Below are positions 1 to 64,000 of a stretch of 64,000 nt of DNA, one piece after another; within the stretch, counting starts at the first letter, position 1, and each line of letters opens with the position of its first letter. A program made the translations under genes and the position numbers. The notes below the pieces were generated by a model. The model had not been told where the DNA came from. It saw nothing but the letters and a program-made list of their open reading frames with translations, and searched no databases. Source of the DNA: Acidimicrobiales bacterium (GTDB taxonomy: Bacteria > Actinomycetota > Acidimicrobiia > Acidimicrobiales > Acidimicrobilacustridaceae). The DNA is taken from contig JBBEAV010000015.1 of NCBI GenBank assembly GCA_040882655.1, forward strand, positions 48,672 through 112,671, written 5' to 3'.

Positions 1-1291
1 CGAGTACAGCAAGAATGAACGTGGTGATGTAGATCGCTCGAAATCCACCGATTACTGATGCGGCGAGAGCAATGCTGATGCCCATTGTGGAACCTAGCAA
101 TGCGATCATCCGAAGCGTTGCCATACCGACCCCAAAATACTCGGGGCTCAGCGCTGCGCCACCGGCTGACGCAACTGCGGGTCGGACAAATCCGTTGGCA
201 ATTCCCTGCACGATCAATCCGAGAGTGACTATCCCCATTGCTGTTGCGTTATAACCCCAGAGGAAGAGGATCATTGACAGCGCCATTGAAGTAGTACCGA
301 TGAGCCCGCCGAGACGCTCGCCAAACCTTGCGGCCACGCGACCTCCGATAATGGCGCCGAAACACATGCCAAGTGGCAGAGGGAGCATGAGAAAGGCTGT
401 CTGCGCGATTGATTTATCGAAACGTTGTTGCAACAAAAGCGGAGCACTAAAAAACACGGCGTTACTTGAAGCTTGCGAAAGGAACTCCGAGATCGCTGGC
501 ATGGAGTAAGCCGGATTGGCAAGTAGTCCAGTGGGGAGGAGGGGGAACCTCGCATGTTTTTCAACTCGCACGAAGAGGAAAGCCAAGAGAGGCGCGGAAG
601 CAAGTAAAGCGAGTTGGATAGGTGAGGTCCAGCCCCATGAAGCCCCACGATCGAGATAAAGCAGGATCGAGCCCGTTGCCAACATGAGGGTGAGACCGCC
701 GGCTACATCGAATCCGATAGTTGTTCTGCGCTTCGTTTCATCGAGCCAACGCAGGCACAAGGGAAGAAAGAGCAGTGCCAGAACACCCTGCGCAATAAAC
801 ACGCCTCGCCAACTGATTGCTTCAACCATCGGCCCGCCGAATGCCAGGCCGAGTGCCGGCGCCGCCGCAGATACGAAGGCCCACATGCCAAGCGCCCGCG
901 GTCGGGCGTCAAGGGGAAATGTTTCCATGATGAGCGCTACTGCAGTGGGCGCAGTAGCGAAGCCGGCAGTCTGACTGATTGTTCTGAAGATGATGAGTGA
1001 AGTTGCGTCCCAGGAAAGTGCGGTAAGGATTGCCGCAGAACCGCACACGGCAAGGCCAATGAGAAAGACGCGGCGTTGACCTTTGAGGTCGCCGAGGCGA
1101 CCGAACGTGGGCAGCATGACAGCACCGATAAGCATGGGTAATGACAGCACCCAAGAAAGAGTTGAACGAGAGGCGTGCAGGTTGTCGCCTATCTCGGGTA
1201 GTGCAGCAACCAAGATGACCGCAGGCCAGCCCGACACAAAAACGCCGAGCATTGTTGCGAGGAGTACTCGCCGCTGTTTCCCCTTGTCCAC
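1..1291 (-). CDS. MFS transporter (DHA2/EmrB-like), truncated at window start
   Basis: Not in the ORF track because it runs off the edge. Manual translation from GTG 1291: MDKGKQRRVLLATMLGVFVSGWPAVILVAALPEIG...PTFGRLGDLKGQRRV (MFS motif A), followed by many hydrophobic segments. TAGTGT -10-like hexamer 6 nt upstream. Confidence 0.85.
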   Translation of the reverse strand, partial: MDKGKQRRVLLATMLGVFVSGWPAVILVAALPEIGDNLHASRSTLSWVLSLPMLIGAVMLPTFGRLGDLKGQRRVFLIGLAVCGSAAILTALSWDATSLIIFRTISQTAGFATAPTAVALIMETFPLDARPRALGMWAFVSAAAPALGLAFGGPMVEAISWRGVFIAQGVLALLFLPLCLRWLDETKRRTTIGFDVAGGLTLMLATGSILLYLDRGASWGWTSPIQLALLASAPLLAFLFVRVEKHARFPLLPTGLLANPAYSMPAISEFLSQASSNAVFFSAPLLLQQRFDKSIAQTAFLMLPLPLGMCFGAIIGGRVAARFGERLGGLIGTTSMALSMILFLWGYNATAMGIVTLGLIVQGIANGFVRPAVASAGGAALSPEYFGVGMATLRMIALLGSTMGISIALAASVIGGFRAIYITTFILAVL

Positions 1292-1369
1292 GGGACGACA
1301 CTACCGGTGAGGTTCGCGTGCGGTGGCGGCCATTGCGGCTACTAGCGTTTCTTGAACAGGAGGAGAACC

Positions 1370-2053
1370 GTGCCGTCACTCTCGACACTCGTCATCACTG
1401 CAGGACCCGGAATCGGAGACTCGCTCGCAAATCGACTCCGAGGTCGAGGTGATGAGGTGTTTCTAACTGATCCTGCGCTTGATCTCACCGATGCGGCAAC
1501 AGTCGGGGATTCGCTCCGATCACTTATTGGCAAAAAAAAGGTCGACAATGTGGTGCTCGCCGCTCTCAATCCTGCGGCATTTCAGGCATTGCCAATTACT
1601 GGTCTTTCTGAAGATCAGTGGGACGATGCTGCTGAGTGGTCAATGCGAGCCGCTTTTGTTTCACTGCAGCAAGTCCACGAAGTCATTACTGACGGCGGTC
1701 GTGTGATTGTGATTCTGCCGACTGTGGCTGCGACGGGGGTGGCTGACCTGGTTCCATTGTGCACTGCAGTTGAAGCGATTCGCGTCATGGCGAAAGCTGT
1801 TGCCCGTAGATGGGGAGCGCGTTCGATCACGGTGAACACGATCGAAGTTGAGTTGACGGCATTCATACTGGGCGATGCTGAGGCCAGCGATATCGAGTTG
1901 CCGGTGGTTCCCATTCTTGGTCAGCCCGCGCTGCCGCTTGGTTCCGCAGTTGACGATGTATTGGGTCTCTTCGATCTCTTGACTTCTCCGTCGGGTGGAG
2001 CGGTGACCGGTGCGTTGCTGGTTGCCGACCGCGGAACGGTGATGCAGCCATGA
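1370..2053 (+). CDS. SDR-fold protein with degenerate active site
   Basis: GTG start after AGGAG. Rossmann-like ITAGPGIG, ARRWG...ITVNTI, C-terminal VTGALLVADRG. The YxxxK position reads LCTAV. Confidence 0.75.
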   Translation: MPSLSTLVITAGPGIGDSLANRLRGRGDEVFLTDPALDLTDAATVGDSLRSLIGKKKVDNVVLAALNPAAFQALPITGLSEDQWDDAAEWSMRAAFVSLQQVHEVITDGGRVIVILPTVAATGVADLVPLCTAVEAIRVMAKAVARRWGARSITVNTIEVELTAFILGDAEASDIELPVVPILGQPALPLGSAVDDVLGLFDLLTSPSGGAVTGALLVADRGTVMQP

Positions 2054-2826
2054 CTGGACTTATCGGATTAATGGAAGGCCGTGTGGTTCTGGTGACCGGC
2101 GCTGGGGCAGGAGTCGGACGTGGGGTAGCGGCCGCATTTGCATCAGCGGGTGCGATCGTTGGAATTGGTGTGCGCCGACCAGAAGCTGCCTCTGAAACCG
2201 CCGAAGACGTTCGTGCTGCTGGGGGTATCCCGGTGGTATTGCAGTGCGATGTTACAGATGCAGTTCAGAGCAAAGCAGCGATTGAACAACTCGTCGCTGA
2301 TTACGGACGACTCGATGCTGTGGTGCATAACGCCGTGAGTGGCCGATCAAGTGAAGCAACTGATTTCGAAAACACAACCCTTGCCGAATGGGAAGACCAT
2401 GCTTCGGTCACCGTACGCGCAACCTGGCGGCTCGCCGTGCAGGCATATCCACATTTGAAAAAGTCACAAGGCGCGTATTTGTTGATGAGTTCGCCTGCGG
2501 GTATCGAAGGATCAGAACGAGCCCCGTTTTACAGTGCCGTGAAAGCGGCTCAGCGCGGTTTTGTGCGTGCCCTTGCACGCGAATGGGGCCCCGACCAGAT
2601 TCGGGTCAACAGTGTTGCTCCATTGGCGATTTCACCCGCACTTGAAAATATGAAGATTCTTGAACCTGAGCGCGTGAAACGTATCGAAGGGTTGGTGCCG
2701 TTGGGTCGGCTTGGCGATCCTGAAACCGATATCGGACCACCCTCAGTATTTTTATGCAGCGAAGAAGCTCGTTATGTCACCGGGCAGACGCTGGTCGTGA
2801 GCGGTGGTCGTTTTACCAGTCTTTAA
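2050..2826 (+). CDS. Short-chain dehydrogenase/reductase
   Basis: TGAGAGVG, HNA, YSAVK, IRVNSVAP, YVTGQTL. ATGA overlap with the upstream gene. Confidence 0.92.
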   Translation: MTGLIGLMEGRVVLVTGAGAGVGRGVAAAFASAGAIVGIGVRRPEAASETAEDVRAAGGIPVVLQCDVTDAVQSKAAIEQLVADYGRLDAVVHNAVSGRSSEATDFENTTLAEWEDHASVTVRATWRLAVQAYPHLKKSQGAYLLMSSPAGIEGSERAPFYSAVKAAQRGFVRALAREWGPDQIRVNSVAPLAISPALENMKILEPERVKRIEGLVPLGRLGDPETDIGPPSVFLCSEEARYVTGQTLVVSGGRFTSL

Positions 2827-2842
2827 AACGAGAGCGCTGGAG

Positions 2843-3697
2843 CTACCAGTTGGCCAGTCGAGTGCGGAGTTCTTCGTTATGCACAAAGACCGGAAGTTCT
2901 TCGCGATCGTTGTAGGCCGGTCGTACCGAGGTGCCCCCATCAACACAGAGCACTTGCCCAGTGACATAGGCCGACATATCAGACATCATGAATAACACGG
3001 CTTTGGCAATGTCCTCGCTCGTTCCCCGACGGCGCATGGGGATGACATCGAGATCGTTGCCATCGGTATCACCAGCTTTGCGCGTTGATGCACTTTTTGG
3101 CGTTGCAATAGAGCCGGGCGCAACTGCGTTCACCCGAATATTTCGGCTACCCCACTCGATAGCAAGTGAGCGGGTAAGAGAAAGAACCGCAGCTTTTGCA
3201 GCAGCATAAGCCGACCCATAGGGCATACCGGTTAACGCAGAGGTGGTGGCAATATTTACGAGTGTTCCGCCATTGCCTTGCTCGACTAGGCGACGGCCAA
3301 CAGAACGAACGGTGTTGACAGTGGAACCGAAGTTCAACGCCATGACATCATCAAAGGCCAGATCATCACTTGCGAATGGCGCCCACTGCGGCGGCCACAT
3401 ACCGCCAGCCACCTGCACCGAACCTCGCAATGGTGCCAGTTCGCAGGCATGATCGACAGCGCCAGCAATTGCATCTTTGTCGCGACCGTCGGCGATGAGG
3501 CCAATATGCGTTATGCCGTCAGCAAGAAGGGCGTCGGTGCAAACCTTCAACTTTTCGCTATCAATGTCCACAGCAACGATCGATGCGCCGGCGTGGCCTA
3601 AGAAGCGACTGATCGAGGTTCCGATTCCGCCGCCTCCGGCACCCATGACAACAATGGAAAGACCGTTAAGGCCCCAAGGGCTGGTGAGCTCAGACAT
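2843..3697 (-). CDS. Short-chain dehydrogenase/reductase
   Basis: GAGGGGIG, YAAAK, IRVNAVAPG, YVTGQVLCVDGG. Start moved to ATG 3697 (MSELTSPW), which overlaps the upstream SDR stop. Confidence 0.9.
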   Translation of the reverse strand: MSELTSPWGLNGLSIVVMGAGGGGIGTSISRFLGHAGASIVAVDIDSEKLKVCTDALLADGITHIGLIADGRDKDAIAGAVDHACELAPLRGSVQVAGGMWPPQWAPFASDDLAFDDVMALNFGSTVNTVRSVGRRLVEQGNGGTLVNIATTSALTGMPYGSAYAAAKAAVLSLTRSLAIEWGSRNIRVNAVAPGSIATPKSASTRKAGDTDGNDLDVIPMRRRGTSEDIAKAVLFMMSDMSAYVTGQVLCVDGGTSVRPAYNDREELPVFVHNEELRTRLANW

Positions 3698-4526
3698 CGT
3701 GGTTGGCCTCGTGGTGGGGGCGGGTTGCATCTGGGCGGTGCCAACCGCCGCCGGCCCAGTTGCCCCCGTCGACGTGGATTGAAGTGCCCGTGATGAATCG
3801 AGAGAGATCTGAAGCGAGGAAGAGTGCTGCTGCGGCTGTGTCTTCGGTTGTGCCGTAATAGCCAAGCGGGGGAAGAAAGGCCGGAAGGAATTCAGGATCA
3901 GAATCGAGCATCGCCATTTGGAGTTGTTTCTCGACCTCGGATGGTTGTGCGTCGGGGGAGATGGAGTTGACGCGAATGCGCTGCGTACCAAACTCGAGGG
4001 CAAGAGATTTCGAGAGACTTTCAAGTGCAGTTTTCATTGCGGCGTAGATAGCAAATCCGGGACCGGCTTGGTGGGCTTCGATTGAGGTGATGTTGATGAT
4101 TGAGCCGCCGCTGGTCATGAGTGGTGCCACTCGACGAGTGAAGTGAGTGACCTGAGTGAAGTTCTCGGCGATGAGTGAGGCCTCGCCCTTGGGGTTGACG
4201 TCGAGGAATGGCGAGACAAAGGTGCCACCGGCGTTATTAACAAGAACATCGACACGCCCGTGCGTAGCGGCAATTGACTCGACGAAAACATCGACGGCTT
4301 CAGCATCACGAACATCAAGAACGGCAGAGATCACAGGGCGGCCGAGTGCCTTGATTTGTGCAGCAACGTCAGCAAGAAGTTCCTCTTGCCGGTCGCAGAT
4401 CGCCACAGTTGCCCCGCATCGGGCAAATAGCAGGGCGGTGTCGCGACCGATGCCTTCTGCAGCGCCAGTGATGATGGTGATGCGGTCAGTCAAGAGAATT
4501 GATCGTTCGTCGAAAAGGTGAGCCAT
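3690..4526 (-). CDS. Short-chain dehydrogenase/reductase
   Basis: TGAAEGIG, NNAGG, YAAMK, ITGTSIHVDGG. Start set at ATG 4526 (MAHLFD). Confidence 0.9.
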   Translation of the reverse strand: MAHLFDERSILLTDRITIITGAAEGIGRDTALLFARCGATVAICDRQEELLADVAAQIKALGRPVISAVLDVRDAEAVDVFVESIAATHGRVDVLVNNAGGTFVSPFLDVNPKGEASLIAENFTQVTHFTRRVAPLMTSGGSIINITSIEAHQAGPGFAIYAAMKTALESLSKSLALEFGTQRIRVNSISPDAQPSEVEKQLQMAMLDSDPEFLPAFLPPLGYYGTTEDTAAAALFLASDLSRFITGTSIHVDGGNWAGGGWHRPDATRPHHEANHDV

Positions 4527-4563
4527 GGCCTCACTCTCGCACATCTGCTGTATCAGTGAAGAC

Positions 4564-5697
4564 TTAGGTGCGGGCAGACCCAACCGGGCGGCGCCAACGC
4601 AACATAGTTGCCCATGCGACCCACGCCAACGCACCTAATGGGATTTCAAGCAGGTAGACAAAGCCTCGAAAGAGGAAAACTGCGGCGGTTGCTGCGTTTT
4701 CGGCTCCACCGAAACTGATGAGAGCAGATGCAGTTCCGACTTCAACAAATCCAACGCCGCCGGGTGTAAGGGGAATTGTTTCAAGAAGGCGGGCGAAAGC
4801 GAATGCTGCGAATGCTTCGGTAAGTGTGATTCCATCGATGCCGACTGCACGGATACACGCAAAGAGAAGCAGAAACTGAGTGAGGTTAAAAAGAAAAATC
4901 CACAACGTAATGAATAGCCAATGTTCTTTGACGAGGCCGATGCTTTGACGGCGGAAAGAAAGAATCGCTGTAGCGATATCGGGTGGGTTGTCGTGGTGGG
5001 CGATACGGCAAATCCAGCCAACAATTGATTGGCCGATTCGGCCGATTTGTAAGGCAAGTCGTTCGCTTCTCACTATGAGACCAAGAATGACTACAGCAGA
5101 AACAAGGATGATGAGGCCGAGGACTGCGGGGAGGATCAGTTTGCCGGTTGTGTCTCTAGCGAGCAAAAGAAGGATCACAGCAAGGAGAGGCATCGCCAAT
5201 TTCGCGAGGACGTTCCAGATTCCCGAAACTAAAATCGAAAGCGTGATTGCCGGGGCTTTAAATCCCCACGACATGTTTATGGCGTAGGTAGCGCCTGCGC
5301 CGACGGCACCACCGAAGGGGAGCAAATTTGATACCGCACTACCGGCGAGATTCACGCACAGGGCCTGCATGTGTTTGAGCCCAGGAAGGGTGTTTGTGAG
5401 GACACCGGTATAAGCCAACATCCCTAGAATCCACACGACGAAGAGTCCGGTAATCTCTAGGGACGAAAGTTTGCCCATTTCAGCCCAAACATTGGCGTAA
5501 TCAGCTCCGGTAATTTTCGGGATCACAAAGACGAAAATTACGAGAACAAGCACCAAAGAAAAACCTATTTCGGCTATTTGACGAGTCGCAGATTTTTTTT
5601 GAATCTCACGGCTAACAGCAGCAATGGCGTTGGTTGTTTCATCAGGTGGAAGATCCCGAAGCGCGTCAGGAAGTTCCTCGTTCGGGGCGTCGGTCAT
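4564..5697 (-). CDS. Lysylphosphatidylglycerol-synthase TM / YbhN-like (flippase-like) membrane protein
   Basis: About 8 TM segments with SNLLPFGGAVG, IPLTPGGVGFVE and AAVFLFR motifs typical of the LPG_synthase_TM family. Confidence 0.8.
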   Translation of the reverse strand: MTDAPNEELPDALRDLPPDETTNAIAAVSREIQKKSATRQIAEIGFSLVLVLVIFVFVIPKITGADYANVWAEMGKLSSLEITGLFVVWILGMLAYTGVLTNTLPGLKHMQALCVNLAGSAVSNLLPFGGAVGAGATYAINMSWGFKAPAITLSILVSGIWNVLAKLAMPLLAVILLLLARDTTGKLILPAVLGLIILVSAVVILGLIVRSERLALQIGRIGQSIVGWICRIAHHDNPPDIATAILSFRRQSIGLVKEHWLFITLWIFLFNLTQFLLLFACIRAVGIDGITLTEAFAAFAFARLLETIPLTPGGVGFVEVGTASALISFGGAENAATAAVFLFRGFVYLLEIPLGALAWVAWATMLRWRRPVGSART

Positions 5698-6527
5698 TTA
5701 TCAACGGGCAAGAAGAGATCTGGGAACATTCCAGCAACAATAGGGCCTGATGTGTTTGAGAAAATGAACCATTCAATGCTGAACGCGAGCGCAAATATCT
5801 CATCAGGTAGATCAAGAAATACGGCCAGAGTTCGAACCGTGTCAACTGCGCCGGTAGCTTGCGTGGCATGAGCGGCCATTGATGCCCTTCGCTCCCTCAG
5901 CACTGAACTGACGTCGACCGTATGGGTGATTTCGGCATGCGGTGTGTACCAACTTGAGAGATCAACAGGTACGAAACCCGGGGGAATTTCGAGCCCCATA
6001 CTTTTAGCGAGTTCGATTCCACCGGAGAGAAATTCCCGATCGATCGTTGCTTGCGCAAGTAAAATATTGGTCTGGTGCGCAGCGGCCCAGGCCACCTTGT
6101 GAACCTGGACATGGTCGGGGTGCCCATAGCCCCCGTTGCGATCATCAGTAATGAGGAGTCCGGCATGCTCCTCGATCAGAATTTTGGCGAGTGCGAGAGC
6201 GGCACTGTCAACGGTCGCGGCGCAGAATGTGTTGACGGGCCAGGTTCCATCTGGGTCGGGGGCGTGGCCCGAATCCAGATAATCGAGGAATGCCACGCGG
6301 GCAACACCAAGAGCAGCCCCGGAGGCCTGAGCCTCAGCGGCGCGCCTTTCGGCAAGCGCCTCGCTGGCACTGAGTACACCGGCACCGACGTCACCAGCGC
6401 CACCTTTTGTGGCGAACACAAGAACGACACGGTGTCCGGCCTGAACCGCCCGGGCGAGGGTGCCGGCATCAAGGAGGGCTTCGTCATCTGGATGGGCATG
6501 AAAGACGACGAGAGTCGCAGGTGACAT
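5694..6527 (-). CDS. PIG-L family N-acetylglucosaminyl de-N-acetylase (MshB/Mca/LmbE-like)
   Basis: HAHPDDE, GYGHPDH and AHATQ motifs. ATGA overlap with the flippase-like gene. Confidence 0.9.
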   Translation of the reverse strand: MSPATLVVFHAHPDDEALLDAGTLARAVQAGHRVVLVFATKGGAGDVGAGVLSASEALAERRAAEAQASGAALGVARVAFLDYLDSGHAPDPDGTWPVNTFCAATVDSAALALAKILIEEHAGLLITDDRNGGYGHPDHVQVHKVAWAAAHQTNILLAQATIDREFLSGGIELAKSMGLEIPPGFVPVDLSSWYTPHAEITHTVDVSSVLRERRASMAAHATQATGAVDTVRTLAVFLDLPDEIFALAFSIEWFIFSNTSGPIVAGMFPDLFLPVDK

Positions 6528-6593
6528 GGCGACATTCTTACAGAGCCGCAGTGGGTACTACCGTAATTCTCGTCCATCGTTTTGAGGAGTCGC

Positions 6594-7742
6594 ATGACCG
6601 GCACGGGTGAGAACGCGCAGTCGTCGCCCACTCAACTCAAGATCGCTTTGATCTCAGATTGTTATGTACCCCGTCTTGGTGGAATCGAAATGCAGGTGCA
6701 CGATCTCGCTCGTCAACTCCAGCGAGCCGGCAACGATGTCGTTGTCCTCACCACAACCCCAGGCCCGGCAGCTATAGATGGAGTGCGAGTGCATCGGATT
6801 GACGTACCGTTACTCCCGTTCGATATCCCTTTCACTCGCAAAGCATTCCGTGAGGTCACTCGTTTGCTGGTTGAAGAAAACGTTGATGTTGCCCACTTTC
6901 ATGGAGGAGTTGTCAGCCCGCTTTCTTATCTCGGAGCCCGCGCAGCGCAGAAAGCTGGAATCCCGACTGTGATCACAGTGCATTGCATCTGGAGTTACGC
7001 GACTCCGCTTTTTCTTGGTTTTAACTTGATCACCAGATGGGGGAAATGGCCGGTCGTTCTCTCGGCCGTGAGCGAGGTGGCGGTTGGCCCAATTCGGAAG
7101 ATGGCGGGGAAGGGAAGCCAGGTCGTGGTTCTTCCAAACGGGATCGAAAATGCAATTTGGAGCGTGGTTCCTGTTGAGCACGATCAATCGGTTGTCACGC
7201 TTGTCTCGGTGATGCGACTCGCTCCCCGAAAGCGTCCGATGCAACTACTACGTATGGTCGAGCAAGTCGTAGAGCAGTTACCGGCCGGCCAAAAAATTGA
7301 ACTGGTCATCATTGGCGATGGTCCCAAATTATCTCAACTTGAAAAATTTGTCCGCTCGCACGGCCTCAACGATGTTGTGAAGTTGGTTGGTCGGCGGACA
7401 CGCGAAGAAATCCGAGACATCTTTGCGCGTTCAGACGTCTTCGTTGCTCCAGCAAACCTTGAGTCTTTTGGTATTGCTGCGCTTGAAGCGAGATGTGCAG
7501 GGTTGCCCGTGGTTGCGAAATCGCAGACGGGTATACGCGAGTTTGTTCGTCATGGGCAGGAAGGACTGCTTGCCGACTCCGACGCAGACATGGTTATGCA
7601 ACTCACAAAAATTGTGAGCGACGAAACTTTACGCAGCCGCATGGCAGCGCATAATCGGTCCACTCCCTCGCCGGTCGATTGGTCAGATGTAGTGCAGCGA
7701 AATATCGATGCCTACCGACTGGCAATGAGTCTGCGAGCATAA
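6594..7742 (+). CDS. Glycosyltransferase family 4 (GT-B, PIG-A/PimA-like)
   Basis: SDCYVPRLGGIEMQV, VLPNGI, RLAPRK, ESFGIAALEA (EX7E). ATG 6594 follows GAGGAG. Confidence 0.9.
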   Translation: MTGTGENAQSSPTQLKIALISDCYVPRLGGIEMQVHDLARQLQRAGNDVVVLTTTPGPAAIDGVRVHRIDVPLLPFDIPFTRKAFREVTRLLVEENVDVAHFHGGVVSPLSYLGARAAQKAGIPTVITVHCIWSYATPLFLGFNLITRWGKWPVVLSAVSEVAVGPIRKMAGKGSQVVVLPNGIENAIWSVVPVEHDQSVVTLVSVMRLAPRKRPMQLLRMVEQVVEQLPAGQKIELVIIGDGPKLSQLEKFVRSHGLNDVVKLVGRRTREEIRDIFARSDVFVAPANLESFGIAALEARCAGLPVVAKSQTGIREFVRHGQEGLLADSDADMVMQLTKIVSDETLRSRMAAHNRSTPSPVDWSDVVQRNIDAYRLAMSLRA

Positions 7743-7759
7743 AATTTGTAGGCGTTCAT

Positions 7760-8614
7760 TCAGCGGGTGACGGCATTTGTAGCGTTGGTAACCGGAGTGC
7801 CGCGCCCTGAGCGAGTGAATCGACGGGCAACCAAATAGGCGAAGGTGAAGACTGCAAACCCGGCGACAGCATCGAGTACGAAGTGGTTCCCGGTGATGAT
7901 GACGAAATAGACCGTGAGCACGGGATAGAGGATGACAAGGGTTTTTGACCACCAAGACTTCATACGTGGCAGCAGAGCGATGAGAGTCCAAAATGCCCAC
8001 CCGCAATGCAAGGAAGGCATAGCCGCAAACTGGTTGGAGATGGTCTTCATAACTTCATTATTGAAAGACCAAAAAGTTGGATACTCGACAAGAGTGTCGA
8101 CAAAACCGAACCACTTTCCAGCGTTGAGGCCTTGTAAAAGAATTGTGTCATCAAGAAGTCGGGGTGGCATCAAGGGGAAAAAGGCGAAGCCGATGAGTCC
8201 GCAGAGAGTCCCGATCATGAGTGTGTTTCGGAAGAGCGGATACGTGTCGGGAAACTTTCGGTATAAGAATCCAAGAGTAAAAAGTGTGGCAGCGATGTAC
8301 ATGGAGCCGTAAAAGTAATTCGCGAAAATGATGAGAGGCGTGAAATTCAGCGCCCAGTTTTGCATTGCTTGTTCATGCCAGATCCCAAGAAGGCGTTGCC
8401 AATCGATGATTTTCAACGCATTTTCGTAGGCCTTGTCAGGCTTTCCCGCAGAGAGGTTACGAACGGTCTCGTAGACAGCATTAACGGCGAGCACAATCAA
8501 CACTTCACGCCACCAAAAGAGTTTCTTCCCGTCGGAAAGGGTACGCCCCGCCAAGAGATTCTTCTTTGGCGGGCCCATCGGTATGGAACCGCTGTCAAGG
8601 CTTGTGTCCGTCAT
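7760..8614 (-). CDS. PAP2 superfamily, inositol-phosphorylceramide-synthase/AUR1-like membrane phosphotransferase or phosphatase
   Basis: FPLMPPRL, AAMPSLHCGWA and TGNHFVLDAVAG motifs; about 6 TM segments. Confidence 0.85.
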   Translation of the reverse strand: MTDTSLDSGSIPMGPPKKNLLAGRTLSDGKKLFWWREVLIVLAVNAVYETVRNLSAGKPDKAYENALKIIDWQRLLGIWHEQAMQNWALNFTPLIIFANYFYGSMYIAATLFTLGFLYRKFPDTYPLFRNTLMIGTLCGLIGFAFFPLMPPRLLDDTILLQGLNAGKWFGFVDTLVEYPTFWSFNNEVMKTISNQFAAMPSLHCGWAFWTLIALLPRMKSWWSKTLVILYPVLTVYFVIITGNHFVLDAVAGFAVFTFAYLVARRFTRSGRGTPVTNATNAVTR

Positions 8615-10074
8615 TCTGCGACCAATCGTTGGACAGAGCCGCTGCGAGTGAGGATGTACAACTCGCCTTGGCTGTCTTCGGCGAACGCCACGATTGAGTT
8701 CGCGCCGAGCCGGGGACCGATGGGCTTGTCGTCAAGCACAATTGCTTTACGTTGCAACAAACCCCGAACCGTTCCCGAGCAAAAATCACCGTAGATGTAA
8801 ACAGCCCGCATTTCAGTGATCGCGCCGCGGTACACAAAGCCTCCGATTACGGGACAGTCGGGGCTGGTTAACGGCGCGACGATAAGGGGGGCAGTGAGAG
8901 TAGACGGGGCTTTGTCGGGGGCCGGACCTGGTTCCTTCCCATCGAGATAGGGCCAGCCGAGGTTGGCGCCACTACCGCCTCCCTTAGAAACAGGCAGGTA
9001 ATCAATCTCGCTGAACTTCCCATGGCCGGCGTCGGCGACCCACATATTCCCGTTGGCGCGATCGAAACTAAATCGAAGGGGATTCTGTGCGCCAGTTGTC
9101 CAGATCTGCGGCGCGCCGCCACCTTTGGCGTAGGGATTGCCGGGTGGAATGCCGTAGGGGTCAGCGAGTGTCGCTCCACCGGGATCAATACGCAGGATCT
9201 TGCCGAGGAGCGAGTCTGGATTCTGCGCAAGATTCTCGGTGCCGCCCGTTGGTGCATCACCGACTCCGATATAGAGGAATCCGTCGTAACCCAACGTGAG
9301 TTGTCCTGAGTAGTTGGTCTCGCCCTCATGGGGGATGGAGAGAAGAACGCGTTTTGAAGCAGGGTCGACAAAGGGGGCAGGAATGACGGGAAGAACCTGC
9401 GTTGTACTGGTTGAGGGAGCGACGGTGGTCGTGGTCGTGGTTGCGGTTGTGGGCGGCGCCCCAGGAACGGTCGGGGCGGCGACAGGTGGAGCAGGTGGAG
9501 CAGGTGGAGCGGGAATTGTCACCGGCGGGGGAACGAGGTCAGTCACTGCCCAGGATGCAATAACTAGATCGCCATCCTTACTTACGTAACTCAAGAAGAG
9601 AGTTTGCGCGTCGCTGCTGAAGGCAATACCGAGAAGGCCTCGCTCTCCTTGCGTAGCGACATCTCTGGAAATGTTGAGAACTGGTACCGGGAATGTTTTG
9701 AATCCCTTGCGCTGTGTTTGCCCTAATTCAAGGTTCCACGAGGTCTCGATTTCGATGGCTGTCACGAGGCCTGAACGTTGACTTACCCAAAGTTGATTGC
9801 GTGCCGGCCGCGAAACGATGTTTGTCGCGTCACCGAATCCATCTGCGACCTCGGTGGCGCCCATCGTTTTGGTGATTGCTGTCGGCCCGGTTCCGGGGTC
9901 GACAGCGGTGGTTGGACTTGCTGGCCCCGATGAGTTGGGTTGCGAGGAGGTGGCTGGGGCCGAACATGCGAGTAAGGCGATTCCGAGAAGCAGCGAAAGC
10001 GCGCCGAAGATGGCTCGGCGAGCGAGACCGAGCCTGGTCTGGCCTGAATTGTGAGGGAAGTCTCGTGGGCCCAT
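8611..10074 (-). CDS. Lipoprotein with glucose/sorbosone (PQQ-type) dehydrogenase beta-propeller and Pro/Thr-rich insert
   Basis: Lipobox LLAC; GERGLLGIAF, DGFLYIGVGD, LLGKILRIDP, NPLRFSFD, GANLGWP, FAEDSQGELY. Confidence 0.8.
   Translation of the reverse strand: MGPRDFPHNSGQTRLGLARRAIFGALSLLLGIALLACSAPATSSQPNSSGPASPTTAVDPGTGPTAITKTMGATEVADGFGDATNIVSRPARNQLWVSQRSGLVTAIEIETSWNLELGQTQRKGFKTFPVPVLNISRDVATQGERGLLGIAFSSDAQTLFLSYVSKDGDLVIASWAVTDLVPPPVTIPAPPAPPAPPVAAPTVPGAPPTTATTTTTTVAPSTSTTQVLPVIPAPFVDPASKRVLLSIPHEGETNYSGQLTLGYDGFLYIGVGDAPTGGTENLAQNPDSLLGKILRIDPGGATLADPYGIPPGNPYAKGGGAPQIWTTGAQNPLRFSFDRANGNMWVADAGHGKFSEIDYLPVSKGGGSGANLGWPYLDGKEPGPAPDKAPSTLTAPLIVAPLTSPDCPVIGGFVYRGAITEMRAVYIYGDFCSGTVRGLLQRKAIVLDDKPIGPRLGANSIVAFAEDSQGELYILTRSGSVQRLVAE
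9483..9509. repeat. 9-bp tandem repeat (CAGGTGGAG x3) encoding a Pro/Ala tripeptide repeat
   Basis: Seen directly. It lies in the PAPPAPPAPP...TTTTTT linker of the dehydrogenase-like gene. Confidence 0.8.
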
Positions 10075-10134
10075 GGCGACATGAGGTTACTGACCTGGAT
10101 CCGCGTGCGGAGCGCAGGTTGATCAGGGCCAGAG

Positions 10135-10986
10135 TCAGCGGGGAGGGCGAATGAGGCCTTCTTGCACAACGGTGACGGCGAGCTGGCCTTCGCTCGTGAA
10201 CACTGAGCCGGTAGCGAAGGCACGACCGCTCGCGGCGCTAGGTGTTTCCTGGGCGTAAAGCAACCATTCGTCGGCCCGGAACGGACGGTGAAACCACATG
10301 GCGTGATCGAGGCTGGCCATAAAGACGTTGTCGATGGGCCCGAGCGCATGAGGCAGCAGGGCAGTGTCGAGAAGTGTCATATCGGACGCGTAGGTGAGCG
10401 CGCAGGTGTGCAGCACCGGATCGTTGGGCAGTGTGCCAGTGGCCTTCATCCAAATGCGCTGATAGGGCGGAAGTTCTCGATCTCGATCTTGCGGCGACCA
10501 GTCACAGTTGCGAAGATCGAAGGGCAGATCCATCTCGAATCGATGATCGTCGTGTTTGGCGGCAAAGTCGGCCCATCGCTCTTGAACAGTGGGGAGTGTC
10601 TCAGGTGCAGGCACATCGGGCCTTGTCGCTGAATGATCGAATCCGTCTTCAGGTACCTGGAACGAAGCCGAAAGACTGAATATGGCTCGGCCGTGCTGAA
10701 TTGCAGTGACGCGACGGGTGGTAAACGAAAGACCGTCGCGAATCCGCTGGACCTCGTAAAGAATAGGTACTCGTGAATCTCCGGGACGAAGGAAGTAGGC
10801 GTGCAACGAGTGGACGCGAGTTTCTGCTTCCACTGTGCGTGCTGCAGCGATGAGCGCTTGACCGGCCACCTGTCCGCCGAAGACTCGCTGTTGTTCCGAT
10901 GGGGGACTGATACCGCGAAACATATTGACTTCGATGGGTTCGAGATCGAGGAGGGTAAGGAGTGCGTCTACTGCGGCTTGAGTCAC
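10135..10986 (-). CDS. tesB: Acyl-CoA thioesterase II
   Basis: RVFGGQVAGQAL, VHSLHAYFLRPG, YASD, ASLDHAMWFHRP, VVQEGL. Confidence 0.95.
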   Translation of the reverse strand: MTQAAVDALLTLLDLEPIEVNMFRGISPPSEQQRVFGGQVAGQALIAAARTVEAETRVHSLHAYFLRPGDSRVPILYEVQRIRDGLSFTTRRVTAIQHGRAIFSLSASFQVPEDGFDHSATRPDVPAPETLPTVQERWADFAAKHDDHRFEMDLPFDLRNCDWSPQDRDRELPPYQRIWMKATGTLPNDPVLHTCALTYASDMTLLDTALLPHALGPIDNVFMASLDHAMWFHRPFRADEWLLYAQETPSAASGRAFATGSVFTSEGQLAVTVVQEGLIRPPR

Positions 10987-11066
10987 TTCTTCAATCTTTC
11001 ACATTCAGCGCGTTTTGTCAGGGGTGCTTCCGGCCTTCGACGGTTGGGGCCCGGTAAGGTCCACCG

Positions 11067-12251
11067 ATGGCTACAAACTTTCCGCAAAGTTTTCGTTGGG
11101 GTACAGCGACTGCCGCTCATCAGGTAGAGGGTGGCAACTGGAATAACGACTGGTGGGCATGGGAGCACACTCCGAATGGACCCTGCGAAGAACCCAGCGG
11201 CGATGCCATTGATCAGTTCCATCTCTATGACTCCGATATTGCGCTATGCGCAGCCCTCGGCTTCGATAACTATCGGTTTTCCATCGAATGGTCGCGAATC
11301 GAACCAGAACCGGGTGAGTTCTCGCAATCAGCATTAGATCATTATCGACGCGTCTTAGCGTCGTGCCATGCCCATGGCATCGAACCTGTCGTCACCTTTC
11401 ACCATTTCACGACACCGCGCTGGGTGGCCGCCGAAGGGGGCTGGCATACAGCGTCAACTGTCGATCGATTTCTTCGTTTCGCAGAAAAGTCAGTGAATCA
11501 TCTCGGTGACTTGATCGGCACCGCATGCACAATCAACGAACCGAATATTGTTTCGTTTGTTGGCTATCAGATGGGCTTCTTTCCACCGGGGTCGACCGAC
11601 GACGCAGAGTTCGCAGCGGCAAACACAAACTTTATTGATGCGCACCGTCGAGTCGTTCCGATTCTGAAAGGCGGACCGGGAGACTTTCCGGTTGGTTTGA
11701 CGCTGTCTATGGCGGACTATCAGGCAGTCCCTGCGGATGATTCCGATGCGATCGCTCGCCGAGATCAGATTCGTGCGGTGTCAGAAGATCAATTCCTAGA
11801 CATCGTTCGAGAGGACGACTTTCTCGGCGTGCAGGTCTATAGCCGCACGCGAGTTGGTCCGAACAGCGTGTTGGCTGGCGAAGACGGAGTTCCAACCCTT
11901 CCGATGGGTTACGAGTTCTGGCCCGAATCACTTGGCGCGTGTTTGCGACGTGCGTGGGACTACACCGGGGGTTCGGTTCCCTTACTCGTGACAGAAAACG
12001 GAATTGGTACCGATAACGATCCCCAACGAATCGAGTACGTGCAGCGTGCGCTCGAAGGTGTTTTGGCCTGCATTGACGAGGGAATTGATGTGCAGGGCTA
12101 CACCTACTGGAGTCTGATGGACAATTTTGAATGGGCTTTTGGTTATCGACCGCGATTTGGAATCATTGAGGTTGATCGTTCGACGCAACGTCGAACAGTG
12201 AAACCAAGTGGTGAATGGTTGAGCAAAATCGTTCGAGCAAACTCGTTGTAG
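11067..12251 (+). CDS. Glycoside hydrolase family 1 (beta-glucosidase-like)
   Basis: FRWGTATAAHQVEG, YRFSIEWSRI, TINEP (acid/base), VTENG (nucleophile), DNFEW. Confidence 0.95.
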   Translation: MATNFPQSFRWGTATAAHQVEGGNWNNDWWAWEHTPNGPCEEPSGDAIDQFHLYDSDIALCAALGFDNYRFSIEWSRIEPEPGEFSQSALDHYRRVLASCHAHGIEPVVTFHHFTTPRWVAAEGGWHTASTVDRFLRFAEKSVNHLGDLIGTACTINEPNIVSFVGYQMGFFPPGSTDDAEFAAANTNFIDAHRRVVPILKGGPGDFPVGLTLSMADYQAVPADDSDAIARRDQIRAVSEDQFLDIVREDDFLGVQVYSRTRVGPNSVLAGEDGVPTLPMGYEFWPESLGACLRRAWDYTGGSVPLLVTENGIGTDNDPQRIEYVQRALEGVLACIDEGIDVQGYTYWSLMDNFEWAFGYRPRFGIIEVDRSTQRRTVKPSGEWLSKIVRANSL

Positions 12252-12369
12252 CAGGGGTGAGAACGCAGAAACTGCTCGCTACAAGTGTGATCTGAACGGC
12301 AACTAGCATGACGTGGTTCGACTTTTCCACGTCGAAGTCTTTAAAGACAACACTTCCGACGGGGACGAA

Positions 12370-12993
12370 ATGATGGATTCCGTATTGAAAGCTTCGGCCG
12401 AGGCTGCCCGAGGATTTATGCCCCCCGATGAAGGCGTGGCGCTTCACGAGGCCGCCCTACTTGTTGCCGATGGCGCTGCTCCAATGCTTGAGATTGGCAG
12501 CTATTGCGGGAAGTCGGGGATCTATCTCGGGTCGGCTGCGAAAGAGCGCAACACCATCCTTTTTGCCCTCGATCATCATCGCGGTTCGGAAGAGAATCAG
12601 CCCGGCTGGGAATGGCATGAGCCCGATCTCGTGGATGTTGAAGTTGGTGTGATCGACACGCTGCCGCGATTCCGTCGCACAATTTTCGACGCAGGTCTCG
12701 AGGGAACCGTCGTCGCACTTGTGGGCGATTCGCCGACTGTTGGTTCGCGTTGGGCGATCTCGCTGTCGTTCTTGTTTATCGACGGCGGGCACGGTTCCGA
12801 GCCGGCTCATCGCGATTTCGAACTCTGGACACCGTGGATCGAAGCCGGGGGAATTCTCGCAATCCACGATGTATTTCCCGACCCCGCCGATGGCGGTCGT
12901 CCCCCGTATGAGATCTACTGCCGCGCCATCGAGTCCGGTGAGTTCATCGATATCTCAGCAACAGGTTCATTGCGGGTGTTACGTCGCGTCTGA
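12370..12993 (+). CDS. Class I SAM methyltransferase resembling MMP 1-O-methyltransferase MeT1
   Basis: GFMPPDEG, EIGSYCGKS, DHHRGSEENQPGWEWH, FIDGGH, HDVFPDPADGGRPP, TGSLRVL match the motif string I recall for mycobacterial MeT1. Start is ATG 12370 or 12373. Confidence 0.8.
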   Translation: MMDSVLKASAEAARGFMPPDEGVALHEAALLVADGAAPMLEIGSYCGKSGIYLGSAAKERNTILFALDHHRGSEENQPGWEWHEPDLVDVEVGVIDTLPRFRRTIFDAGLEGTVVALVGDSPTVGSRWAISLSFLFIDGGHGSEPAHRDFELWTPWIEAGGILAIHDVFPDPADGGRPPYEIYCRAIESGEFIDISATGSLRVLRRV

Positions 12994-13008
12994 ACGGCGG
13001 TAGGGCTA

Positions 13009-14097
13009 CTAATCAGTTCGGTCGCTGATTGAATCTTCAGCATCAATTTGAACTAACGGCGGAAGCGCGTCGTGGTCGATGAACAAGCCCGATGCGGGAG
13101 AAGTGCGGCTGAGTGCGTCGGCAGCGAGAATGATTGCCGCGTCGGTGTAGGTAGTGCGTTCGTCGGCCGGGAAGTGGACCTCATCGGGAAAGACAATTCC
13201 TGTCCAGTAGTGACCGTCTTCGCAACGCAACTGTTGGGCCCAACTGAACAGTGCAAGCGCATGATTGCGATTTCCAACTGAAAGTTCGGCGATGAGACAT
13301 TCGCAGGTTTCGGCAGCAGTGATCCACGGGCGGTCGCTAACGCAACGAACCCCTCGACCTTCGACAACAAAGGTTTCACGTCGTGCATCGAGGCGAGCGC
13401 GAGCTTCGGTGCGAGTGAGAACACCGCCAAGAACGGGGTAATACCAGTCCATAGCCCAACGGGCTTTCGGTGCGAATGCGTCAGGGGCATTACCCAAGCA
13501 GTGCTGACGAATGACGTGAGCCAAGCGAGCCGCGCTTAATTCCCAGTCGGGACGTTCGTGGCCAAGCAATTCGGCAATCGCAATTGCGCAACGCAAGCTA
13601 TGGCAGATACTGGAAGAACCTGTGAGAAGGGCGAATGACCACGGCGTGCCATCGGCATGCCGTGCCCACAAGATTTCGCCGCGGGGCGTTTGCAGATCAA
13701 GAATGAAATCAATCGCTTTCTCAACGACTGGCCACATGGTTTCCACAAACCCCGGATCGCGAACCACGAGCCAGTGGTGCCACACGCCAGCAGCGATGTA
13801 GGCAATCGTGTTGGCATCGAGTTTGTCCTGTTCGATTCCGTTCGCAAGGTAGTACTGATGCCAGGAGCCGTCATGACGCTGAATGTCGGCGAGCCACTGG
13901 TAGGCCAGTTCGGCTTCGGTACGCATGCCGGCAAGGTCAAGCGCCATTGCTGCTTCGATGTGATTCCACGGATCGGCGTGGCCCCCTGGGTACCAGAGAA
14001 CCATTCCGTTCGGCTCTTGCCAGTCGGCAATCGCTTCAGCGGTCTGGCGAACCTGCTCAGCAGTGATGATGTCGTCAACGGAAGGAATCTCGGTCAT
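13009..14097 (-). CDS. (alpha/alpha)6-barrel protein (often labelled prenyltransferase), MmpH-like mannoside hydrolase
   Basis: GHADPWNHIEAAMAL, YIAAGVWHH, ALLTGSSS, MDWYYPVLGG, PWITAAET; located in a GT4-methyltransferase cluster. Confidence 0.7.
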   Translation of the reverse strand: MTEIPSVDDIITAEQVRQTAEAIADWQEPNGMVLWYPGGHADPWNHIEAAMALDLAGMRTEAELAYQWLADIQRHDGSWHQYYLANGIEQDKLDANTIAYIAAGVWHHWLVVRDPGFVETMWPVVEKAIDFILDLQTPRGEILWARHADGTPWSFALLTGSSSICHSLRCAIAIAELLGHERPDWELSAARLAHVIRQHCLGNAPDAFAPKARWAMDWYYPVLGGVLTRTEARARLDARRETFVVEGRGVRCVSDRPWITAAETCECLIAELSVGNRNHALALFSWAQQLRCEDGHYWTGIVFPDEVHFPADERTTYTDAAIILAADALSRTSPASGLFIDHDALPPLVQIDAEDSISDRTD

Positions 14098-14840
14098 TTT
14101 GTACCTGACATTGCGGCGTATCGGATCGGCTTTGTTGCGTAGATAACCAGCGACTTACCTAACACGGGATTGAGTGCCTTCTCGGTGAGTCGGGTTAGCG
14201 GTGGAGCCGACATGATGTCCCACTCAAGAAACTTCGTGTAGGCCTTCACCGCAACGTTCGAGTCATTACGGGGGCCCACTGCACAGCGCAACCACCAATA
14301 GGGCGAGTGCAATGCATGGGCTCGGTGCGAACTGCTAGGAACAAGTCCTGCGCTCTTCATCTTTTGGCGAAGAGCGGCTTCGGAGTAGATGCGGACATGG
14401 CCGCCCTCAGATTTTGGGGCGTAGTACTCGTCTGAGAGTTTCCAACAGATTTTTTCAGGAAACTCGGCGGGAACGGTGATGGCAATGGTGCCACCGGGAC
14501 GGAGTACACGAATGAACTCGGAAAGCGCTGCAGCGTCATCGGGAACATGTTCCATAACTTCCGAGGCGATGATGCGATCAAAGGATGCGTCAGTGAAGGG
14601 AAGTTTTGTGCCATCGCCATTGACCGATGCGCATGAAATCGTTGGGGCGATTTCTCCGGCTTCCTTCATGGCGTAGGCAGTGTCGGCAACCTTTTGGAGC
14701 TCGGGTACCGCCATATCGCAGGCAACAACTCGTGCGCCGCGACGGAGTGCTTCGAAGGCGTGGCGACCAAAGCCACACCCCAAATCAAGGAGACGATCAC
14801 CGGGTCGTAACCCCAGCCGGTCGTAGTCAGCGGTAAGCAC
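14094..14840 (-). CDS. Class I SAM methyltransferase (putative MMP 3-O-methyltransferase)
   Basis: LLDLGCGFGRH, FDRIIASEVMEH, GGHVRIY, HALHSPYWWL, GKSLVIY; sits between the GT4 and the hydrolase. Confidence 0.8.
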   Translation of the reverse strand: MLTADYDRLGLRPGDRLLDLGCGFGRHAFEALRRGARVVACDMAVPELQKVADTAYAMKEAGEIAPTISCASVNGDGTKLPFTDASFDRIIASEVMEHVPDDAAALSEFIRVLRPGGTIAITVPAEFPEKICWKLSDEYYAPKSEGGHVRIYSEAALRQKMKSAGLVPSSSHRAHALHSPYWWLRCAVGPRNDSNVAVKAYTKFLEWDIMSAPPLTRLTEKALNPVLGKSLVIYATKPIRYAAMSGTK

Positions 14841-14843
14841 TTT

Positions 14844-16217
14844 TCAGGCCCCCGGCTGCGTGAGGCGCGAGCGTTGGAAACGCGGGGCAGCACCGGCACC
14901 GCCCGGACGTCGGGCTTGAATGTGAGCGGTTTCTGCGAGAAGAGCGCGGTAATGCTCGACAGTGCCTGTTGCGGTGTGACGCCATGTCCAGCGGTCGATG
15001 ACGCGCTGCCGGCCTGCGGCTCCGATGCGATCTCGAAGTTCGGGGTCGTCAAGGGCAATACGCAGCATTGCGGCGAGGGCTTCGCTGTCGCCGGGGGGAA
15101 CAACGAGTGCGGTCTCATTATGGTTACCAACAACCTCGGGTAGTGCTCCGCCAGTAGTGGCAACGAGAGGTACACCACAGCTCATTGCTTCGATAGCAGG
15201 AAGCGAGAAGCCTTCGTAGAGAGAAGGAACAACGGCAACTTGTGCTTCGGAATAAAGCTCGATGATTCTTTCTTCTGGCACACCGGTAATGAAAGTGACG
15301 GTGTCACGCAGGCCGAGTTCATCGATAATGCGTGCCGATGGCCCGCCCTCTTTGAGGCGTCCGATCACAACGAGTTCGATATGGCGTTCAGTGCGGAGTT
15401 TGGCGACTGCCTCAAGGAGATAGCGCAGACCCTTCATGGTGACATCAGCACTGGCGGTGGTAATCAACCGGCCAGGAATGCGCGAGACGCTCGGGATTGG
15501 CTTGAACAGTTCCTGATCAACACCTACTGGAACAACATGGAGCCTATCGAGGGGCACATTTTGGTCGGCGTGAATATCGGAGAGCGAATTTTGGGACACG
15601 GTGATCACGCGTGGCATGCGAGAGGCAACACGAGTTTGCATTTTGGTGAATCCGTACCAACGGCCCTTTGAAAAACGCTTCCACGCGGTTTCGGCGTGTT
15701 CCATTTCAAGACGGCGATCGACGGTGATGGGGTGATGGATGGTTGCGAGCACAGGCAGGCCATCGCGTTCCATGCCGAGCAGACCGTATCCAAGGCATTG
15801 GTTGTCTTGGACGAGATCGAACTCATTGATACGGCCATGAAGGTGCTTCCACGCTCGATAACTAAACGCAAGAGGCTCAGGGAATGAGCCAGCGATGAAC
15901 GTACCGACTTCGATGGCATCGCCAAGGTTCTTGATTTCGAACGGCATTGGTAATCGCATCGGGAACGCATCGTTGTAAATATCAAGACTTGGGAGTTCAA
16001 CGAGAGGGACTCGGGGATCAAGGACAGGAAAAGGCTGGCCGCCGAGCACTTCAACCTCGTGACCAAGGTCAACGAGGGCCTTTGTGAGGTGTCGGGTGTA
16101 CACGCCTTGACCGCCCACATGGGGTTTACCCCGATAGGTCAGGAAGGCGATGCGCAGAGGGAGCTCGCCATCAGCGGCAAGTTCGGTGCGCCCGGAGGAT
16201 GCGGGGCGGGAGGACAT
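14844..16217 (-). CDS. Glycosyltransferase family 4 (ManT-like mannosyltransferase)
   Basis: LRIAFLTYRGKPHVGGQGVY, FPEPLAFS, DNQCLGYG, TIHHPITVD, SLYEGFSLPAIEAM. Confidence 0.85.
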   Translation of the reverse strand: MSSRPASSGRTELAADGELPLRIAFLTYRGKPHVGGQGVYTRHLTKALVDLGHEVEVLGGQPFPVLDPRVPLVELPSLDIYNDAFPMRLPMPFEIKNLGDAIEVGTFIAGSFPEPLAFSYRAWKHLHGRINEFDLVQDNQCLGYGLLGMERDGLPVLATIHHPITVDRRLEMEHAETAWKRFSKGRWYGFTKMQTRVASRMPRVITVSQNSLSDIHADQNVPLDRLHVVPVGVDQELFKPIPSVSRIPGRLITTASADVTMKGLRYLLEAVAKLRTERHIELVVIGRLKEGGPSARIIDELGLRDTVTFITGVPEERIIELYSEAQVAVVPSLYEGFSLPAIEAMSCGVPLVATTGGALPEVVGNHNETALVVPPGDSEALAAMLRIALDDPELRDRIGAAGRQRVIDRWTWRHTATGTVEHYRALLAETAHIQARRPGGAGAAPRFQRSRLTQPGA

Positions 16218-16347
16218 GGGCTTTCAAGTTTCGTCGGGAATCTTGACAAAGGTCAAAAGAAGACCAGATCGTTCGCCATAGTGGGGATCGGGGGGCTTCT
16301 GGCGGGCCCATTCGCGGGGGTTGCGGCGGAGAAGCGGCGGGGGTTGC

Positions 16348-17844
16348 TCAGGCCGGCTGGCGAGGTTTGAGCCTTATTCGCAGTGCAGCAAACCTGTTAG
16401 TGGCAAACCACCACGAAACTGCAAGCAGTAGAACCGACAGCGCAATCACAGGAAATGGACCGATCACGGTTGCGATCGTGTCACCAGAGCGAAGTGCCAC
16501 CGGTTGTTGAAGAACAGCCTGTTCAGAAATCACTGTGCGCTGAACAACATCACCATTGGGAGTAACGATGGCGGAGAATCCAGTAGGGGCCGCTTGTAAG
16601 ACCCACCGGCCAGTTTCGATAGCGCGTAGTTGGCTTGATGCCACCTGCTGCGTCTGTACTTGAGTGAGCCAGTAACTCGAACCGTTGGTGGGATTGAGGA
16701 GAATCTGCCCGCCTTGCAACACGCCGTCTCGGCCGCGATTGGTGAAGAAGATTTCCCAAGAGATTGCAACAGCAAGTTCGCCTGCCGGGGTATGCAAGAT
16801 GGCAGGCCCGGTTCCTGCAACTGCATCACGAAGCGGGAGGCCACTGTTTTCGCCGGCAACAGTTTCGAGAACGCTGCGAAGCGGAACGTATTCACCGAAT
16901 GGCACCCGACGCACTTTGTCGTACCGCTCACCGCTCGAACCATCAGGTAGATAGACGATTGATGCATTAGTGAATCGTGATGGGCTGAGTCCTTCAGTGA
17001 TTCCAACAACGAGTGTGGTGTTGAGTTGCTGCGCTAGAGCAGACAGTTCGGTGTTCTCACGATTAGTGGCAATAGGACCCTCGATAGCAACAACATTCTC
17101 GGGCCACAGAACAAGATCGACAGGAGTGGTGACGAGAGAGGTTGCTTCCACATGACGATTGAAGACGTCGCGGGGGTCGGTCTCGTCTGCACGCGTCCCT
17201 TGCGGGCCTCCGCCTTGGACAACGGCGGCGGTTATCGCTCTGATGTCATGGCCATTCGGGGCAATGATCGCCAAGGCCCAAACAGCAACGACTCCGGCGA
17301 GGGCAAGCGAACCAATGAGATGGCGTCGTTCCCATAGCGCCGATAAGGCAATGCCAATAACGGCAACTGCAAACGTGACGCCGATGGCGCACAACACTCG
17401 AGCGATCTGGCCGAGGGGGGCGTTGGCTTGGCCCATGGATGTAGTTGCTAGTGGCACTCCTCCGAATGGAAAGGTGCATCTTGCGGCCTCTGCCAATGTG
17501 AAGGCTGCGGGAAGAGCAATCCATCGGACCCAAGAACGGGGACTGCGGCCGGGGATGAGAAGGCCGGCAATACCCACGTACGAGCCAAAGAGAACGACAG
17601 CTATGAGATATCCGGGGGTGGTGAGGTCAACCATCCACAACATGGCTGGTGCGAACCAACACATTGCAAAAACTGCCGAACGAAAAAAACGGGCGCGAGG
17701 TTTTGCGCCACGCAGGAGTCGATCCCAGATTGCGATACCGAGAAAGGCGAGAGGCCACCAACCCCAAGGAGGTACTGATGCCGCCAGGCAGAGGCCAGCC
17801 AACGCGGCGCGGAGGGTTGCTCGAAGAATGCGCGGGTTGATCAT
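16348..17844 (-). CDS. lnt: Apolipoprotein N-acyltransferase (Ser at the nucleophile position)
   Basis: N-terminal TMs, FPFGGVP, WPEN, YDKVRRVPFGEYVP, ISWE, RAIETGR, TGFSAIV. Confidence 0.9.
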   Translation of the reverse strand: MINPRILRATLRAALAGLCLAASVPPWGWWPLAFLGIAIWDRLLRGAKPRARFFRSAVFAMCWFAPAMLWMVDLTTPGYLIAVVLFGSYVGIAGLLIPGRSPRSWVRWIALPAAFTLAEAARCTFPFGGVPLATTSMGQANAPLGQIARVLCAIGVTFAVAVIGIALSALWERRHLIGSLALAGVVAVWALAIIAPNGHDIRAITAAVVQGGGPQGTRADETDPRDVFNRHVEATSLVTTPVDLVLWPENVVAIEGPIATNRENTELSALAQQLNTTLVVGITEGLSPSRFTNASIVYLPDGSSGERYDKVRRVPFGEYVPLRSVLETVAGENSGLPLRDAVAGTGPAILHTPAGELAVAISWEIFFTNRGRDGVLQGGQILLNPTNGSSYWLTQVQTQQVASSQLRAIETGRWVLQAAPTGFSAIVTPNGDVVQRTVISEQAVLQQPVALRSGDTIATVIGPFPVIALSVLLLAVSWWFATNRFAALRIRLKPRQPA

Positions 17845-17848
17845 TGGC

Positions 17849-18694
17849 TTACGCCGGCAACGGTTGTGAGCGTCGTCCGATGCGGGTCACTAACTCCCGA
17901 CCGGTGAGCACAATAAAGAAGAGAGCGACGGCGGTGCCGGCCATTGTCGCACCGGCGGCGGTGTCGAAGTGGAAGGTGATGATCAGCCCAACAAAAATTG
18001 ATGAAACCCCGATGAGGCAGGCGGTCGCCATCATTGCGGGTACACGACGAACGAGAAGCGCGGCTGTCGCAGGTGGCGCAATGAGTAGGCCAAATACAAG
18101 GAGCGTTCCCACGGTACGGAACGACGCGACGATGGCGATGGCGATGAGCGTGAGCATGGCAAGGTGGGCTAGGCGAGGACGCATTCCGAGGGTGGCGGCC
18201 TTTTCTGGGTTGAACGACAGCGCCAAAAACAAACGGTGGAATGCAATGACGGCGACCAACGTGAATATGGCGGCCACGGATTGAAGCCAGATATCGGAGT
18301 CTTTGACGCCCAATACAGAGCCGAAGAGGAACGAGGTGAGGTCTCCGGAAAATGAACGTGTTCGAGAAATGATGACAACACCGAGCGCAAGCATGCCGAC
18401 AAACAGCAGCCCAATGCCCGTATCGGTTGAAAGTTTTGAGGCGCGGTTCACGAGATTGATTCCAATCACCATCACGATGGCCGATACGAACGCGCCAATG
18501 GCGATGTCGATGCCGATGATGAACGCGACTGCGATGCCGGGTAGAACACCGTGAGCCAGGGCATCGCCCATGAACGACATTCCTCGAATGACGACCCACG
18601 TGCCGATGAGCGAGCACGCGATTGCAGCAAGAGATCCTGCGAGCAACGCCCGCAGGATGAACTCATACTGAAAGGGTTCGGTTAGCCAGTCCAC
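17849..18694 (-). CDS. Zn/Mn ABC transporter permease (ZnuB/AztB-like)
   Basis: GMSFMGDALAHGVLPG, DTGIG, FLFGSVLGV, VGTLLVFGLLIAP. Confidence 0.93.
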   Translation of the reverse strand: MDWLTEPFQYEFILRALLAGSLAAIACSLIGTWVVIRGMSFMGDALAHGVLPGIAVAFIIGIDIAIGAFVSAIVMVIGINLVNRASKLSTDTGIGLLFVGMLALGVVIISRTRSFSGDLTSFLFGSVLGVKDSDIWLQSVAAIFTLVAVIAFHRLFLALSFNPEKAATLGMRPRLAHLAMLTLIAIAIVASFRTVGTLLVFGLLIAPPATAALLVRRVPAMMATACLIGVSSIFVGLIITFHFDTAAGATMAGTAVALFFIVLTGRELVTRIGRRSQPLPA

Positions 18695-18737
18695 AGTGCT
18701 CGGAGGCTAGAGCCTGCATTCGCTGGAAGCAGGATCT

Positions 18738-19811
18738 TCAGCGTCCGCTGAGTCCATTGGCGATAAGGCGAGCCGTTGTGACGATGAGGCCGGGGTAGGT
18801 CGCCGTCGGACTTCCCGGCTCGCCAAGTGTGTCGGTGGAAAGCTCGATCACGCTGACTTGAGAGCCAATTTCGCGGGCCAGCGATTCGATCAGTTTCGAA
18901 GAAACGGTGCTTTCCGAGAAGATCGCTTTCACATTGTTGGTCTTAACGAGCGCAACGAGATCGCTTAGGTCAGCAGCGCTGGGCTCGGCCAAGGTCGAAC
19001 CTCCGGGGATAACAGTGCCGATCACCTGAAGATTGAATCGCTGTGCAAAATACTCAAGCGCGTCGTGGTTGGTAATGAGTTTTCGCTGACTCGGAGGAAG
19101 CGGATCGAGAAGTGCTCGTGCCTCGGCTTCAGCGGCACGAGCGGTATCGGCGTAGGTTGCCGCTCGCTGCTGGAATGGTGCGGCATCGAGCCCGGTCGTT
19201 GTTGCGAGTTTGGTTGCCACAAGAGATGCCGCTTTGGCCATACGTTCCGGATCCAGCCATACATGTGGATCTTCGGAGCCGTGGCCGTGTGCTTCTTCTT
19301 CGGCGGGTGCTTCTTCTTTGTGGCCGTGTCCGTGTCCGTGCCCGTCGTCTTCGGCGTGTGTTTCTTCTTTGTCAGTCGTACTAATGGAGAGTGGATCAAG
19401 TTCTTCTCCCAAAGCGAAAACGGGGACACCATCTTTTTGTGCTCCATCAAGCGCCGATTCGAGACGTTCCTCGAGTCCGAGCCCGTTCGCCACGATCAAC
19501 GAGGCATCTCGTAATCGGGCGATCTGAGCTGCTGAAGGCTCGAAATCATGCGGATCAGTGCCGAGGGGGATGAGGACGTCAACCTCGACCTGATCGCCCC
19601 CGACCTGGCGCACAAGATCGCCGAGGATCGGCGTGGTCGCCACGACCAAAGGTCGTTGGACGGTTGGAGTGCTGGGTGCAGTCGAGGAGGTTGATGCGCT
19701 CCCGCAGGCAGCAACAACACCAAGGCCGGCTACGAGGGCAAGCGCCAGAACCGTTCCGAGCGATTGCCGAGTCGCCCGGGCCCTGCGGTGATTTGTGGTG
19801 GGTTGAGGCAC
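18738..19811 (-). CDS. Zn ABC substrate-binding lipoprotein (ZnuA/AztC-like) with His-rich loop
   Basis: Lipobox AAC, DPHDFEP, His/Glu loop GHGHGHGH...AHGHG, DPHVWLDP, TNHDAL. Confidence 0.93.
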   Translation of the reverse strand: MPQPTTNHRRARATRQSLGTVLALALVAGLGVVAACGSASTSSTAPSTPTVQRPLVVATTPILGDLVRQVGGDQVEVDVLIPLGTDPHDFEPSAAQIARLRDASLIVANGLGLEERLESALDGAQKDGVPVFALGEELDPLSISTTDKEETHAEDDGHGHGHGHKEEAPAEEEAHGHGSEDPHVWLDPERMAKAASLVATKLATTTGLDAAPFQQRAATYADTARAAEAEARALLDPLPPSQRKLITNHDALEYFAQRFNLQVIGTVIPGGSTLAEPSAADLSDLVALVKTNNVKAIFSESTVSSKLIESLAREIGSQVSVIELSTDTLGEPGSPTATYPGLIVTTARLIANGLSGR

Positions 19812-19836
19812 TGCGACTCCAAAACAGAATAGTGGG

Positions 19837-19855
19837 AATGAGAAGCGTTCTCATT
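19837..19855. promoter_or_regulatory. Fur-family (Zur-like) operator
   Basis: Perfect 8-3-8 palindrome AATGAGAA-GCG-TTCTCATT about 25 nt upstream of the Zn-binding-protein start; resembles actinobacterial Zur boxes. Confidence 0.8.
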
Positions 19856-19904
19856 ATGGAGTCTGGATGGGGCCCTGTCAACCGGTTTGAAAACCTGAAA
19901 CTTT

Positions 19905-20483
19905 CTATTGGCCAGCAGAAAGTTTCAGTCGAGGGGGTAGAAGTCGATCGGCGATAACGGAGTAGGGCTGCACCTCAGCGGTAATTGTGAGGGTGCCAGC
20001 ACGCTCGAATTGAAGAGTGATGGGAATGGTCTGGCCCACCACAAGCGGGGTATCGATACCGGTCAGAAGCAATTGGTTGCCTCCGGGAGCGAACTTCATA
20101 TCGGCGAATCCGGGAATATCGATGGAGCCAACAGTGATGTAGGAACCACCACTCGTGAGGGTGTCTGGAGTGCTTGAGGTTGTCGTTGGATCAATGATCT
20201 GCAGGGCGATGGAACTGGCGGCGGGAGTCGAGGCGCCGAGCAGTGTGTCCGGACCACCTGAGTTGCGAAGGTTGAAATAGGCGCCGGTGGGGTTGTTGTC
20301 TGAGCCAACGAGTTCAGTAGAAGTCGAAAGAGTGGGCTTGGGGCTTTCGAACGGACGGAGAAATGCGACGAGCAAAAGAACACCGGTGCAAAACACCACG
20401 ACGTACAACGGGGCAAAACGCAAAATGCGTGTGTAGATGCTGCGCTCAGGGATTGAAGTACTGGGAGTCGAATCGGTGGTCAC
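19905..20483 (-). CDS. Membrane-anchored PCu(A)C-fold protein lacking Cu ligands
   Basis: One TM, then GAYFNLRNSG..DTLLGASTP, IDIPG, FAPGG, PLVVGQTIPITLQFERAG scaffold. Start set at GTG 20483. Confidence 0.7.
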   Translation of the reverse strand: MTTDSTPSTSIPERSIYTRILRFAPLYVVVFCTGVLLLVAFLRPFESPKPTLSTSTELVGSDNNPTGAYFNLRNSGGPDTLLGASTPAASSIALQIIDPTTTSSTPDTLTSGGSYITVGSIDIPGFADMKFAPGGNQLLLTGIDTPLVVGQTIPITLQFERAGTLTITAEVQPYSVIADRLLPPRLKLSAGQ

Positions 20484-20554
20484 ACTTCGTCCGTTCTTTG
20501 CGGGGTTGCAACGATCGTTGTGGAGTCCATCCTTGTCGGCGAGGACCGCTCTGG

Positions 20555-21217
20555 TCAGGTCGGGGGCGAGCTCGGCCGATCGCCTTGAGCAATAGTGTTT
20601 AGCCACAACGCCAATTGATCAGTGAGGGGCTGATCAAAGCGATGACCACCAGCCACCGTGGCCCATGTCACGATCGCACCGGATCGCGTAAATGCTTTTG
20701 CTGCAGATCGGCCTCGAAGTGGTTCAACCAGCTCGTCGTCTTCACCATGGGCGAAGAGAAGAGGTCGATGAGCAGCGCGCTCAAGAACCAGCAGATGATC
20801 ATCTCGGCTTGGCAGATAAGCGGCAAGCGCAGCGACTGCGCCCGGGGCTATCGAGGTATTTGGATCGACAAGATGAGCCAGCGCGAGTGCCCCACCTTGC
20901 GAAAAACCCGCGACTACCAGTTCATCTTCGGTGAGATTATTTTCGGAAAGAAGTGTCGCGCAGAGTTCGTCAATCGTTGCGATTGCCGATGCCAGCGCGA
21001 TGGGGTCCGGCCCGTTTTCGTCAACGTCATACCAGTACGGTCCGCGTGGACTGGGGTGTTGTGGTTCAACAACAACGGTGAGCCAGCGTTGGTCTGGGTC
21101 GAACGCGCTCACACGATGAAGGAACGGCTCAGGTGCATCGCCATAACCAGGGATGAGCAACAAGACGCGCTCTGGTGATGATGGCCCTATTCGGATGTTG
21201 CGCAATGCATTGGTCAT
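20555..21217 (-). CDS. Phospholipase/carboxylesterase (alpha/beta hydrolase)
   Basis: GFSQGG nucleophile elbow, HGEDDELV, GGH. ATG 21217 overlaps the NlpC/P60 stop. Confidence 0.88.
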   Translation of the reverse strand: MTNALRNIRIGPSSPERVLLLIPGYGDAPEPFLHRVSAFDPDQRWLTVVVEPQHPSPRGPYWYDVDENGPDPIALASAIATIDELCATLLSENNLTEDELVVAGFSQGGALALAHLVDPNTSIAPGAVAALAAYLPSRDDHLLVLERAAHRPLLFAHGEDDELVEPLRGRSAAKAFTRSGAIVTWATVAGGHRFDQPLTDQLALWLNTIAQGDRPSSPPT

Positions 21218-21804
21218 CGAACCCTTCCAGCAGCTGTGGTTGCACCTGTCCACCAATCAATGGAGTCATAGCGCACCACACCTCTACTGTTTGGGGAGTG
21301 GATGATCATGCCATCGCCAACGTAAATACTCACGTGGTCGGGTTCTCCGCCACCAAAGCCCCAGTCAAAAACGAGATCGCCCGGTTGAAGCTGATCGAGT
21401 GAGATCCGCTCAACAATATTCCACTGGGCGCCAGAGTTGTGTGGGAGTTCAACTCCAAGCTGCATCCAGGCCCAGCGAGTGAATCCGGAACAGTCGAACG
21501 CGTTGGGGCCGCCGGCGGCGTACACGTAGGGAGCACCGAGCTTGGTTTTGCCGGCGTCGACAACGGCCTGACCAATAGCCATACGCCACGCCGCGGCCGT
21601 GATTTGAGCACCGCTTTCGGGAATGGTTGCAGGCGCTTTGGAGGCCGAGGTGCTGAAAGAGGTGAAAACAGCGTTGCCAACTGCTGGTTGGCCAGCAGGA
21701 ACGGCGCTGCTCTGATTCGGGGCAACCCAGAGACCAAGGGTCGCAAGGGCGAGAGCAAGGGCAACGGAAACGAGGCTGGTTCGGCCGAGGTGAGTTGAGC
21801 GCAT
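21214..21804 (-). CDS. Secreted NlpC/P60 (C40) peptidoglycan endopeptidase
   Basis: Signal peptide; LGAPYVYAA, FDCSG, LQPGDLVF, DHVSIYVG, IIHS. Confidence 0.93.
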   Translation of the reverse strand: MRSTHLGRTSLVSVALALALATLGLWVAPNQSSAVPAGQPAVGNAVFTSFSTSASKAPATIPESGAQITAAAWRMAIGQAVVDAGKTKLGAPYVYAAGGPNAFDCSGFTRWAWMQLGVELPHNSGAQWNIVERISLDQLQPGDLVFDWGFGGGEPDHVSIYVGDGMIIHSPNSRGVVRYDSIDWWTGATTAAGRVR

Positions 21805-21949
21805 TGTTACGAAAGTGTTGCGGTTTTATGGCAATACTGCAACGTGGCTGCAACATTTCTCGGACAATATCGCTGTGAACAGGGGAAACAGTCGAAATTT
21901 TTCGATTGCAACTCACCCATTTATGACTATTTTGACGCTCTGAAACTCT

Positions 21950-23359
21950 TCAGCCGATGGCGTATGCCGCCTGTCGACCCTGGCGGATGCACGCCGGAAG
22001 GCCCAGGCCGTCATAGGCCGCGCCCGCCAGATGCACCCCGGGGGCCACATCGGCAATGCCTGCTCGCCAGCGCCTAACTCGTGCTGGGTGGCCGGGCTGA
22101 TACTGCGGAAGGCCGTCGATCCACCGGGTGACTCGCCACGAGAGGGGTGCTGCATCGAGACCCATCGTGGTGGACAGGTCGGTGGTGAGAGCGTCGACAA
22201 GATCGGTATCGGTGAGGTCCAGCGCGTGGGTATCGCCGAATTTCCCGGCGGAGACCCGAAGGATGGCAACCTCGGGGTCGTCGAGATGCGCCCATTTGGC
22301 CGAGGCCCAGGAACAGGCAGTGAGGGTGGGAAGGGGGTCGGTCTGTGCGACTAAGAATCCGCTGGCATCGAGGGCTACACCCAGCGCCTGTTTGGAAACC
22401 GCAAGGGCCACCATGGCTGCGGAGGCGTAACCAAGTTCGGCGAGTTCCTGCGCAGGCTCTGGCGCAAGAGTTTCAAGAAGTCGAGCGGTGATGTGTGCCG
22501 ACGTAGACAAAATGACTTCATCGGCCAGCAGTGGGCCAGCAGGGGTCGCAACGCACCATGCGTTGTCGACGCGAGCGAGCGAAGTGGCGGCGCAAGAAAG
22601 ATGGACAGCAACACCGGCCTTTGTGATTTGGGCCAGAAGAAGATCAGTCAGCGTTTGCGTGCCCACTGGAATACCTCTGAACACAGGCGCTTGAGGATCG
22701 ATTGCGGCAGCAGCACTTTGCGCCCGCAGCGCCGATATGAGGCTTGGCGACTGACGAGCGGCGGCAGCGATCTGCGCGGCACCAGCAGCAAGGCTCAGGT
22801 AGTCGGCGTCGCCTGCGTTCACTCCCGAGAGAAGTGGCGAAACAAGTTTCTCGTGAATTTCATCGCCAAGACGAGCACGGATAAGCGCACCAACCGATTG
22901 ATCGTCGACTCCGTCGGGGTCGGGGCCATTTGCATGATCAACCCAATCAGTACGGATGAGGTCCTCGGTAGCTCGAGCGATTCCTTTGGTGCTGATGATG
23001 CTTGATGCCGCTAGCGCATCAAGATCAGTAGGCACACCCAATACCAGTCCGGTCGGGAGGCGGTGAAGTGAGCCGTTCACCCAGACATAAGCGGATTTTT
23101 GCACCGGGGAAGTGAGGACAGTGTCAAGCCCGAGTTCATGGCAGAGCTCCAAAGCTTCGGGCACACGAGCAAGAAATGCATCGGCTCCGCAATCAACGGG
23201 TCGTCCGGCGAACGGGGTCGTGAGAATCTTTCCACCGACCCGATCACTTGCTTCGATGACTGTGATGTTGAGGTCGGGCCTTTTCGTTGCCAACGTAAAG
23301 GCCGCAGTTAAACCAGTGATGCCGGCTCCGACGACGAGGACTCGGCGTTGGGTGGTCAT
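21950..23359 (-). CDS. hemY: Coproporphyrinogen/protoporphyrinogen oxidase (HemY/CgoX)
   Basis: VVGAGITGL, GGKI, DCGADAF, LPQY, GLGLPACIRQG; follows hemE and hemH. Confidence 0.93.
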   Translation of the reverse strand: MTTQRRVLVVGAGITGLTAAFTLATKRPDLNITVIEASDRVGGKILTTPFAGRPVDCGADAFLARVPEALELCHELGLDTVLTSPVQKSAYVWVNGSLHRLPTGLVLGVPTDLDALAASSIISTKGIARATEDLIRTDWVDHANGPDPDGVDDQSVGALIRARLGDEIHEKLVSPLLSGVNAGDADYLSLAAGAAQIAAAARQSPSLISALRAQSAAAAIDPQAPVFRGIPVGTQTLTDLLLAQITKAGVAVHLSCAATSLARVDNAWCVATPAGPLLADEVILSTSAHITARLLETLAPEPAQELAELGYASAAMVALAVSKQALGVALDASGFLVAQTDPLPTLTACSWASAKWAHLDDPEVAILRVSAGKFGDTHALDLTDTDLVDALTTDLSTTMGLDAAPLSWRVTRWIDGLPQYQPGHPARVRRWRAGIADVAPGVHLAGAAYDGLGLPACIRQGRQAAYAIG

Positions 23360-24267
23360 TGCACCTGATTCACGACGAGATCTGCAAGAGCATTGATAAC
23401 AAGAGCGTTGTCATTCATTGAACGAGTTCGCGCAAACGCCAGACCTAGTTCGTTCGCAAGAGCGAGTGTTTCAATGTCAAGGTCGTACAACACCTCAAGG
23501 TGGTCAGCCGTGAAACCCTGCGCACAGACGAGCACGCCCTCTACAGATCCCTCGGCGGCGAGTCGACGAATTTCATCGAGAACGTCGGGACCGCGCCACG
23601 GCTCGGGGGTACGGCCAGCACTTTGCCAGCACAATGCCCAGTTCGGAAGAGCTAAAGACTGCGCGACGTGCGTGGCGCTGGCCAGCAATTCATCGGGATA
23701 CGGATCACCTTCAAGGACACGTTCAGGGAGGGAATGAGCAGTGAAAAGCACAATGTGGTTTTCGGGCAGCGTTGCCCGCGCATCACGCACAGCGTCGGTG
23801 AGGAAACCTAAGTACGCGTCTTCCGCAAACCAGCGCTCAATGGCATGGACCGTCACGCCATGTTGCTCTCCAGCTTCGATTGCACGGCGTTGGTATTCGC
23901 CAACGCTAAATCCCGAATAGTGCGGCGCAAGTACAATGCCAACTGCTTCGGTGATGCCTGCGGCTGCCAATTCCTCGACGGCGTCTTCAATGAACGGGGC
24001 TGCATGTTTCTGGCCCAGAACGACCATCCATGAATCGGGCATACGTTCACTAAGTGCTTTTTCTAAGCCGAGTCGTTGTGCTTCGGTGCGTTCAGCCAGT
24101 GGAGAGATGCCACCGATTGCTTCATATCGACCAACAAGGTCAGCGAGTTGCTGCGGTTCGGGAGCACGACCGCGACGAATATGTGTGTAGTAGGGCTCAA
24201 TTTCGGCGGGCGTTCTTGGTGTTCCGTACGCCATAACAATCAGTCCAAATCGTTTTGCTTCACTCAT
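23356..24267 (-). CDS. hemH: Ferrochelatase (coproporphyrin ferrochelatase type)
   Basis: [44 protein letters not shown]. Confidence 0.95.
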
Positions 24268-25331
24268 GACGTAGCTCCATCGCAGCGGCCTTCGGAGTGA
24301 ACGAGTTCAACGACGCGCTCAAGCACTGTGGGATCGGTTTCAGGCATGACGCCGTGGCCGAGATTGAAAATATGGCCCGGGTTACCGGCGTTTCGACGAA
24401 GGACATCGCGAGTCGCTTCGGCTACGACATCCCACGGAGCAAAAGTAAGCGCAGGATCAAGATTGCCTTGCAGGGCAGTGTCCGCAGGCACACGCGTGCG
24501 AGCAATATCAAGCGGGACGCGCCAGTCGACTCCAACAACATCGGCTCCAGCACTGGCCATGAGGCCTAGTAACTCTCCGGTTCCGACGCCAAAATGAATG
24601 CGCGGCACGTTGAGATCTGCGACCTCGGCGAAGACGCGCTGACTGTGCGGGAGCACAAACTTCTCGTAATCGGGAGGGCTTAAGGTGCCGGCCCAAGAAT
24701 CAAAAACTTGCAGAGCTACTGCCCCGCTTTCGATCTGTGATCGCAGTGAGGCGATTGCCAGATCGGCAAGTTTCTCCATCAACTTGTGCCACAGGCTGGG
24801 GTCGCCATACATGAGTGCCTTCGTGCGCGTGTAGGTGCGTGACGGTTGGCCTTCAATTAAATAACTCGCAACGGTAAACGGTGCACCAGCGAAGCCAATG
24901 AGTGGGACGGAAAGTTCGCGGGCCAAAATACGGACGGTTTCAAGTACGTAGGGAGTATCAGCTTCTGGATCGAGTGGGCGTAAGCGTTCGAGATCGGCGG
25001 CGCGAGTGAACGGTTGGTCGACAACAGGGCCAATGCCTGGAGCAACATCGACACCAAATCCGATTGCGGCAACGGGCACGACGATGTCGGAGTACAGGAT
25101 GGCGGCATCGACGTCGTAGCGACGAACCGGCTGCATTGTGATCTCAGCAGAAAGTTCAGGATTGGCGATGGCTTCAAGGATGCTGCCCGAACCACGGATA
25201 GACCGATATTCCGGAAGGGAGCGGCCGGCCTGACGCATAAACCAGACCGGAACACGATCTCGTGGCCCGCCAGGGATGTTGCGGCAGGCTCGAAGAAAGG
25301 GGGGGAGAGTTGTGGCAGAGGCATCGTTCAC
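24264..25331 (-). CDS. hemE: Uroporphyrinogen decarboxylase
   Basis: [45 protein letters not shown] 25331 chosen because it lies 6 nt after TAGCGT; the track start is 25337. Confidence 0.95.
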
Positions 25332-25505
25332 GGGCACACGCTACCGAGATGGCCTCGTCAGAGAGAATCCAGCGGGTTGAGATGTAGTTCGGGGCTCGCC
25401 TGAGGTCATTGAGTGCTGGCCCGCTAAAGTGAGGAACCCCCTTCTAAGCCCCGCTGGCAATTGTCGGTGTTGCGAGGAAGGGACGACGTCCACCTGAGGG
25501 AGCCC

Positions 25506-27629
25506 ATGGCCCCACATCCCGACCTTGATGCTGAACAGGACTACATCGATCACGCCTATGCGTGTCTGGAGGAGTCGCGGAAAGCAGCGACCCGCCTCAC
25601 CTCGATGGTCGAGGTCGGCCGGGGAGGAACCGAGCAGGCCCGATTCGAGCGTGAAGTGATCCACGAAACGGTCGTCAACCGGCTTACCCATCTGGAATTG
25701 GGGAGCGCGGCGTTGTGCTTCGGCCGCATTGACCGTGAAGCGGAAACCCCCGAAGAGCAGATGGAGAGCTTTTACATCGGCCGTATTGCCGTGAGCGATC
25801 CGCAACAAGATCCTGTAATTGTCGATTGGCGTGCGCCGGTGGCAGAACCGTTCTACCGGGCGACTGGTCGCCAGCCCATGGGCCTCGCCCGTCGTCGCCA
25901 TTTTGCTACCCAGGGCCGTCGCCTCTTGGGCGTTGAAGACGAACTTTTCGGAGCAACGCTGGCCAGCCTCGGCATGCCTGTCGGAGAAGCAGCGGCCGCC
26001 GCCGGTGAAGTGGTGCGCGGACAGGGTGCACTTTTTACCGCACTGGAAACAGCACGAACCGGTCGGCTTGGCGACATTGTTGCGACTATTCAGGGCGAAC
26101 AAGACGAAATCATTCGTGCGCCCCTCCCGGGAGTATTAGTCGTGCAAGGTGGGCCTGGCACTGGCAAGACTGTGGTTGCACTTCATCGGGCGGCCTACTT
26201 GCTTTACACCCATCGCTTCCCGCTCGAAGGCCAAGGCGTTCTTGTCATTGGCCCCAACCGACTGTTCCTTGGCTACATCGAGCAAGTGTTGCCATCGCTT
26301 GGAGAAGCCGGAGTTGAATTAGCGGTGCTCGCTGATCTTGTTCCTTCTCTAAGTATTCGTTCTTACGACGTCGGTCTCACTTCGCGAGTGAAGGGCGACC
26401 CCCGAATGGTGTCGTTTCTCTCGCGCGCGATTCGTGATCGTCAGCGACCACTTCGATCCGACCTCGTAGTCGGATACGGATTACAACGCCTTACCGTTTC
26501 ACGCTCTCGTAGCCAGCAGATTATTTCTGATGCTCGTCGTCGATACCGACGCCATAATCCGGCGCGGAAATATGTTGAGAATGAACTCTTTGCCGAATTG
26601 GCATTATCCGGACGGGGCGAGATCGCTGCCTCCGAAGTGCGTGAGCGATTACGACGCGACTCGACAATTCGAGAAGCGCTCGAATGGATGTGGCCAGTGC
26701 TTACCCCAGCGCAGTTTCTTCATGACCTCTTCGGTGCTGAGGCCCTGCTTAAAAACGCTGCTGCCACGTCGCTATCTGAAGCGGAGTGGCAGTCATTGCA
26801 TCGCGATCGATCCGATATCGAAACAGAGACTGAATGGACCCACGACGACGCACCGTTGCTCGACGAAGCGCGCTCGTTGCTTGGCCCGAAGCCCCAGCGT
26901 CGTCGCAATGGGGATCAGAACGACGAGGATGAAATCCGCACCTACGGCCATATCGTCGTCGACGAAGCGCAGGATCTCTCTCCGATGCAGTTACGCATGC
27001 TGGAACGGCGTTCGTTGAATGGTTCGATGACGATCGTCGGTGATATTGCGCAAGCAACTGGGCAATGGGCCCACGAATCCTGGGACGAGATTCTTTCGCT
27101 GCTGCCAACCAAGCGGGAACCGCGCCGAAATGAACTCACGCTTGGCTATCGCCTACCGGCACCGATTATGGCGTTAGCGGCCCGCGTACTTCGTCGTGCT
27201 GCCCCTGACCTGCGTGCGCCGCGTTCGGTTCGGGAAGATGGTGCCGAGCCCGCAATTTTTTGTGCCGAACCGGGTCGACTTGCAGAAGCGGTCGCCGAGG
27301 TGGCGCTGATTGAACGGGAGGCCGTCGACCCGGGGCAGGTGGCAATTGTCTGCACGTCATCAATTATCGACGAGGTATGTGAGGCCCTCGAGAATGCCGA
27401 AATCGCGTTTGGTCGGGCGACTCGCCATGGCCTTGAACATCGAGTCACGGTGGTTGAAGTTGGGCTCGTGAAAGGTCTCGAAGTCGACGCGGTCATCGTG
27501 GTTGAGCCCGCACTCATCGTTGCTGAGCAAGCCCAAGGAAATCGTGCTCTGTATGTAGCGCTGACTCGAGCGACGAAACGTCTTGCGATCGTTCACGAAG
27601 ACGAACTTCCCGAGTCTCTCAGGGGCTGA
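25506..27629 (+). CDS. helD: HelD-family RNA-polymerase-recycling SF1 helicase-like ATPase
   Basis: FGRID, YIGR, VDWRAP..PFY, DIVATIQGEQD, GGPGTGKT, VVDEAQD, KGLE, LYVALTRAT. Confidence 0.85.
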   Translation: MAPHPDLDAEQDYIDHAYACLEESRKAATRLTSMVEVGRGGTEQARFEREVIHETVVNRLTHLELGSAALCFGRIDREAETPEEQMESFYIGRIAVSDPQQDPVIVDWRAPVAEPFYRATGRQPMGLARRRHFATQGRRLLGVEDELFGATLASLGMPVGEAAAAAGEVVRGQGALFTALETARTGRLGDIVATIQGEQDEIIRAPLPGVLVVQGGPGTGKTVVALHRAAYLLYTHRFPLEGQGVLVIGPNRLFLGYIEQVLPSLGEAGVELAVLADLVPSLSIRSYDVGLTSRVKGDPRMVSFLSRAIRDRQRPLRSDLVVGYGLQRLTVSRSRSQQIISDARRRYRRHNPARKYVENELFAELALSGRGEIAASEVRERLRRDSTIREALEWMWPVLTPAQFLHDLFGAEALLKNAAATSLSEAEWQSLHRDRSDIETETEWTHDDAPLLDEARSLLGPKPQRRRNGDQNDEDEIRTYGHIVVDEAQDLSPMQLRMLERRSLNGSMTIVGDIAQATGQWAHESWDEILSLLPTKREPRRNELTLGYRLPAPIMALAARVLRRAAPDLRAPRSVREDGAEPAIFCAEPGRLAEAVAEVALIEREAVDPGQVAIVCTSSIIDEVCEALENAEIAFGRATRHGLEHRVTVVEVGLVKGLEVDAVIVVEPALIVAEQAQGNRALYVALTRATKRLAIVHEDELPESLRG

Positions 27630-27658
27630 TCTTTGGTACTAACGATTCTGGCGCCGGC

Positions 27659-28330
27659 TTAGGCGGCGGTAACAAGTATTCGTTGTGTGGCAAAGCGGGT
27701 AATTTCAACGCTTTGCCCGTCGATTGCAATGATCGTTCGGCCATCACCCTCAAGTGCAGTGACGATTCCCGAATGACCGGGAAGCAATGAGGAGGATTCG
27801 AGAAATGAGAGCAGCCCCGGAGTGAACTCAAGTTCCTCGGGAATTCGAGACACTGTGAATGACTGGCCAACTTGGAGTGTGTCGAGCGTGACCGACGAAG
27901 GCGGCTGATAGTCAGTTCCGGGAATGGGGTTTCCGTGCGGGCATGTGGTGGGGTCGCCGAGTGCATGCATCATGGCGGCTTCAACTGTTGGCGAAATCAC
28001 GTGCTCCCAACGCCCTGCTTCCTCGTGCGCGTCGGCCCAGGAAAGGCCAAGCATGTCGGTAAGGAATCGTTCGGCAAGACGATGGCGGCGAACAACGGTT
28101 TCGGCGAGAGCGAGACCATCAGGAAGTAATCGGATCACGCCGCTGTTGATTTCAACAAGATCGGCTCGTTCCATACGGCGGATCATTTCCGAGACCGCTG
28201 GTCGGGAAACGGCGAGTCGATCGGCGATACGGGCTTGGATGACGTCGACGTCGTCTTCGCGCAATTCGAAGATGGCTTCGCAGTATTCCTCAAACGCAGG
28301 GTGCCATTCACGCTGTTTCACAGGAGCCAT
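27659..28330 (-). CDS. DtxR/IdeR/MntR-family metal-dependent repressor with C-terminal FeoA-like domain
   Basis: EEYCEAIFEL, HTH, RRHRLAERFL, EAGRWEHVIS, CPHGNPIPG. Confidence 0.9.
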   Translation of the reverse strand: MAPVKQREWHPAFEEYCEAIFELREDDVDVIQARIADRLAVSRPAVSEMIRRMERADLVEINSGVIRLLPDGLALAETVVRRHRLAERFLTDMLGLSWADAHEEAGRWEHVISPTVEAAMMHALGDPTTCPHGNPIPGTDYQPPSSVTLDTLQVGQSFTVSRIPEELEFTPGLLSFLESSSLLPGHSGIVTALEGDGRTIIAIDGQSVEITRFATQRILVTAA

Positions 28331-28373
28331 GAGCAACAGTCTACGGGGCAAACGCTGAATTGCGAGGTCGGTT

Positions 28374-28769
28374 TTAGCCCCGACCCAAAACGCGAGTAAC
28401 CGTTATCTCTATGACAACGCGATCGTCACGTTGTTTCGGTTCTCGGTATCGCACGCCGTAGCGGGCAACGGCTTGGGCAACTCGATCCGGGTCGTTCGTT
28501 AGGGTTGCGGTGCCTTCAAGAGAAAGCCAGCGACCGCCATCAACCTGGCATACCGCTGCGGGGGAACCGGGGCGCTCGGCAATGTTGCGGGCCTTGCGAC
28601 TACCGGCCCATGTGATGACACGAACCAAAGACTCTGATGGGTCCCAGGTGAAACCAACAGCGACCACATGGGGGGTGTTATCGGCTCGCATCGTGGTGAG
28701 TGATGCCAAATGGCGTTCGGTGAGAAATGTCACGATCTCGGGCTCAAGGGCAGCGGGGTTATGGGCCAT
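28374..28769 (-). CDS. PPOX-class (pyridoxamine-5'-phosphate-oxidase-like) probable F420-dependent oxidoreductase
   Basis: LASLTTMRAD..PHVVAVGF, SRKARNI, RWLSLEG, RVVIEI. Confidence 0.85.
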   Translation of the reverse strand: MAHNPAALEPEIVTFLTERHLASLTTMRADNTPHVVAVGFTWDPSESLVRVITWAGSRKARNIAERPGSPAAVCQVDGGRWLSLEGTATLTNDPDRVAQAVARYGVRYREPKQRDDRVVIEITVTRVLGRG

Positions 28770-31327
28770 CAGTCACTCGAAATCGCTTGAAGGACATCAA
28801 GTCGGGCGGCGCGACGGGCAGGGTAGAGGGCGGCCCCGACCCCTGCGATGATCGCAATGATCACGATGATGATGAGCTGACTCCAAGGTATGGCAAACGT
28901 GGTGATTCCCTCGTCGACAAGAGCGGTCACGAGGGCCCAACCGAAGATGATGCCAATCACAAGTCCGATCAGCGTGCCCATCAAACTGATGATGACCGAT
29001 TCCAACCTGATAGTTGAACGAACTTGTCGGCGGCTCATGCCGACTGCGCGAAGCAATCCAAGTTCTCGTGTGCGTTCGTAAACCGATAACAACAATGTGT
29101 TGACGACGCCAACGATGGCAATGACAAGGGCAAGAGCAAGAAGCACATAGACAATTGAGAGGAACTGATTGACCTGATCGGTCTGCGCTTTTTTGTATTC
29201 GTTGAGGTTCTGTAACTTTGCACCGGGAACCGTATTGGTCACTGCTTGGAGTCCAGGAAGCGCTTCATCAATACCTGATGCTGAACTGTCATCGAGTTTG
29301 ATGTAGACCGCAGAAAAGGTTTGCTGCGATGGGGGCACAACCAAGTTGTATTGGTCCGTTGAAATGATCCAGCCCGGCCCCGTAATCGGAAACTCGGTTT
29401 TGTAGATTGAACTGAGGGTGAGGGTCGTTGCTCCGCCCTGAAGGAAAACGAGTTCGATTGGTTGACCAATCACGAGCTGTTTGTCTTCGGCGAGTTGATC
29501 AGAGGCTGCGATTTGCCCAACCGCAAGTGAAGAGAATGATCCTCCAACATCCGAAAAATCAATGACTTCGGAGATCGCTGGTGGATCGACCGCCAGAACA
29601 ATCTTTCCGGAGCCGTCAATGTTCGCGAATGTTGCACTGATACCGGCTGCAACTTGCACGCCGGGTGCCGATTCAAGTTCTGAGGCCATTTTTTGGGGAA
29701 GAGCGGTGGAACCAAAACTCTCTGTTGTCACAACGTATTGGCCTGTGACGGATTGATTGATTGCGTCGACGGTTGAAGCTTTGACTGACTGGGCAGTGAC
29801 AGCGATGAAACCGACGAGGCCAATTCCAATCATTAGCGCCGAGGCCGTTGTTGACGTACGGCGAGGATTCCGCATGGCGTTTTCGCGCGCAAGTCGGCCG
29901 GTGATGCGGGTTGATCGTTCCAATGGCCACCCAAGGACGCTGGCAAATGGAGTGGCGATGACTGGGCCAATCACAGTGAGTGCGATGAAGACAAAGAACG
30001 CTCCTCCACCAATGATTTGCAGCCCGGAATCTGAATTGCCGTTAAGCCCGAACCAGAGCAGGAATGCCCCGAGAGCGAGAAGCGCAAGACCGGAGGTAAC
30101 ACGAAGTTTCGATGTTCCGGTTCTGTCGACAGCAACATCACGCATGGCAGCAATAGGTGGAACGGTCGAAGCTCGTCTTGCCGGGAAGAGCGCCGATACC
30201 AACGTGATGGTTGTTCCGATGAGTATCGAAACAAGTATGGCGACGGGAGGAATTACAATCGGCGTGTCGGGACCAGAAAAACCGATTGACTGCATGAGGT
30301 TATTGAGTCCGATTGCGAGCAACACCCCGAAGCCGACGCCCACGAACGAGGCAAGAAGTCCGACAAAAAATGCTTCCAGAACGATGGAACCTAAAACCTG
30401 CTTGCGGCTGGCGCCGATAGCTCGCAGCAAGGCAAGTTCCCGGGTTCGTTGCGCCACGATGATGGAAAACGTGTTGTAGATAATGAACGAACCGACAAAC
30501 AATGCGATCAGAGCAAATACCAGCAAGAACGTACTGAAAATTCCAATGATTTTTTGGAACGCGCTTTGGCTCTCCTCGGTGAATTCCGTACCGGTGATGG
30601 CTTCAGTGCCAGGGGGGATGGCGTTTGATACGGCGGCGCTCAGTTGTGTTTGTGATTCGTTGTTTGTGCCCGCTACTGAAATCCAGTCGTACATCCCTGG
30701 TTCACCAACAAGATTCTGCACGGTGGCAGTGGAGAACAACGCCGACTGAGCGCCACCCCAGGTCTCAAGTTTGCCGAATTTGGCGATACCAACGAGTTGG
30801 AAGGATCGAACTCCGGTGGTGACAGAAACGTTGACGGTATCGCCGATGGAGTATCCCGAGTCTTTGGCGCTCTTTGCATCGAGAACGATGTCGGTGGCAG
30901 CAGTTGGCGGAGCCCCCTCGACGATTGACCAACCGTTGAGGGCGGGAGAGGTCAACCAATTGAGTCCAAAGTTTGGCGGTCCTTGCGCCGTAACGAGTGG
31001 TTGGTTGTCCTTGTCAAGAACTCTGATTTGGCCTACGACTTGGCCCTCGGCTGCCTCGACTCCGGGAACTTCGGTAACTGCAGGAAGAACGTTCTCCGAG
31101 ATTCTTGTGCGTTCAGGTCCGAAGGGAGTATCCACTTCATTTGTAGAACGCACGACAACGTCGATTGACGCGTAGACGTCGGCGAAAACCTTGTCGAAAC
31201 TTGCGCTCACACTCGAGGTGAGCACCTGAGTTCCAGACATAAAGGCAACGCCCAGGAGTACTGAAATGGCAGTTGCAATGAGACGAACTTTGTGCGCGAG
31301 AAGCCCACGAAGCGTAACTTTCAGCAC
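28769..31327 (-). CDS. ABC transporter permease (FtsX/MacB-like, duplicated)
   Basis: Two repeats: IYNTFSIIVAQRTRELALLRAIGA and VNTLLLSVYERTRELGLLRAVG. Confidence 0.92.
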   Translation of the reverse strand: MLKVTLRGLLAHKVRLIATAISVLLGVAFMSGTQVLTSSVSASFDKVFADVYASIDVVVRSTNEVDTPFGPERTRISENVLPAVTEVPGVEAAEGQVVGQIRVLDKDNQPLVTAQGPPNFGLNWLTSPALNGWSIVEGAPPTAATDIVLDAKSAKDSGYSIGDTVNVSVTTGVRSFQLVGIAKFGKLETWGGAQSALFSTATVQNLVGEPGMYDWISVAGTNNESQTQLSAAVSNAIPPGTEAITGTEFTEESQSAFQKIIGIFSTFLLVFALIALFVGSFIIYNTFSIIVAQRTRELALLRAIGASRKQVLGSIVLEAFFVGLLASFVGVGFGVLLAIGLNNLMQSIGFSGPDTPIVIPPVAILVSILIGTTITLVSALFPARRASTVPPIAAMRDVAVDRTGTSKLRVTSGLALLALGAFLLWFGLNGNSDSGLQIIGGGAFFVFIALTVIGPVIATPFASVLGWPLERSTRITGRLARENAMRNPRRTSTTASALMIGIGLVGFIAVTAQSVKASTVDAINQSVTGQYVVTTESFGSTALPQKMASELESAPGVQVAAGISATFANIDGSGKIVLAVDPPAISEVIDFSDVGGSFSSLAVGQIAASDQLAEDKQLVIGQPIELVFLQGGATTLTLSSIYKTEFPITGPGWIISTDQYNLVVPPSQQTFSAVYIKLDDSSASGIDEALPGLQAVTNTVPGAKLQNLNEYKKAQTDQVNQFLSIVYVLLALALVIAIVGVVNTLLLSVYERTRELGLLRAVGMSRRQVRSTIRLESVIISLMGTLIGLVIGIIFGWALVTALVDEGITTFAIPWSQLIIIVIIAIIAGVGAALYPARRAARLDVLQAISSD

Positions 31328-31328
31328 T

Positions 31329-32087
31329 TCAGGCTCCGAAACTCTTCATGCGGTCGATAATCGAATCGGCGTTGGGCGAGTGCAGGTCATCGACGACTCT
31401 CCCATCGACGAGAAAAATGACTCGGTCGGCGTAACTCGCAGCGAGGGGATCGTGAGTCACCATCACGATGGTTTGCGCGAACTTATCGACGGCCATGCGC
31501 ATGAATTCAAGAATTTCTGATCCACTGCGCGAGTCAAGGTTGCCAGTGGGTTCATCGGCAAAAATGATTTCCGGCTGACTTGCAAGTGCGCGAGCAACGG
31601 CGACGCGCTGTTGTTGTCCGCCGGAAAGTTCGCTGGGGCGATGTGAAACCCGATCACCGAGACCCACCGTGGCGACGATGGTGTCGAGCCACTCTTGATC
31701 GGGCGCCCGTCCAGCGAGGTCCATCGGGAGGGTGATGTTCTCGAGCGCTGTCAGCGTGGGAACCAAGTTGAAGGCCTGGAAAACGAATCCGATTGTGTCT
31801 CGGCGCAGACGCGTGAGTTGCTTGTCATTGAGCCCACTGAGATTGACCTCGCCAATGAAAATTTGGCCCAAATCGATGGTGTCAAGGCCAGCGACGCAGT
31901 GCATCAGTGTGGACTTACCGCTTCCGGATGGGCCCATAATTGCAGTGAACTTGCCTCGTTCAAATGTCACACTCACATCGTCAAGAGCGGTTACGAGGGT
32001 GTCACCTGCGCCGTAGATCTTGCTCACGCCCACGGTATGAGCGGCAGTTGAAAGGTCGGCGGGGGGAGAATTGGTAGTCGTCGTCAC
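31329..32087 (-). CDS. ABC transporter ATP-binding protein (LolD/MacB-type)
   Basis: GPSGSGKST, LSGGQQQRVA, IFADEPTGNLD, MVTHD. Confidence 0.95.
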   Translation of the reverse strand: MTTTTNSPPADLSTAAHTVGVSKIYGAGDTLVTALDDVSVTFERGKFTAIMGPSGSGKSTLMHCVAGLDTIDLGQIFIGEVNLSGLNDKQLTRLRRDTIGFVFQAFNLVPTLTALENITLPMDLAGRAPDQEWLDTIVATVGLGDRVSHRPSELSGGQQQRVAVARALASQPEIIFADEPTGNLDSRSGSEILEFMRMAVDKFAQTIVMVTHDPLAASYADRVIFLVDGRVVDDLHSPNADSIIDRMKSFGA

Positions 32088-32115
32088 GGGGAAAAGGCTA
32101 GGCCCTAAACGTGCA

Positions 32116-32143
32116 ATGGGGACAGGCGGCTTCCTGTCCCCAT
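32116..32143 (-). terminator. Stem-loop downstream of the peroxiredoxin, probable terminator
   Basis: ATGGGGACAGG-cggctt-CCTGTCCCCAT, 11-bp perfect stem about 23 nt after the stop. The U-tail is weak. Confidence 0.55.
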
Positions 32144-32166
32144 CTCTACATTGTGTTTGGTTGCGT

Positions 32167-32802
32167 TCAGCGGTTGGGCTGAGGAGTCATTCGGAGGTAG
32201 GGCTTGAGTTTTGTGAATCCTTTGGGGAATCGCTCGGTTGCTTCCTCATCCGTCAGGGCCGGCACGACGATGACGTCCTCGCCGTCTTTCCAGTTGGCAG
32301 GTGTGGCGACCTTGTAGCCATCGGTGAGTTGCAGAGAGTCGATGACTCGGAGGAGCTCATCGAAATTCCGACCAGTGCTGGCCGGATAGGTGAGGATCAG
32401 TCGAACCTTATTGGCCGGATCAATCACAAAAACAGACCGAACGGTGAGGGTGTCGTTGGCGTTCGGGTGGATCATGTCGTAGAGGTCGGCCACCGAGCGA
32501 TCGGGGTCGGCGATCACGGGAAAGTTCACTGCCTGGCCTTGGGTCTCTTCGATATCGCCTTCCCATGCGAGATGGGAGTCAACTGGGTCGACCGAGAGGC
32601 CGATGGGCTTGACGTTGCGCTTCTCCCACTCGGGCTTGAGCTTGGCCACGGTGCCTAGTTCGGTAGTGCACACCGGGGTGAAGTCCTTGGGATGCGAGAA
32701 CAAAATGGACCAAGAATCACTTTTCCATTCGTGAAAGGAAACGCTGCCTTGCGTGGTGTCAGCGGTGAAGTCAGGGGCGATATCGCCGAGGCGTAGTGCC
32801 AT
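32167..32802 (-). CDS. 1-Cys peroxiredoxin (Prx6 type)
   Basis: LFSHPKDFTPVCTTE, YPASTGRNFDE, VATPANW, KPYLR. Confidence 0.95.
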   Translation of the reverse strand: MALRLGDIAPDFTADTTQGSVSFHEWKSDSWSILFSHPKDFTPVCTTELGTVAKLKPEWEKRNVKPIGLSVDPVDSHLAWEGDIEETQGQAVNFPVIADPDRSVADLYDMIHPNANDTLTVRSVFVIDPANKVRLILTYPASTGRNFDELLRVIDSLQLTDGYKVATPANWKDGEDVIVVPALTDEEATERFPKGFTKLKPYLRMTPQPNR

Positions 32803-32865
32803 GATTTGAAAGCCTCCATGGCTCATTATGTGGATGGGACTGCGAGTATGCCCGAATTCGGGACA

Positions 32866-32890
32866 AAAGTCGATCTGTTTGGTCGGGAAT
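32866..32890. promoter_or_regulatory. Possible Rrf2-family (IscR type-1-like) operator upstream of the peroxiredoxin
   Basis: 25-bp imperfect palindrome AAAGTCGATCTGTTTGGTCGGGAAT, similar by recall to IscR type-1 sites. Confidence 0.4.
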
Positions 32891-32954
32891 TGCGGAGCCG
32901 GTGAAAATCTGAGTCTCGAGAGGTTGTGTCCTGCTGAATTCGGCCAGATGGAAG

Positions 32955-33446
32955 TCAGTGGCCGCCGGGGACGAACCGCTCAAGCGACGCTTCAATTTCT
33001 GCCCACGCAGCTTCACGACCTTCGAAATCGCCCACTTCCGAAAACTTCCCGGGCTCAAGGTCCTTATAAATCGTGAAGAAATGTTTGATTTCAGCGAGAG
33101 TCTCGGCGGGTATGTCGTCAATGTTTGTGGCATCACGCCAACGGGGCTCGCGGTGATGAACGCAGACAATCTTGGCGTCTCGACCGGCGTCGTCGGTCAT
33201 CCAAAGTACGCCAACGGGTCGAACGTGAATCCAACAACCGGGGAAGGTCGGGTCCTCGGTGAATACCAAAACGTCTAGAGGATCGCCGTCCTCGGAGAGC
33301 GTATTGGGGATGAATCCGTATTCGGTCGGGTAGGTGGTTGCAGTGAAGAGCCGACGATCAAGCCGGATCTGGCCGGTCTCGTGGTCGATTTCGTACTTGT
33401 TGCGACTGCCGCGTGGGATCTCGATTACCACATCAATGGTTTCCAT
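32955..33446 (-). CDS. ppa: Inorganic pyrophosphatase (family I)
   Basis: EIPRGSRNKYE, YGFIP, DGDPLDVL, DAKI, HFFTIYKDLE. Confidence 0.96.
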   Translation of the reverse strand: METIDVVIEIPRGSRNKYEIDHETGQIRLDRRLFTATTYPTEYGFIPNTLSEDGDPLDVLVFTEDPTFPGCWIHVRPVGVLWMTDDAGRDAKIVCVHHREPRWRDATNIDDIPAETLAEIKHFFTIYKDLEPGKFSEVGDFEGREAAWAEIEASLERFVPGGH

Positions 33447-33524
33447 ATCCCTAGTCTTATCGCTTCTGTCGTTGTTGGGAATCGGTCCGCTTCAGGGTCT
33501 GTGCGAGACTCCTCCATCGTGAGC

Positions 33525-34412
33525 ATGCGCAAACTGACCTCAACCGACGGATTCGTCGTTATTGACCTTGATGATGCCCCAATAGCGATCGGAATTGTCC
33601 GGTCGGCTCCGAAGGTGCTTGTCGACGGAGCGACCTGGCTCGCAAGATCCGAGACCTATCGCTTTGCATTCTTTGGCCGGAAGGTCTCGGGCGCGTCCGC
33701 CGCAGTGAACTCGCCTCCCGACACCAAAACTGAAGCGATCGCTGCGTTTGCAACGGAACTTTCTGGTGATGGTTATGAAACTGTTCATCTCAGTGCGGGT
33801 AAGGGGGTCACAGCAGCAGATTTGGCGGGGCTCCGCGAGCGTGACCCACGCCCCGAGTCGTGGTTGACCAATCGTGATGCAAACGTTGCGGCCGGAATCG
33901 TGGCCGCAACCGATCGAACTCTTGGCGGTCTTTCCGGGAGATCAATCGCTGTTGAGCAGTTCGATGCAATGAGCACCTCACTGGTTGAACTTTTTCGTTC
34001 CGCTGGTGCGACTGTCATTGATCCTGCGGATTCAGAAGACCCCAACGCAGTGCTCCATATCGAAGCCGATGCATTGGTCGCTGGCTCGAAGGTGGGGCTA
34101 ATTGGCCACGGCAATGTGGGCAACGTGCGCGCAAAATTGATTGTTCCGAGCGGACCAATGCCCGTCACCACAAAAGCGCTTGCGGCGTTTGGGCGCGAGG
34201 AAGTTCTGGTGCTCCCGGATTTTGTTACGACATCGGGTCACTTGGCGGCGTGGCCACTGGAAGATTCATCAACTGATCCGGCATCGCTTATCGGAGATGC
34301 AATTGCTCAGGTTCTCGAACATCCGAGCGGGCCTCTGCTTGGTGCGTGCGAGATTGCCGAAGAGTTTCTTGCGAGTTGGGCCACCGTTCCGTTCGGTCGG
34401 CCGATCGCTTGA
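33525..34412 (+). CDS. Glu/Leu/Phe/Val dehydrogenase-fold protein, catalytically degenerate
   Basis: GFVVID..GIVR..LARSETYRFA..SGASAAVN and VLVLPDFVTTSG follow the ELFV dehydrogenase pattern. Start uncertain (GTG 33519 or ATG 33525). Confidence 0.6.
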   Translation: MRKLTSTDGFVVIDLDDAPIAIGIVRSAPKVLVDGATWLARSETYRFAFFGRKVSGASAAVNSPPDTKTEAIAAFATELSGDGYETVHLSAGKGVTAADLAGLRERDPRPESWLTNRDANVAAGIVAATDRTLGGLSGRSIAVEQFDAMSTSLVELFRSAGATVIDPADSEDPNAVLHIEADALVAGSKVGLIGHGNVGNVRAKLIVPSGPMPVTTKALAAFGREEVLVLPDFVTTSGHLAAWPLEDSSTDPASLIGDAIAQVLEHPSGPLLGACEIAEEFLASWATVPFGRPIA

Positions 34413-34417
34413 AGGCT

Positions 34418-35812
34418 ATGGGATCTTCTGCGGGAATGGTGTGGTTTCGTCGAGATCTTCGGCTCGATGACAATCCAGCTTGGGCTGCAGCGACTTCAGA
34501 ACACGATCTCGTCACGGCCCTGTTTGTTGTCGACCCTGTGCTCTACGAAAGAGCGAGTTCACGACGGATCTCGCGACTTTTCGGCGATGTCAAAGCGCTT
34601 GATGCTTCACTGACGCGCAACGGTGGTCGTCTGCTCGTTCGCATTGGCGACCCGCGAGTGATGGTTCCTGCTGAAGCGAAGCGGCTTGATATTTCTGCGA
34701 TTCATGTGAACCGAGATGTGACGCCCTATGCCACCGATCGGGATATGCAGGTTGAAACTGCATTGCAAGGCTCAGTGGTCGAATGGGTGCCCGAATGGGG
34801 AACGATGACGCATGAACCGGGCTTGATTCGCACAAAGGCGGGCACTCTTTCGCAAGTATTCACGCCCTTTTTTCGGGTCTGGGAGCGAACACCCTGGACT
34901 CCATGGCCGACTCCGGGCGACGCGAAAATTGCGAATGATCCTGGAGATTCGTTGCCTGAGCATCAGGGGGTCTATCCGCTTCTTGAAGGTGACATCGGAG
35001 AGGCAGCGTTGCCCGGCGAACAGGGAGCGCAGGCCCGACTGGCACTGGCGGTTGAGCGCGCCGACTCCTATGCCGAAGATCGCAACACTCCATCGATTCT
35101 TGGTACCTCGCAACTCTCAATTGATCTTCGATTTGGCACGTTGTCGCCGCGCTTCATTGCCCGAGTTGTAGGGGAGTCCTCACCCGGTCGCGCTGCGTTG
35201 GTGCGACAACTTGCATGGCGCGACTGGTACGCACACATGCTGTACGCCACGCCCTCGCTTGTTGAGCAACCAATGAAGCCTCAGTACGCGAAGATTAAAT
35301 GGCGCAGTGATGACAACAGTTTTCTTGCATGGAAAAATGGTCTCACTGGATTTCCTTTAGTCGACGCCGGAATGCGACAACTCAAGGAAACAGGATGGAT
35401 GCATAACCGTGTTCGAATGGTCACGGCCTCATTCCTCGTGAAAAACCTGCTGATCGATTGGCGACGTGGCGAAAGGTATTTCCGGCATGTGCTTCTCGAC
35501 GCTGATATCTCTCAGAACGTCGGTAATTGGCAGTGGGTGGCGGGTACGGGGCCAGACGCTTCGCCCTACAACCGAGTCTTCAACCCGATATTGCAAAGCA
35601 AACGATTTGACGAAAATGGTGCGTACATCCGACGTTGGGTTCCAGAACTCGCAGGGCTTGATTCGAACGCTATTCACGAACCATGGGAAGTCGGTCCGCT
35701 TGAGTTAGCGGCGGCAGGTGTTGAATTAGGAATCGAATACCCCGCACCAATTGTTGATCTGGCATTCAGTCGAAAACGAGTGCTCGAAGTATACGGAGCA
35801 ACGAAAAACTGA
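34418..35812 (+). CDS. phrB: Deoxyribodipyrimidine (CPD) photolyase
   Basis: WFRRDLRLDDNPA, TGFPLVDAGMRQL, GWMHNRVRM, GNWQW, RVFNP, YIRRWVPEL. Confidence 0.93.
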   Translation: MGSSAGMVWFRRDLRLDDNPAWAAATSEHDLVTALFVVDPVLYERASSRRISRLFGDVKALDASLTRNGGRLLVRIGDPRVMVPAEAKRLDISAIHVNRDVTPYATDRDMQVETALQGSVVEWVPEWGTMTHEPGLIRTKAGTLSQVFTPFFRVWERTPWTPWPTPGDAKIANDPGDSLPEHQGVYPLLEGDIGEAALPGEQGAQARLALAVERADSYAEDRNTPSILGTSQLSIDLRFGTLSPRFIARVVGESSPGRAALVRQLAWRDWYAHMLYATPSLVEQPMKPQYAKIKWRSDDNSFLAWKNGLTGFPLVDAGMRQLKETGWMHNRVRMVTASFLVKNLLIDWRRGERYFRHVLLDADISQNVGNWQWVAGTGPDASPYNRVFNPILQSKRFDENGAYIRRWVPELAGLDSNAIHEPWEVGPLELAAAGVELGIEYPAPIVDLAFSRKRVLEVYGATKN

Positions 35813-35815
35813 TTT

Positions 35816-36121
35816 TCAGGATGCTCTCGCTGCGTCCTGCACGGAGCGGCGGCTAATCGATCGAGGAGAGTGACCGGAAGCGGCGCGCTCTTCTTCGTTC
35901 TCTCCGCCCCAAAAACCGTTCTCTCGATTGTCACGAGCCATTTCACGGCAGTCAAAATTTACTGGGCACGCTGCGCACATGGCGCGGGCGGAGGCTTCTC
36001 TACGTACCCGGCGTTCTGGTCGTTCCCCGGCAATTCCAAAAAACAGGGTGGTTCGGCCCTTGCATGATGCGAGGTCCATCCACTCTGGACGGGCAGCGGC
36101 GGCAACCAACATTGTTTCCAT
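35816..36121 (-). CDS. WhiB-family Fe-S transcription regulator
   Basis: W...ASC, LFF, CAACPV...C, GFWGG..EEER. Confidence 0.9.
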   Translation of the reverse strand: METMLVAAAARPEWMDLASCKGRTTLFFGIAGERPERRVRREASARAMCAACPVNFDCREMARDNRENGFWGGENEEERAASGHSPRSISRRSVQDAARAS

Positions 36122-36321
36122 ATCGACTCCTAGGTGGTGAGACCAAGTTGCACGGTGTAGGACATGAAACAGAAGTTAGTGCTAATTATTTCAACTTGCT
36201 CCGGAAAGTTCCTTTTCTGCCTGTGGCATGGGCCACAGGTCCCGATTTCGGCTCGTTAACGCAGAGCAGTCGGAAGAGATTGACTGGAGGTGGAGCAAGG
36301 TCCGGCCCCTAGGCTCGGGCT

Positions 36322-37857
36322 GTGACTGTGTTTCTCGTTGGAGCTGGGCCGGGCGATCCGGGGTTGCTGACGGTTCGCGGGGCTGAGGTGCTTGCAGTGG
36401 CTGATGTTGTGGTCTTCGACCGACTTTCGGTTGGCGCTTTGCTTGATCTCGCGCCGCCCGGGGCTGAACGCATCAGCGTGGCGAAATCCGCAGGACAAGC
36501 CCTGATGGAGCAGGACGATATCAATGCCCTCCTCGTCGCCAAGGCTCAGGAGGGGCTGACTGTGGTTCGGCTCAAAGGCGGCGATCCATTTGTTTTCGCC
36601 CGAGGTGGAGAAGAAGCGGCCGCCCTCGCTGATGCCGGGATTCACTTCGAAGTTGTCCCCGGGGTCACCTCAGCAATCGCCGTTCCTGCCTATGCCGGGA
36701 TTCCCGTGACACTGCGGCACTCGTCAACTTCTTTCACTGTCATAACTGGCCACGAAGACCCGGACAAAAGTGACGAAGTTAATTGGGAGGCGGCCGCGCA
36801 ATTGGGCGGGACCATTGTCATCTTGATGGGGGTTGGGCGAATTCAGAAGATCGTTAATCGGCTCGTCGCTGGTGGTCTCGACCCAATGACTCCGGCGGCG
36901 GCTATCCGGTGGGGAACTCGACCCGAACAGCACACAGTTCGAGCACCAATCTCGCAACTCCCGCGTGAAGAACTTGCATCGCCGAGTGTGATCGTGATCG
37001 GACAGGTCGCTGCACTTGATCTCTCATGGTTTGAATCTCGCCCACTCTTCGGCAAAAAAGTGATCGTCACTCGTCCGCGCCACCAGTCCTCGGCCCTGGC
37101 CGATCGCCTCCGCAGTGAAGGTGCAGATGCGCTCATCATTCCCACGATCGAGATCGTTGATCCTCTTGATAACGGTGCCGCGTTACGAACGGCTGTTCAA
37201 ACTTTGGTCACCTACGACTGGGTCGTTGTTACTTCAGCGAATGGTGCCGCCCGTTTCTGCGAACAACTCCGTGATGCTCGCGATCTAGCCGGTGTTCGAA
37301 TAGCGGCGATCGGACCAGGAACCGTCGAAAGGCTCGCCGATAACCATCTGGTAGCCGATCTCGTGCCGGATCGGTTTATCGCAGAGTCACTACTTGAGGC
37401 GTTTCCGTTACCTCGTGACGCCGACAAGGGCCGGGTAGCACTAGTTCGAGCTGAAGTTGCTCGTGATGTTTTACCCGATGGCCTGCGAAATCTCGGCTGG
37501 GAGGTTGACATCGTTGATGCCTACCGAACGGTCGCAGTGCAACCAACTGAAGCAGATCGTGAACGAATTATTGGAGCCGATATTGTGACCTTTACATCAG
37601 CGTCAACCGTGGAGAATTGGGTTGCGGCCTTCGGCGCTGACACCCTGCCCAAGATGGTTGCATGCATTGGTCCAATCACTGCCGACACTGCGCGCAGGGC
37701 GGGTCTTCGGGTCGACGTCATCGCTGAGGTTCACACCATTGACGGGCTTGTGGATGCAGTTATCGAATGTGCTGCTTCTCCGAATGCACCTAAAATAGGG
37801 GCACCTCGGGCGTCGCACGGTCGCTCAGGATTTAGCCGCCAACAGCGGCGTGCATAG
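36322..37857 (+). CDS. cobA: Fused uroporphyrinogen-III C-methyltransferase / uroporphyrinogen-III synthase (CobA-HemD)
   Basis: LVGAGPGDPGLLT, RLKGGDPF, VVPGVTS, then RPLFGKKVIVTRP, TSANG, FTSASTV, CIGPIT. Confidence 0.93.
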   Translation: MTVFLVGAGPGDPGLLTVRGAEVLAVADVVVFDRLSVGALLDLAPPGAERISVAKSAGQALMEQDDINALLVAKAQEGLTVVRLKGGDPFVFARGGEEAAALADAGIHFEVVPGVTSAIAVPAYAGIPVTLRHSSTSFTVITGHEDPDKSDEVNWEAAAQLGGTIVILMGVGRIQKIVNRLVAGGLDPMTPAAAIRWGTRPEQHTVRAPISQLPREELASPSVIVIGQVAALDLSWFESRPLFGKKVIVTRPRHQSSALADRLRSEGADALIIPTIEIVDPLDNGAALRTAVQTLVTYDWVVVTSANGAARFCEQLRDARDLAGVRIAAIGPGTVERLADNHLVADLVPDRFIAESLLEAFPLPRDADKGRVALVRAEVARDVLPDGLRNLGWEVDIVDAYRTVAVQPTEADRERIIGADIVTFTSASTVENWVAAFGADTLPKMVACIGPITADTARRAGLRVDVIAEVHTIDGLVDAVIECAASPNAPKIGAPRASHGRSGFSRQQRRA

Positions 37858-37868
37858 GCTCTCTACTA

Positions 37869-38852
37869 ATGAGTTTCCCTCAACGCCGTCTCCGTCGCCT
37901 TCGCCGTACGCCGACACTTCGCCGGATGGTTGCCGAAACGCGACTTTCAACTGACGATCTCATCGCGCCTCTCTTTGTCCGTGAAGGAATAACTGAGCCT
38001 CAACCGATTGCGTCGATCCCGGGTGTGGTCCAACACACGTTGGGTTCGCTTCAGGCTGAAGTTGCCGACCTCTTGGGTTTGGGTGTTCCTGGTGTCATTT
38101 TGTTTGGTGTGCCGGCGACCAAGGATGAGAGTGGATCAGGGGCCTGGGATCCGGACGGAATTGTTCAAATTGCATTGCGGGAATTGCGCGACACCTTTGG
38201 CGACAGGGTCGTGCTCATGGCCGACCTCTGTCTTGACGAGTACACCTCCCACGGCCACTGCGGTGTTCTCGACGGATATGGAAGTGTCGACAACGACGCC
38301 ACTCTTGACCTCTATACAAACGTTGCCATTGCGCAGGCTGCCGCTGGCGCTGACATCGTCGCTCCTTCCGGAATGATGGACGGTGCCGTTGCTGCAATTC
38401 GCGACGCACTTGATGAAGAGAATTACGTCGGAACTGCGATCATGGCGTACTCGGCGAAGTACGCGTCGGCTTTGTACGGACCCTTTCGAGACGCGGTAGA
38501 CGTCACGATCGCGAACGGCGGCGACCGCAAGGGTTATCAACAAGATCCAGCAAACGCACGCGAGTCACTCGAAGAGATTCGACTCGACATTCTTGAAGGC
38601 GCAGACATCGTGATGGTGAAGCCAGCGATGTCCTATCTCGACGTCATTGCAAGAGCTCGCCCCGAAATTGATATTCCGTTGGCCGCCTATCACGTCTCCG
38701 GTGAATACGCGATGGTGAAAGCTGCTGCTGAGCGGGGTTGGATCGATGGCGAGGCAGTTGCGCTCGAACATCTCACATCGATTCGCCGCGCCGGTGCCGA
38801 CATGATCCTGACGTATTTCGCGCGTGAGGTCGCCGAACTTCTTAACGATTGA
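37869..38852 (+). CDS. hemB: Porphobilinogen synthase
   Basis: RLRRLR, DLCLDEYTSHGHCG, APSGMMDG, SAKYAS, MVKPA, YHVSGEY. Confidence 0.97.
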   Translation: MSFPQRRLRRLRRTPTLRRMVAETRLSTDDLIAPLFVREGITEPQPIASIPGVVQHTLGSLQAEVADLLGLGVPGVILFGVPATKDESGSGAWDPDGIVQIALRELRDTFGDRVVLMADLCLDEYTSHGHCGVLDGYGSVDNDATLDLYTNVAIAQAAAGADIVAPSGMMDGAVAAIRDALDEENYVGTAIMAYSAKYASALYGPFRDAVDVTIANGGDRKGYQQDPANARESLEEIRLDILEGADIVMVKPAMSYLDVIARARPEIDIPLAAYHVSGEYAMVKAAAERGWIDGEAVALEHLTSIRRAGADMILTYFAREVAELLND

Positions 38853-38856
38853 AACC

Positions 38857-40128
38857 ATGAAACCAACAAACGAGTCATTATTCGAACGCGGTCAGCGCGT
38901 AATCCCCGGCGGAGTTAATTCACCAGTTCGCGCCTTTCGTTCCGTTGGCGGCACCCCTTATTTTGTGGCTAGCGGTAGCGGTGCTCGTGTCACCGATGTT
39001 GAAGGGACAACGTTTCTTGATTTGGTTCAGAGTTATGGCGCAATCATCGCCGGCCACGCGCATCCAAAAATCATCGAAGCCATTCAGAAGGCGGCTGTTC
39101 ACGGAACATCGTTCGGCGCTCCTACACCCCGTGAGGTTGAACTTGCTGAAGCAATAAGTGAGCGGGTGCCGTCTTGTGAAAAACTGCGCATGGTCAACAG
39201 CGGGACCGAGGCAACTATGAGCGCAATCCGTGTCGCTCGCGGAGCGACTGGCCGTCCAAAAATCCTCAAATTTGCTGGCAACTATCACGGCCACAGCGAT
39301 GGCCTTTTGGTGTCGGGCGGCACTGCGATGGCATCACTTGGAATTCCCGCATCTGCCGGTGTTACCGAAAACGCAATCGCCGATACCGTTGTTGCGCCCT
39401 ACAACGTTGTTCCCACTCTTGATGACACATTTGCTGCCGTCATTGTGGAGCCTTGCGCAGCGAATATGGGGCTTGTCCCTCCGGCCACTGGTTTTCTTGA
39501 GGGTCTGCGTGCGGAATGCGATCGCGTGGGGGCGTTACTCATTTTCGACGAGGTCATCACTGGATTCCGAGTTGCCCGCGGCGGTGCTCAAGAACTTCTT
39601 GGTGTGAAGCCTGATCTCACAGCGTTCGGAAAAATCATTGGCGGAGGTTTGCCTGTCGGGGCATTCGGTGGCCGTGCCGATGTCATGGACAACCTCGCCC
39701 CACTCGGTCCTGTGTACCAAGCGGGAACGTTGTCAGGAAACCCACTGGCAACAGCGGCCGGGCTCGCAGCACTCGAACTTCTTGACGTCGATGCGTACGC
39801 GCTTATTGATTCACGTGCGGAGTGTCTGGCCGGTTCGTTCGCAAATGCATTCGCAAGCGCAGGCATCAAGGTGTGCGTTCCACGGTTCGCAAGTCTTGTT
39901 GGTCTGTATTTCGGTGAGACTGCACCAAGTGACTACGTAAGCGCGTGCACCACTGACGAATCGTTGTACGCAGCGTTTTTTCATGCGCTACTTGCTCGCA
40001 ACGTTGCAATTGCGCCGGGGGCCTACGAGATCATGTTCCCGGGTTTAGCTCATGACGACGAAGTACTAACAGCAATCGCTGACGCAGCCCACTCGGCGGC
40101 CGCTGAAGTTGCGGCTGCGACGCTGTAG
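38857..40128 (+). CDS. hemL: Glutamate-1-semialdehyde 2,1-aminomutase
   Basis: IPGGVNSPVRAF, NSGTEATM, YHGHSD, FDEVITGFR, FGKIIGGGLP, YQAGTLSGNP. Confidence 0.97.
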   Translation: MKPTNESLFERGQRVIPGGVNSPVRAFRSVGGTPYFVASGSGARVTDVEGTTFLDLVQSYGAIIAGHAHPKIIEAIQKAAVHGTSFGAPTPREVELAEAISERVPSCEKLRMVNSGTEATMSAIRVARGATGRPKILKFAGNYHGHSDGLLVSGGTAMASLGIPASAGVTENAIADTVVAPYNVVPTLDDTFAAVIVEPCAANMGLVPPATGFLEGLRAECDRVGALLIFDEVITGFRVARGGAQELLGVKPDLTAFGKIIGGGLPVGAFGGRADVMDNLAPLGPVYQAGTLSGNPLATAAGLAALELLDVDAYALIDSRAECLAGSFANAFASAGIKVCVPRFASLVGLYFGETAPSDYVSACTTDESLYAAFFHALLARNVAIAPGAYEIMFPGLAHDDEVLTAIADAAHSAAAEVAAATL

Positions 40129-40167
40129 GAGCGTAATCAGCAGTTGTCAGAACAGAAAACGCCTGAC

Positions 40168-40968
40168 CTAACTGCCGACTGGTGTTGTCCAGTTGGGCTG
40201 AATCGTGAGTTTGCCGGCCGGGTCGAACAGAGGCGTGCCTTCAGGGGCGACGAGTTCACCGGCTGCATTAAGCATCGGCTTTCCGTCGGCGTAGGTTATG
40301 TTTTCGGTTGCGGCATCAACAGTAGGTTTGCCACCGGAAATCGTTTCCCACTCGTAACGAATTACTGCGAGTAACTCGGCTTGAGTGAGCGTTTTATCGA
40401 AATTCGGCATGGGATTACCGTTGTAACTCAGAGTTTTGTGCTGGCCACCAACTCGAGCAGGGTCGCCGTAGGGAGTTCCGGCCGGGCCGGTTCCGTTGGA
40501 ACCAATCCAAACGAATTCAAGCATTCCGATCATGTCAGGGAATGTCGCAGTCAAGTTGCCCTCGTTCATAACGCGACCAACACCGCCGCCACCTGCAGCG
40601 CCGTGACAACCAGCGCAGTTGGCAGCAAAGAGTGCTTGACCAGTTGCCAATTGCGAAGGGGCGCCGCTTGATGCAGGAGAAAGTGCGCCAATATAAATAA
40701 CTGCCCAGAGAGGAAGAAAGGCCAGCACAGGCATGGCCCAAAACGGGATTTTCTTACGTTTGAGTGCCGCTTCGACGTAGGCCGGCACTGGCTCGGATGC
40801 AGCCGCGGGTACTACAGCGGCGGGGGCCGCAGCCGCAGTAACTGCAGTTTTTTCCACCGCTGCGCTTTCGGCAACAGGGGCAGCATCAGCCGCAGCGGGG
40901 GTACCGCCATCGAGCGACGTCCGACGGTCTTTGGAGCGCTTGAGCAGATGCTCGGGGACTTCGGTCAC
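40168..40968 (-). CDS. Membrane-anchored monohaem cytochrome c
   Basis: GGAGG RBS with GTG start; Ala-rich N-terminus, one TM (IPFWAMPVL...), CAGCH, candidate Met ligand in NPMPNF. Confidence 0.88.
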   Translation of the reverse strand: MTEVPEHLLKRSKDRRTSLDGGTPAAADAAPVAESAAVEKTAVTAAAAPAAVVPAAASEPVPAYVEAALKRKKIPFWAMPVLAFLPLWAVIYIGALSPASSGAPSQLATGQALFAANCAGCHGAAGGGGVGRVMNEGNLTATFPDMIGMLEFVWIGSNGTGPAGTPYGDPARVGGQHKTLSYNGNPMPNFDKTLTQAELLAVIRYEWETISGGKPTVDAATENITYADGKPMLNAAGELVAPEGTPLFDPAGKLTIQPNWTTPVGS

Positions 40969-41236
40969 GGTTCCTCCGAAGTAGTCGGGAGAGTGCGAGT
41001 AGAGGTAGTGGCGTTGACCTCGGTTTAAGCGGTCAATGTCAAGGTTGCTAGAGGGAATCTAGACCACGAAGAGAGCACTGAGCCAAGTATGGACAATTGA
41101 ACCTCGGGAAATCACCGCGGTGAAATGTCACGCACACGAATCCAGGCTGCAATGTCTCAATTCCCGTGTGTCGGTGCTAGACATTGAAGGCGCCTAGCCA
41201 AGAAGTTCGGGTTCGGCACAGTTCTGTCCGTGCCAA

Positions 41237-41254
41237 TTGTGCAATCGTTCACAA
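41237..41254. promoter_or_regulatory. Rex operator (ROP)
   Basis: TTGTGCA-ATCG-TTCACAA, one mismatch to TTGTGAA-N4-TTCACAA, abutting the GGGAGG RBS of the first gene of the respiratory operon. Confidence 0.8.
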
Positions 41255-41269
41255 GGGAGGCCAATCCGG

Positions 41270-41725
41270 GTGGTTGCGTTCATCGCATCGGTACTTGTGA
41301 TGGTCTTATTGACCGCACTCGTGATTCCGGTGGCTAAGCGGCGTCCAGTAGGAACCCCAGTCACTTGGGGCGAGGCCATGGTGGTAGCGGTCTATGTCTT
41401 TTTCCTCTTCTTTTGGGCCTACGGGCTCGTTCCTCATCTGTTTCTCACATGGGCAGACAACGAACTTGGTTGGCGCCCAGACAAACTTCTTCTCGGCCCC
41501 GGTGGCATTCTCAAGCCCCAGTCCCTTGACGGGTTGAGCCCCATTACGATCTCGTATCAGACAATCAGGGATATTCTTGCTGTCCTTCTCTACGTGGTCC
41601 TGCTGGGCGCAAACATTGCACTTTGGATGTGGTGGCAGAATCGCGGAAAGCGTGTTGAGGCCGCCAAAACCGCCAAGGCCACGGCGACCTCCGAGTACGG
41701 TCGACCGATGGCTAGGAACAACTAG
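41270..41725 (+). CDS. Hypothetical 3-TM membrane protein, first gene of the respiratory operon
   Basis: GGGAGG then GTG 41270. Three hydrophobic segments and TWGEAM...YGLVPHLFLTWADNELGW. Ends 2 nt before the ferredoxin. Confidence 0.75.
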   Translation: MVAFIASVLVMVLLTALVIPVAKRRPVGTPVTWGEAMVVAVYVFFLFFWAYGLVPHLFLTWADNELGWRPDKLLLGPGGILKPQSLDGLSPITISYQTIRDILAVLLYVVLLGANIALWMWWQNRGKRVEAAKTAKATATSEYGRPMARNN

Positions 41726-41727
41726 TT

Positions 41728-42144
41728 ATGGCGCGAATAGATGCCAATCCTCCGATGCCAGAGTTCCGCGACGATTACGTCCTGCGGGAAGTCGACGCCG
41801 AGTGGCTTTCCAAGGCGGTCAAGCCAAAACAGTTCATCCACATTGACCAGTCTGAATGCATCACTTGCGAGGGCTGTGTCGATATCTGCCCATGGAAATG
41901 CATCCATCTCGTCCGCACCTCTTCCATTGACGAGGCCCTAGGGACAGAACTTCCCGGCGACGACCCCGGTGACCATTCGGTCTTTTTGATCGATGACGAT
42001 GTGTGCACTCGCTGCGCGCTTTGCGTTGATCGCTGCCCAACTGGTGTGATCATCCTCGGGAAGGTCGGTGCTGCACCGGCCGATGGCGATTCTCACCAAC
42101 GCATGCCCACCCACGGCTATGGGTACGGGATGCGCCTCGGCTAG
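41728..42144 (+). CDS. 2x[4Fe-4S] dicluster ferredoxin-like protein
   Basis: CITCEGCVDICP and CTRCALCVDRCP. Confidence 0.92.
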   Translation: MARIDANPPMPEFRDDYVLREVDAEWLSKAVKPKQFIHIDQSECITCEGCVDICPWKCIHLVRTSSIDEALGTELPGDDPGDHSVFLIDDDVCTRCALCVDRCPTGVIILGKVGAAPADGDSHQRMPTHGYGYGMRLG

Positions 42145-42253
42145 TTTTTCGTTTCACAGATTTTCTTTAGTTTTCGCTGTTTTTCAGTAATTTTTGAATC
42201 CGAACCACCCTCCCGGGATCGATACCGATCTCGGCTCACACGGAGCAACTGCC

Positions 42254-43042
42254 TTGGCCAAAACCATGGAGCGACCCAGCGGGAAGAAGACCCCCGCCCA
42301 GCGCGTCAGTGAAATCGTCGACAAAACGCAAGGCTCACAAGCCTGGAACTCTATTTTCCGTCCAGGCTCGGTGTTCCGAAAGGGCTACACCGATAGCCCC
42401 CGTAACCGTTCTTACGTGATCATGAACAGCGTGCTGTACCACCTTCACCCCGTGAAGGTGAAGCGTCATGCGGTAAAGGTCAGCTACACCTTGTGCCTTG
42501 GAGGGCTCAGTTTCTTTCTTTTCATTCTGCTGACCATCACCGGCATTTTCTTGATGTTCTTTTATCGCCCCACCGCTGCGCAGGCTTGGAACGACATCTA
42601 CACGCTTCAGACTTCTGTTGCTTTCGGCCTTCTGGTCCGGAATGTGCACAGATGGGCCGCCCATCTCATGGTGTTGGCAGTGTTCTTGCACATGGCCCGT
42701 GTCTTCTACCACGGTGCCTATAAACCGCCTCGCGAGTTCAATTGGGTAATCGGCGTCATTCTCTTGACCCTGACTCTGCTCCTTTCCTTTACTGGTTATC
42801 TCCTTCCATGGGATCAGCTTGCACTTTGGGCCGTCACCGTAGGTACCAACATGATGGGGTACACCCCGGTCTTCGGCGAGCAAGTGAGGTTCGTTCTCCT
42901 TGGAGGCAAAGAAATTGGTACCGACACGCTGTTGCGTTGGTACGTGTTACACGTGTTGTTTGTTCCATTCGTGACAGTCATCTTCCTTGCGATCCACTTC
43001 TGGCGGGTTCGCAAGGATGGCGGCATCTCCGGACCATTGTGA
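42254..43042 (+). CDS. Cytochrome b N-terminal subunit (split, b6/Firmicutes QcrB-like) with heme-ci Cys
   Basis: YTLCLGG, RNVHRW...FLHMAR, TGYLLPWDQ, VLHV...IHFWRVRKDGGISGPL (four His ligands). Start is TTG 42254 or ATG 42266. Confidence 0.9.
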   Translation: MAKTMERPSGKKTPAQRVSEIVDKTQGSQAWNSIFRPGSVFRKGYTDSPRNRSYVIMNSVLYHLHPVKVKRHAVKVSYTLCLGGLSFFLFILLTITGIFLMFFYRPTAAQAWNDIYTLQTSVAFGLLVRNVHRWAAHLMVLAVFLHMARVFYHGAYKPPREFNWVIGVILLTLTLLLSFTGYLLPWDQLALWAVTVGTNMMGYTPVFGEQVRFVLLGGKEIGTDTLLRWYVLHVLFVPFVTVIFLAIHFWRVRKDGGISGPL

Positions 43043-43052
43043 TCGAGGAGCG

Positions 43053-43838
43053 ATGACAGAGATACCCGAACATCTCCGCAAACGCGCTGAAGAGGCGAAG
43101 GCCAAGGCAGCGGCCAAGGCAGCCGGCGACGCGCCCGGCGGCGCAACCACGGCAGCCGAGGCACCGGCTACCGCAGCACCGAGCGCGGGCGATAGTCGTA
43201 TTCCGGCCCATTTGCTCGAGCGATCAAAATCGGCAAAAGCCAAAAAAGACAGCGGTACCGATGTTGTTGCTGCCACCACTGGCGGCGGTGTTGCTACTGC
43301 GGTGGCCGAAGCGGCGCCACCTCCCACGGCCACTGGCCCCGGTGGGCACACACAACGCCTACTCACGGTGGTCAAGGCCGGTTCAATCCAAGACCTGAAG
43401 TCAGTTCCCGTAGACAAAGTCCATGTGTGGCCGCATCTTCTAGCCATCGAATTTGTGGCGGCGTTGGCGATCACGGTTTTCACTCTGATTTTTTCGGTCT
43501 TCGTGAACGCTCCGCTCCTTGAACTCGCAAATCTCAATGAGACGCCAAACCCATCGAAAGCACCTTGGTACTTTCTTGGCCTTCAGGAACTCCTCACTAT
43601 GTTCCACCCAATGGTGGCCGGTGTGACCATCCCCGGTATGGGTATTTTCCTGTTGATCCTTGCTCCCTACATTGATCGCAACCCGTCAAATAAGCCCGAA
43701 GATCGCAAGTTTGCGATCTCACTCTTTACTGTGCAACTGATGTTCTGGGCAGTACTGGTCATTATTGGTTCCTTCTTCCGTGGGCCTGGCTTCCTTTTTG
43801 TGACGCCATGGACCGGCGGCCTGTTCTTCGAGTTGTGA
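43053..43838 (+). CDS. Cytochrome b C-terminal subunit (subunit IV-like) with long N-terminal extension
   Basis: GAGGAG RBS; VWPHLL, APLLELAN...TPNPSKAPWYFLGLQELL, PYIDRNP, IIGSFFRGPG. Confidence 0.88.
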   Translation: MTEIPEHLRKRAEEAKAKAAAKAAGDAPGGATTAAEAPATAAPSAGDSRIPAHLLERSKSAKAKKDSGTDVVAATTGGGVATAVAEAAPPPTATGPGGHTQRLLTVVKAGSIQDLKSVPVDKVHVWPHLLAIEFVAALAITVFTLIFSVFVNAPLLELANLNETPNPSKAPWYFLGLQELLTMFHPMVAGVTIPGMGIFLLILAPYIDRNPSNKPEDRKFAISLFTVQLMFWAVLVIIGSFFRGPGFLFVTPWTGGLFFEL

Positions 43839-43863
43839 TGGCACAAACGCAGGAGTCCCTCAA

Positions 43864-44718
43864 ATGAACCCTCTCGTCATCGTCATTCCTGTCCTCGTGG
43901 TTCTCGCCGGCGTGGTGCTTTATGCCGCATCACGGCGACGTGATAGTGCTGGTGTAACTGGCGCCCTTAGTCGCGAGACGGTGAAGCGAGATAAGCCCGC
44001 AGTTGCGCTTGAAGGGGACGCTGAATTAGCTGGCGTTTCCGGTCGGCAGGTCGAGGCCACTGCGGCGCTCGAGCGCCGCCCGAGCGCACCGGCCCTATCG
44101 AACACTGAGATTGCTCCGTTCGTGGCCCCTGATGCCGATGCCATTGGTATCTCACGAAGAAAGTTCTTCAACCGATCCATCATCGTAATGATGGGTCTCG
44201 CGTTGTCGGGCTTTGGTGCGGCTACTCTTGCCTTCCTTTGGCCAATGCCCAAGGGCGGATTTGGCTCGAAGATTCGAGTAGGCACTATCGCCGATGTTCA
44301 GGCAAAAATCGTCGCCAATAAGGGCTTTCTCTACTCGGCTGAAGGCCGTATGTGGTTAACCTCCTACCCCAAGGCGGCGACGGCGAAAGCGAAGGCCGTT
44401 TATCCGGCGGCAGTGCTTCCGTCAATGGAAGCGGGCGTGGTGGCTCTTTATCAAAAGTGTCCGCACCTTGGTTGTCGGGTCCCCTCTTGCGTGACTTCGC
44501 AGTGGTTCGAATGCCCATGCCACGGTTCTCAATACAATCTGGCCGGCGAGAAAAAAGGCGGTCCGGCCCCCCGCGGTATGGATCGATTCGCAACCTCAGT
44601 AGCGGGCGATGTCCTCACGGTCGATACCGGTCAGATCATTCAAGGCCCGGCCATTGGCACCAATACCACTGGGCAAGAAGCTGAAGGCCCACATTGTGTG
44701 GGTGGAGGAAGTCACTGA
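43864..44718 (+). CDS. Rieske [2Fe-2S] protein with an N-terminal TM and an internal Tat motif
   Basis: CPHLGC and CPCHGSQY boxes, GPAPRGMD, SRRKFF before the second TM. Confidence 0.93.
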   Translation: MNPLVIVIPVLVVLAGVVLYAASRRRDSAGVTGALSRETVKRDKPAVALEGDAELAGVSGRQVEATAALERRPSAPALSNTEIAPFVAPDADAIGISRRKFFNRSIIVMMGLALSGFGAATLAFLWPMPKGGFGSKIRVGTIADVQAKIVANKGFLYSAEGRMWLTSYPKAATAKAKAVYPAAVLPSMEAGVVALYQKCPHLGCRVPSCVTSQWFECPCHGSQYNLAGEKKGGPAPRGMDRFATSVAGDVLTVDTGQIIQGPAIGTNTTGQEAEGPHCVGGGSH

Positions 44719-45818
44719 TGTACGACTTGGTCATTTTGGCGAGCGCACAGCAGACGATCGGTTATGTCGTCGCCGGCATCCTTCTCGTTGCGTTTGTTGT
44801 CGCCATTGCGGTGAATGTGCGCAAGAGCCGATCGGAGATTGGCTCGGAAGTTGCACTCGCTGCGAATCGCAAGCCGTACATGAACGATGAGGAACTCGAG
44901 ACCAAAAAGCTCGATCGCACCCTTGGTTTAGGTCTTGTTGCACTTGGTGTTATCGCCCTCACCCTGCCGCTGTACTGGTTAGCTGAGCCTGGCCGCCAAG
45001 AAGACTCAGTTAAACTTTTTGAGAACATTGCGATTTCTCGGGGCGAGGAGATTTATACGGTGGGTGCGCAGTGCGCGAATTGCCACGGACCCAATGGTGT
45101 CGGTGGTGTTGCTAGTTACACGCTCCTTGACCCTGCAACCGGCGCATATGTCGATCAGGTCGAATGGAAGTCTCCTGCGCTTGACACAGTGATGTATCGC
45201 TATACGCCAGAGCAACTCACTTACATCCTCAATTACGGCCGCGGTTACTCACCGATGCCGGCATGGGGTGCACCCGGCGGTGGTCCGCTCACCGAGCAGC
45301 AAATCGAGGAAGTCATTGCGTACCTCTTTTCAATCCAGTTGCCGGCTGCAGAATCTCAAGCAGCAGTGCAAGCACAACTCGACCTTGTCTGTAAGGCCGA
45401 CGCCAACAACAACTGCACCGTGACTGGCGCCGAGTACAAGACCCTTGGCGAAGCAATCTTCAATCTTGGCTACAGCGATGGTTTCGCCGCCGGCGCTTAT
45501 GCCTGCGGACGTTGTCATACTCCGGGGTGGTCCTTTGGTGATGCCGGCGTGGCCGGCGGTGGCGCGATGGGCCCAAGCTTTATCGGCGGTTCTGCGGAGC
45601 GACAGTTCCCGGTTGCCACTCAGCAGGAAGCCTACGTATCGGCTTATCCAAAGATGGGAACGGCCTATGGCGTCAACGGCTGGTCGAGTGGCCGCATGGG
45701 TAGTTTTGGCACTAATCCAAATGCTCAAGACCCTAAGACGGCACTGATGAGCCAAGACCAAGTCATGCTTACGCCCAACCAAATAGCGGCTGTTGTCGCC
45801 TACGAGCGGAGCCTCTAA
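44718..45818 (+). CDS. Membrane-anchored dihaem cytochrome c
   Basis: Two N-terminal TMs; CANCH with SPMPAWG and CGRCH with GRMGSF. TGATG overlap with the Rieske gene. Confidence 0.9.
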   Translation: MYDLVILASAQQTIGYVVAGILLVAFVVAIAVNVRKSRSEIGSEVALAANRKPYMNDEELETKKLDRTLGLGLVALGVIALTLPLYWLAEPGRQEDSVKLFENIAISRGEEIYTVGAQCANCHGPNGVGGVASYTLLDPATGAYVDQVEWKSPALDTVMYRYTPEQLTYILNYGRGYSPMPAWGAPGGGPLTEQQIEEVIAYLFSIQLPAAESQAAVQAQLDLVCKADANNNCTVTGAEYKTLGEAIFNLGYSDGFAAGAYACGRCHTPGWSFGDAGVAGGGAMGPSFIGGSAERQFPVATQQEAYVSAYPKMGTAYGVNGWSSGRMGSFGTNPNAQDPKTALMSQDQVMLTPNQIAAVVAYERSL

Positions 45819-46768
45819 TGGAAACGCTTCAGGTCTTGGCTGGTATCTCGTTCGATCCGGGCATCCGCGGCATCCTTGTAGTGCTTGTGGGTGTCGTGGT
45901 GCTGATGGGCTCTACTTATTTGTTGTTAAGCACCAACCTAGGCTCGCGCCTTGGGTTCCTGGTTGCACTCACTGGTCTTTTCGGTTGGCTTGTCATCCTC
46001 ACCTTTATTTGGTGGCTCACGCCGCCGGCAATTGGTCCGCGAGGCAACATCCCGACCTGGCAACCGGTGGAGATTTACGTGAACGGCGGAAATGATCGGG
46101 CTACGACTGACCCACTTAACCTGCTAGCCGACCCTGCTTCGTTGCCCCGCGCCGACGAAATTCTCGCCGAAAACCCAGACCTTGCCGAGGAATTTCCCAA
46201 TCCGAGTGGAACGTCACTGTCCGATATCCAATCCAACAACCCTGACATTGTAAGCGCCTATCTTCCGCCCGATTCGCTGAACGGTTGGAAACTTGTCTCT
46301 GCGTCGAACGCAGGCGAAGCGCAAGCTGCGGCCGATCTCGAACTGGTTAACTCTGGTGTTTTCAAGTCTGCAGCCGACTATAAGAAAATCAATACGTGGC
46401 AGTTTGGCGGGAAGCCAACATTGAAAGACGACTGCCCTGATGGCGGTGTTGTCTGTCGAGTCGTGCATCGAGTGTCCTCGGCCATTCAAGTGAAAAATCC
46501 TACGAATTACAGCGTGGTGCAGGTGCAGCAAGTAATTCCACAGGTAACAGTCCCGGGCCAGGCACCCCCAATCCCAAAGGCTGACCCAAGTAAGCCAGTC
46601 ATCTCGGTTGTTTTCGTTCGAGATATCGGCAACGAGCGCGTGATTCCGTTCTTGTATTTCGTCATCTCTTTGGCACTGTTTGTTCTCACAGCTTGGGCCT
46701 TGCACAATCGTGACAAGACACTCATGAAGAACAAGGCCATGGCCGAAGCCGCGTCGAAAGGGAACTGA
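45818..46768 (+). CDS. Hypothetical membrane protein (2 TM + extracytoplasmic domain + 1 TM)
   Basis: TAATG coupling to the cytochrome c and a 5-nt gap to nuoA. Hydrophobic ends and a Cys pair (DDCPDGGVVC). Confidence 0.8.
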   Translation: METLQVLAGISFDPGIRGILVVLVGVVVLMGSTYLLLSTNLGSRLGFLVALTGLFGWLVILTFIWWLTPPAIGPRGNIPTWQPVEIYVNGGNDRATTDPLNLLADPASLPRADEILAENPDLAEEFPNPSGTSLSDIQSNNPDIVSAYLPPDSLNGWKLVSASNAGEAQAAADLELVNSGVFKSAADYKKINTWQFGGKPTLKDDCPDGGVVCRVVHRVSSAIQVKNPTNYSVVQVQQVIPQVTVPGQAPPIPKADPSKPVISVVFVRDIGNERVIPFLYFVISLALFVLTAWALHNRDKTLMKNKAMAEAASKGN

Positions 46769-46773
46769 ACCTC

Positions 46774-47232
46774 GTGGGGCAGTACCTGCCGATCTTCGCA
46801 ATGCTTGTCTTGGCGATTGGCTTCGCCGTGATCAGCCGCGTGGTATCGCAACTCCTTGCGCCCCGGCGTCCCTCCGAAGCAAAGTCCTCACCCTATGAAT
46901 GTGGCATCGTTCCCGAGGAGGGCCGGCCCGAGCGTTTCCCGGTGAAGTTTTTTCTTGTTGCCATGATCTTTATCGTGATTGACATTGAACTCATCTTCCT
47001 GTTCCCGTTTGCTGTGGTGTTTCGATCACTTGGGGGTTACGGAATCGTTGCCATTCTCATTTTCACCGCAGCAGTGTTTGAGTCTTTTGTGTATTTGATC
47101 GGCAACGGTGCCCTTGATTGGGGCCCGGTAAAGCAACTCCGTCGTTCCGAAGCTGTTTCTCCTGCTCGGACGGCAACAAGCACCATCCGTCGCGTCGGCG
47201 CTGAGGGCCGTCCAAGTCGAGAGGCTGCTTAA
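46774..47232 (+). CDS. nuoA: NADH-quinone oxidoreductase subunit A
   Basis: KSSPYECG, RFPVKFFLVAMIFIVIDIE, GALDW. Confidence 0.95.
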   Translation: MGQYLPIFAMLVLAIGFAVISRVVSQLLAPRRPSEAKSSPYECGIVPEEGRPERFPVKFFLVAMIFIVIDIELIFLFPFAVVFRSLGGYGIVAILIFTAAVFESFVYLIGNGALDWGPVKQLRRSEAVSPARTATSTIRRVGAEGRPSREAA

Positions 47233-47820
47233 GTGTCAAGTGAAAGCAGACCCACAGGCGGAATTCTCGAGTCAGGCCTCGAAGGACTAAGCCATAACTT
47301 TTTGACCGGCACGCTTGAAGAGTTGGTGAAGTGGGCGCGTCGCCACAGTGTGATGCCGGCCACCTTCGGGCTGGCTTGCTGCGCACTTGAAATGATGGCT
47401 GCCGGCGGACCTCACTACGACCTTGCCCGTTACGGAATGGAAACCTTCCGTGCCTCGCCAAGGCAAGCTGACCTCATGATCGTCGCCGGGCGTGTTTCAC
47501 AAAAGATGGCTCCGGTAATGCGCCAGATCTACGACCAGATGATGGAACCTAAATGGGTCATTTCGATGGGCGTCTGTGCATCTTCAGGTGGCATGTTTAA
47601 CAACTACGCCATCGTGCAAGGTGTCGATCAAATCATTCCGGTTGACGTTTACGCGCCAGGTTGTCCGCCATCTCCGGAAACGCTTATGCACGCAATCCTG
47701 ACCTTGCACGACAAGATCAAGAACGGTGAACTGACTCGCCGCAAGGGCGAGGGCGCCGGACTCGTCATCGAGCAACTTGGTATTTCGGGGCCAGTGCCTG
47801 TCACTTTGGGTCAGGGCTGA
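47233..47820 (+). CDS. nuoB: NADH-quinone oxidoreductase subunit B
   Basis: [37 protein letters not shown]. Confidence 0.96.
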
Positions 47821-47822
47821 AC

Positions 47823-48353
47823 ATGACTGATGTCGACGCCGGATCCGGCGAGGCTGACACCTTGGCTGAGATCGCACCCGAAACACTTTTCGGAGCATTG
47901 TTGACTCGTTCGCACGAACAGTTGGTGGTGCATCCGTTGCGAGCGGCCTATTTGCCGTTACTCGCTACATTGCATTCCGAGGGTTATCACTCAGTGATTG
48001 ATCTCTGCGGTGTCGACTACCTCACAAACTTTTCACGTTCACTGCCGGCAGGGGTCGAAGCCGAGCGATTCGAAGTTGTAGTGAATCTCATTAATCATCG
48101 TGAGCGGGCCCGTCTTCGACTGCGAGTCCAAGTCCCCGAATCTGACCTCGTGCTTTCTTCCGCATTTAACCTTTATCCGGGAACCGAAGCGATGGAACGT
48201 GAAACCTTCGACATGTTTGGTATCGCGTTCGACGGTCATCCCGACCTCACCCGAATCCTGATGCCCGAGGACTGGATCGGCCACCCACTGCGCAAGGACT
48301 ACGACATCGGCCGTATTCCTGTTCAGTTCAAGGGCGCCCCCGCGAACCGTTGA
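47823..48353 (+). CDS. nuoC: NADH-quinone oxidoreductase subunit C
   Basis: DLCGVDY, RFEVV, ERETFDMFGI.FDGHPDLTRILMP, GHPLRKDY. Confidence 0.95.
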   Translation: MTDVDAGSGEADTLAEIAPETLFGALLTRSHEQLVVHPLRAAYLPLLATLHSEGYHSVIDLCGVDYLTNFSRSLPAGVEAERFEVVVNLINHRERARLRLRVQVPESDLVLSSAFNLYPGTEAMERETFDMFGIAFDGHPDLTRILMPEDWIGHPLRKDYDIGRIPVQFKGAPANR

Positions 48354-48357
48354 CCCC

Positions 48358-49692
48358 ATGACAGCGACACACGAGATCCCAACAAACGTGAATCAAACCT
48401 CTGAGGGTGGTCAGCAACTGACCTCGGCTGGGGTTCTCGCCGCCGCCGAAAAACTGCGCGAGCTCGGATCGGTTCTACGCCTTTCTGAAAATGAAGCACT
48501 GCTTGCCGAGCGCGACCAAATCCCTGATGACGAAACCATGATCATCAACATGGGTCCGCAACACCCGTCTACTCACGGTGTGTTGCGTCTTATGTTGGAA
48601 CTGCAAGGCGAAACCGTTCTTCGCTGCAAGCCAATCATCGGATATCTGCACACGGGCATGGAGCGAACCGGCGAAGAACTCAGTTACTTGCAGGGCCCGA
48701 CCAATGTGACTCGGATGGATTACGCCGCGCCACTGTTTACCGAACTTGCGTTTTCTCTCACCGTCGAAAAACTGCTTGACATTGAAGTACCTGAGCGTGC
48801 GATTTGGATTCGCATGCTTATGACCGAAATGAATCGCATCTCATCGCACCTTTTGTTTATGGCCACTAATGGCATGGACCTTGGTGCTGTTTCGATGATG
48901 CTTTACGGCTGGCGCGAACGCGAAGAGGCACTTCGTTTCCTCCAAGAAGTCACCGGCCTCCGCATGAATCACAACTACATCCGTCCGGGTGGCGTTGCGG
49001 CCGACCTCCCCGATGGATGGCGCGACGGCGTACTGCGCCTGCTCGACATGCTTCCTCCTCGTCTTGACGAGTACGACACGCTTATGACCCAGCAGCCAAT
49101 CTGGCGCGAACGCTTGCAGGGTGTCGGCGCAATCACCGCCGAAGAGTGTCTAGCCCTCGGTGTTACCGGCCCCATGCTTCGCTCAACAGGTTACGACTGG
49201 GACCTGCGCCGAGATATGCCTTACCTCGCCTTCGACCAGGTTGAGTTCGATGTAGTTGTGGGTTCCTATGGCGATTGCTTTGATCGCTATGCGATTCGGC
49301 TTGCAGAGATCCATGAGTCAATGAAGATCGTCCGTCAGTGTCTCGAGAAGATGCCCAAAGGTGACTATCGCATCCAGGACAAGAAAGTCACTCCGCCACC
49401 GCGAGCACGAATCGACGAGTCCATGGAAGCGCTTATTCACCACTTCAAGATTTTCACTGAAGGGTTCAAAGTTCCAGAAGGCGAGGCTTACGTTGCCATT
49501 GAGTCGCCACGTGGCGAGCTTGGTTGCTACATCGTAAGCGATGGTTCCTCGAACCCCTACCGCATGCACGTTCGTGCCCCAAGTTTTGTGAACCTTCAGA
49601 GCCTCCCTCATCTGATGCACGGCAGCCTGATCGCCGACGCTGTGGCGATTATTTCCAGTGTCGATCCAATCCTCGGGGAGGTCGATCGCTGA
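48358..49692 (+). CDS. nuoD: NADH-quinone oxidoreductase subunit D
   Basis: NMGPQHPSTHGVLRL, GYLHTG, RMDY, ESPRGE, DPILGEVDR. Confidence 0.97.
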   Translation: MTATHEIPTNVNQTSEGGQQLTSAGVLAAAEKLRELGSVLRLSENEALLAERDQIPDDETMIINMGPQHPSTHGVLRLMLELQGETVLRCKPIIGYLHTGMERTGEELSYLQGPTNVTRMDYAAPLFTELAFSLTVEKLLDIEVPERAIWIRMLMTEMNRISSHLLFMATNGMDLGAVSMMLYGWREREEALRFLQEVTGLRMNHNYIRPGGVAADLPDGWRDGVLRLLDMLPPRLDEYDTLMTQQPIWRERLQGVGAITAEECLALGVTGPMLRSTGYDWDLRRDMPYLAFDQVEFDVVVGSYGDCFDRYAIRLAEIHESMKIVRQCLEKMPKGDYRIQDKKVTPPPRARIDESMEALIHHFKIFTEGFKVPEGEAYVAIESPRGELGCYIVSDGSSNPYRMHVRAPSFVNLQSLPHLMHGSLIADAVAIISSVDPILGEVDR

Positions 49693-50306
49693 TGGCTCGT
49701 CTCACCAATGACAATGTCGAACTGGCTCGCGAGATCATGAGCCTTTACCCGCGTCCGAAGTCAGCCCTCATTTCTCTCTTACATCTTGCGCAAGAACAAG
49801 ACGGTCATCTCACTGACTCAGCAATGGCTCATATTGGCGAGCTTGTCGGAGTGTCATCTGCGGAAGTTTTGGGCACGGCATCGTTTTACGAGATGTTCAA
49901 GATGGAGCCTGTTGGTCGTTACATGGTCAACATCTGCACGAACATTTCATGCCAGTTGGTCGGCGGCGAGGAACTGCTTGCCCACGCGGAATCAACGCTT
50001 GGAATCCGTCCAGGGCAAACCACTCCCGATGGTCTTTTTACACTGGAAGACGTCGAATGCATCGCAGCGTGCACGGAAGCGCCGTGCTTGCAGGTGAACT
50101 ATCGCTACGAACACCGCATTTCAAACGAAGGCTTTGACCAACTCGTCAATGACCTGCGCACCGGCAATCGTTCCGATATCCCTGATCACGGTGTGCTCGC
50201 TCAGATTCGTCAGCACATACCAGAAGACCGCCGCGCTGGTTCGGTCACGCCTGAAGACACCGCAGTGCCAGCATGGATTTCCGCACCAGAGGAGGCCGAG
50301 AAGTGA
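49692..50306 (+). CDS. nuoE: NADH-quinone oxidoreductase subunit E
   Basis: TASFYEMF, CTNISC, ECIAACTEAP. ATG 49692 overlaps the nuoD stop. Confidence 0.95.
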   Translation: MARLTNDNVELAREIMSLYPRPKSALISLLHLAQEQDGHLTDSAMAHIGELVGVSSAEVLGTASFYEMFKMEPVGRYMVNICTNISCQLVGGEELLAHAESTLGIRPGQTTPDGLFTLEDVECIAACTEAPCLQVNYRYEHRISNEGFDQLVNDLRTGNRSDIPDHGVLAQIRQHIPEDRRAGSVTPEDTAVPAWISAPEEAEK

Positions 50307-51646
50307 TTACTAATGCCCCAAAAATTACGACCTCACGCTTCGACAATGCCGACAGTCATACTCTCGCCGGCTTCGAAGCCACGGGTGGGTATCAGGCACT
50401 TCGTAAGGCGCTGTCAATGGGACCAGCCGCAGTTGCCAACGAGGTCAAGACGGCAACGCTTCTTGGTCGCGGGGGTGCGGGTTTTCCGGCTGGAGTGAAG
50501 TGGGGGCTCGCCCCTGAAAATGTGTGGCCGCGTTATCTCGTCGTCAATGGCGATGAATCAGAACCCGGCACCTACAAGGACCGCATGCTTATGGAGCGCG
50601 ATCCGCATCAGCTCATCGAGGGTGTGCTTTTGGCCAGCTATGCCATTGGCTGCGGACAAGCATTCCTTTATGTACGAGGCGAAATGCCGCTTGCTCAAGA
50701 GCGAATTGCCACAGCCTTGAACGATGCGTACGCCGCTGGCTACATCGGCAAAAATATTCTGGGCTCCGATTTCTCTGTCGATGTCGTGCTCACTTGGGGT
50801 GCGGGCGCCTACATCGTGGGTGAAGAAACGGCCCTCATAGAGAGCCTCGAAGGCAATCGCGGAATGCCGCGCCTGAAGCCCCCGTATTTCCCAGCGGCCA
50901 AGGGCCTCTACATGCAACCGACGATCGTAAATAATGTCGAGACGCTCTCGAATTTACCGTGGATTGTTTCCAATGGTGGAGACGCCTTTGCTGCACTTGG
51001 CGCAGAAACCTCTCGCGGTACACGCATGTTCGCAGTGTCGGGTCATGTCAAGAATCCGGGTGTGTTTGAAGTCGAGTACGGAGTCACCACCTTCCGCGAT
51101 CTGATTTTCGCCCCGCAATACGGTGGTGGCATTCTCGGTGATCGGGCACTGAAGGCATTTATTCCTGGCGGTGCATCTGCGCCGTGGTTTTTTGAAGAAC
51201 ACCTAGATCTTCCATTAGAAAAAGTTACTGTCGATCGAGCCGGCTCAATGCTGGGCTCTGGTGCGGTTGTCGTGATGGATGACACCACCGACGCAGTCAA
51301 AGCCTGTCTGCGTCTTGTCCGATTCTTCGCTCGCGAATCTTGCGGAAAGTGCACTCCTTGTCGGGAAGGCACAACCTGGCTGGAAAACATTCTGCAGCGC
51401 ATCCAAGACGGATACGGTCGTCCGAGCGATCTCGAGTTGCTTCTTGATGTCGCCGACAACATTTCACCCGGAATCGCCTGGCCCCCGAAGCAGACGACTA
51501 TTTGTCCCCTCGGACCATCGGCCGTGTCGCCGATCGCGTCAGCAATGCAGCGATTCCGCCCTGAATTCGAAGCCCGCATTACGCAGGCTGAAGAAAATCG
51601 GCACATGGTTCCGGTAACCATCTCGAAGGCAGCCTCCTATGGCTGA
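50303..51646 (+). CDS. nuoF: NADH-quinone oxidoreductase subunit F
   Basis: GRGGAGFP, NGDESEPGT, GAGAYIVGEETAL, ESCGKCTPCREG, ICPLG. Confidence 0.97.
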   Translation: MITNAPKITTSRFDNADSHTLAGFEATGGYQALRKALSMGPAAVANEVKTATLLGRGGAGFPAGVKWGLAPENVWPRYLVVNGDESEPGTYKDRMLMERDPHQLIEGVLLASYAIGCGQAFLYVRGEMPLAQERIATALNDAYAAGYIGKNILGSDFSVDVVLTWGAGAYIVGEETALIESLEGNRGMPRLKPPYFPAAKGLYMQPTIVNNVETLSNLPWIVSNGGDAFAALGAETSRGTRMFAVSGHVKNPGVFEVEYGVTTFRDLIFAPQYGGGILGDRALKAFIPGGASAPWFFEEHLDLPLEKVTVDRAGSMLGSGAVVVMDDTTDAVKACLRLVRFFARESCGKCTPCREGTTWLENILQRIQDGYGRPSDLELLLDVADNISPGIAWPPKQTTICPLGPSAVSPIASAMQRFRPEFEARITQAEENRHMVPVTISKAASYG

Positions 51647-54323
51647 GGCTGACCTGACTCAGCTCGACGGAGTGACCGTCGAAATCAACGGCGTGGAAGT
51701 CATTGCTCACAAGGGTGAACTCTTGATTGAGGCCGCCGAGCGCGCCGGTTCCTACATTCCGCGGTTCTGTTACCACGACCGCATGAAGCCTGTCGGCATG
51801 TGTCGTATGTGCTTAGTCGAAGTTGATACGGGTCGTGGACCTGCGCTTCAGCCCAGTTGCATGATCGAGTGCACCCCAGGCATGAAGGCCGATACCGAGT
51901 CGGACGTGACGAAGAAGGCTCAAGACGGCATTCTTGAGTTTCTTCTCGCTAACCATCCTCTTGATTGCCCAGTCTGCGATAAGGGCGGCGAATGCCCGCT
52001 TCAGGATCAGACCATGGCCTATGGGCCCGGCGAAAGTCGTTTCGTCGAAGAGAAGCGTCACAAAGAAAAACCCATTCCGATCAGCGATCTCGTTCTGCTT
52101 GATCGTGAGCGGTGCATTTTGTGTGACCGTTGCACTCGGTTTGCCAAAGACGTTGCTGGCGATCCACTGATTCACTTCATTCATCGTGGCAACAACACCG
52201 AAGTTAATACTTTTCCTGATGAGCCTTTTGCCTCGTACTTCAGCGGTAACACCGTGCAGATCTGTCCGGTAGGTGCGCTTACGGCATCGACGTACCGCTT
52301 CAAGGCCCGCCCTTGGGATCTTGAAACCACTGAGTCAACCTGTCAGACCTGTTCGGTTGGTTGTCGCATCTCCATTGATTCATCTCGAGACCAGGTGCAG
52401 CGTTTTGCTGGCGTTGACATTGATCCGGTGAACTGGGGATGGCTTTGCGATAAGGGCCGTTTCTCAAGCGAGGTTGTCACCTCGGAATCCCGGCTCTCTG
52501 AACCGCTCGTGCGCGACGGATCAGGTTTTGTTGCTGCGAAGTGGTCTGATGCATTGAACCGTTTTGCGAAAGCGCTTGGCAGTGCATCTTCACCTCAGTC
52601 GATTGGCGTCATAGGGGGCGCTCGCCTGACCAACGAAGACGCATACGCATGGTCAAAATTGTTCAAGGGTGTCCTTGCTACCGATAACGTTGATGCGCAA
52701 CTTGGGGATGGGCTACCGGCCCATGCGGTCCTCGGACTTCCGGCCGCAACCATTGACGAGGTTTGTGCACCTGGCGGCACCGTGTTGTTACTTGGTCCGG
52801 ACGTGAAGGAAGAACTTCCTGTTCTTTTCCTCCGTCTCCGCCATGCAGCGGTCGAAGATCGAGTCTCACTTGTGGAAATTTCGCCGCGGTCCACAGGTAT
52901 TTCCTCGCTCGCAAAAGCTTCGGTTCATCCTCGTCCGGGAGAAACTGCCGAAGTAGTCGCTGCCGTTCTCGGCTCGGCTCCGATTTCGCGCGAAATTGCG
53001 GGCATTGTCGCCGACGAACTTGAGGCAACACGGCTTGTTCTGGCTTCAGCGATTGGTCCAATCAAGGTCGTCCTTGGGCGTGCTTCGGTGGCGGAGTCAG
53101 CGAGCGTCATCGTCGCCGCCGCATCGGCGATACTCGACGCCCGGCCCGACGCCGTTTTCCTCTCGGCCCTTCGCCGTTCCAATATCCGCGGTGCGCTTGA
53201 TATGGGTTTGGCCCCAGGCCTGCTCCCGGGACGGATAACAATCGAGGAGGGGCGCGAGTGGTATTCCGAAGCCTGGCCAGCGCTTCCAACCGCCTCTGGT
53301 CTCGATACGGAAGGGATCCTTCGTGCCGCTGCCGACGGAAAAATCGACGTCTTAGTTCTCCTTGGCGCTGATCCACTGACCGATTTCCCCGATGCCGATC
53401 TTGCCGAACGTGGTCTCACAGGTGCTCGAACTGTTCTTTCAGTCGACACAACGCTGAACGCATCAAGTAAGCGAGCCGATGTCGTGCTTGCGGCTGCTGG
53501 GTTCGCAGAGAAAGCCGGTACGACTACCAATATTGAAGGCCGAGTGAGCACGTTATCGCAGCGGGTTACCCCGCCCGGAACGGCACGACCCGATTGGATG
53601 CTGGCGACGGAACTTTCGTCACGTCTTGGAACTGATCTCGGATTCGAATCTTTTGCTGATGTTCTGGCTGAGATTTCTTTTGTTGCGCCATCGCATTTGG
53701 CTCTCGATCAGGCGATTGCCGAAGGTGTTCCCGACGGCGTACTCCTTCCGCTTGATGTTGTTGTGATCATTGATGAAGATGATGAAGACATCGTGATCCT
53801 CGATGAAACAGTTACCGTTTCCGAGGACGGCGCTGAGGTCGAGGTAACTGCCGATGTCGTTTTCGAAGAAACTGACGGTTCTGAGGCTGACCAAACGAAC
53901 GGACTCATCGAGCTCATTGTCGACGATTCAGATACTGCTGGTTCAGTGCCCGCGTTCGTGGAGTTCATTCCAGTAGGAACTGTCGTGATCCCGCCGGTTG
54001 ATTCCTATGCGTTCCGACTCGTTGCAACTCGAAAGCTTTATGACCAGGGCACACTTGTTCAGTCGGCTCCCTCTTTGGCCCCGCTTGCTGTCAGCGCTTC
54101 AGTTTCGCTGAATCCTTGGGAGTTCGACCGCCTTGGCGTTGCTGCTGGCGGACGAGCCACAATTCGAACGGCCAAGGCATCTGTAAGCGTGACAGTTCAT
54201 TCCGACATCGGCGTCCCGCGCGGTGTTGCTGCGATGATTGTCAACCAAGCCGATGGGCGCGTAAGCGATCTTATTTCAGCTGATGAGTTAGTTTCCGAGG
54301 TCAGAATTGAGACCTCCTCATGA
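51639..54323 (+). CDS. nuoG: NADH-quinone oxidoreductase subunit G (with N7 motif and acidic insertion)
   Basis: PRFCYH..GMCRMC, NHPLDCPVCDKGGECPLQD, RCILCDRC, ICPVGAL, CQTCSVGC...LCDKGRF. Confidence 0.96.
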   Translation: MAEADLTQLDGVTVEINGVEVIAHKGELLIEAAERAGSYIPRFCYHDRMKPVGMCRMCLVEVDTGRGPALQPSCMIECTPGMKADTESDVTKKAQDGILEFLLANHPLDCPVCDKGGECPLQDQTMAYGPGESRFVEEKRHKEKPIPISDLVLLDRERCILCDRCTRFAKDVAGDPLIHFIHRGNNTEVNTFPDEPFASYFSGNTVQICPVGALTASTYRFKARPWDLETTESTCQTCSVGCRISIDSSRDQVQRFAGVDIDPVNWGWLCDKGRFSSEVVTSESRLSEPLVRDGSGFVAAKWSDALNRFAKALGSASSPQSIGVIGGARLTNEDAYAWSKLFKGVLATDNVDAQLGDGLPAHAVLGLPAATIDEVCAPGGTVLLLGPDVKEELPVLFLRLRHAAVEDRVSLVEISPRSTGISSLAKASVHPRPGETAEVVAAVLGSAPISREIAGIVADELEATRLVLASAIGPIKVVLGRASVAESASVIVAAASAILDARPDAVFLSALRRSNIRGALDMGLAPGLLPGRITIEEGREWYSEAWPALPTASGLDTEGILRAAADGKIDVLVLLGADPLTDFPDADLAERGLTGARTVLSVDTTLNASSKRADVVLAAAGFAEKAGTTTNIEGRVSTLSQRVTPPGTARPDWMLATELSSRLGTDLGFESFADVLAEISFVAPSHLALDQAIAEGVPDGVLLPLDVVVIIDEDDEDIVILDETVTVSEDGAEVEVTADVVFEETDGSEADQTNGLIELIVDDSDTAGSVPAFVEFIPVGTVVIPPVDSYAFRLVATRKLYDQGTLVQSAPSLAPLAVSASVSLNPWEFDRLGVAAGGRATIRTAKASVSVTVHSDIGVPRGVAAMIVNQADGRVSDLISADELVSEVRIETSS

Positions 54324-54383
54324 ACTCGGGCAGTTTCGAAATTTCATTTTTAGTTGTGAACTATCTCTTTGGAGGTACCCCGA

Positions 54384-55592
54384 ATGTTTGGTGGTGACCC
54401 TCTTTTAACTGGTCAGGTTGATCTGACTGTCGTTCTCATCGTCTTGCTCAAAGTGGTTGCGGTATTTGTGTTTCTTTTGGTGGCGACCATGCTGATGATC
54501 TGGTTTGAGCGGAAAGTTGTCAGTGATTTTCAGAATCGCGTTGGACCGAATACTGCAGGTCCATTTGGTATTCTCCAGACTCTCGCCGATGGCATCAAGT
54601 TCTTCTTCAAAGAAGACCTCATCCCTGAGAGAGCCGAGCGAAGGGTCTTTATCCTTGCCCCGTTACTTACTGTCGTGCCTGCATTTTTGCTTTTCACGAT
54701 TGTCCCGTTTGGTGGAGATTTCAGTAACGGTCATGACGGATCGGTCGAATTGTTTGGCCGCACGACGTATCTTCAGGTAGCCGACCCGGCCATCGGAATC
54801 CTTTTCGCGCTCGCCATGTCATCAATTGCGGTCTACGGGGTAATGCTTGCCGGTTGGTCTTCAGGATCAAAGTATCCACTGATTGGTTCGGTGCGCGCTT
54901 CGGCGCAAATGGTCTCATACGAGGCTGCCCTCGGCCTGTCGGTTTGCGCGGTTGTCCTCACTACCGGAACCCTCAGCACTCATGGCATCGTCATGGCGCA
55001 GGCAGGTAGCGGATGGGGCGGCTTCATACCCCACTGGAATTTGATTGCCACGGGCTTCGTACCGTTTGTGGTGTTTTTGCTGGCCAGTCAAGCGGAACTC
55101 AATCGCCCGCCTTTCGACTTAGTGGAAGCCGAACAGGAATTGGTTGGCAGTTATCACACTGAGTATTCGTCGATCCGGTTCGCACTTTTTTTCGTTGCGG
55201 AGTTCATGAACTCCGTGACCATGGCGGCAATTATCGTCACATTGTTCCTGGGTGGCCCGGCGGGACCAGCACTTCTCGGACCAGGTTGGATGTGGGGGAT
55301 CATTTGGTTTTTCGTCAAGATCGTTGCGTTTCTCTTCCTTTTTGTTTGGGTTCGAAGCACGCTTCCCCGAGTCCGCTACGACCAACTCATGGATTTGGGT
55401 TGGAAAGTCCTTATTCCGCTATCTCTAGGTTGGCTACTCCTTCTCGCTACATTTTGGGTGGCACGTGACCAGCAATGGAATGGCTTCATCACTATTGCGA
55501 TTGGTGCCGTTGTGGGTCTTACCGGTTACGGGCTGCTGAAAGCGGCTATCGCAACATCTCGTGCTCGCCGACTTGAAGGGGTGGTCGACTGA
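54384..55592 (+). CDS. nuoH: NADH-quinone oxidoreductase subunit H
   Basis: GGAGG RBS; ERKV, RVGP, QTLADGIK, AQMVSYE, NRPPFDLVEAE, PRVRYDQLM. Confidence 0.97.
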   Translation: MFGGDPLLTGQVDLTVVLIVLLKVVAVFVFLLVATMLMIWFERKVVSDFQNRVGPNTAGPFGILQTLADGIKFFFKEDLIPERAERRVFILAPLLTVVPAFLLFTIVPFGGDFSNGHDGSVELFGRTTYLQVADPAIGILFALAMSSIAVYGVMLAGWSSGSKYPLIGSVRASAQMVSYEAALGLSVCAVVLTTGTLSTHGIVMAQAGSGWGGFIPHWNLIATGFVPFVVFLLASQAELNRPPFDLVEAEQELVGSYHTEYSSIRFALFFVAEFMNSVTMAAIIVTLFLGGPAGPALLGPGWMWGIIWFFVKIVAFLFLFVWVRSTLPRVRYDQLMDLGWKVLIPLSLGWLLLLATFWVARDQQWNGFITIAIGAVVGLTGYGLLKAAIATSRARRLEGVVD

Positions 55593-56320
55593 TGGGTTAC
55601 CTCGGTGGCTTTCTCGTTAGCTTGCGCCAAATTGGCCGCAAACAACGCGTTACAACTCAGTATCCAAAAGAAAAAGCCCCTAAGCCGATTCGAGTGCACG
55701 GACGTCACGTCCTCAATCGGTACGAAGATGGCATGGAAAAGTGCATTGGTTGCGAACTTTGCGCCGGGGTATGCCCCGCTAAGTGCATCTTTGTGCGCGG
55801 TGCCGATAATCCAATTGACGAGCCGGTGTCACCAGGCGAGCGATTTGGTTACATCTACGAGATCAACTACCTGCGCTGCATCCACTGCGACCTCTGTGTT
55901 GAAGCGTGTCCGACCGAAGCCATTACCGAGAGCAAGATGTTTGAGTTCTCGTTTACAAATCGCGCTGACGCGATCTACACCAAGGCCGAACTCGTTGTTG
56001 ATGATGACGGTAAGCCGCAAAAAATGCCCTGGGAAGATTGGCGCGAAGGCGAAGATCTCCCCACCTCGGCCTGGATGCGGGCAACCTCGCCTTCGGGTTC
56101 TGCTGCGTTTGAAGGTGTCGTCGGTTGGTCTGGCGAACTCGGATACGGCATCCGTGCTCCAGAAGCTGCGCAAGACATCAAGGATTCGATAGCGACTCCG
56201 CTTGACATGATTGATGAACAAAGTCATGCCCATCAGGATCATGCACCCGGAACGCAGGAACATGTTTCTCCCGGGCACACCGACAACGATGACGAAGGCG
56301 AACGGGGCGGTGATCGCTAG
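55592..56320 (+). CDS. nuoI: NADH-quinone oxidoreductase subunit I (C-terminal extension)
   Basis: TQYP, KCIGCELCAGVCP, RCIHCDLCVEACP. Confidence 0.96.
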   Translation: MGYLGGFLVSLRQIGRKQRVTTQYPKEKAPKPIRVHGRHVLNRYEDGMEKCIGCELCAGVCPAKCIFVRGADNPIDEPVSPGERFGYIYEINYLRCIHCDLCVEACPTEAITESKMFEFSFTNRADAIYTKAELVVDDDGKPQKMPWEDWREGEDLPTSAWMRATSPSGSAAFEGVVGWSGELGYGIRAPEAAQDIKDSIATPLDMIDEQSHAHQDHAPGTQEHVSPGHTDNDDEGERGGDR

Positions 56321-56322
56321 TA

Positions 56323-56925
56323 ATGGAAACCGCCGTTTTTGTTGTCTGCGCCCTCATCGTGCTTTCCGGAGGCCTCGGTGTGGTGTCCTCGCGCAACCCC
56401 GTGCACTCGGCGCTGAGCCTCATAGCGACTCTTTTCGGCATCGCCGTGCTCTTTCTCAACCTTGGCGCGGAACTGCTCGCTGTTGTTCAGGTCATCGTTT
56501 ATACGGGGGCCATCGTCGTTCTCATTCTTTTCGTCATGATGCTTCTAGGCGTTGATAGCGAAGAGGATCTCGATACCGAGCCGCTAGTGGGCCAGCGTCT
56601 TCTTGCCGGACTTGTTGGGTTGTTATTCCTGGGGGCGATTCTGGCGATCATCATCATCGGTCAGGACGCAATAGTTACGGGCTCTCAGTCGGTAACCAGT
56701 GCTCTCTCACCGACGGTTTCGAATATCACGCAGATCGGTACTGAACTGTTCACCACCTACGTGTTTTCCCTCGAAATTACTGCTGGCTTGCTCACCATCG
56801 CTGTTGTCGGAGCAGTTGCGTTATCGCGTCGACCTCGTGATGTTCAACCCATCCCCGAGCCAGCGTCCATGACTGAAATGGGCGACGAGCCACTCACCGC
56901 CATCCCCGAGGAAGGCGCGCACTGA
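56323..56925 (+). CDS. nuoJ: NADH-quinone oxidoreductase subunit J
   Basis: [31 protein letters not shown]. Confidence 0.95.
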
Positions 56926-57233
56926 TGGATTCCAATCTTTCACTTGCGTATCTCATGCTCTCGGCAATCCTGTTTGTGATTGGTGGCGTCGGAGTGCTTA
57001 TCCGGCGTAATCCGCTGATCATGATCATGTGCGTTGAACTCATGCTTAACGCCGTCAACCTTTCATTTGTCACCTTCGGGAAGATGCTCAATGACATCTC
57101 CGGTCAGATCATCGTGTTTTTCGTCATGGTTGTTGCCGCTGCCGAAGTTGTTATCGGGCTCGCCCTCATCGTGGCAATGGCTCGACGTCGACCAGGTGCT
57201 ACGGCCGATGATCTTCGGACGCTGAGGGGATAG
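56925..57233 (+). CDS. nuoK: NADH-quinone oxidoreductase subunit K
   Basis: [22 protein letters not shown]. Confidence 0.96.
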
Positions 57234-57238
57234 GGGAC

Positions 57239-59266
57239 ATGGTCGGTCTTGTTTGGTTGATTCCTGCGCTGCCCCTCGCTGGGTTCTTGGTATTGGTGTT
57301 CTTTGGAAAGCGCATCGGTGAGCCTCGCGCTGGTTGGATTGGCACCGGGGCAGTTGCGTTGTCATTTGTGACTGCGTGCATTGTTTTCGTTGGGCTTTGG
57401 GGCGAACCTGATCACACCTATCAACTTTCGCTGTTCGAATGGATTCCCGCCGGAAGATTCAGCGTAGATATTGGTTTCCTGCTTGATCCGCTTTCAATGG
57501 CGATGGTTCTTTTTGTGACAGGGATCGCGTCGCTGATTCATCTCTACTCCACCGGTTACATGCATGGTGACAGTCGCTTTCCCCTCTTCTTTACCTATCT
57601 GAATCTCTTCGTCTTCTCGATGCTTGTTCTGGTGCTCGGAGATAATTTGGTTCTTACGTTCTTGGGGTGGGAGGGCGTTGGTGCTTGCTCCTACTTCCTC
57701 ATCGCTTTCTGGTTCGAAAAGGATGAGAACGCAAGTGCAGGCAAGAAAGCTTTCATTACCAACCGTGTCGGTGATTGGGGCTTCATGGTCGCAATCTTCA
57801 TGACCTTTTTTGCCTTTGGAACCGTGACGTATAGCGAATTCCTGCCGATGGCCCCAGGACTGGCCCAAACCACCGCGACATTTATCGCCTTCATGTTATT
57901 TGTTGGGGCAATTGGCAAGTCAGCGCAGATTCCGCTGTTCGTTTGGCTCCCTGATGCCATGGCTGGCCCCACACCGGTCTCGGCGCTTATCCATGCGGCC
58001 ACGATGGTCACTGCTGGCGTGTACTTGCTCGTGCGCGTGAACCCAATCATTGCTGCTTCCGCATCATGGATTCCATGGACGATCGCAATCGTTGGTTGCG
58101 CAACAGCGTTCCTAGCTGCCACCATCGCCTTGGCCCAACAGGACATTAAAAAGGTCCTTGCCTACTCAACAGTGAGCCAACTTGGCTATATGTTCCTGGC
58201 CGTAGGTGTTGGCGGCTATACCGCCGCTATCTTCCACATGATCACGCATGCATTCTTCAAGGCGTTGTTGTTCCTCGGCGCCGGCTCAGTTATTCACGGC
58301 ATGCACGATGAACAAGACATGCGGCGCATGGGAGCGCTGCGAAAGATCATGCCTGTCACTGCAGTGACATTTATTATCGGATGGCTCGCCATTGCGGGCG
58401 TCCCGCCGTTCTCAGGCTTTTGGTCAAAGGACGATATTCTCGCCTATGCGCTGAACAAGAGTCCGATCCTCTACGTAATTGGTCTCATCACCGCTCTACT
58501 TACGGCGTTTTATATGAGCCGCCTTGTCTTCCGAGTTTTTTACGGTGACGCACGTTGGGGCGAATCAGCAGAGGGCGAACTAGCCAATCTGAAAGCGCAT
58601 ACCGCAATGAACGCGGGCACTGGTGTTGACGCTGTCACGGGAACTGACACTGGAACTGGAACCGGCACTGACACTGATGTCTTGGTTGACACTCATGAAG
58701 ATGAGGGTACTGGCCTTAGTTCGGTGCACCCGCATGAGTCCAAGTGGCCAATGTTGGTGCCGCTCGTAGTGCTTGCCTTCTTCGCTGCTATCGCCGGTTT
58801 CCTCAACCTCCCGTTCACCGACCAACTCCAGTTTTTGAATCGTTGGCTCGAACCAGTAGTTGGCGAGAATGAGGCCCACTTCGAAATGGGGGGAGTAAAA
58901 CTCACCGTTGAACTACTTATTTCAACGGTGGTTGCCTTCTCTGGAATTTTTGCTGCCTACTTCGTCTACCTGAAGAAGAAGATTGACCCCCGCCGCATCG
59001 AGCTTCCATTTTTCGCCAATGGTTGGTACATCGACCAGAGCATCACTGCCTTCATGGGCGGAGTTGGTCGAAAGGGTTTTGAACTGATTGCCATGTTCGA
59101 CAAGGTGGTCATCGATGGTGCAGTGAATGGTGTCGGCCGAGCTACACGCGGCGGCGCCGCTCGGCTCCGGACCGTCGAAAACGGATACGTGCGTTGGTAT
59201 GCGCTGATGATCGGCGTTGGTGCGGTTTTGATGGTCGCCTTCGTGCTGACGCAGGTGAGCTTCTGA
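57239..59266 (+). CDS. nuoL: NADH-quinone oxidoreductase subunit L
   Basis: GWEGVG, KAFITNRVGD, GKSAQIPL..WLPDAMAGPTPVSALIHAATMV, HAFFKALLF. Confidence 0.97.
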   Translation: MVGLVWLIPALPLAGFLVLVFFGKRIGEPRAGWIGTGAVALSFVTACIVFVGLWGEPDHTYQLSLFEWIPAGRFSVDIGFLLDPLSMAMVLFVTGIASLIHLYSTGYMHGDSRFPLFFTYLNLFVFSMLVLVLGDNLVLTFLGWEGVGACSYFLIAFWFEKDENASAGKKAFITNRVGDWGFMVAIFMTFFAFGTVTYSEFLPMAPGLAQTTATFIAFMLFVGAIGKSAQIPLFVWLPDAMAGPTPVSALIHAATMVTAGVYLLVRVNPIIAASASWIPWTIAIVGCATAFLAATIALAQQDIKKVLAYSTVSQLGYMFLAVGVGGYTAAIFHMITHAFFKALLFLGAGSVIHGMHDEQDMRRMGALRKIMPVTAVTFIIGWLAIAGVPPFSGFWSKDDILAYALNKSPILYVIGLITALLTAFYMSRLVFRVFYGDARWGESAEGELANLKAHTAMNAGTGVDAVTGTDTGTGTGTDTDVLVDTHEDEGTGLSSVHPHESKWPMLVPLVVLAFFAAIAGFLNLPFTDQLQFLNRWLEPVVGENEAHFEMGGVKLTVELLISTVVAFSGIFAAYFVYLKKKIDPRRIELPFFANGWYIDQSITAFMGGVGRKGFELIAMFDKVVIDGAVNGVGRATRGGAARLRTVENGYVRWYALMIGVGAVLMVAFVLTQVSF

Positions 59267-60918
59267 TGAGCGTTTCAATTCTTTCCTCGGTTTTGGCTGC
59301 TGCAGGTTCGCCATCGTTTCCAATACTCGCATCACTGGTTTTTGTACCGCTGGTCGGAGCGATCCTCATCGCACTCATGCCAAAGTCACGGCCCGAGCTT
59401 TCGCGTCAAATGGCCATCATCACGGCATTGCTCACCGGAGTATTGAGTATTGCTCTACTGGTGCAGTTCAAGACCGGTGAGGCTGGGTTCCAGTTTGTTG
59501 TTCAACAGACGTGGGTGGAGTCGCTCGATATCAAATTCTTCCTCGGCGTCGACGGCATTTCCTTATTCCTCGTTGTCCTTACCGGCATTTTGTTCCCGAT
59601 AGCGCTCTTCGCAGCGAAGCCGGACCACAGCCCAAAGGGGTACTACGCCTGGCTCACGCTTTTGATGGCCGGTTGCATGGGTGCTTTCTTGGCCCTTGAT
59701 CTCTTCCTTTTCTTCCTCATGTTTGAGATCACCTTGGTGCCGCTCTACATGCTCATTGGTAAATGGGGTCATGGCCGGCGCATTTATGCTGCCACCAAGT
59801 TTTTCCTCTACACAATGCTTGGCTCGGCTTTCATGTTGGTCTCGATCGTCACGCTTGCTGTGCTTGCTGGCGCCGGCGACAACGGTGGAGTCTCATTCGA
59901 CTTCACAAAGATCATCGCCACCGACAACTTGGCTACTACTACTGGTCGTTGGTTATTCCTCGGGATGGCTATCGCTTTTGCGGTCAAGGTTCCGTCATTT
60001 CCATTCCATACATGGTTGCCCGATGCTCATACCGAAGCACCGACCGCAGGCTCAATTGATCTCGCCGGAATCTTGCTCAAACTCGGAACTTACGGTTTTC
60101 TTCGTTATGGGCTTGAACTTTTCCCTGAAGCAACGGTGTGGTTTGCGCCGGTGATGCTGACGCTGGCCACGATTGGTGTGGTCTATGGCGGCATCGTTGC
60201 TGCGATGCAACGAAATCTCAAACGTCTCGTTGCCTATTCATCGGTTGCTCACATGGGCTTTGCTCTGATGGGAATCTTCGCATTGAACGTTGAAGGTATT
60301 GAGGGCTCGGTGATGCAAATGGTGAACCATGGCATCACCACCGGTGCACTATTTATTCTTCTCGGCTTTCTTTACAGCCGCCGCCATACCTACGAGATTT
60401 CTGAACTCAAAGGCATCGCCAAAGTAGCCCCGGTATTCGCAGGTGTTTTCACTCTGGTGATGCTCGCTTCAATAGGCGTACCGGGCCTCAACGGTTTCGT
60501 TGGCGAGTTCCTTGTTCTTCTCGGTACGTTCGCCTCGAATCGCTGGTGGGCAGTCGTAGCCACCACCGGTGTGATCATCGCCGCGCTTTATTTGCTTTGG
60601 GCCTATCAGCGTGTGTTCCAGGGCGAGCCTGACGAGGCAAATAAATCATTCCCAGATTTGAAAATTTCTGAAAAACTCGTGATGCTTCCTCTTGTCGGCC
60701 TTATTATTTTCTTGGGCGTCTACCCCAAGCCAGTCCTCGATCGAATCGAGCCCTCAGTGAAGCGAGTGGTCACTCGTCTCGAGGTGAAGGTTGAAGGATT
60801 CCGTGAGCCCGTCACCCGTGATGGGGCCGATCTCCTTTTTAAAGCAGGATCCTCGCATGGGCTGAATGAGGAACACTCTCTTCGTAGTAACCCGAACGGA
60901 ACGGGGGCGAACCAGTGA
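59266..60918 (+). CDS. nuoM: NADH-quinone oxidoreductase subunit M
   Basis: GVDGISL, KFFLYT, HTWLPDAHTEAPT, LLKLG, KRLVAYSSVAHMG, GFVGEF. Confidence 0.96.
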   Translation: MSVSILSSVLAAAGSPSFPILASLVFVPLVGAILIALMPKSRPELSRQMAIITALLTGVLSIALLVQFKTGEAGFQFVVQQTWVESLDIKFFLGVDGISLFLVVLTGILFPIALFAAKPDHSPKGYYAWLTLLMAGCMGAFLALDLFLFFLMFEITLVPLYMLIGKWGHGRRIYAATKFFLYTMLGSAFMLVSIVTLAVLAGAGDNGGVSFDFTKIIATDNLATTTGRWLFLGMAIAFAVKVPSFPFHTWLPDAHTEAPTAGSIDLAGILLKLGTYGFLRYGLELFPEATVWFAPVMLTLATIGVVYGGIVAAMQRNLKRLVAYSSVAHMGFALMGIFALNVEGIEGSVMQMVNHGITTGALFILLGFLYSRRHTYEISELKGIAKVAPVFAGVFTLVMLASIGVPGLNGFVGEFLVLLGTFASNRWWAVVATTGVIIAALYLLWAYQRVFQGEPDEANKSFPDLKISEKLVMLPLVGLIIFLGVYPKPVLDRIEPSVKRVVTRLEVKVEGFREPVTRDGADLLFKAGSSHGLNEEHSLRSNPNGTGANQ

Positions 60919-62633
60919 TTGCCACTCTTTTTGCTCAGGTTGACTCGCCGTTGCTCCGCGACGGCACCGCTGGCGGAACCTCAGAACTATTAGCCGACGG
61001 AATCGTGAAAGTGACAGGTCCGTCCGTTGATTGGCTTGCGCTGTTGCCGCTTCTTTTTTTGCTAGTCGGAGCGTTGCTGACACTCACGTTTTCTTCACTC
61101 TTGAGAAGTCGCGTACCCAAGAGCCTCTTCACGTACACCACTGTTGCGATCGCTATCGCTGCAGCGATCAGTGCCGTCCCCATGTGGGCTCGGGTGCAAG
61201 GGTGGGACACCTTGCTTTGGTGGACCATCGACCACCCCCAGACCGGACCATTCAGCACCGTCGGCGGAGCAGTCGGAATCGACGGCTTCTCATTGTTCAT
61301 CACGATGGTGTTGTGCATAGGCGTCGTACTGACGGCGCTTTTGGCCGATAACTTTTTGCGACGAGAGTCCATGACGGGTCCCGAGTTTTATGTCCTGTTG
61401 CTGCTCTCAGCAGTCGGTGGCGTCATCATGGCGATGTCGAATGATCTCATCGTGTTGTTCATAGGTCTTGAGACGTTGTCTATAGCGGTCTACGTGCTGG
61501 CAGGCATGAACTTGCGCCGGGTGCAATCCCAAGAGTCGGGTCTCAAGTATTTCGTCCTCGGTGCTTTCTCATCGGCGTTTCTTCTTTATGGCATAGCAAT
61601 GCTTTACGGCGCCACTGGTTCAACGAATTTTTCTGACATCCGTGATTTCATGGCGGCAGTCGTTCCAATTCATAACGGCCTCCTCTTGCTCGGCTTAGTG
61701 CTCGTCCTTGTTGGTCTGGCGTTTAAAATTTCAGCTGTTCCTTTTCATGCATGGAGCCCAGACGTCTACGACGGTGCCCCGACTCCGTCAACGGCGTGGA
61801 TGGCTGCTGGAGTCAAGGTCGCTGCAGTCGCCGGATTGGTTCGTGTCTTCATGTTGACCTTTTCGAACTACGGATCAACCTGGAAGCCAATCGTTTACGT
61901 CTTGGCCATTCTTTCGATGGTGATCGGCGCATCGCTGGCAATCGTGCAGAGCAACGTAAAACGAATGCTGGCCTACTCTTCCATCAGCCACGCTGGTTTC
62001 ATTCTGATGGCGGTTCAGTCAAATTCCAGCGACGGAATAACGGCCGCAGCGTTCTACGTTGCGGTGTACACATTCATGGTTGCCGGTTCCTTCGGTGTGG
62101 CCACGATCGTCGGTCGTAAAGGCGATGGACACCACGAACTTGCTGACTACAAGGGCCTCGTGCGCTCCAACCCGTGGTTGGCTGGCTCTTTCATTCTGCT
62201 GTTGCTCGCCCAGGCTGGAGTTCCCTTTACTGCGGGTTTCTTCGCCAAGTTTCTCGCAATCACCGCAGCTGCTGATGCTCATGCTGTTCCACTGGCAATT
62301 ATTGCCATGGTGTCAGCGGTCATTTCCGCCTTCTTGTACCTCCGAATCATTGTCGCCATGTTCATGTCGGACGACGAAGCAGGGGCTGGCGCGCCAATTG
62401 ACCGATCGCAGCGTCTCCGAGTCCCCTTTGGAGCTGGTCTTGCCATTGGGATCTGCGTTTTCGTTACCGTGGGATATGGATTGCTCCCCGATCTCCTTCT
62501 TCAGCCTGCGCGTGAGGCAACCCCTGCGGTGGTGCAGTACGAGCGTCCCAATGACGCGCTCAGTGCCGGTAGCGGCCTTTCCGTGGGTCCCACTTCGGGT
62601 TCCGGTGCTGGGTCCACCACCGCTGGTGGCTGA
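60915..62633 (+). CDS. nuoN: NADH-quinone oxidoreductase subunit N
   Basis: ESGLKYF, FKISAVPFHAWSPDVYDGAPT, KRMLAYSSISHAG, GFFAK. Confidence 0.96.
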   Translation: MIATLFAQVDSPLLRDGTAGGTSELLADGIVKVTGPSVDWLALLPLLFLLVGALLTLTFSSLLRSRVPKSLFTYTTVAIAIAAAISAVPMWARVQGWDTLLWWTIDHPQTGPFSTVGGAVGIDGFSLFITMVLCIGVVLTALLADNFLRRESMTGPEFYVLLLLSAVGGVIMAMSNDLIVLFIGLETLSIAVYVLAGMNLRRVQSQESGLKYFVLGAFSSAFLLYGIAMLYGATGSTNFSDIRDFMAAVVPIHNGLLLLGLVLVLVGLAFKISAVPFHAWSPDVYDGAPTPSTAWMAAGVKVAAVAGLVRVFMLTFSNYGSTWKPIVYVLAILSMVIGASLAIVQSNVKRMLAYSSISHAGFILMAVQSNSSDGITAAAFYVAVYTFMVAGSFGVATIVGRKGDGHHELADYKGLVRSNPWLAGSFILLLLAQAGVPFTAGFFAKFLAITAAADAHAVPLAIIAMVSAVISAFLYLRIIVAMFMSDDEAGAGAPIDRSQRLRVPFGAGLAIGICVFVTVGYGLLPDLLLQPAREATPAVVQYERPNDALSAGSGLSVGPTSGSGAGSTTAGG

Positions 62634-62710
62634 TCCCTCAAGATTGCATCGCTCTCTCTCCCCACAAGGATTTCATGCCGTGTTCGGCCCTTCTGTAGAG
62701 TCCCGGAACA

Positions 62711-63085
62711 ATGGTTGAGTACTCCGATTTCGTCCGGCAATATCTCACCGTTGCGATTTTCGCGGGCGTGGGTCTTGGCCTCGGCGCTGGACTGCTCGCT
62801 ATCGGCAAGGTTTTCCGCCCGGTTCGCCCGCAAGAGCAGAAGTACTTGGTTTACGAATCTGGCGTCGATCCTGTTGGTTCGGGCTGGTCTCAGAGCCAGA
62901 TCCGCTATTACATCTACGCGCTGCTCTTCGTAATGTTCGACGTTGAGGCGGTCTTCATCTTCCCATGGGCGACGCGTCTTGAGGCTTACGGGCTCTTCGG
63001 CCTCATTGAGATGCTTATTTTTGTAGCAATTTTGGCGTTGGGTCTTCTCTACGCCTGGAGAAAGAAGGTGCTCCAATGGGCTTAG
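62711..63085 (+). CDS. nuoA: Second, divergent complex I subunit A
   Basis: [32 protein letters not shown]. Confidence 0.93.
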
Positions 63086-63576
63086 TCGAAAGCGGCAAAC
63101 TGCCGAAGCCGCTTGCCAAGTTGCTGAATATCTCTCGGAAGTATTCCATCTGGGCGTACCAGTGGGGCCTTGCCTGTTGCGCCATTGAAATGGGCGCGGC
63201 GTTTGCATCGCCTCGCTATGACGTCATGCGCCTGGGAGTTATTCCGTTTCCTGCGAGTCCTCGCCAGGCCGACCTCGTTGTGATTGCCGGCACGGTTACC
63301 GACAAACTCGCTCCGGCAGTGGTTCGACTTTATGAGCAAATGCCCGATCCGAAATACGTCATCTCTATGGGTTCCTGTGCCAACTGTGGCGGTCCGTACT
63401 GGGATAGTTATTCCGTCACCAAGGGTGTCGACCAGTTAATTCCCGTCGATGTGTATGTGCCCGGTTGCCCCCCTCGTCCCGAAGCCTTGCTCGAAGGAAT
63501 CATTCTTCTGCAGGAACGTATTGCGCACGAGGACATGGCCGAGCGTTGGAAGGGTGAACCAATTGTCGTCAGCTGA
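63076..63576 (+). CDS. nuoB: Second, divergent complex I subunit B
   Basis: [49 protein letters not shown]. Confidence 0.95.
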
Positions 63577-64000
63577 CACTGAAACGCCTGCAGAGGCAGC
63601 ACCCGTAACCGATGAGGTGCGCGAGGCAGTTCTGGCCGAGTTCACGTCGCTCTTAGGCGATGGTGTTGTCGGTTCACATATCCGACCCGGCGACGACCTC
63701 TGGATCCGTGTAGATCGTTCCCACTGGCTTGAAACTGCCAACATTGCGAAAGCAATGGAGTACCGCTTCTTCGATTTCCTTTCGGCGATTGACTGGCTTC
63801 CTTCGCCATTCGGTCGCGATATGGATTCACAAGAGGATCGCATTGTGTCAGGCGCCCAGCCAAAAGCACCCGAAGTAATGGTGCAGGGATACGCCGGGGG
63901 CGAAACCCGCTTCCAACTTCTGGCCCGGCTGTACTCAATCAGCGCCGGTATGGGGATCACGTTCAAATGTGATTTGCCCGACGGGGATCTCTCGGCCCCC
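63563..64000 (+). CDS. nuoC: Second complex I subunit C, truncated at window end
   Basis: Not in the ORF track. Manual translation from TTG 63563: ...[10 protein letters not shown]...[12 protein letters not shown]...[12 protein letters not shown]..., open to the edge and following nuoAB. Confidence 0.8.

Follow-up and report, generated by a model that had tools for sequence, protein, structure and literature searches.

Genes of a b6-type Rieske/cytochrome b complex and a ferredoxin, joined to a complex I operon in an Acidimicrobiales bacterium, and a possible link of the ferredoxin to a second complex I

What does it mean for respiration that the genes of a Rieske/cytochrome b complex, a small ferredoxin and two membrane proteins without known family stand directly in front of a complete complex I operon? 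We addressed this question in the window, the whole stretch of 64,000 nucleotides analysed here, which belongs to a 1.9-Mb, 81.7% complete assembly of a freshwater actinobacterium. The relevant features are as follows.

40168..40968, minus strand: divergent, membrane-anchored monohaem cytochrome c (PF13442/PF00034, one CxxCH, one TM)
41237..41254, plus strand: Rex-type operator TTGTGCAATCGTTCACAA, directly before the orfA ribosome-binding site
41270..41725, plus strand: orfA, 151 aa, three predicted TM, the module's constant first gene
41728..42144, plus strand: 2x[4Fe-4S] ferredoxin (Fd), 138 aa, net charge -10, two CxxCxxCxxxCP motifs
42254..43042, plus strand: cytochrome b6-like subunit, cyt b(N) (PF00033; residues numbered from ATG 42266)
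43053..43838, plus strand: subunit IV (SUIV), Qo motif APWY, invariant H128 and E133
43864..44718, plus strand: Rieske protein, Tat motif SRRKFF, S-Y signature
44718..45818, plus strand: membrane-anchored dihaem cytochrome c (two CxxCH, two TM)
45818..46768, plus strand: orfB, 316 aa, three TM, the module's constant last gene
46774..62633, plus strand: nuoA-N, complete 14-subunit complex I (Pfam/NCBIfam match for every subunit)
62680..62710 (approximate), plus strand: conserved promoter-like stretch TTCATG-N18-TAGAGT before nuoA2
62711..64000, plus strand: nuoA2, B2 and C2, the start of a second complex I whose D2-N2 reach position 121779 of contig C15

The initial annotation had described 41237 to 62633 as one block of 21 same-strand genes. 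Gene calls and domain searches recovered all 21 genes in the window, including the 5 nt between the orfB stop and the nuoA GTG. The gaps are mostly below 30 nt as described, with exceptions between Fd and cyt b (109-121 nt) and between nuoG and nuoH (at least 45 nt). The former is T-rich in the source genus only, and a general terminator there was rejected since the gap is short in most other families. Both ends of the block had to be moved: 41237 is the position of the operator, with orfA most likely starting at GTG 41270, a start that fits the homologue length of 151 aa, and the respiratory genes go on past 62633, where nuoA2-N2 begin 77 nt later and pass the window end. A second, NuoEFG-less complex I behind nuoN had thus been left out.

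The description of a non-canonical split cytochrome b complex was borne out by the split cyt b/subunit IV pair. The cyt b scored 306.7 bits against the ExtP model (cut-off 290), and its nearest solved structures are cytochromes b6. Its four haem histidines (H128, H142, H229, H244) and the haem c_i cysteine (C77, in CLGG) are invariant in 36 aligned rows and align with b6, and the cysteine is kept in 123 of 127 homologues. H59, a possible counterpart of the extra inter-monomer haem histidines in the Kuenenia models (His43/His62), is also invariant and kept in the sister complexes with which it was compared. On the cytoplasmic side, the long N-terminus of cyt b and the T100-Q101-R102-L103 stretch of subunit IV are conserved. 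APWY is present in the window and in 129/130 homologues, the Rieske S-Y signature in all 128 readable motifs (130 homologues), and both haem motifs of the dihaem cytochrome c in 130/134. By the signature rule given in PMC4122944, S-Y denotes a mid+ to high-potential Rieske, and the protein is predicted to be of high potential. The split subunits, haem ligands, APWY motif, Rieske signature and ExtP match speak for membership of the complex in the APWY clade.

This cyt b is the sole one of its kind in the assembly, with orthologues in 138/151 class genomes and 119/301 phylum genomes. MenB was found in 5/5 genomes examined. A haem-copper oxidase cluster with a cytochrome c-fused subunit II was found in 5/5 close relatives, distant from the module (about 1 Mb in G019, 0.3 Mb in G095); none was found in the source assembly, which is 81.7% complete. 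The divergent monohaem cytochrome c keeps its place in most same-order loci and is an inferred candidate carrier to the oxidase. A forward complex III role is highly probable on these comparisons.

Rex control, as previously suggested, appears likely. Of 13 sites in the assembly that differ from the Rex consensus at no more than two positions, the operator TTGTGCAATCGTTCACAA alone has a single mismatch; the consensus agrees with that in PMC5355995. The rex gene, on contig C2, has a two-mismatch box just upstream. Boxes at two or fewer mismatches were found in 32/42 close relatives, 5/20 same-order regions and 3/59 other-order regions (background, 9/1380 windows), and at three or fewer mismatches in 13/20 same-order regions. 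TANNNT directly precedes the box in 31/46 relatives versus 0/46 control windows, and is weak in the source genome. With an operator at the promoter and a rex gene with its own box, the locus has the sequence features of a Rex regulon, and Rex very probably binds the operator. In Streptomyces avermitilis, nuoA1-N1 is reported to be repressed by Rex (PMC5355995).

The gap between module and nuoA is 30 nt or less in 55/56 close relatives and likewise in 19/19 informative same-order genomes from nine families, where the module abuts nuoA. A scan found no terminator-like site at the orfB/nuoA junction, in line with the initial annotation; the same scan returned 26 sites over 40-59 kb against 22.5 +/- 4.8 by chance and therefore says little. 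Since the complex I operon lies directly behind the module in this order, both are likely served by one Rex-repressed promoter, and co-transcription of the seven front genes with nuoA-N can be predicted with good confidence. TTCATG-N18-TAGAGT before nuoA2 has the same motif and spacing in loci L158 and L159, and a -10-like hexamer also occurs in L160, L164 and L165, which points to a separate promoter for the second cluster.

Linkage to nuo does not extend beyond the order, with abutment in 0/56 other-order and 0/20 other-class cases; outside the order, the lack of conserved linkage that the initial annotation had named as a ground for refutation is thus observed. Where nuo is divergent, distant or absent nearby, the same seven genes stand in the same order; none of the 20 modules of other classes has nuo nearby. 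The orphans are present without abutting nuo in 55/60 other-order and 18/20 other-class regions, the remainder being contig ends or regions missing Fd only. With nuo in a separate place, a menJ-like gene lies in front of nuoA; with nuo next to orfB, this gene has stayed behind on the opposite strand, a pattern consistent with translocation. The module is thus old and unchanged without nuo, and the fusion is best read as an order-level operon capture. Because the module is complete without nuo, the orphans belong to complex III. As previously noted, neither has a known family: orfA (223 homologues, predicted structure at pLDDT 87, in modules across the phylum) and orfB (967 homologues, with an outer domain that is dispensable, forms of about 120 aa occurring in several families) had no Pfam or NCBIfam match and no Foldseek match at E<=0.001. 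The best VIA fold-search Z scores (7.8 and 8.8, respectively) were to generic helical bundles, and Atlas matches were to Actinomycetota clusters without names only.

Fd, with neither TM nor signal predicted, is a homologue of the C-terminal domain that the FAD/NAD(P) oxidoreductase has in sister complexes. Eight of these have, at the Fd gene position, a protein of 600-700 aa whose end is 35-42% identical to Fd, and 3/3 scanned carry Fer4_20, Pyr_redox_2 and Fer4. In the source module the Fer4 domain stands alone, and the FAD/NAD(P)-binding oxidoreductase part was not found. In 36/36 aligned Fd sequences the eight cysteines of the clusters do not vary, nor do many residues on the surface, and the 97-99% identity of Fd among close relatives is as high as that of cyt b. 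Apparent Fd fusions from long open frames (1296 aa in L122) were rejected, as these frames overlap orfA in another frame. POR/OGOR was rejected as a donor of Fd after not being found in G000, G002, G019, G036 and G008.

Lineages that have lost Fd are informative about where it may bind. Three were found, two of them independent (AU p=1.4e-6, in a test excluding locus L061 with its frameshifted cyt b). These two share six changes at near-invariant sites, five of them within two cytoplasmic stretches (cyt b G40 and S44; SUIV T100, Q101 and T105), whereas 1554 equally distant Fd-bearing pairs share at most two. The third lineage (four genomes of family f83) has lost the same SUIV stretch, which two Fd-bearing relatives retain. 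Conserved cytoplasmic residues thus decay without Fd, in SUIV in all three lineages and in cyt b mostly, which argues for a docking site there. Counting against this, D40 or T44 in cyt b and an acidic SUIV 101 also occur in some Fd-bearing genomes, and Fd-less modules retain the S-Y Rieske signature. Structure prediction of cyt b, subunit IV and Fd (one copy each, 36-row alignments) scored 0.03 versus a mark of 0.32, which speaks neither for nor against docking, and a mutual-information comparison of Fd with the other subunits singled out no pair (118 rows, phylogeny-dominated). We consider it likely that Fd docks on the cytoplasmic face of cyt b/subunit IV. The earlier proposal of a cytoplasmic Fe-S subunit is thus supported by sequence comparison, its docking being a prediction.

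The second cluster, in the order nuoA2-B2-C2-D2-H2-I2-J2-K2-L2-M2-N2, has the composition of 11-subunit complex I-like enzymes (A, B, C, D, H-N); NuoE, NuoF and NuoG are all present in the first cluster, and a second NuoEFG was not found in the 81.7% complete assembly. The N2 and NuoI cysteines are kept, and NuoD2 is without the NiFe CxxC. NuoD2 has Trp (RIDW) in place of the NuoD1 Tyr (RMDY), which we take to be the quinone-site Tyr, so the acceptor or direction of the second complex may differ. NuoI2 carries a conserved basic loop at a place that is acidic in NuoI1; Fd is acidic.

Among 301 phylum genomes, 113 of 114 with Fd also have the second complex (110 by NuoD2, three more by NuoM2), although kin are not independent and common ancestry explains much of such counts. 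NuoD2 searches used the full protein, as a 70-residue query was too short to separate the paralogues. The sole exception, G225, has a contig ending just after nuoN. In the class sample, the second complex occurs in 137/138 module genomes, and seven same-order genomes with weak cyt b matches only have neither module nor second complex. Of seven module genomes without Fd, four have either a single NuoH or no NuoD2, but these co-losses are solid in G151 and G303 only; G084 has a contig ending inside nuoL and misses NuoM1 too, and G152 has many frameshifts. The other three (G314, G335, G355) keep the second complex and rule out that Fd loss always removes it. The second complex also occurs without Fd in 39/149 phylum genomes and in five class genomes (G070, G106, G100, G109, G121), and must therefore have other donors or functions.

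We propose that the products of the seven front genes make up a single Rieske/cytochrome b complex of the cytochrome b6 type, the likely complex III of this lineage. Complex I would pass electrons from NADH to menaquinone, and menaquinol would be oxidised at the APWY site. One electron would reach a caa3-type oxidase, encoded at another site, by way of the Rieske protein and the dihaem cytochrome c; the other would cross haems bP, bN and c_i. Fd, seen as what is left of an anammox-type NAD(P) oxidoreductase that lacks the flavin part, would let the low-potential electron out, with the head-less 11-subunit complex I right after nuoN as its most likely partner; this complex would pump protons as it hands the electron back to menaquinone. 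To the overall reading, a b6-type complex III with Fd, in an operon joined to nuo and with Fd leading to the second complex I, we assign a probability of roughly 0.55. Its parts vary: electron exchange of any kind between Fd and the second complex is a tentative suggestion, a forward menaquinol oxidase whose Fd links to that complex is somewhat doubtful, and the stated direction is rather unlikely. Similarly unlikely is an extended Q-loop, in which the second electron of menaquinol, pushed to a low potential by the high-potential Rieske, would leave complex III via haem c_i and Fd, the latter as the missing input head of the 11-subunit complex; that enzyme would give the electron back to menaquinone and pump additional protons, and it might be physically associated with complex III.

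Other accounts of the same genes have to be weighed. In the model of the initial annotation, the 21 products may assemble into a dedicated supercomplex of complexes I and III, in which orfA, orfB and Fd would be adaptors and electrons might cycle or run backwards through the 14-subunit complex I. The tight junction and the single operator in front favour it, and supercomplexes require no gene linkage, but the orphans and Fd are retained where nuo is unlinked, orfB is reduced to about 120 aa in several lineages' families whatever the layout, G151 and G152 are without Fd while the fusion persists, and the menJ-like gene points to simple translocation. The module's independence of nuo weakens this account, which we regard as highly unlikely. 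The idea of cyclic or reverse flow may stand, with the NuoEFG-less complex as its better partner. Reverse operation, from cytochrome c to menaquinone, or reduction of Fd from menaquinol by the second complex at the expense of the proton gradient for biosynthesis, is scarcely more probable than such a supercomplex. Kao and Hunte, drawing on a Geobacter proposal, link APWY and a high-potential Rieske to reverse operation (PMC4122944), CO2 fixation by roTCA on sulfide, a pathway dependent on reduced ferredoxin, has been reported for an Acidimicrobiia isolate (PMC11697166), and the NuoD2 Tyr-to-Trp change would fit; against this, no other cytochrome b complex was found in the source assembly, the cytochrome c oxidase of the relatives needs a donor, and the Fd-dependent carboxylating enzymes searched for were not found in the source genus.

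Ferredoxin-driven cyclic flow has been proposed at b6f and is the model for a further account, in which Fd is a bound relay carrying cytoplasmic electrons, for example from F420H2 via an FrhB/FpoF-like protein, to haem c_i/bN, with the second complex fed separately. Lopez-Perez et al. suggested that the second complex I is fed by F420 (PMC7771536). The flow would be downhill and require no unusual potentials, the haem c_i cysteine is nearly always kept, cofE is present in 5/5 genomes and an FrhB-type gene in the source genome. In a hand-picked set, however, that gene does not track the second complex (20/30 with it, 4/6 without), which led us to reject an FpoF-like protein as obligatory head, and no such gene was found in near-complete genomes with Fd, among them G007, G023, G055 and G215. 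POR/OGOR was not found in the source genus either, and the near-absence of Fd without the second complex would be left unexplained. We judge this relay unlikely. Fd might instead be a structural or redox-sensing remnant without through-flow, its overlap with the second complex reflecting common ancestry. Its dispensability in three lineages and the persistence of the second complex without it agree with that, but its invariant cysteines and surface residues, and an identity equal to that of cyt b, make it quite unlikely.

This module probably serves as the usual complex III in a large part of the Actinomycetota, yet KEGG-based surveys overlook it; petB and qcrA have scores close to zero in Table S7 of PMC11697166. 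The operon fusion by itself is of modest interest. The distribution of Fd names a concrete donor candidate for 11-subunit complexes I, together with a predicted docking patch. If true, the extended Q-loop would be to respiration what NDH-1 cyclic flow is to photosynthesis, and an orphan class of complex I would have its donor identified.

The complex type and the 11-gene nuo paralogue are already published; added here are the docking patch from residue decay and the co-distribution of Fd and second complex I. The initial annotation knew of no characterised example. The type was in fact catalogued by Kao and Hunte in 2014 as the APWY clade of split cytochrome b, including Ilumatobacter coccineus, yet according to that source no APWY complex had been characterised biochemically by then (PMC4122944). 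The source complex shares with this clade the split subunits, APWY, the S-Y Rieske and the haem c_i cysteine, and with the Geobacter ext cluster (ExtP/ExtQ, NCBIfam) a cyt b that passes the ExtP model; the available parts of the clade's description do not mention an Fd subunit, the orphans, a Rex site or nuo linkage. The anammox complexes Kuste4569-4574 and Kustd1480-1485 (PMC12954380), subfamily G in PMC5600118, are similar in their b6-like core, high-potential Rieske with menaquinone and cytoplasmic Fe-S partner, as well as, inferred by sequence position, Glu and His beside haem cN. As reported for Kuenenia, the mismatch between high-potential Rieske and menaquinone argues for NAD(P) reduction (PMC12954380). 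Their partner, however, is a full FAD/NAD(P) oxidoreductase, whereas the source module keeps the terminal 2x[4Fe-4S] domain only and so needs a separate partner; they also have multihaem rather than dihaem c cytochromes, and the source context is that of an aerobic heterotroph. QcrCAB/bcc-aa3 of Actinomycetia likewise oxidises menaquinol and has a membrane-anchored dihaem cytochrome c and a haem-copper oxidase, the likely acceptor here too, but its cyt b is unsplit with PDWY (the source cyt b scores 121.5 bits against the QcrB model, cut-off 500) and its genes lie beside cta oxidase genes, which are unlinked to the module in relatives. The S. avermitilis Rex regulon has the same operator consensus and nuo and rex-hem targets, although there nuo has its own promoter and qcr goes unmentioned in the main text (PMC5355995). 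Finally, 11-subunit complex I-like enzymes (PMC3144371), including the Actinomarinales paralogue (PMC7771536), also comprise A-D and H-N beside a full nuo operon. Our literature search found no published link between them and a Rieske/b-bound Fd; in these sources their donor is unknown or proposed to be F420, and the Actinomarinales complex III is called missing (PMC7771536).

All 21 genes described in the initial annotation were recovered by gene calls and profile searches of the window: the seven of the front module (orfA, the 2x[4Fe-4S] ferredoxin Fd, cytochrome b, subunit IV, the Rieske protein, a dihaem cytochrome c, and orfB) and the 14 of complex I (nuoA-N). The block had been closed after nuoN, where we found a second complex I of 11 subunits (nuoA2-N2), without NuoEFG, beginning 77 nt later behind its own promoter-like motif, which is conserved. 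The start assigned to the block, 41237, marks a Rex-type operator, and the Rex control proposed with it is likely.

41237-41254: Rex-type operator
46768: stop of orfB
46774: start of nuoA
62711-64000 (and G000:C15:111382-122923 in the host assembly): second complex I, with a conserved gene of ~370 aa after it

The operator is the sole one-mismatch site in the host assembly (81.7% complete), and its consensus agrees with the footprinted Rex consensus of S. avermitilis (PMC5355995). The rex gene is on a different contig, with a box of its own. At two mismatches or fewer, the operator was found in 32 of 42 close relatives, 5/20 same-order regions (13/20 at up to three mismatches), and 3/59 regions from other orders, a distribution that matches the pattern of module-nuo linkage. 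No terminator-like site was seen at the orfB/nuoA junction, in line with the initial annotation, although the terminator scan as a whole performed at chance level. Most likely, complex I and complex III would be transcribed jointly under Rex control. Two more Rex-like boxes lie outside long ORFs (G000:C4:54782 and C28:46937).

Among the 59 loci found with the orfB alignment, which are skewed towards close kin, 56 have downstream DNA; nuoA follows within 30 nt in 55 of these and at 98 nt in one. A more even sample of the class placed a cytochrome b orthologue in 138 of 151 genomes, and 80 of these 138, picked by hand for family spread, were read. The linkage is conserved within the order, where the module abuts nuoA in all 19 informative genomes, but not in other orders (0/56) or other classes (0/20, with no nuo gene near the module in the regions read). 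In the other orders, nuo lies 259-356 nt away in 3 genomes, 732-973 nt away in 3, and more than 1 kb downstream in 16; it is divergent upstream in 10 and absent from the window read in 24. The seven-gene module itself is complete in 19/20 same-order and 55/60 other-order regions (of the six incomplete ones, five run into contig ends and one is missing Fd), and in 18 of the 20 other-class regions, the remaining two being cut. Fd occurs in 92 genomes outside the class, and in 114/301 phylum genomes overall. Loci with a separate nuo have a menJ-like gene ahead of nuoA; in loci where nuo abuts orfB, that gene remains upstream. Because of these patterns of linkage, module completeness, menJ-like gene, and operator, we conclude that the front module is old and self-contained and that its fusion to nuo is derived and characterises the order. 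The module was absent from seven same-order genomes. Directly after orfB, f22 and some other families have an opposite-strand gene of ~205 aa (as at L135:10786-11406), and the one tested is rex; rex-hem, the menJ-like gene, nuo, and the front module form a reshuffled respiratory neighbourhood. Even the minimal genomes of family f16 (L139, L140, L212), at ~1 Mb, have kept the module in full along with the two complexes I.

The cytochrome b, the only member of its family in the host assembly, has cytochrome b6 as its nearest solved structures, retains four histidines for haem as well as the cysteine for haem c_i, and passed the ExtP model. Subunit IV carries the APWY motif (129/130 homologues), and the Rieske protein has, besides a Tat motif, the S-Y signature, which Kao and Hunte rated at >260 mV (PMC4122944). 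The presence of menB indicates menaquinone as the quinone. Family and fold searches gave no match for orfA or orfB. A bd oxidase is present and COX1 was not found in the 81.7% complete host assembly; five of five close relatives have a cluster, unlinked to the module, for an oxidase whose subunit II bears a cytochrome c. All five also have a second COX1 match. In G019 (L148:9703-13773) and G095 (L147), a second COX1-like gene (554 aa), in which the His motifs examined for haem and copper are missing, lies upstream of the intact cluster, together with genes for a COX3-like protein, a UbiA-family member, and an unassigned product of 279 aa. The T-rich 109-nt gap between Fd and cytochrome b (42145-42253), with a small hairpin, is conserved in this genus only and is possibly an RNA-processing site. 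Upstream (23356-40128) lie genes of haem synthesis: cobA/hemD, hemB, and hemL (Pfam) and, by inspection, ferrochelatase-like and uroporphyrinogen decarboxylase-like genes; a photolyase-like ORF (34346-35812) was seen by inspection only.

Sister complexes carry a flavo-oxidoreductase of 600-700 aa in the Fd gene slot, whose end domain is 35-42% identical to Fd. Since Fd has lost the flavin domain, it needs a partner. Eight APWY-type sister loci in the class (L150-L157) keep the full FAD/NAD(P) oxidoreductase; two adjoin a COX2/COX1 pair and a ~720 aa cytochrome b-Fer4-FlpD-cytochrome c fusion. Seven modules lack Fd (G151, G152, G084, G303, G314, G335, G355), and the losses in L053 (G151) and L114 (G084) are independent. 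Of 264 near-invariant columns, 16 deviate in each of these two loci, compared with no more than 12 in any Fd-bearing locus of the class survey. Six of the changes are common to both loci, five of them within the cytoplasmic N-termini of cytochrome b and subunit IV; among 1554 control pairs of equal distance, the maximum was two. Four f83 genomes have lost the same subunit IV stretch, and the cytochrome b change G40D recurs in G314. Against this, single changes of this sort occur in some Fd-bearing genomes. The residues that decay without Fd offer indirect, sequence-based indications of a candidate Fd docking patch. In one clade (L124, L135, L138), cytochrome b G40D occurs together with Fd E48A and A97K, a single event that may be a charge-compensating change.

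The distribution of Fd points to the second complex I, which is in tandem with nuoN in the host's family and in two other genomes (G003, G122). Its NuoD2 has Trp in place of Tyr, and NuoI2 has a basic loop missing in NuoI1. Relatedness of genomes inflates all the co-occurrence counts: of 301 phylum genomes, 110 have Fd and NuoD2 (106 without four unpublished genomes), 4 Fd alone, 39 NuoD2 alone, and 148 neither. Three of the four Fd-alone genomes have NuoM2; the other (G225) does not, but its contig ends just past nuoN. NuoD2 or NuoM2 accompanies 137/138 module genomes of the class, the exception being the Fd-less G084. Four Fd-less modules lack a visible second complex I (solidly in G151 and G303; G084 may have an assembly gap and G152 carries frameshifts); the complex persists in the other three. 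Because Fd is rarely without this complex while three Fd-less modules keep it, the dependence is one-way: Fd needs the second complex I and not vice versa. Canonical qcrB is anticorrelated with the second complex I in Table S7 of PMC11697166, matching the Fd/NuoD2 distribution. Of its 168 genomes, 92 have at least two nuoA without qcrB, 60 have at most one nuoA with qcrB, and 16 are discordant, so that the two are nearly mutually exclusive there.

Our preferred guess, at a probability of roughly 0.35, is that Fd exchanges electrons with the head-less second complex I, because of this distribution, the charge pattern, and an energetic argument from Kuenenia, where a Rieske potential near +300 mV and menaquinone imply very low haem b potentials (PMC12954380). 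Complex III would most likely run forward, coupled to complex I by the menaquinone pool, and Fd, located beneath haem c_i, would hand its electron to the second complex; this outward direction is more doubtful than the exchange itself. One rival makes Fd an inward relay of electrons from F420: an F420-type donor acting through an FrhB/FpoF-like protein was the published guess for the second complex I (PMC7771536), and F420 synthesis genes are present, but the FrhB/FpoF-like gene does not track that complex in 36 hand-picked genomes. POR/OGOR, sought as a partner of Fd, was not found in the genus. Other rivals have complex III operating in reverse, Fd as a vestigial subunit, or a complex I-complex III supercomplex, as the initial annotation had proposed.

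In open-licence PMC and bioRxiv, we found no paper that treats this operon, nor one in which a Rieske/b ferredoxin feeds a complex I of 11 subunits. Several components have been published: the APWY clade including Ilumatobacter (PMC4122944), 11-subunit complexes in actinobacteria (PMC3144371), and the Actinomarinales paralogue of complex I (PMC7771536). The 21-gene arrangement is real and order-wide, and its kind of complex is known but uncharacterised; the anammox complexes have the same oxidoreductase arrangement as the sister complexes (PMC5600118, PMC12954380).
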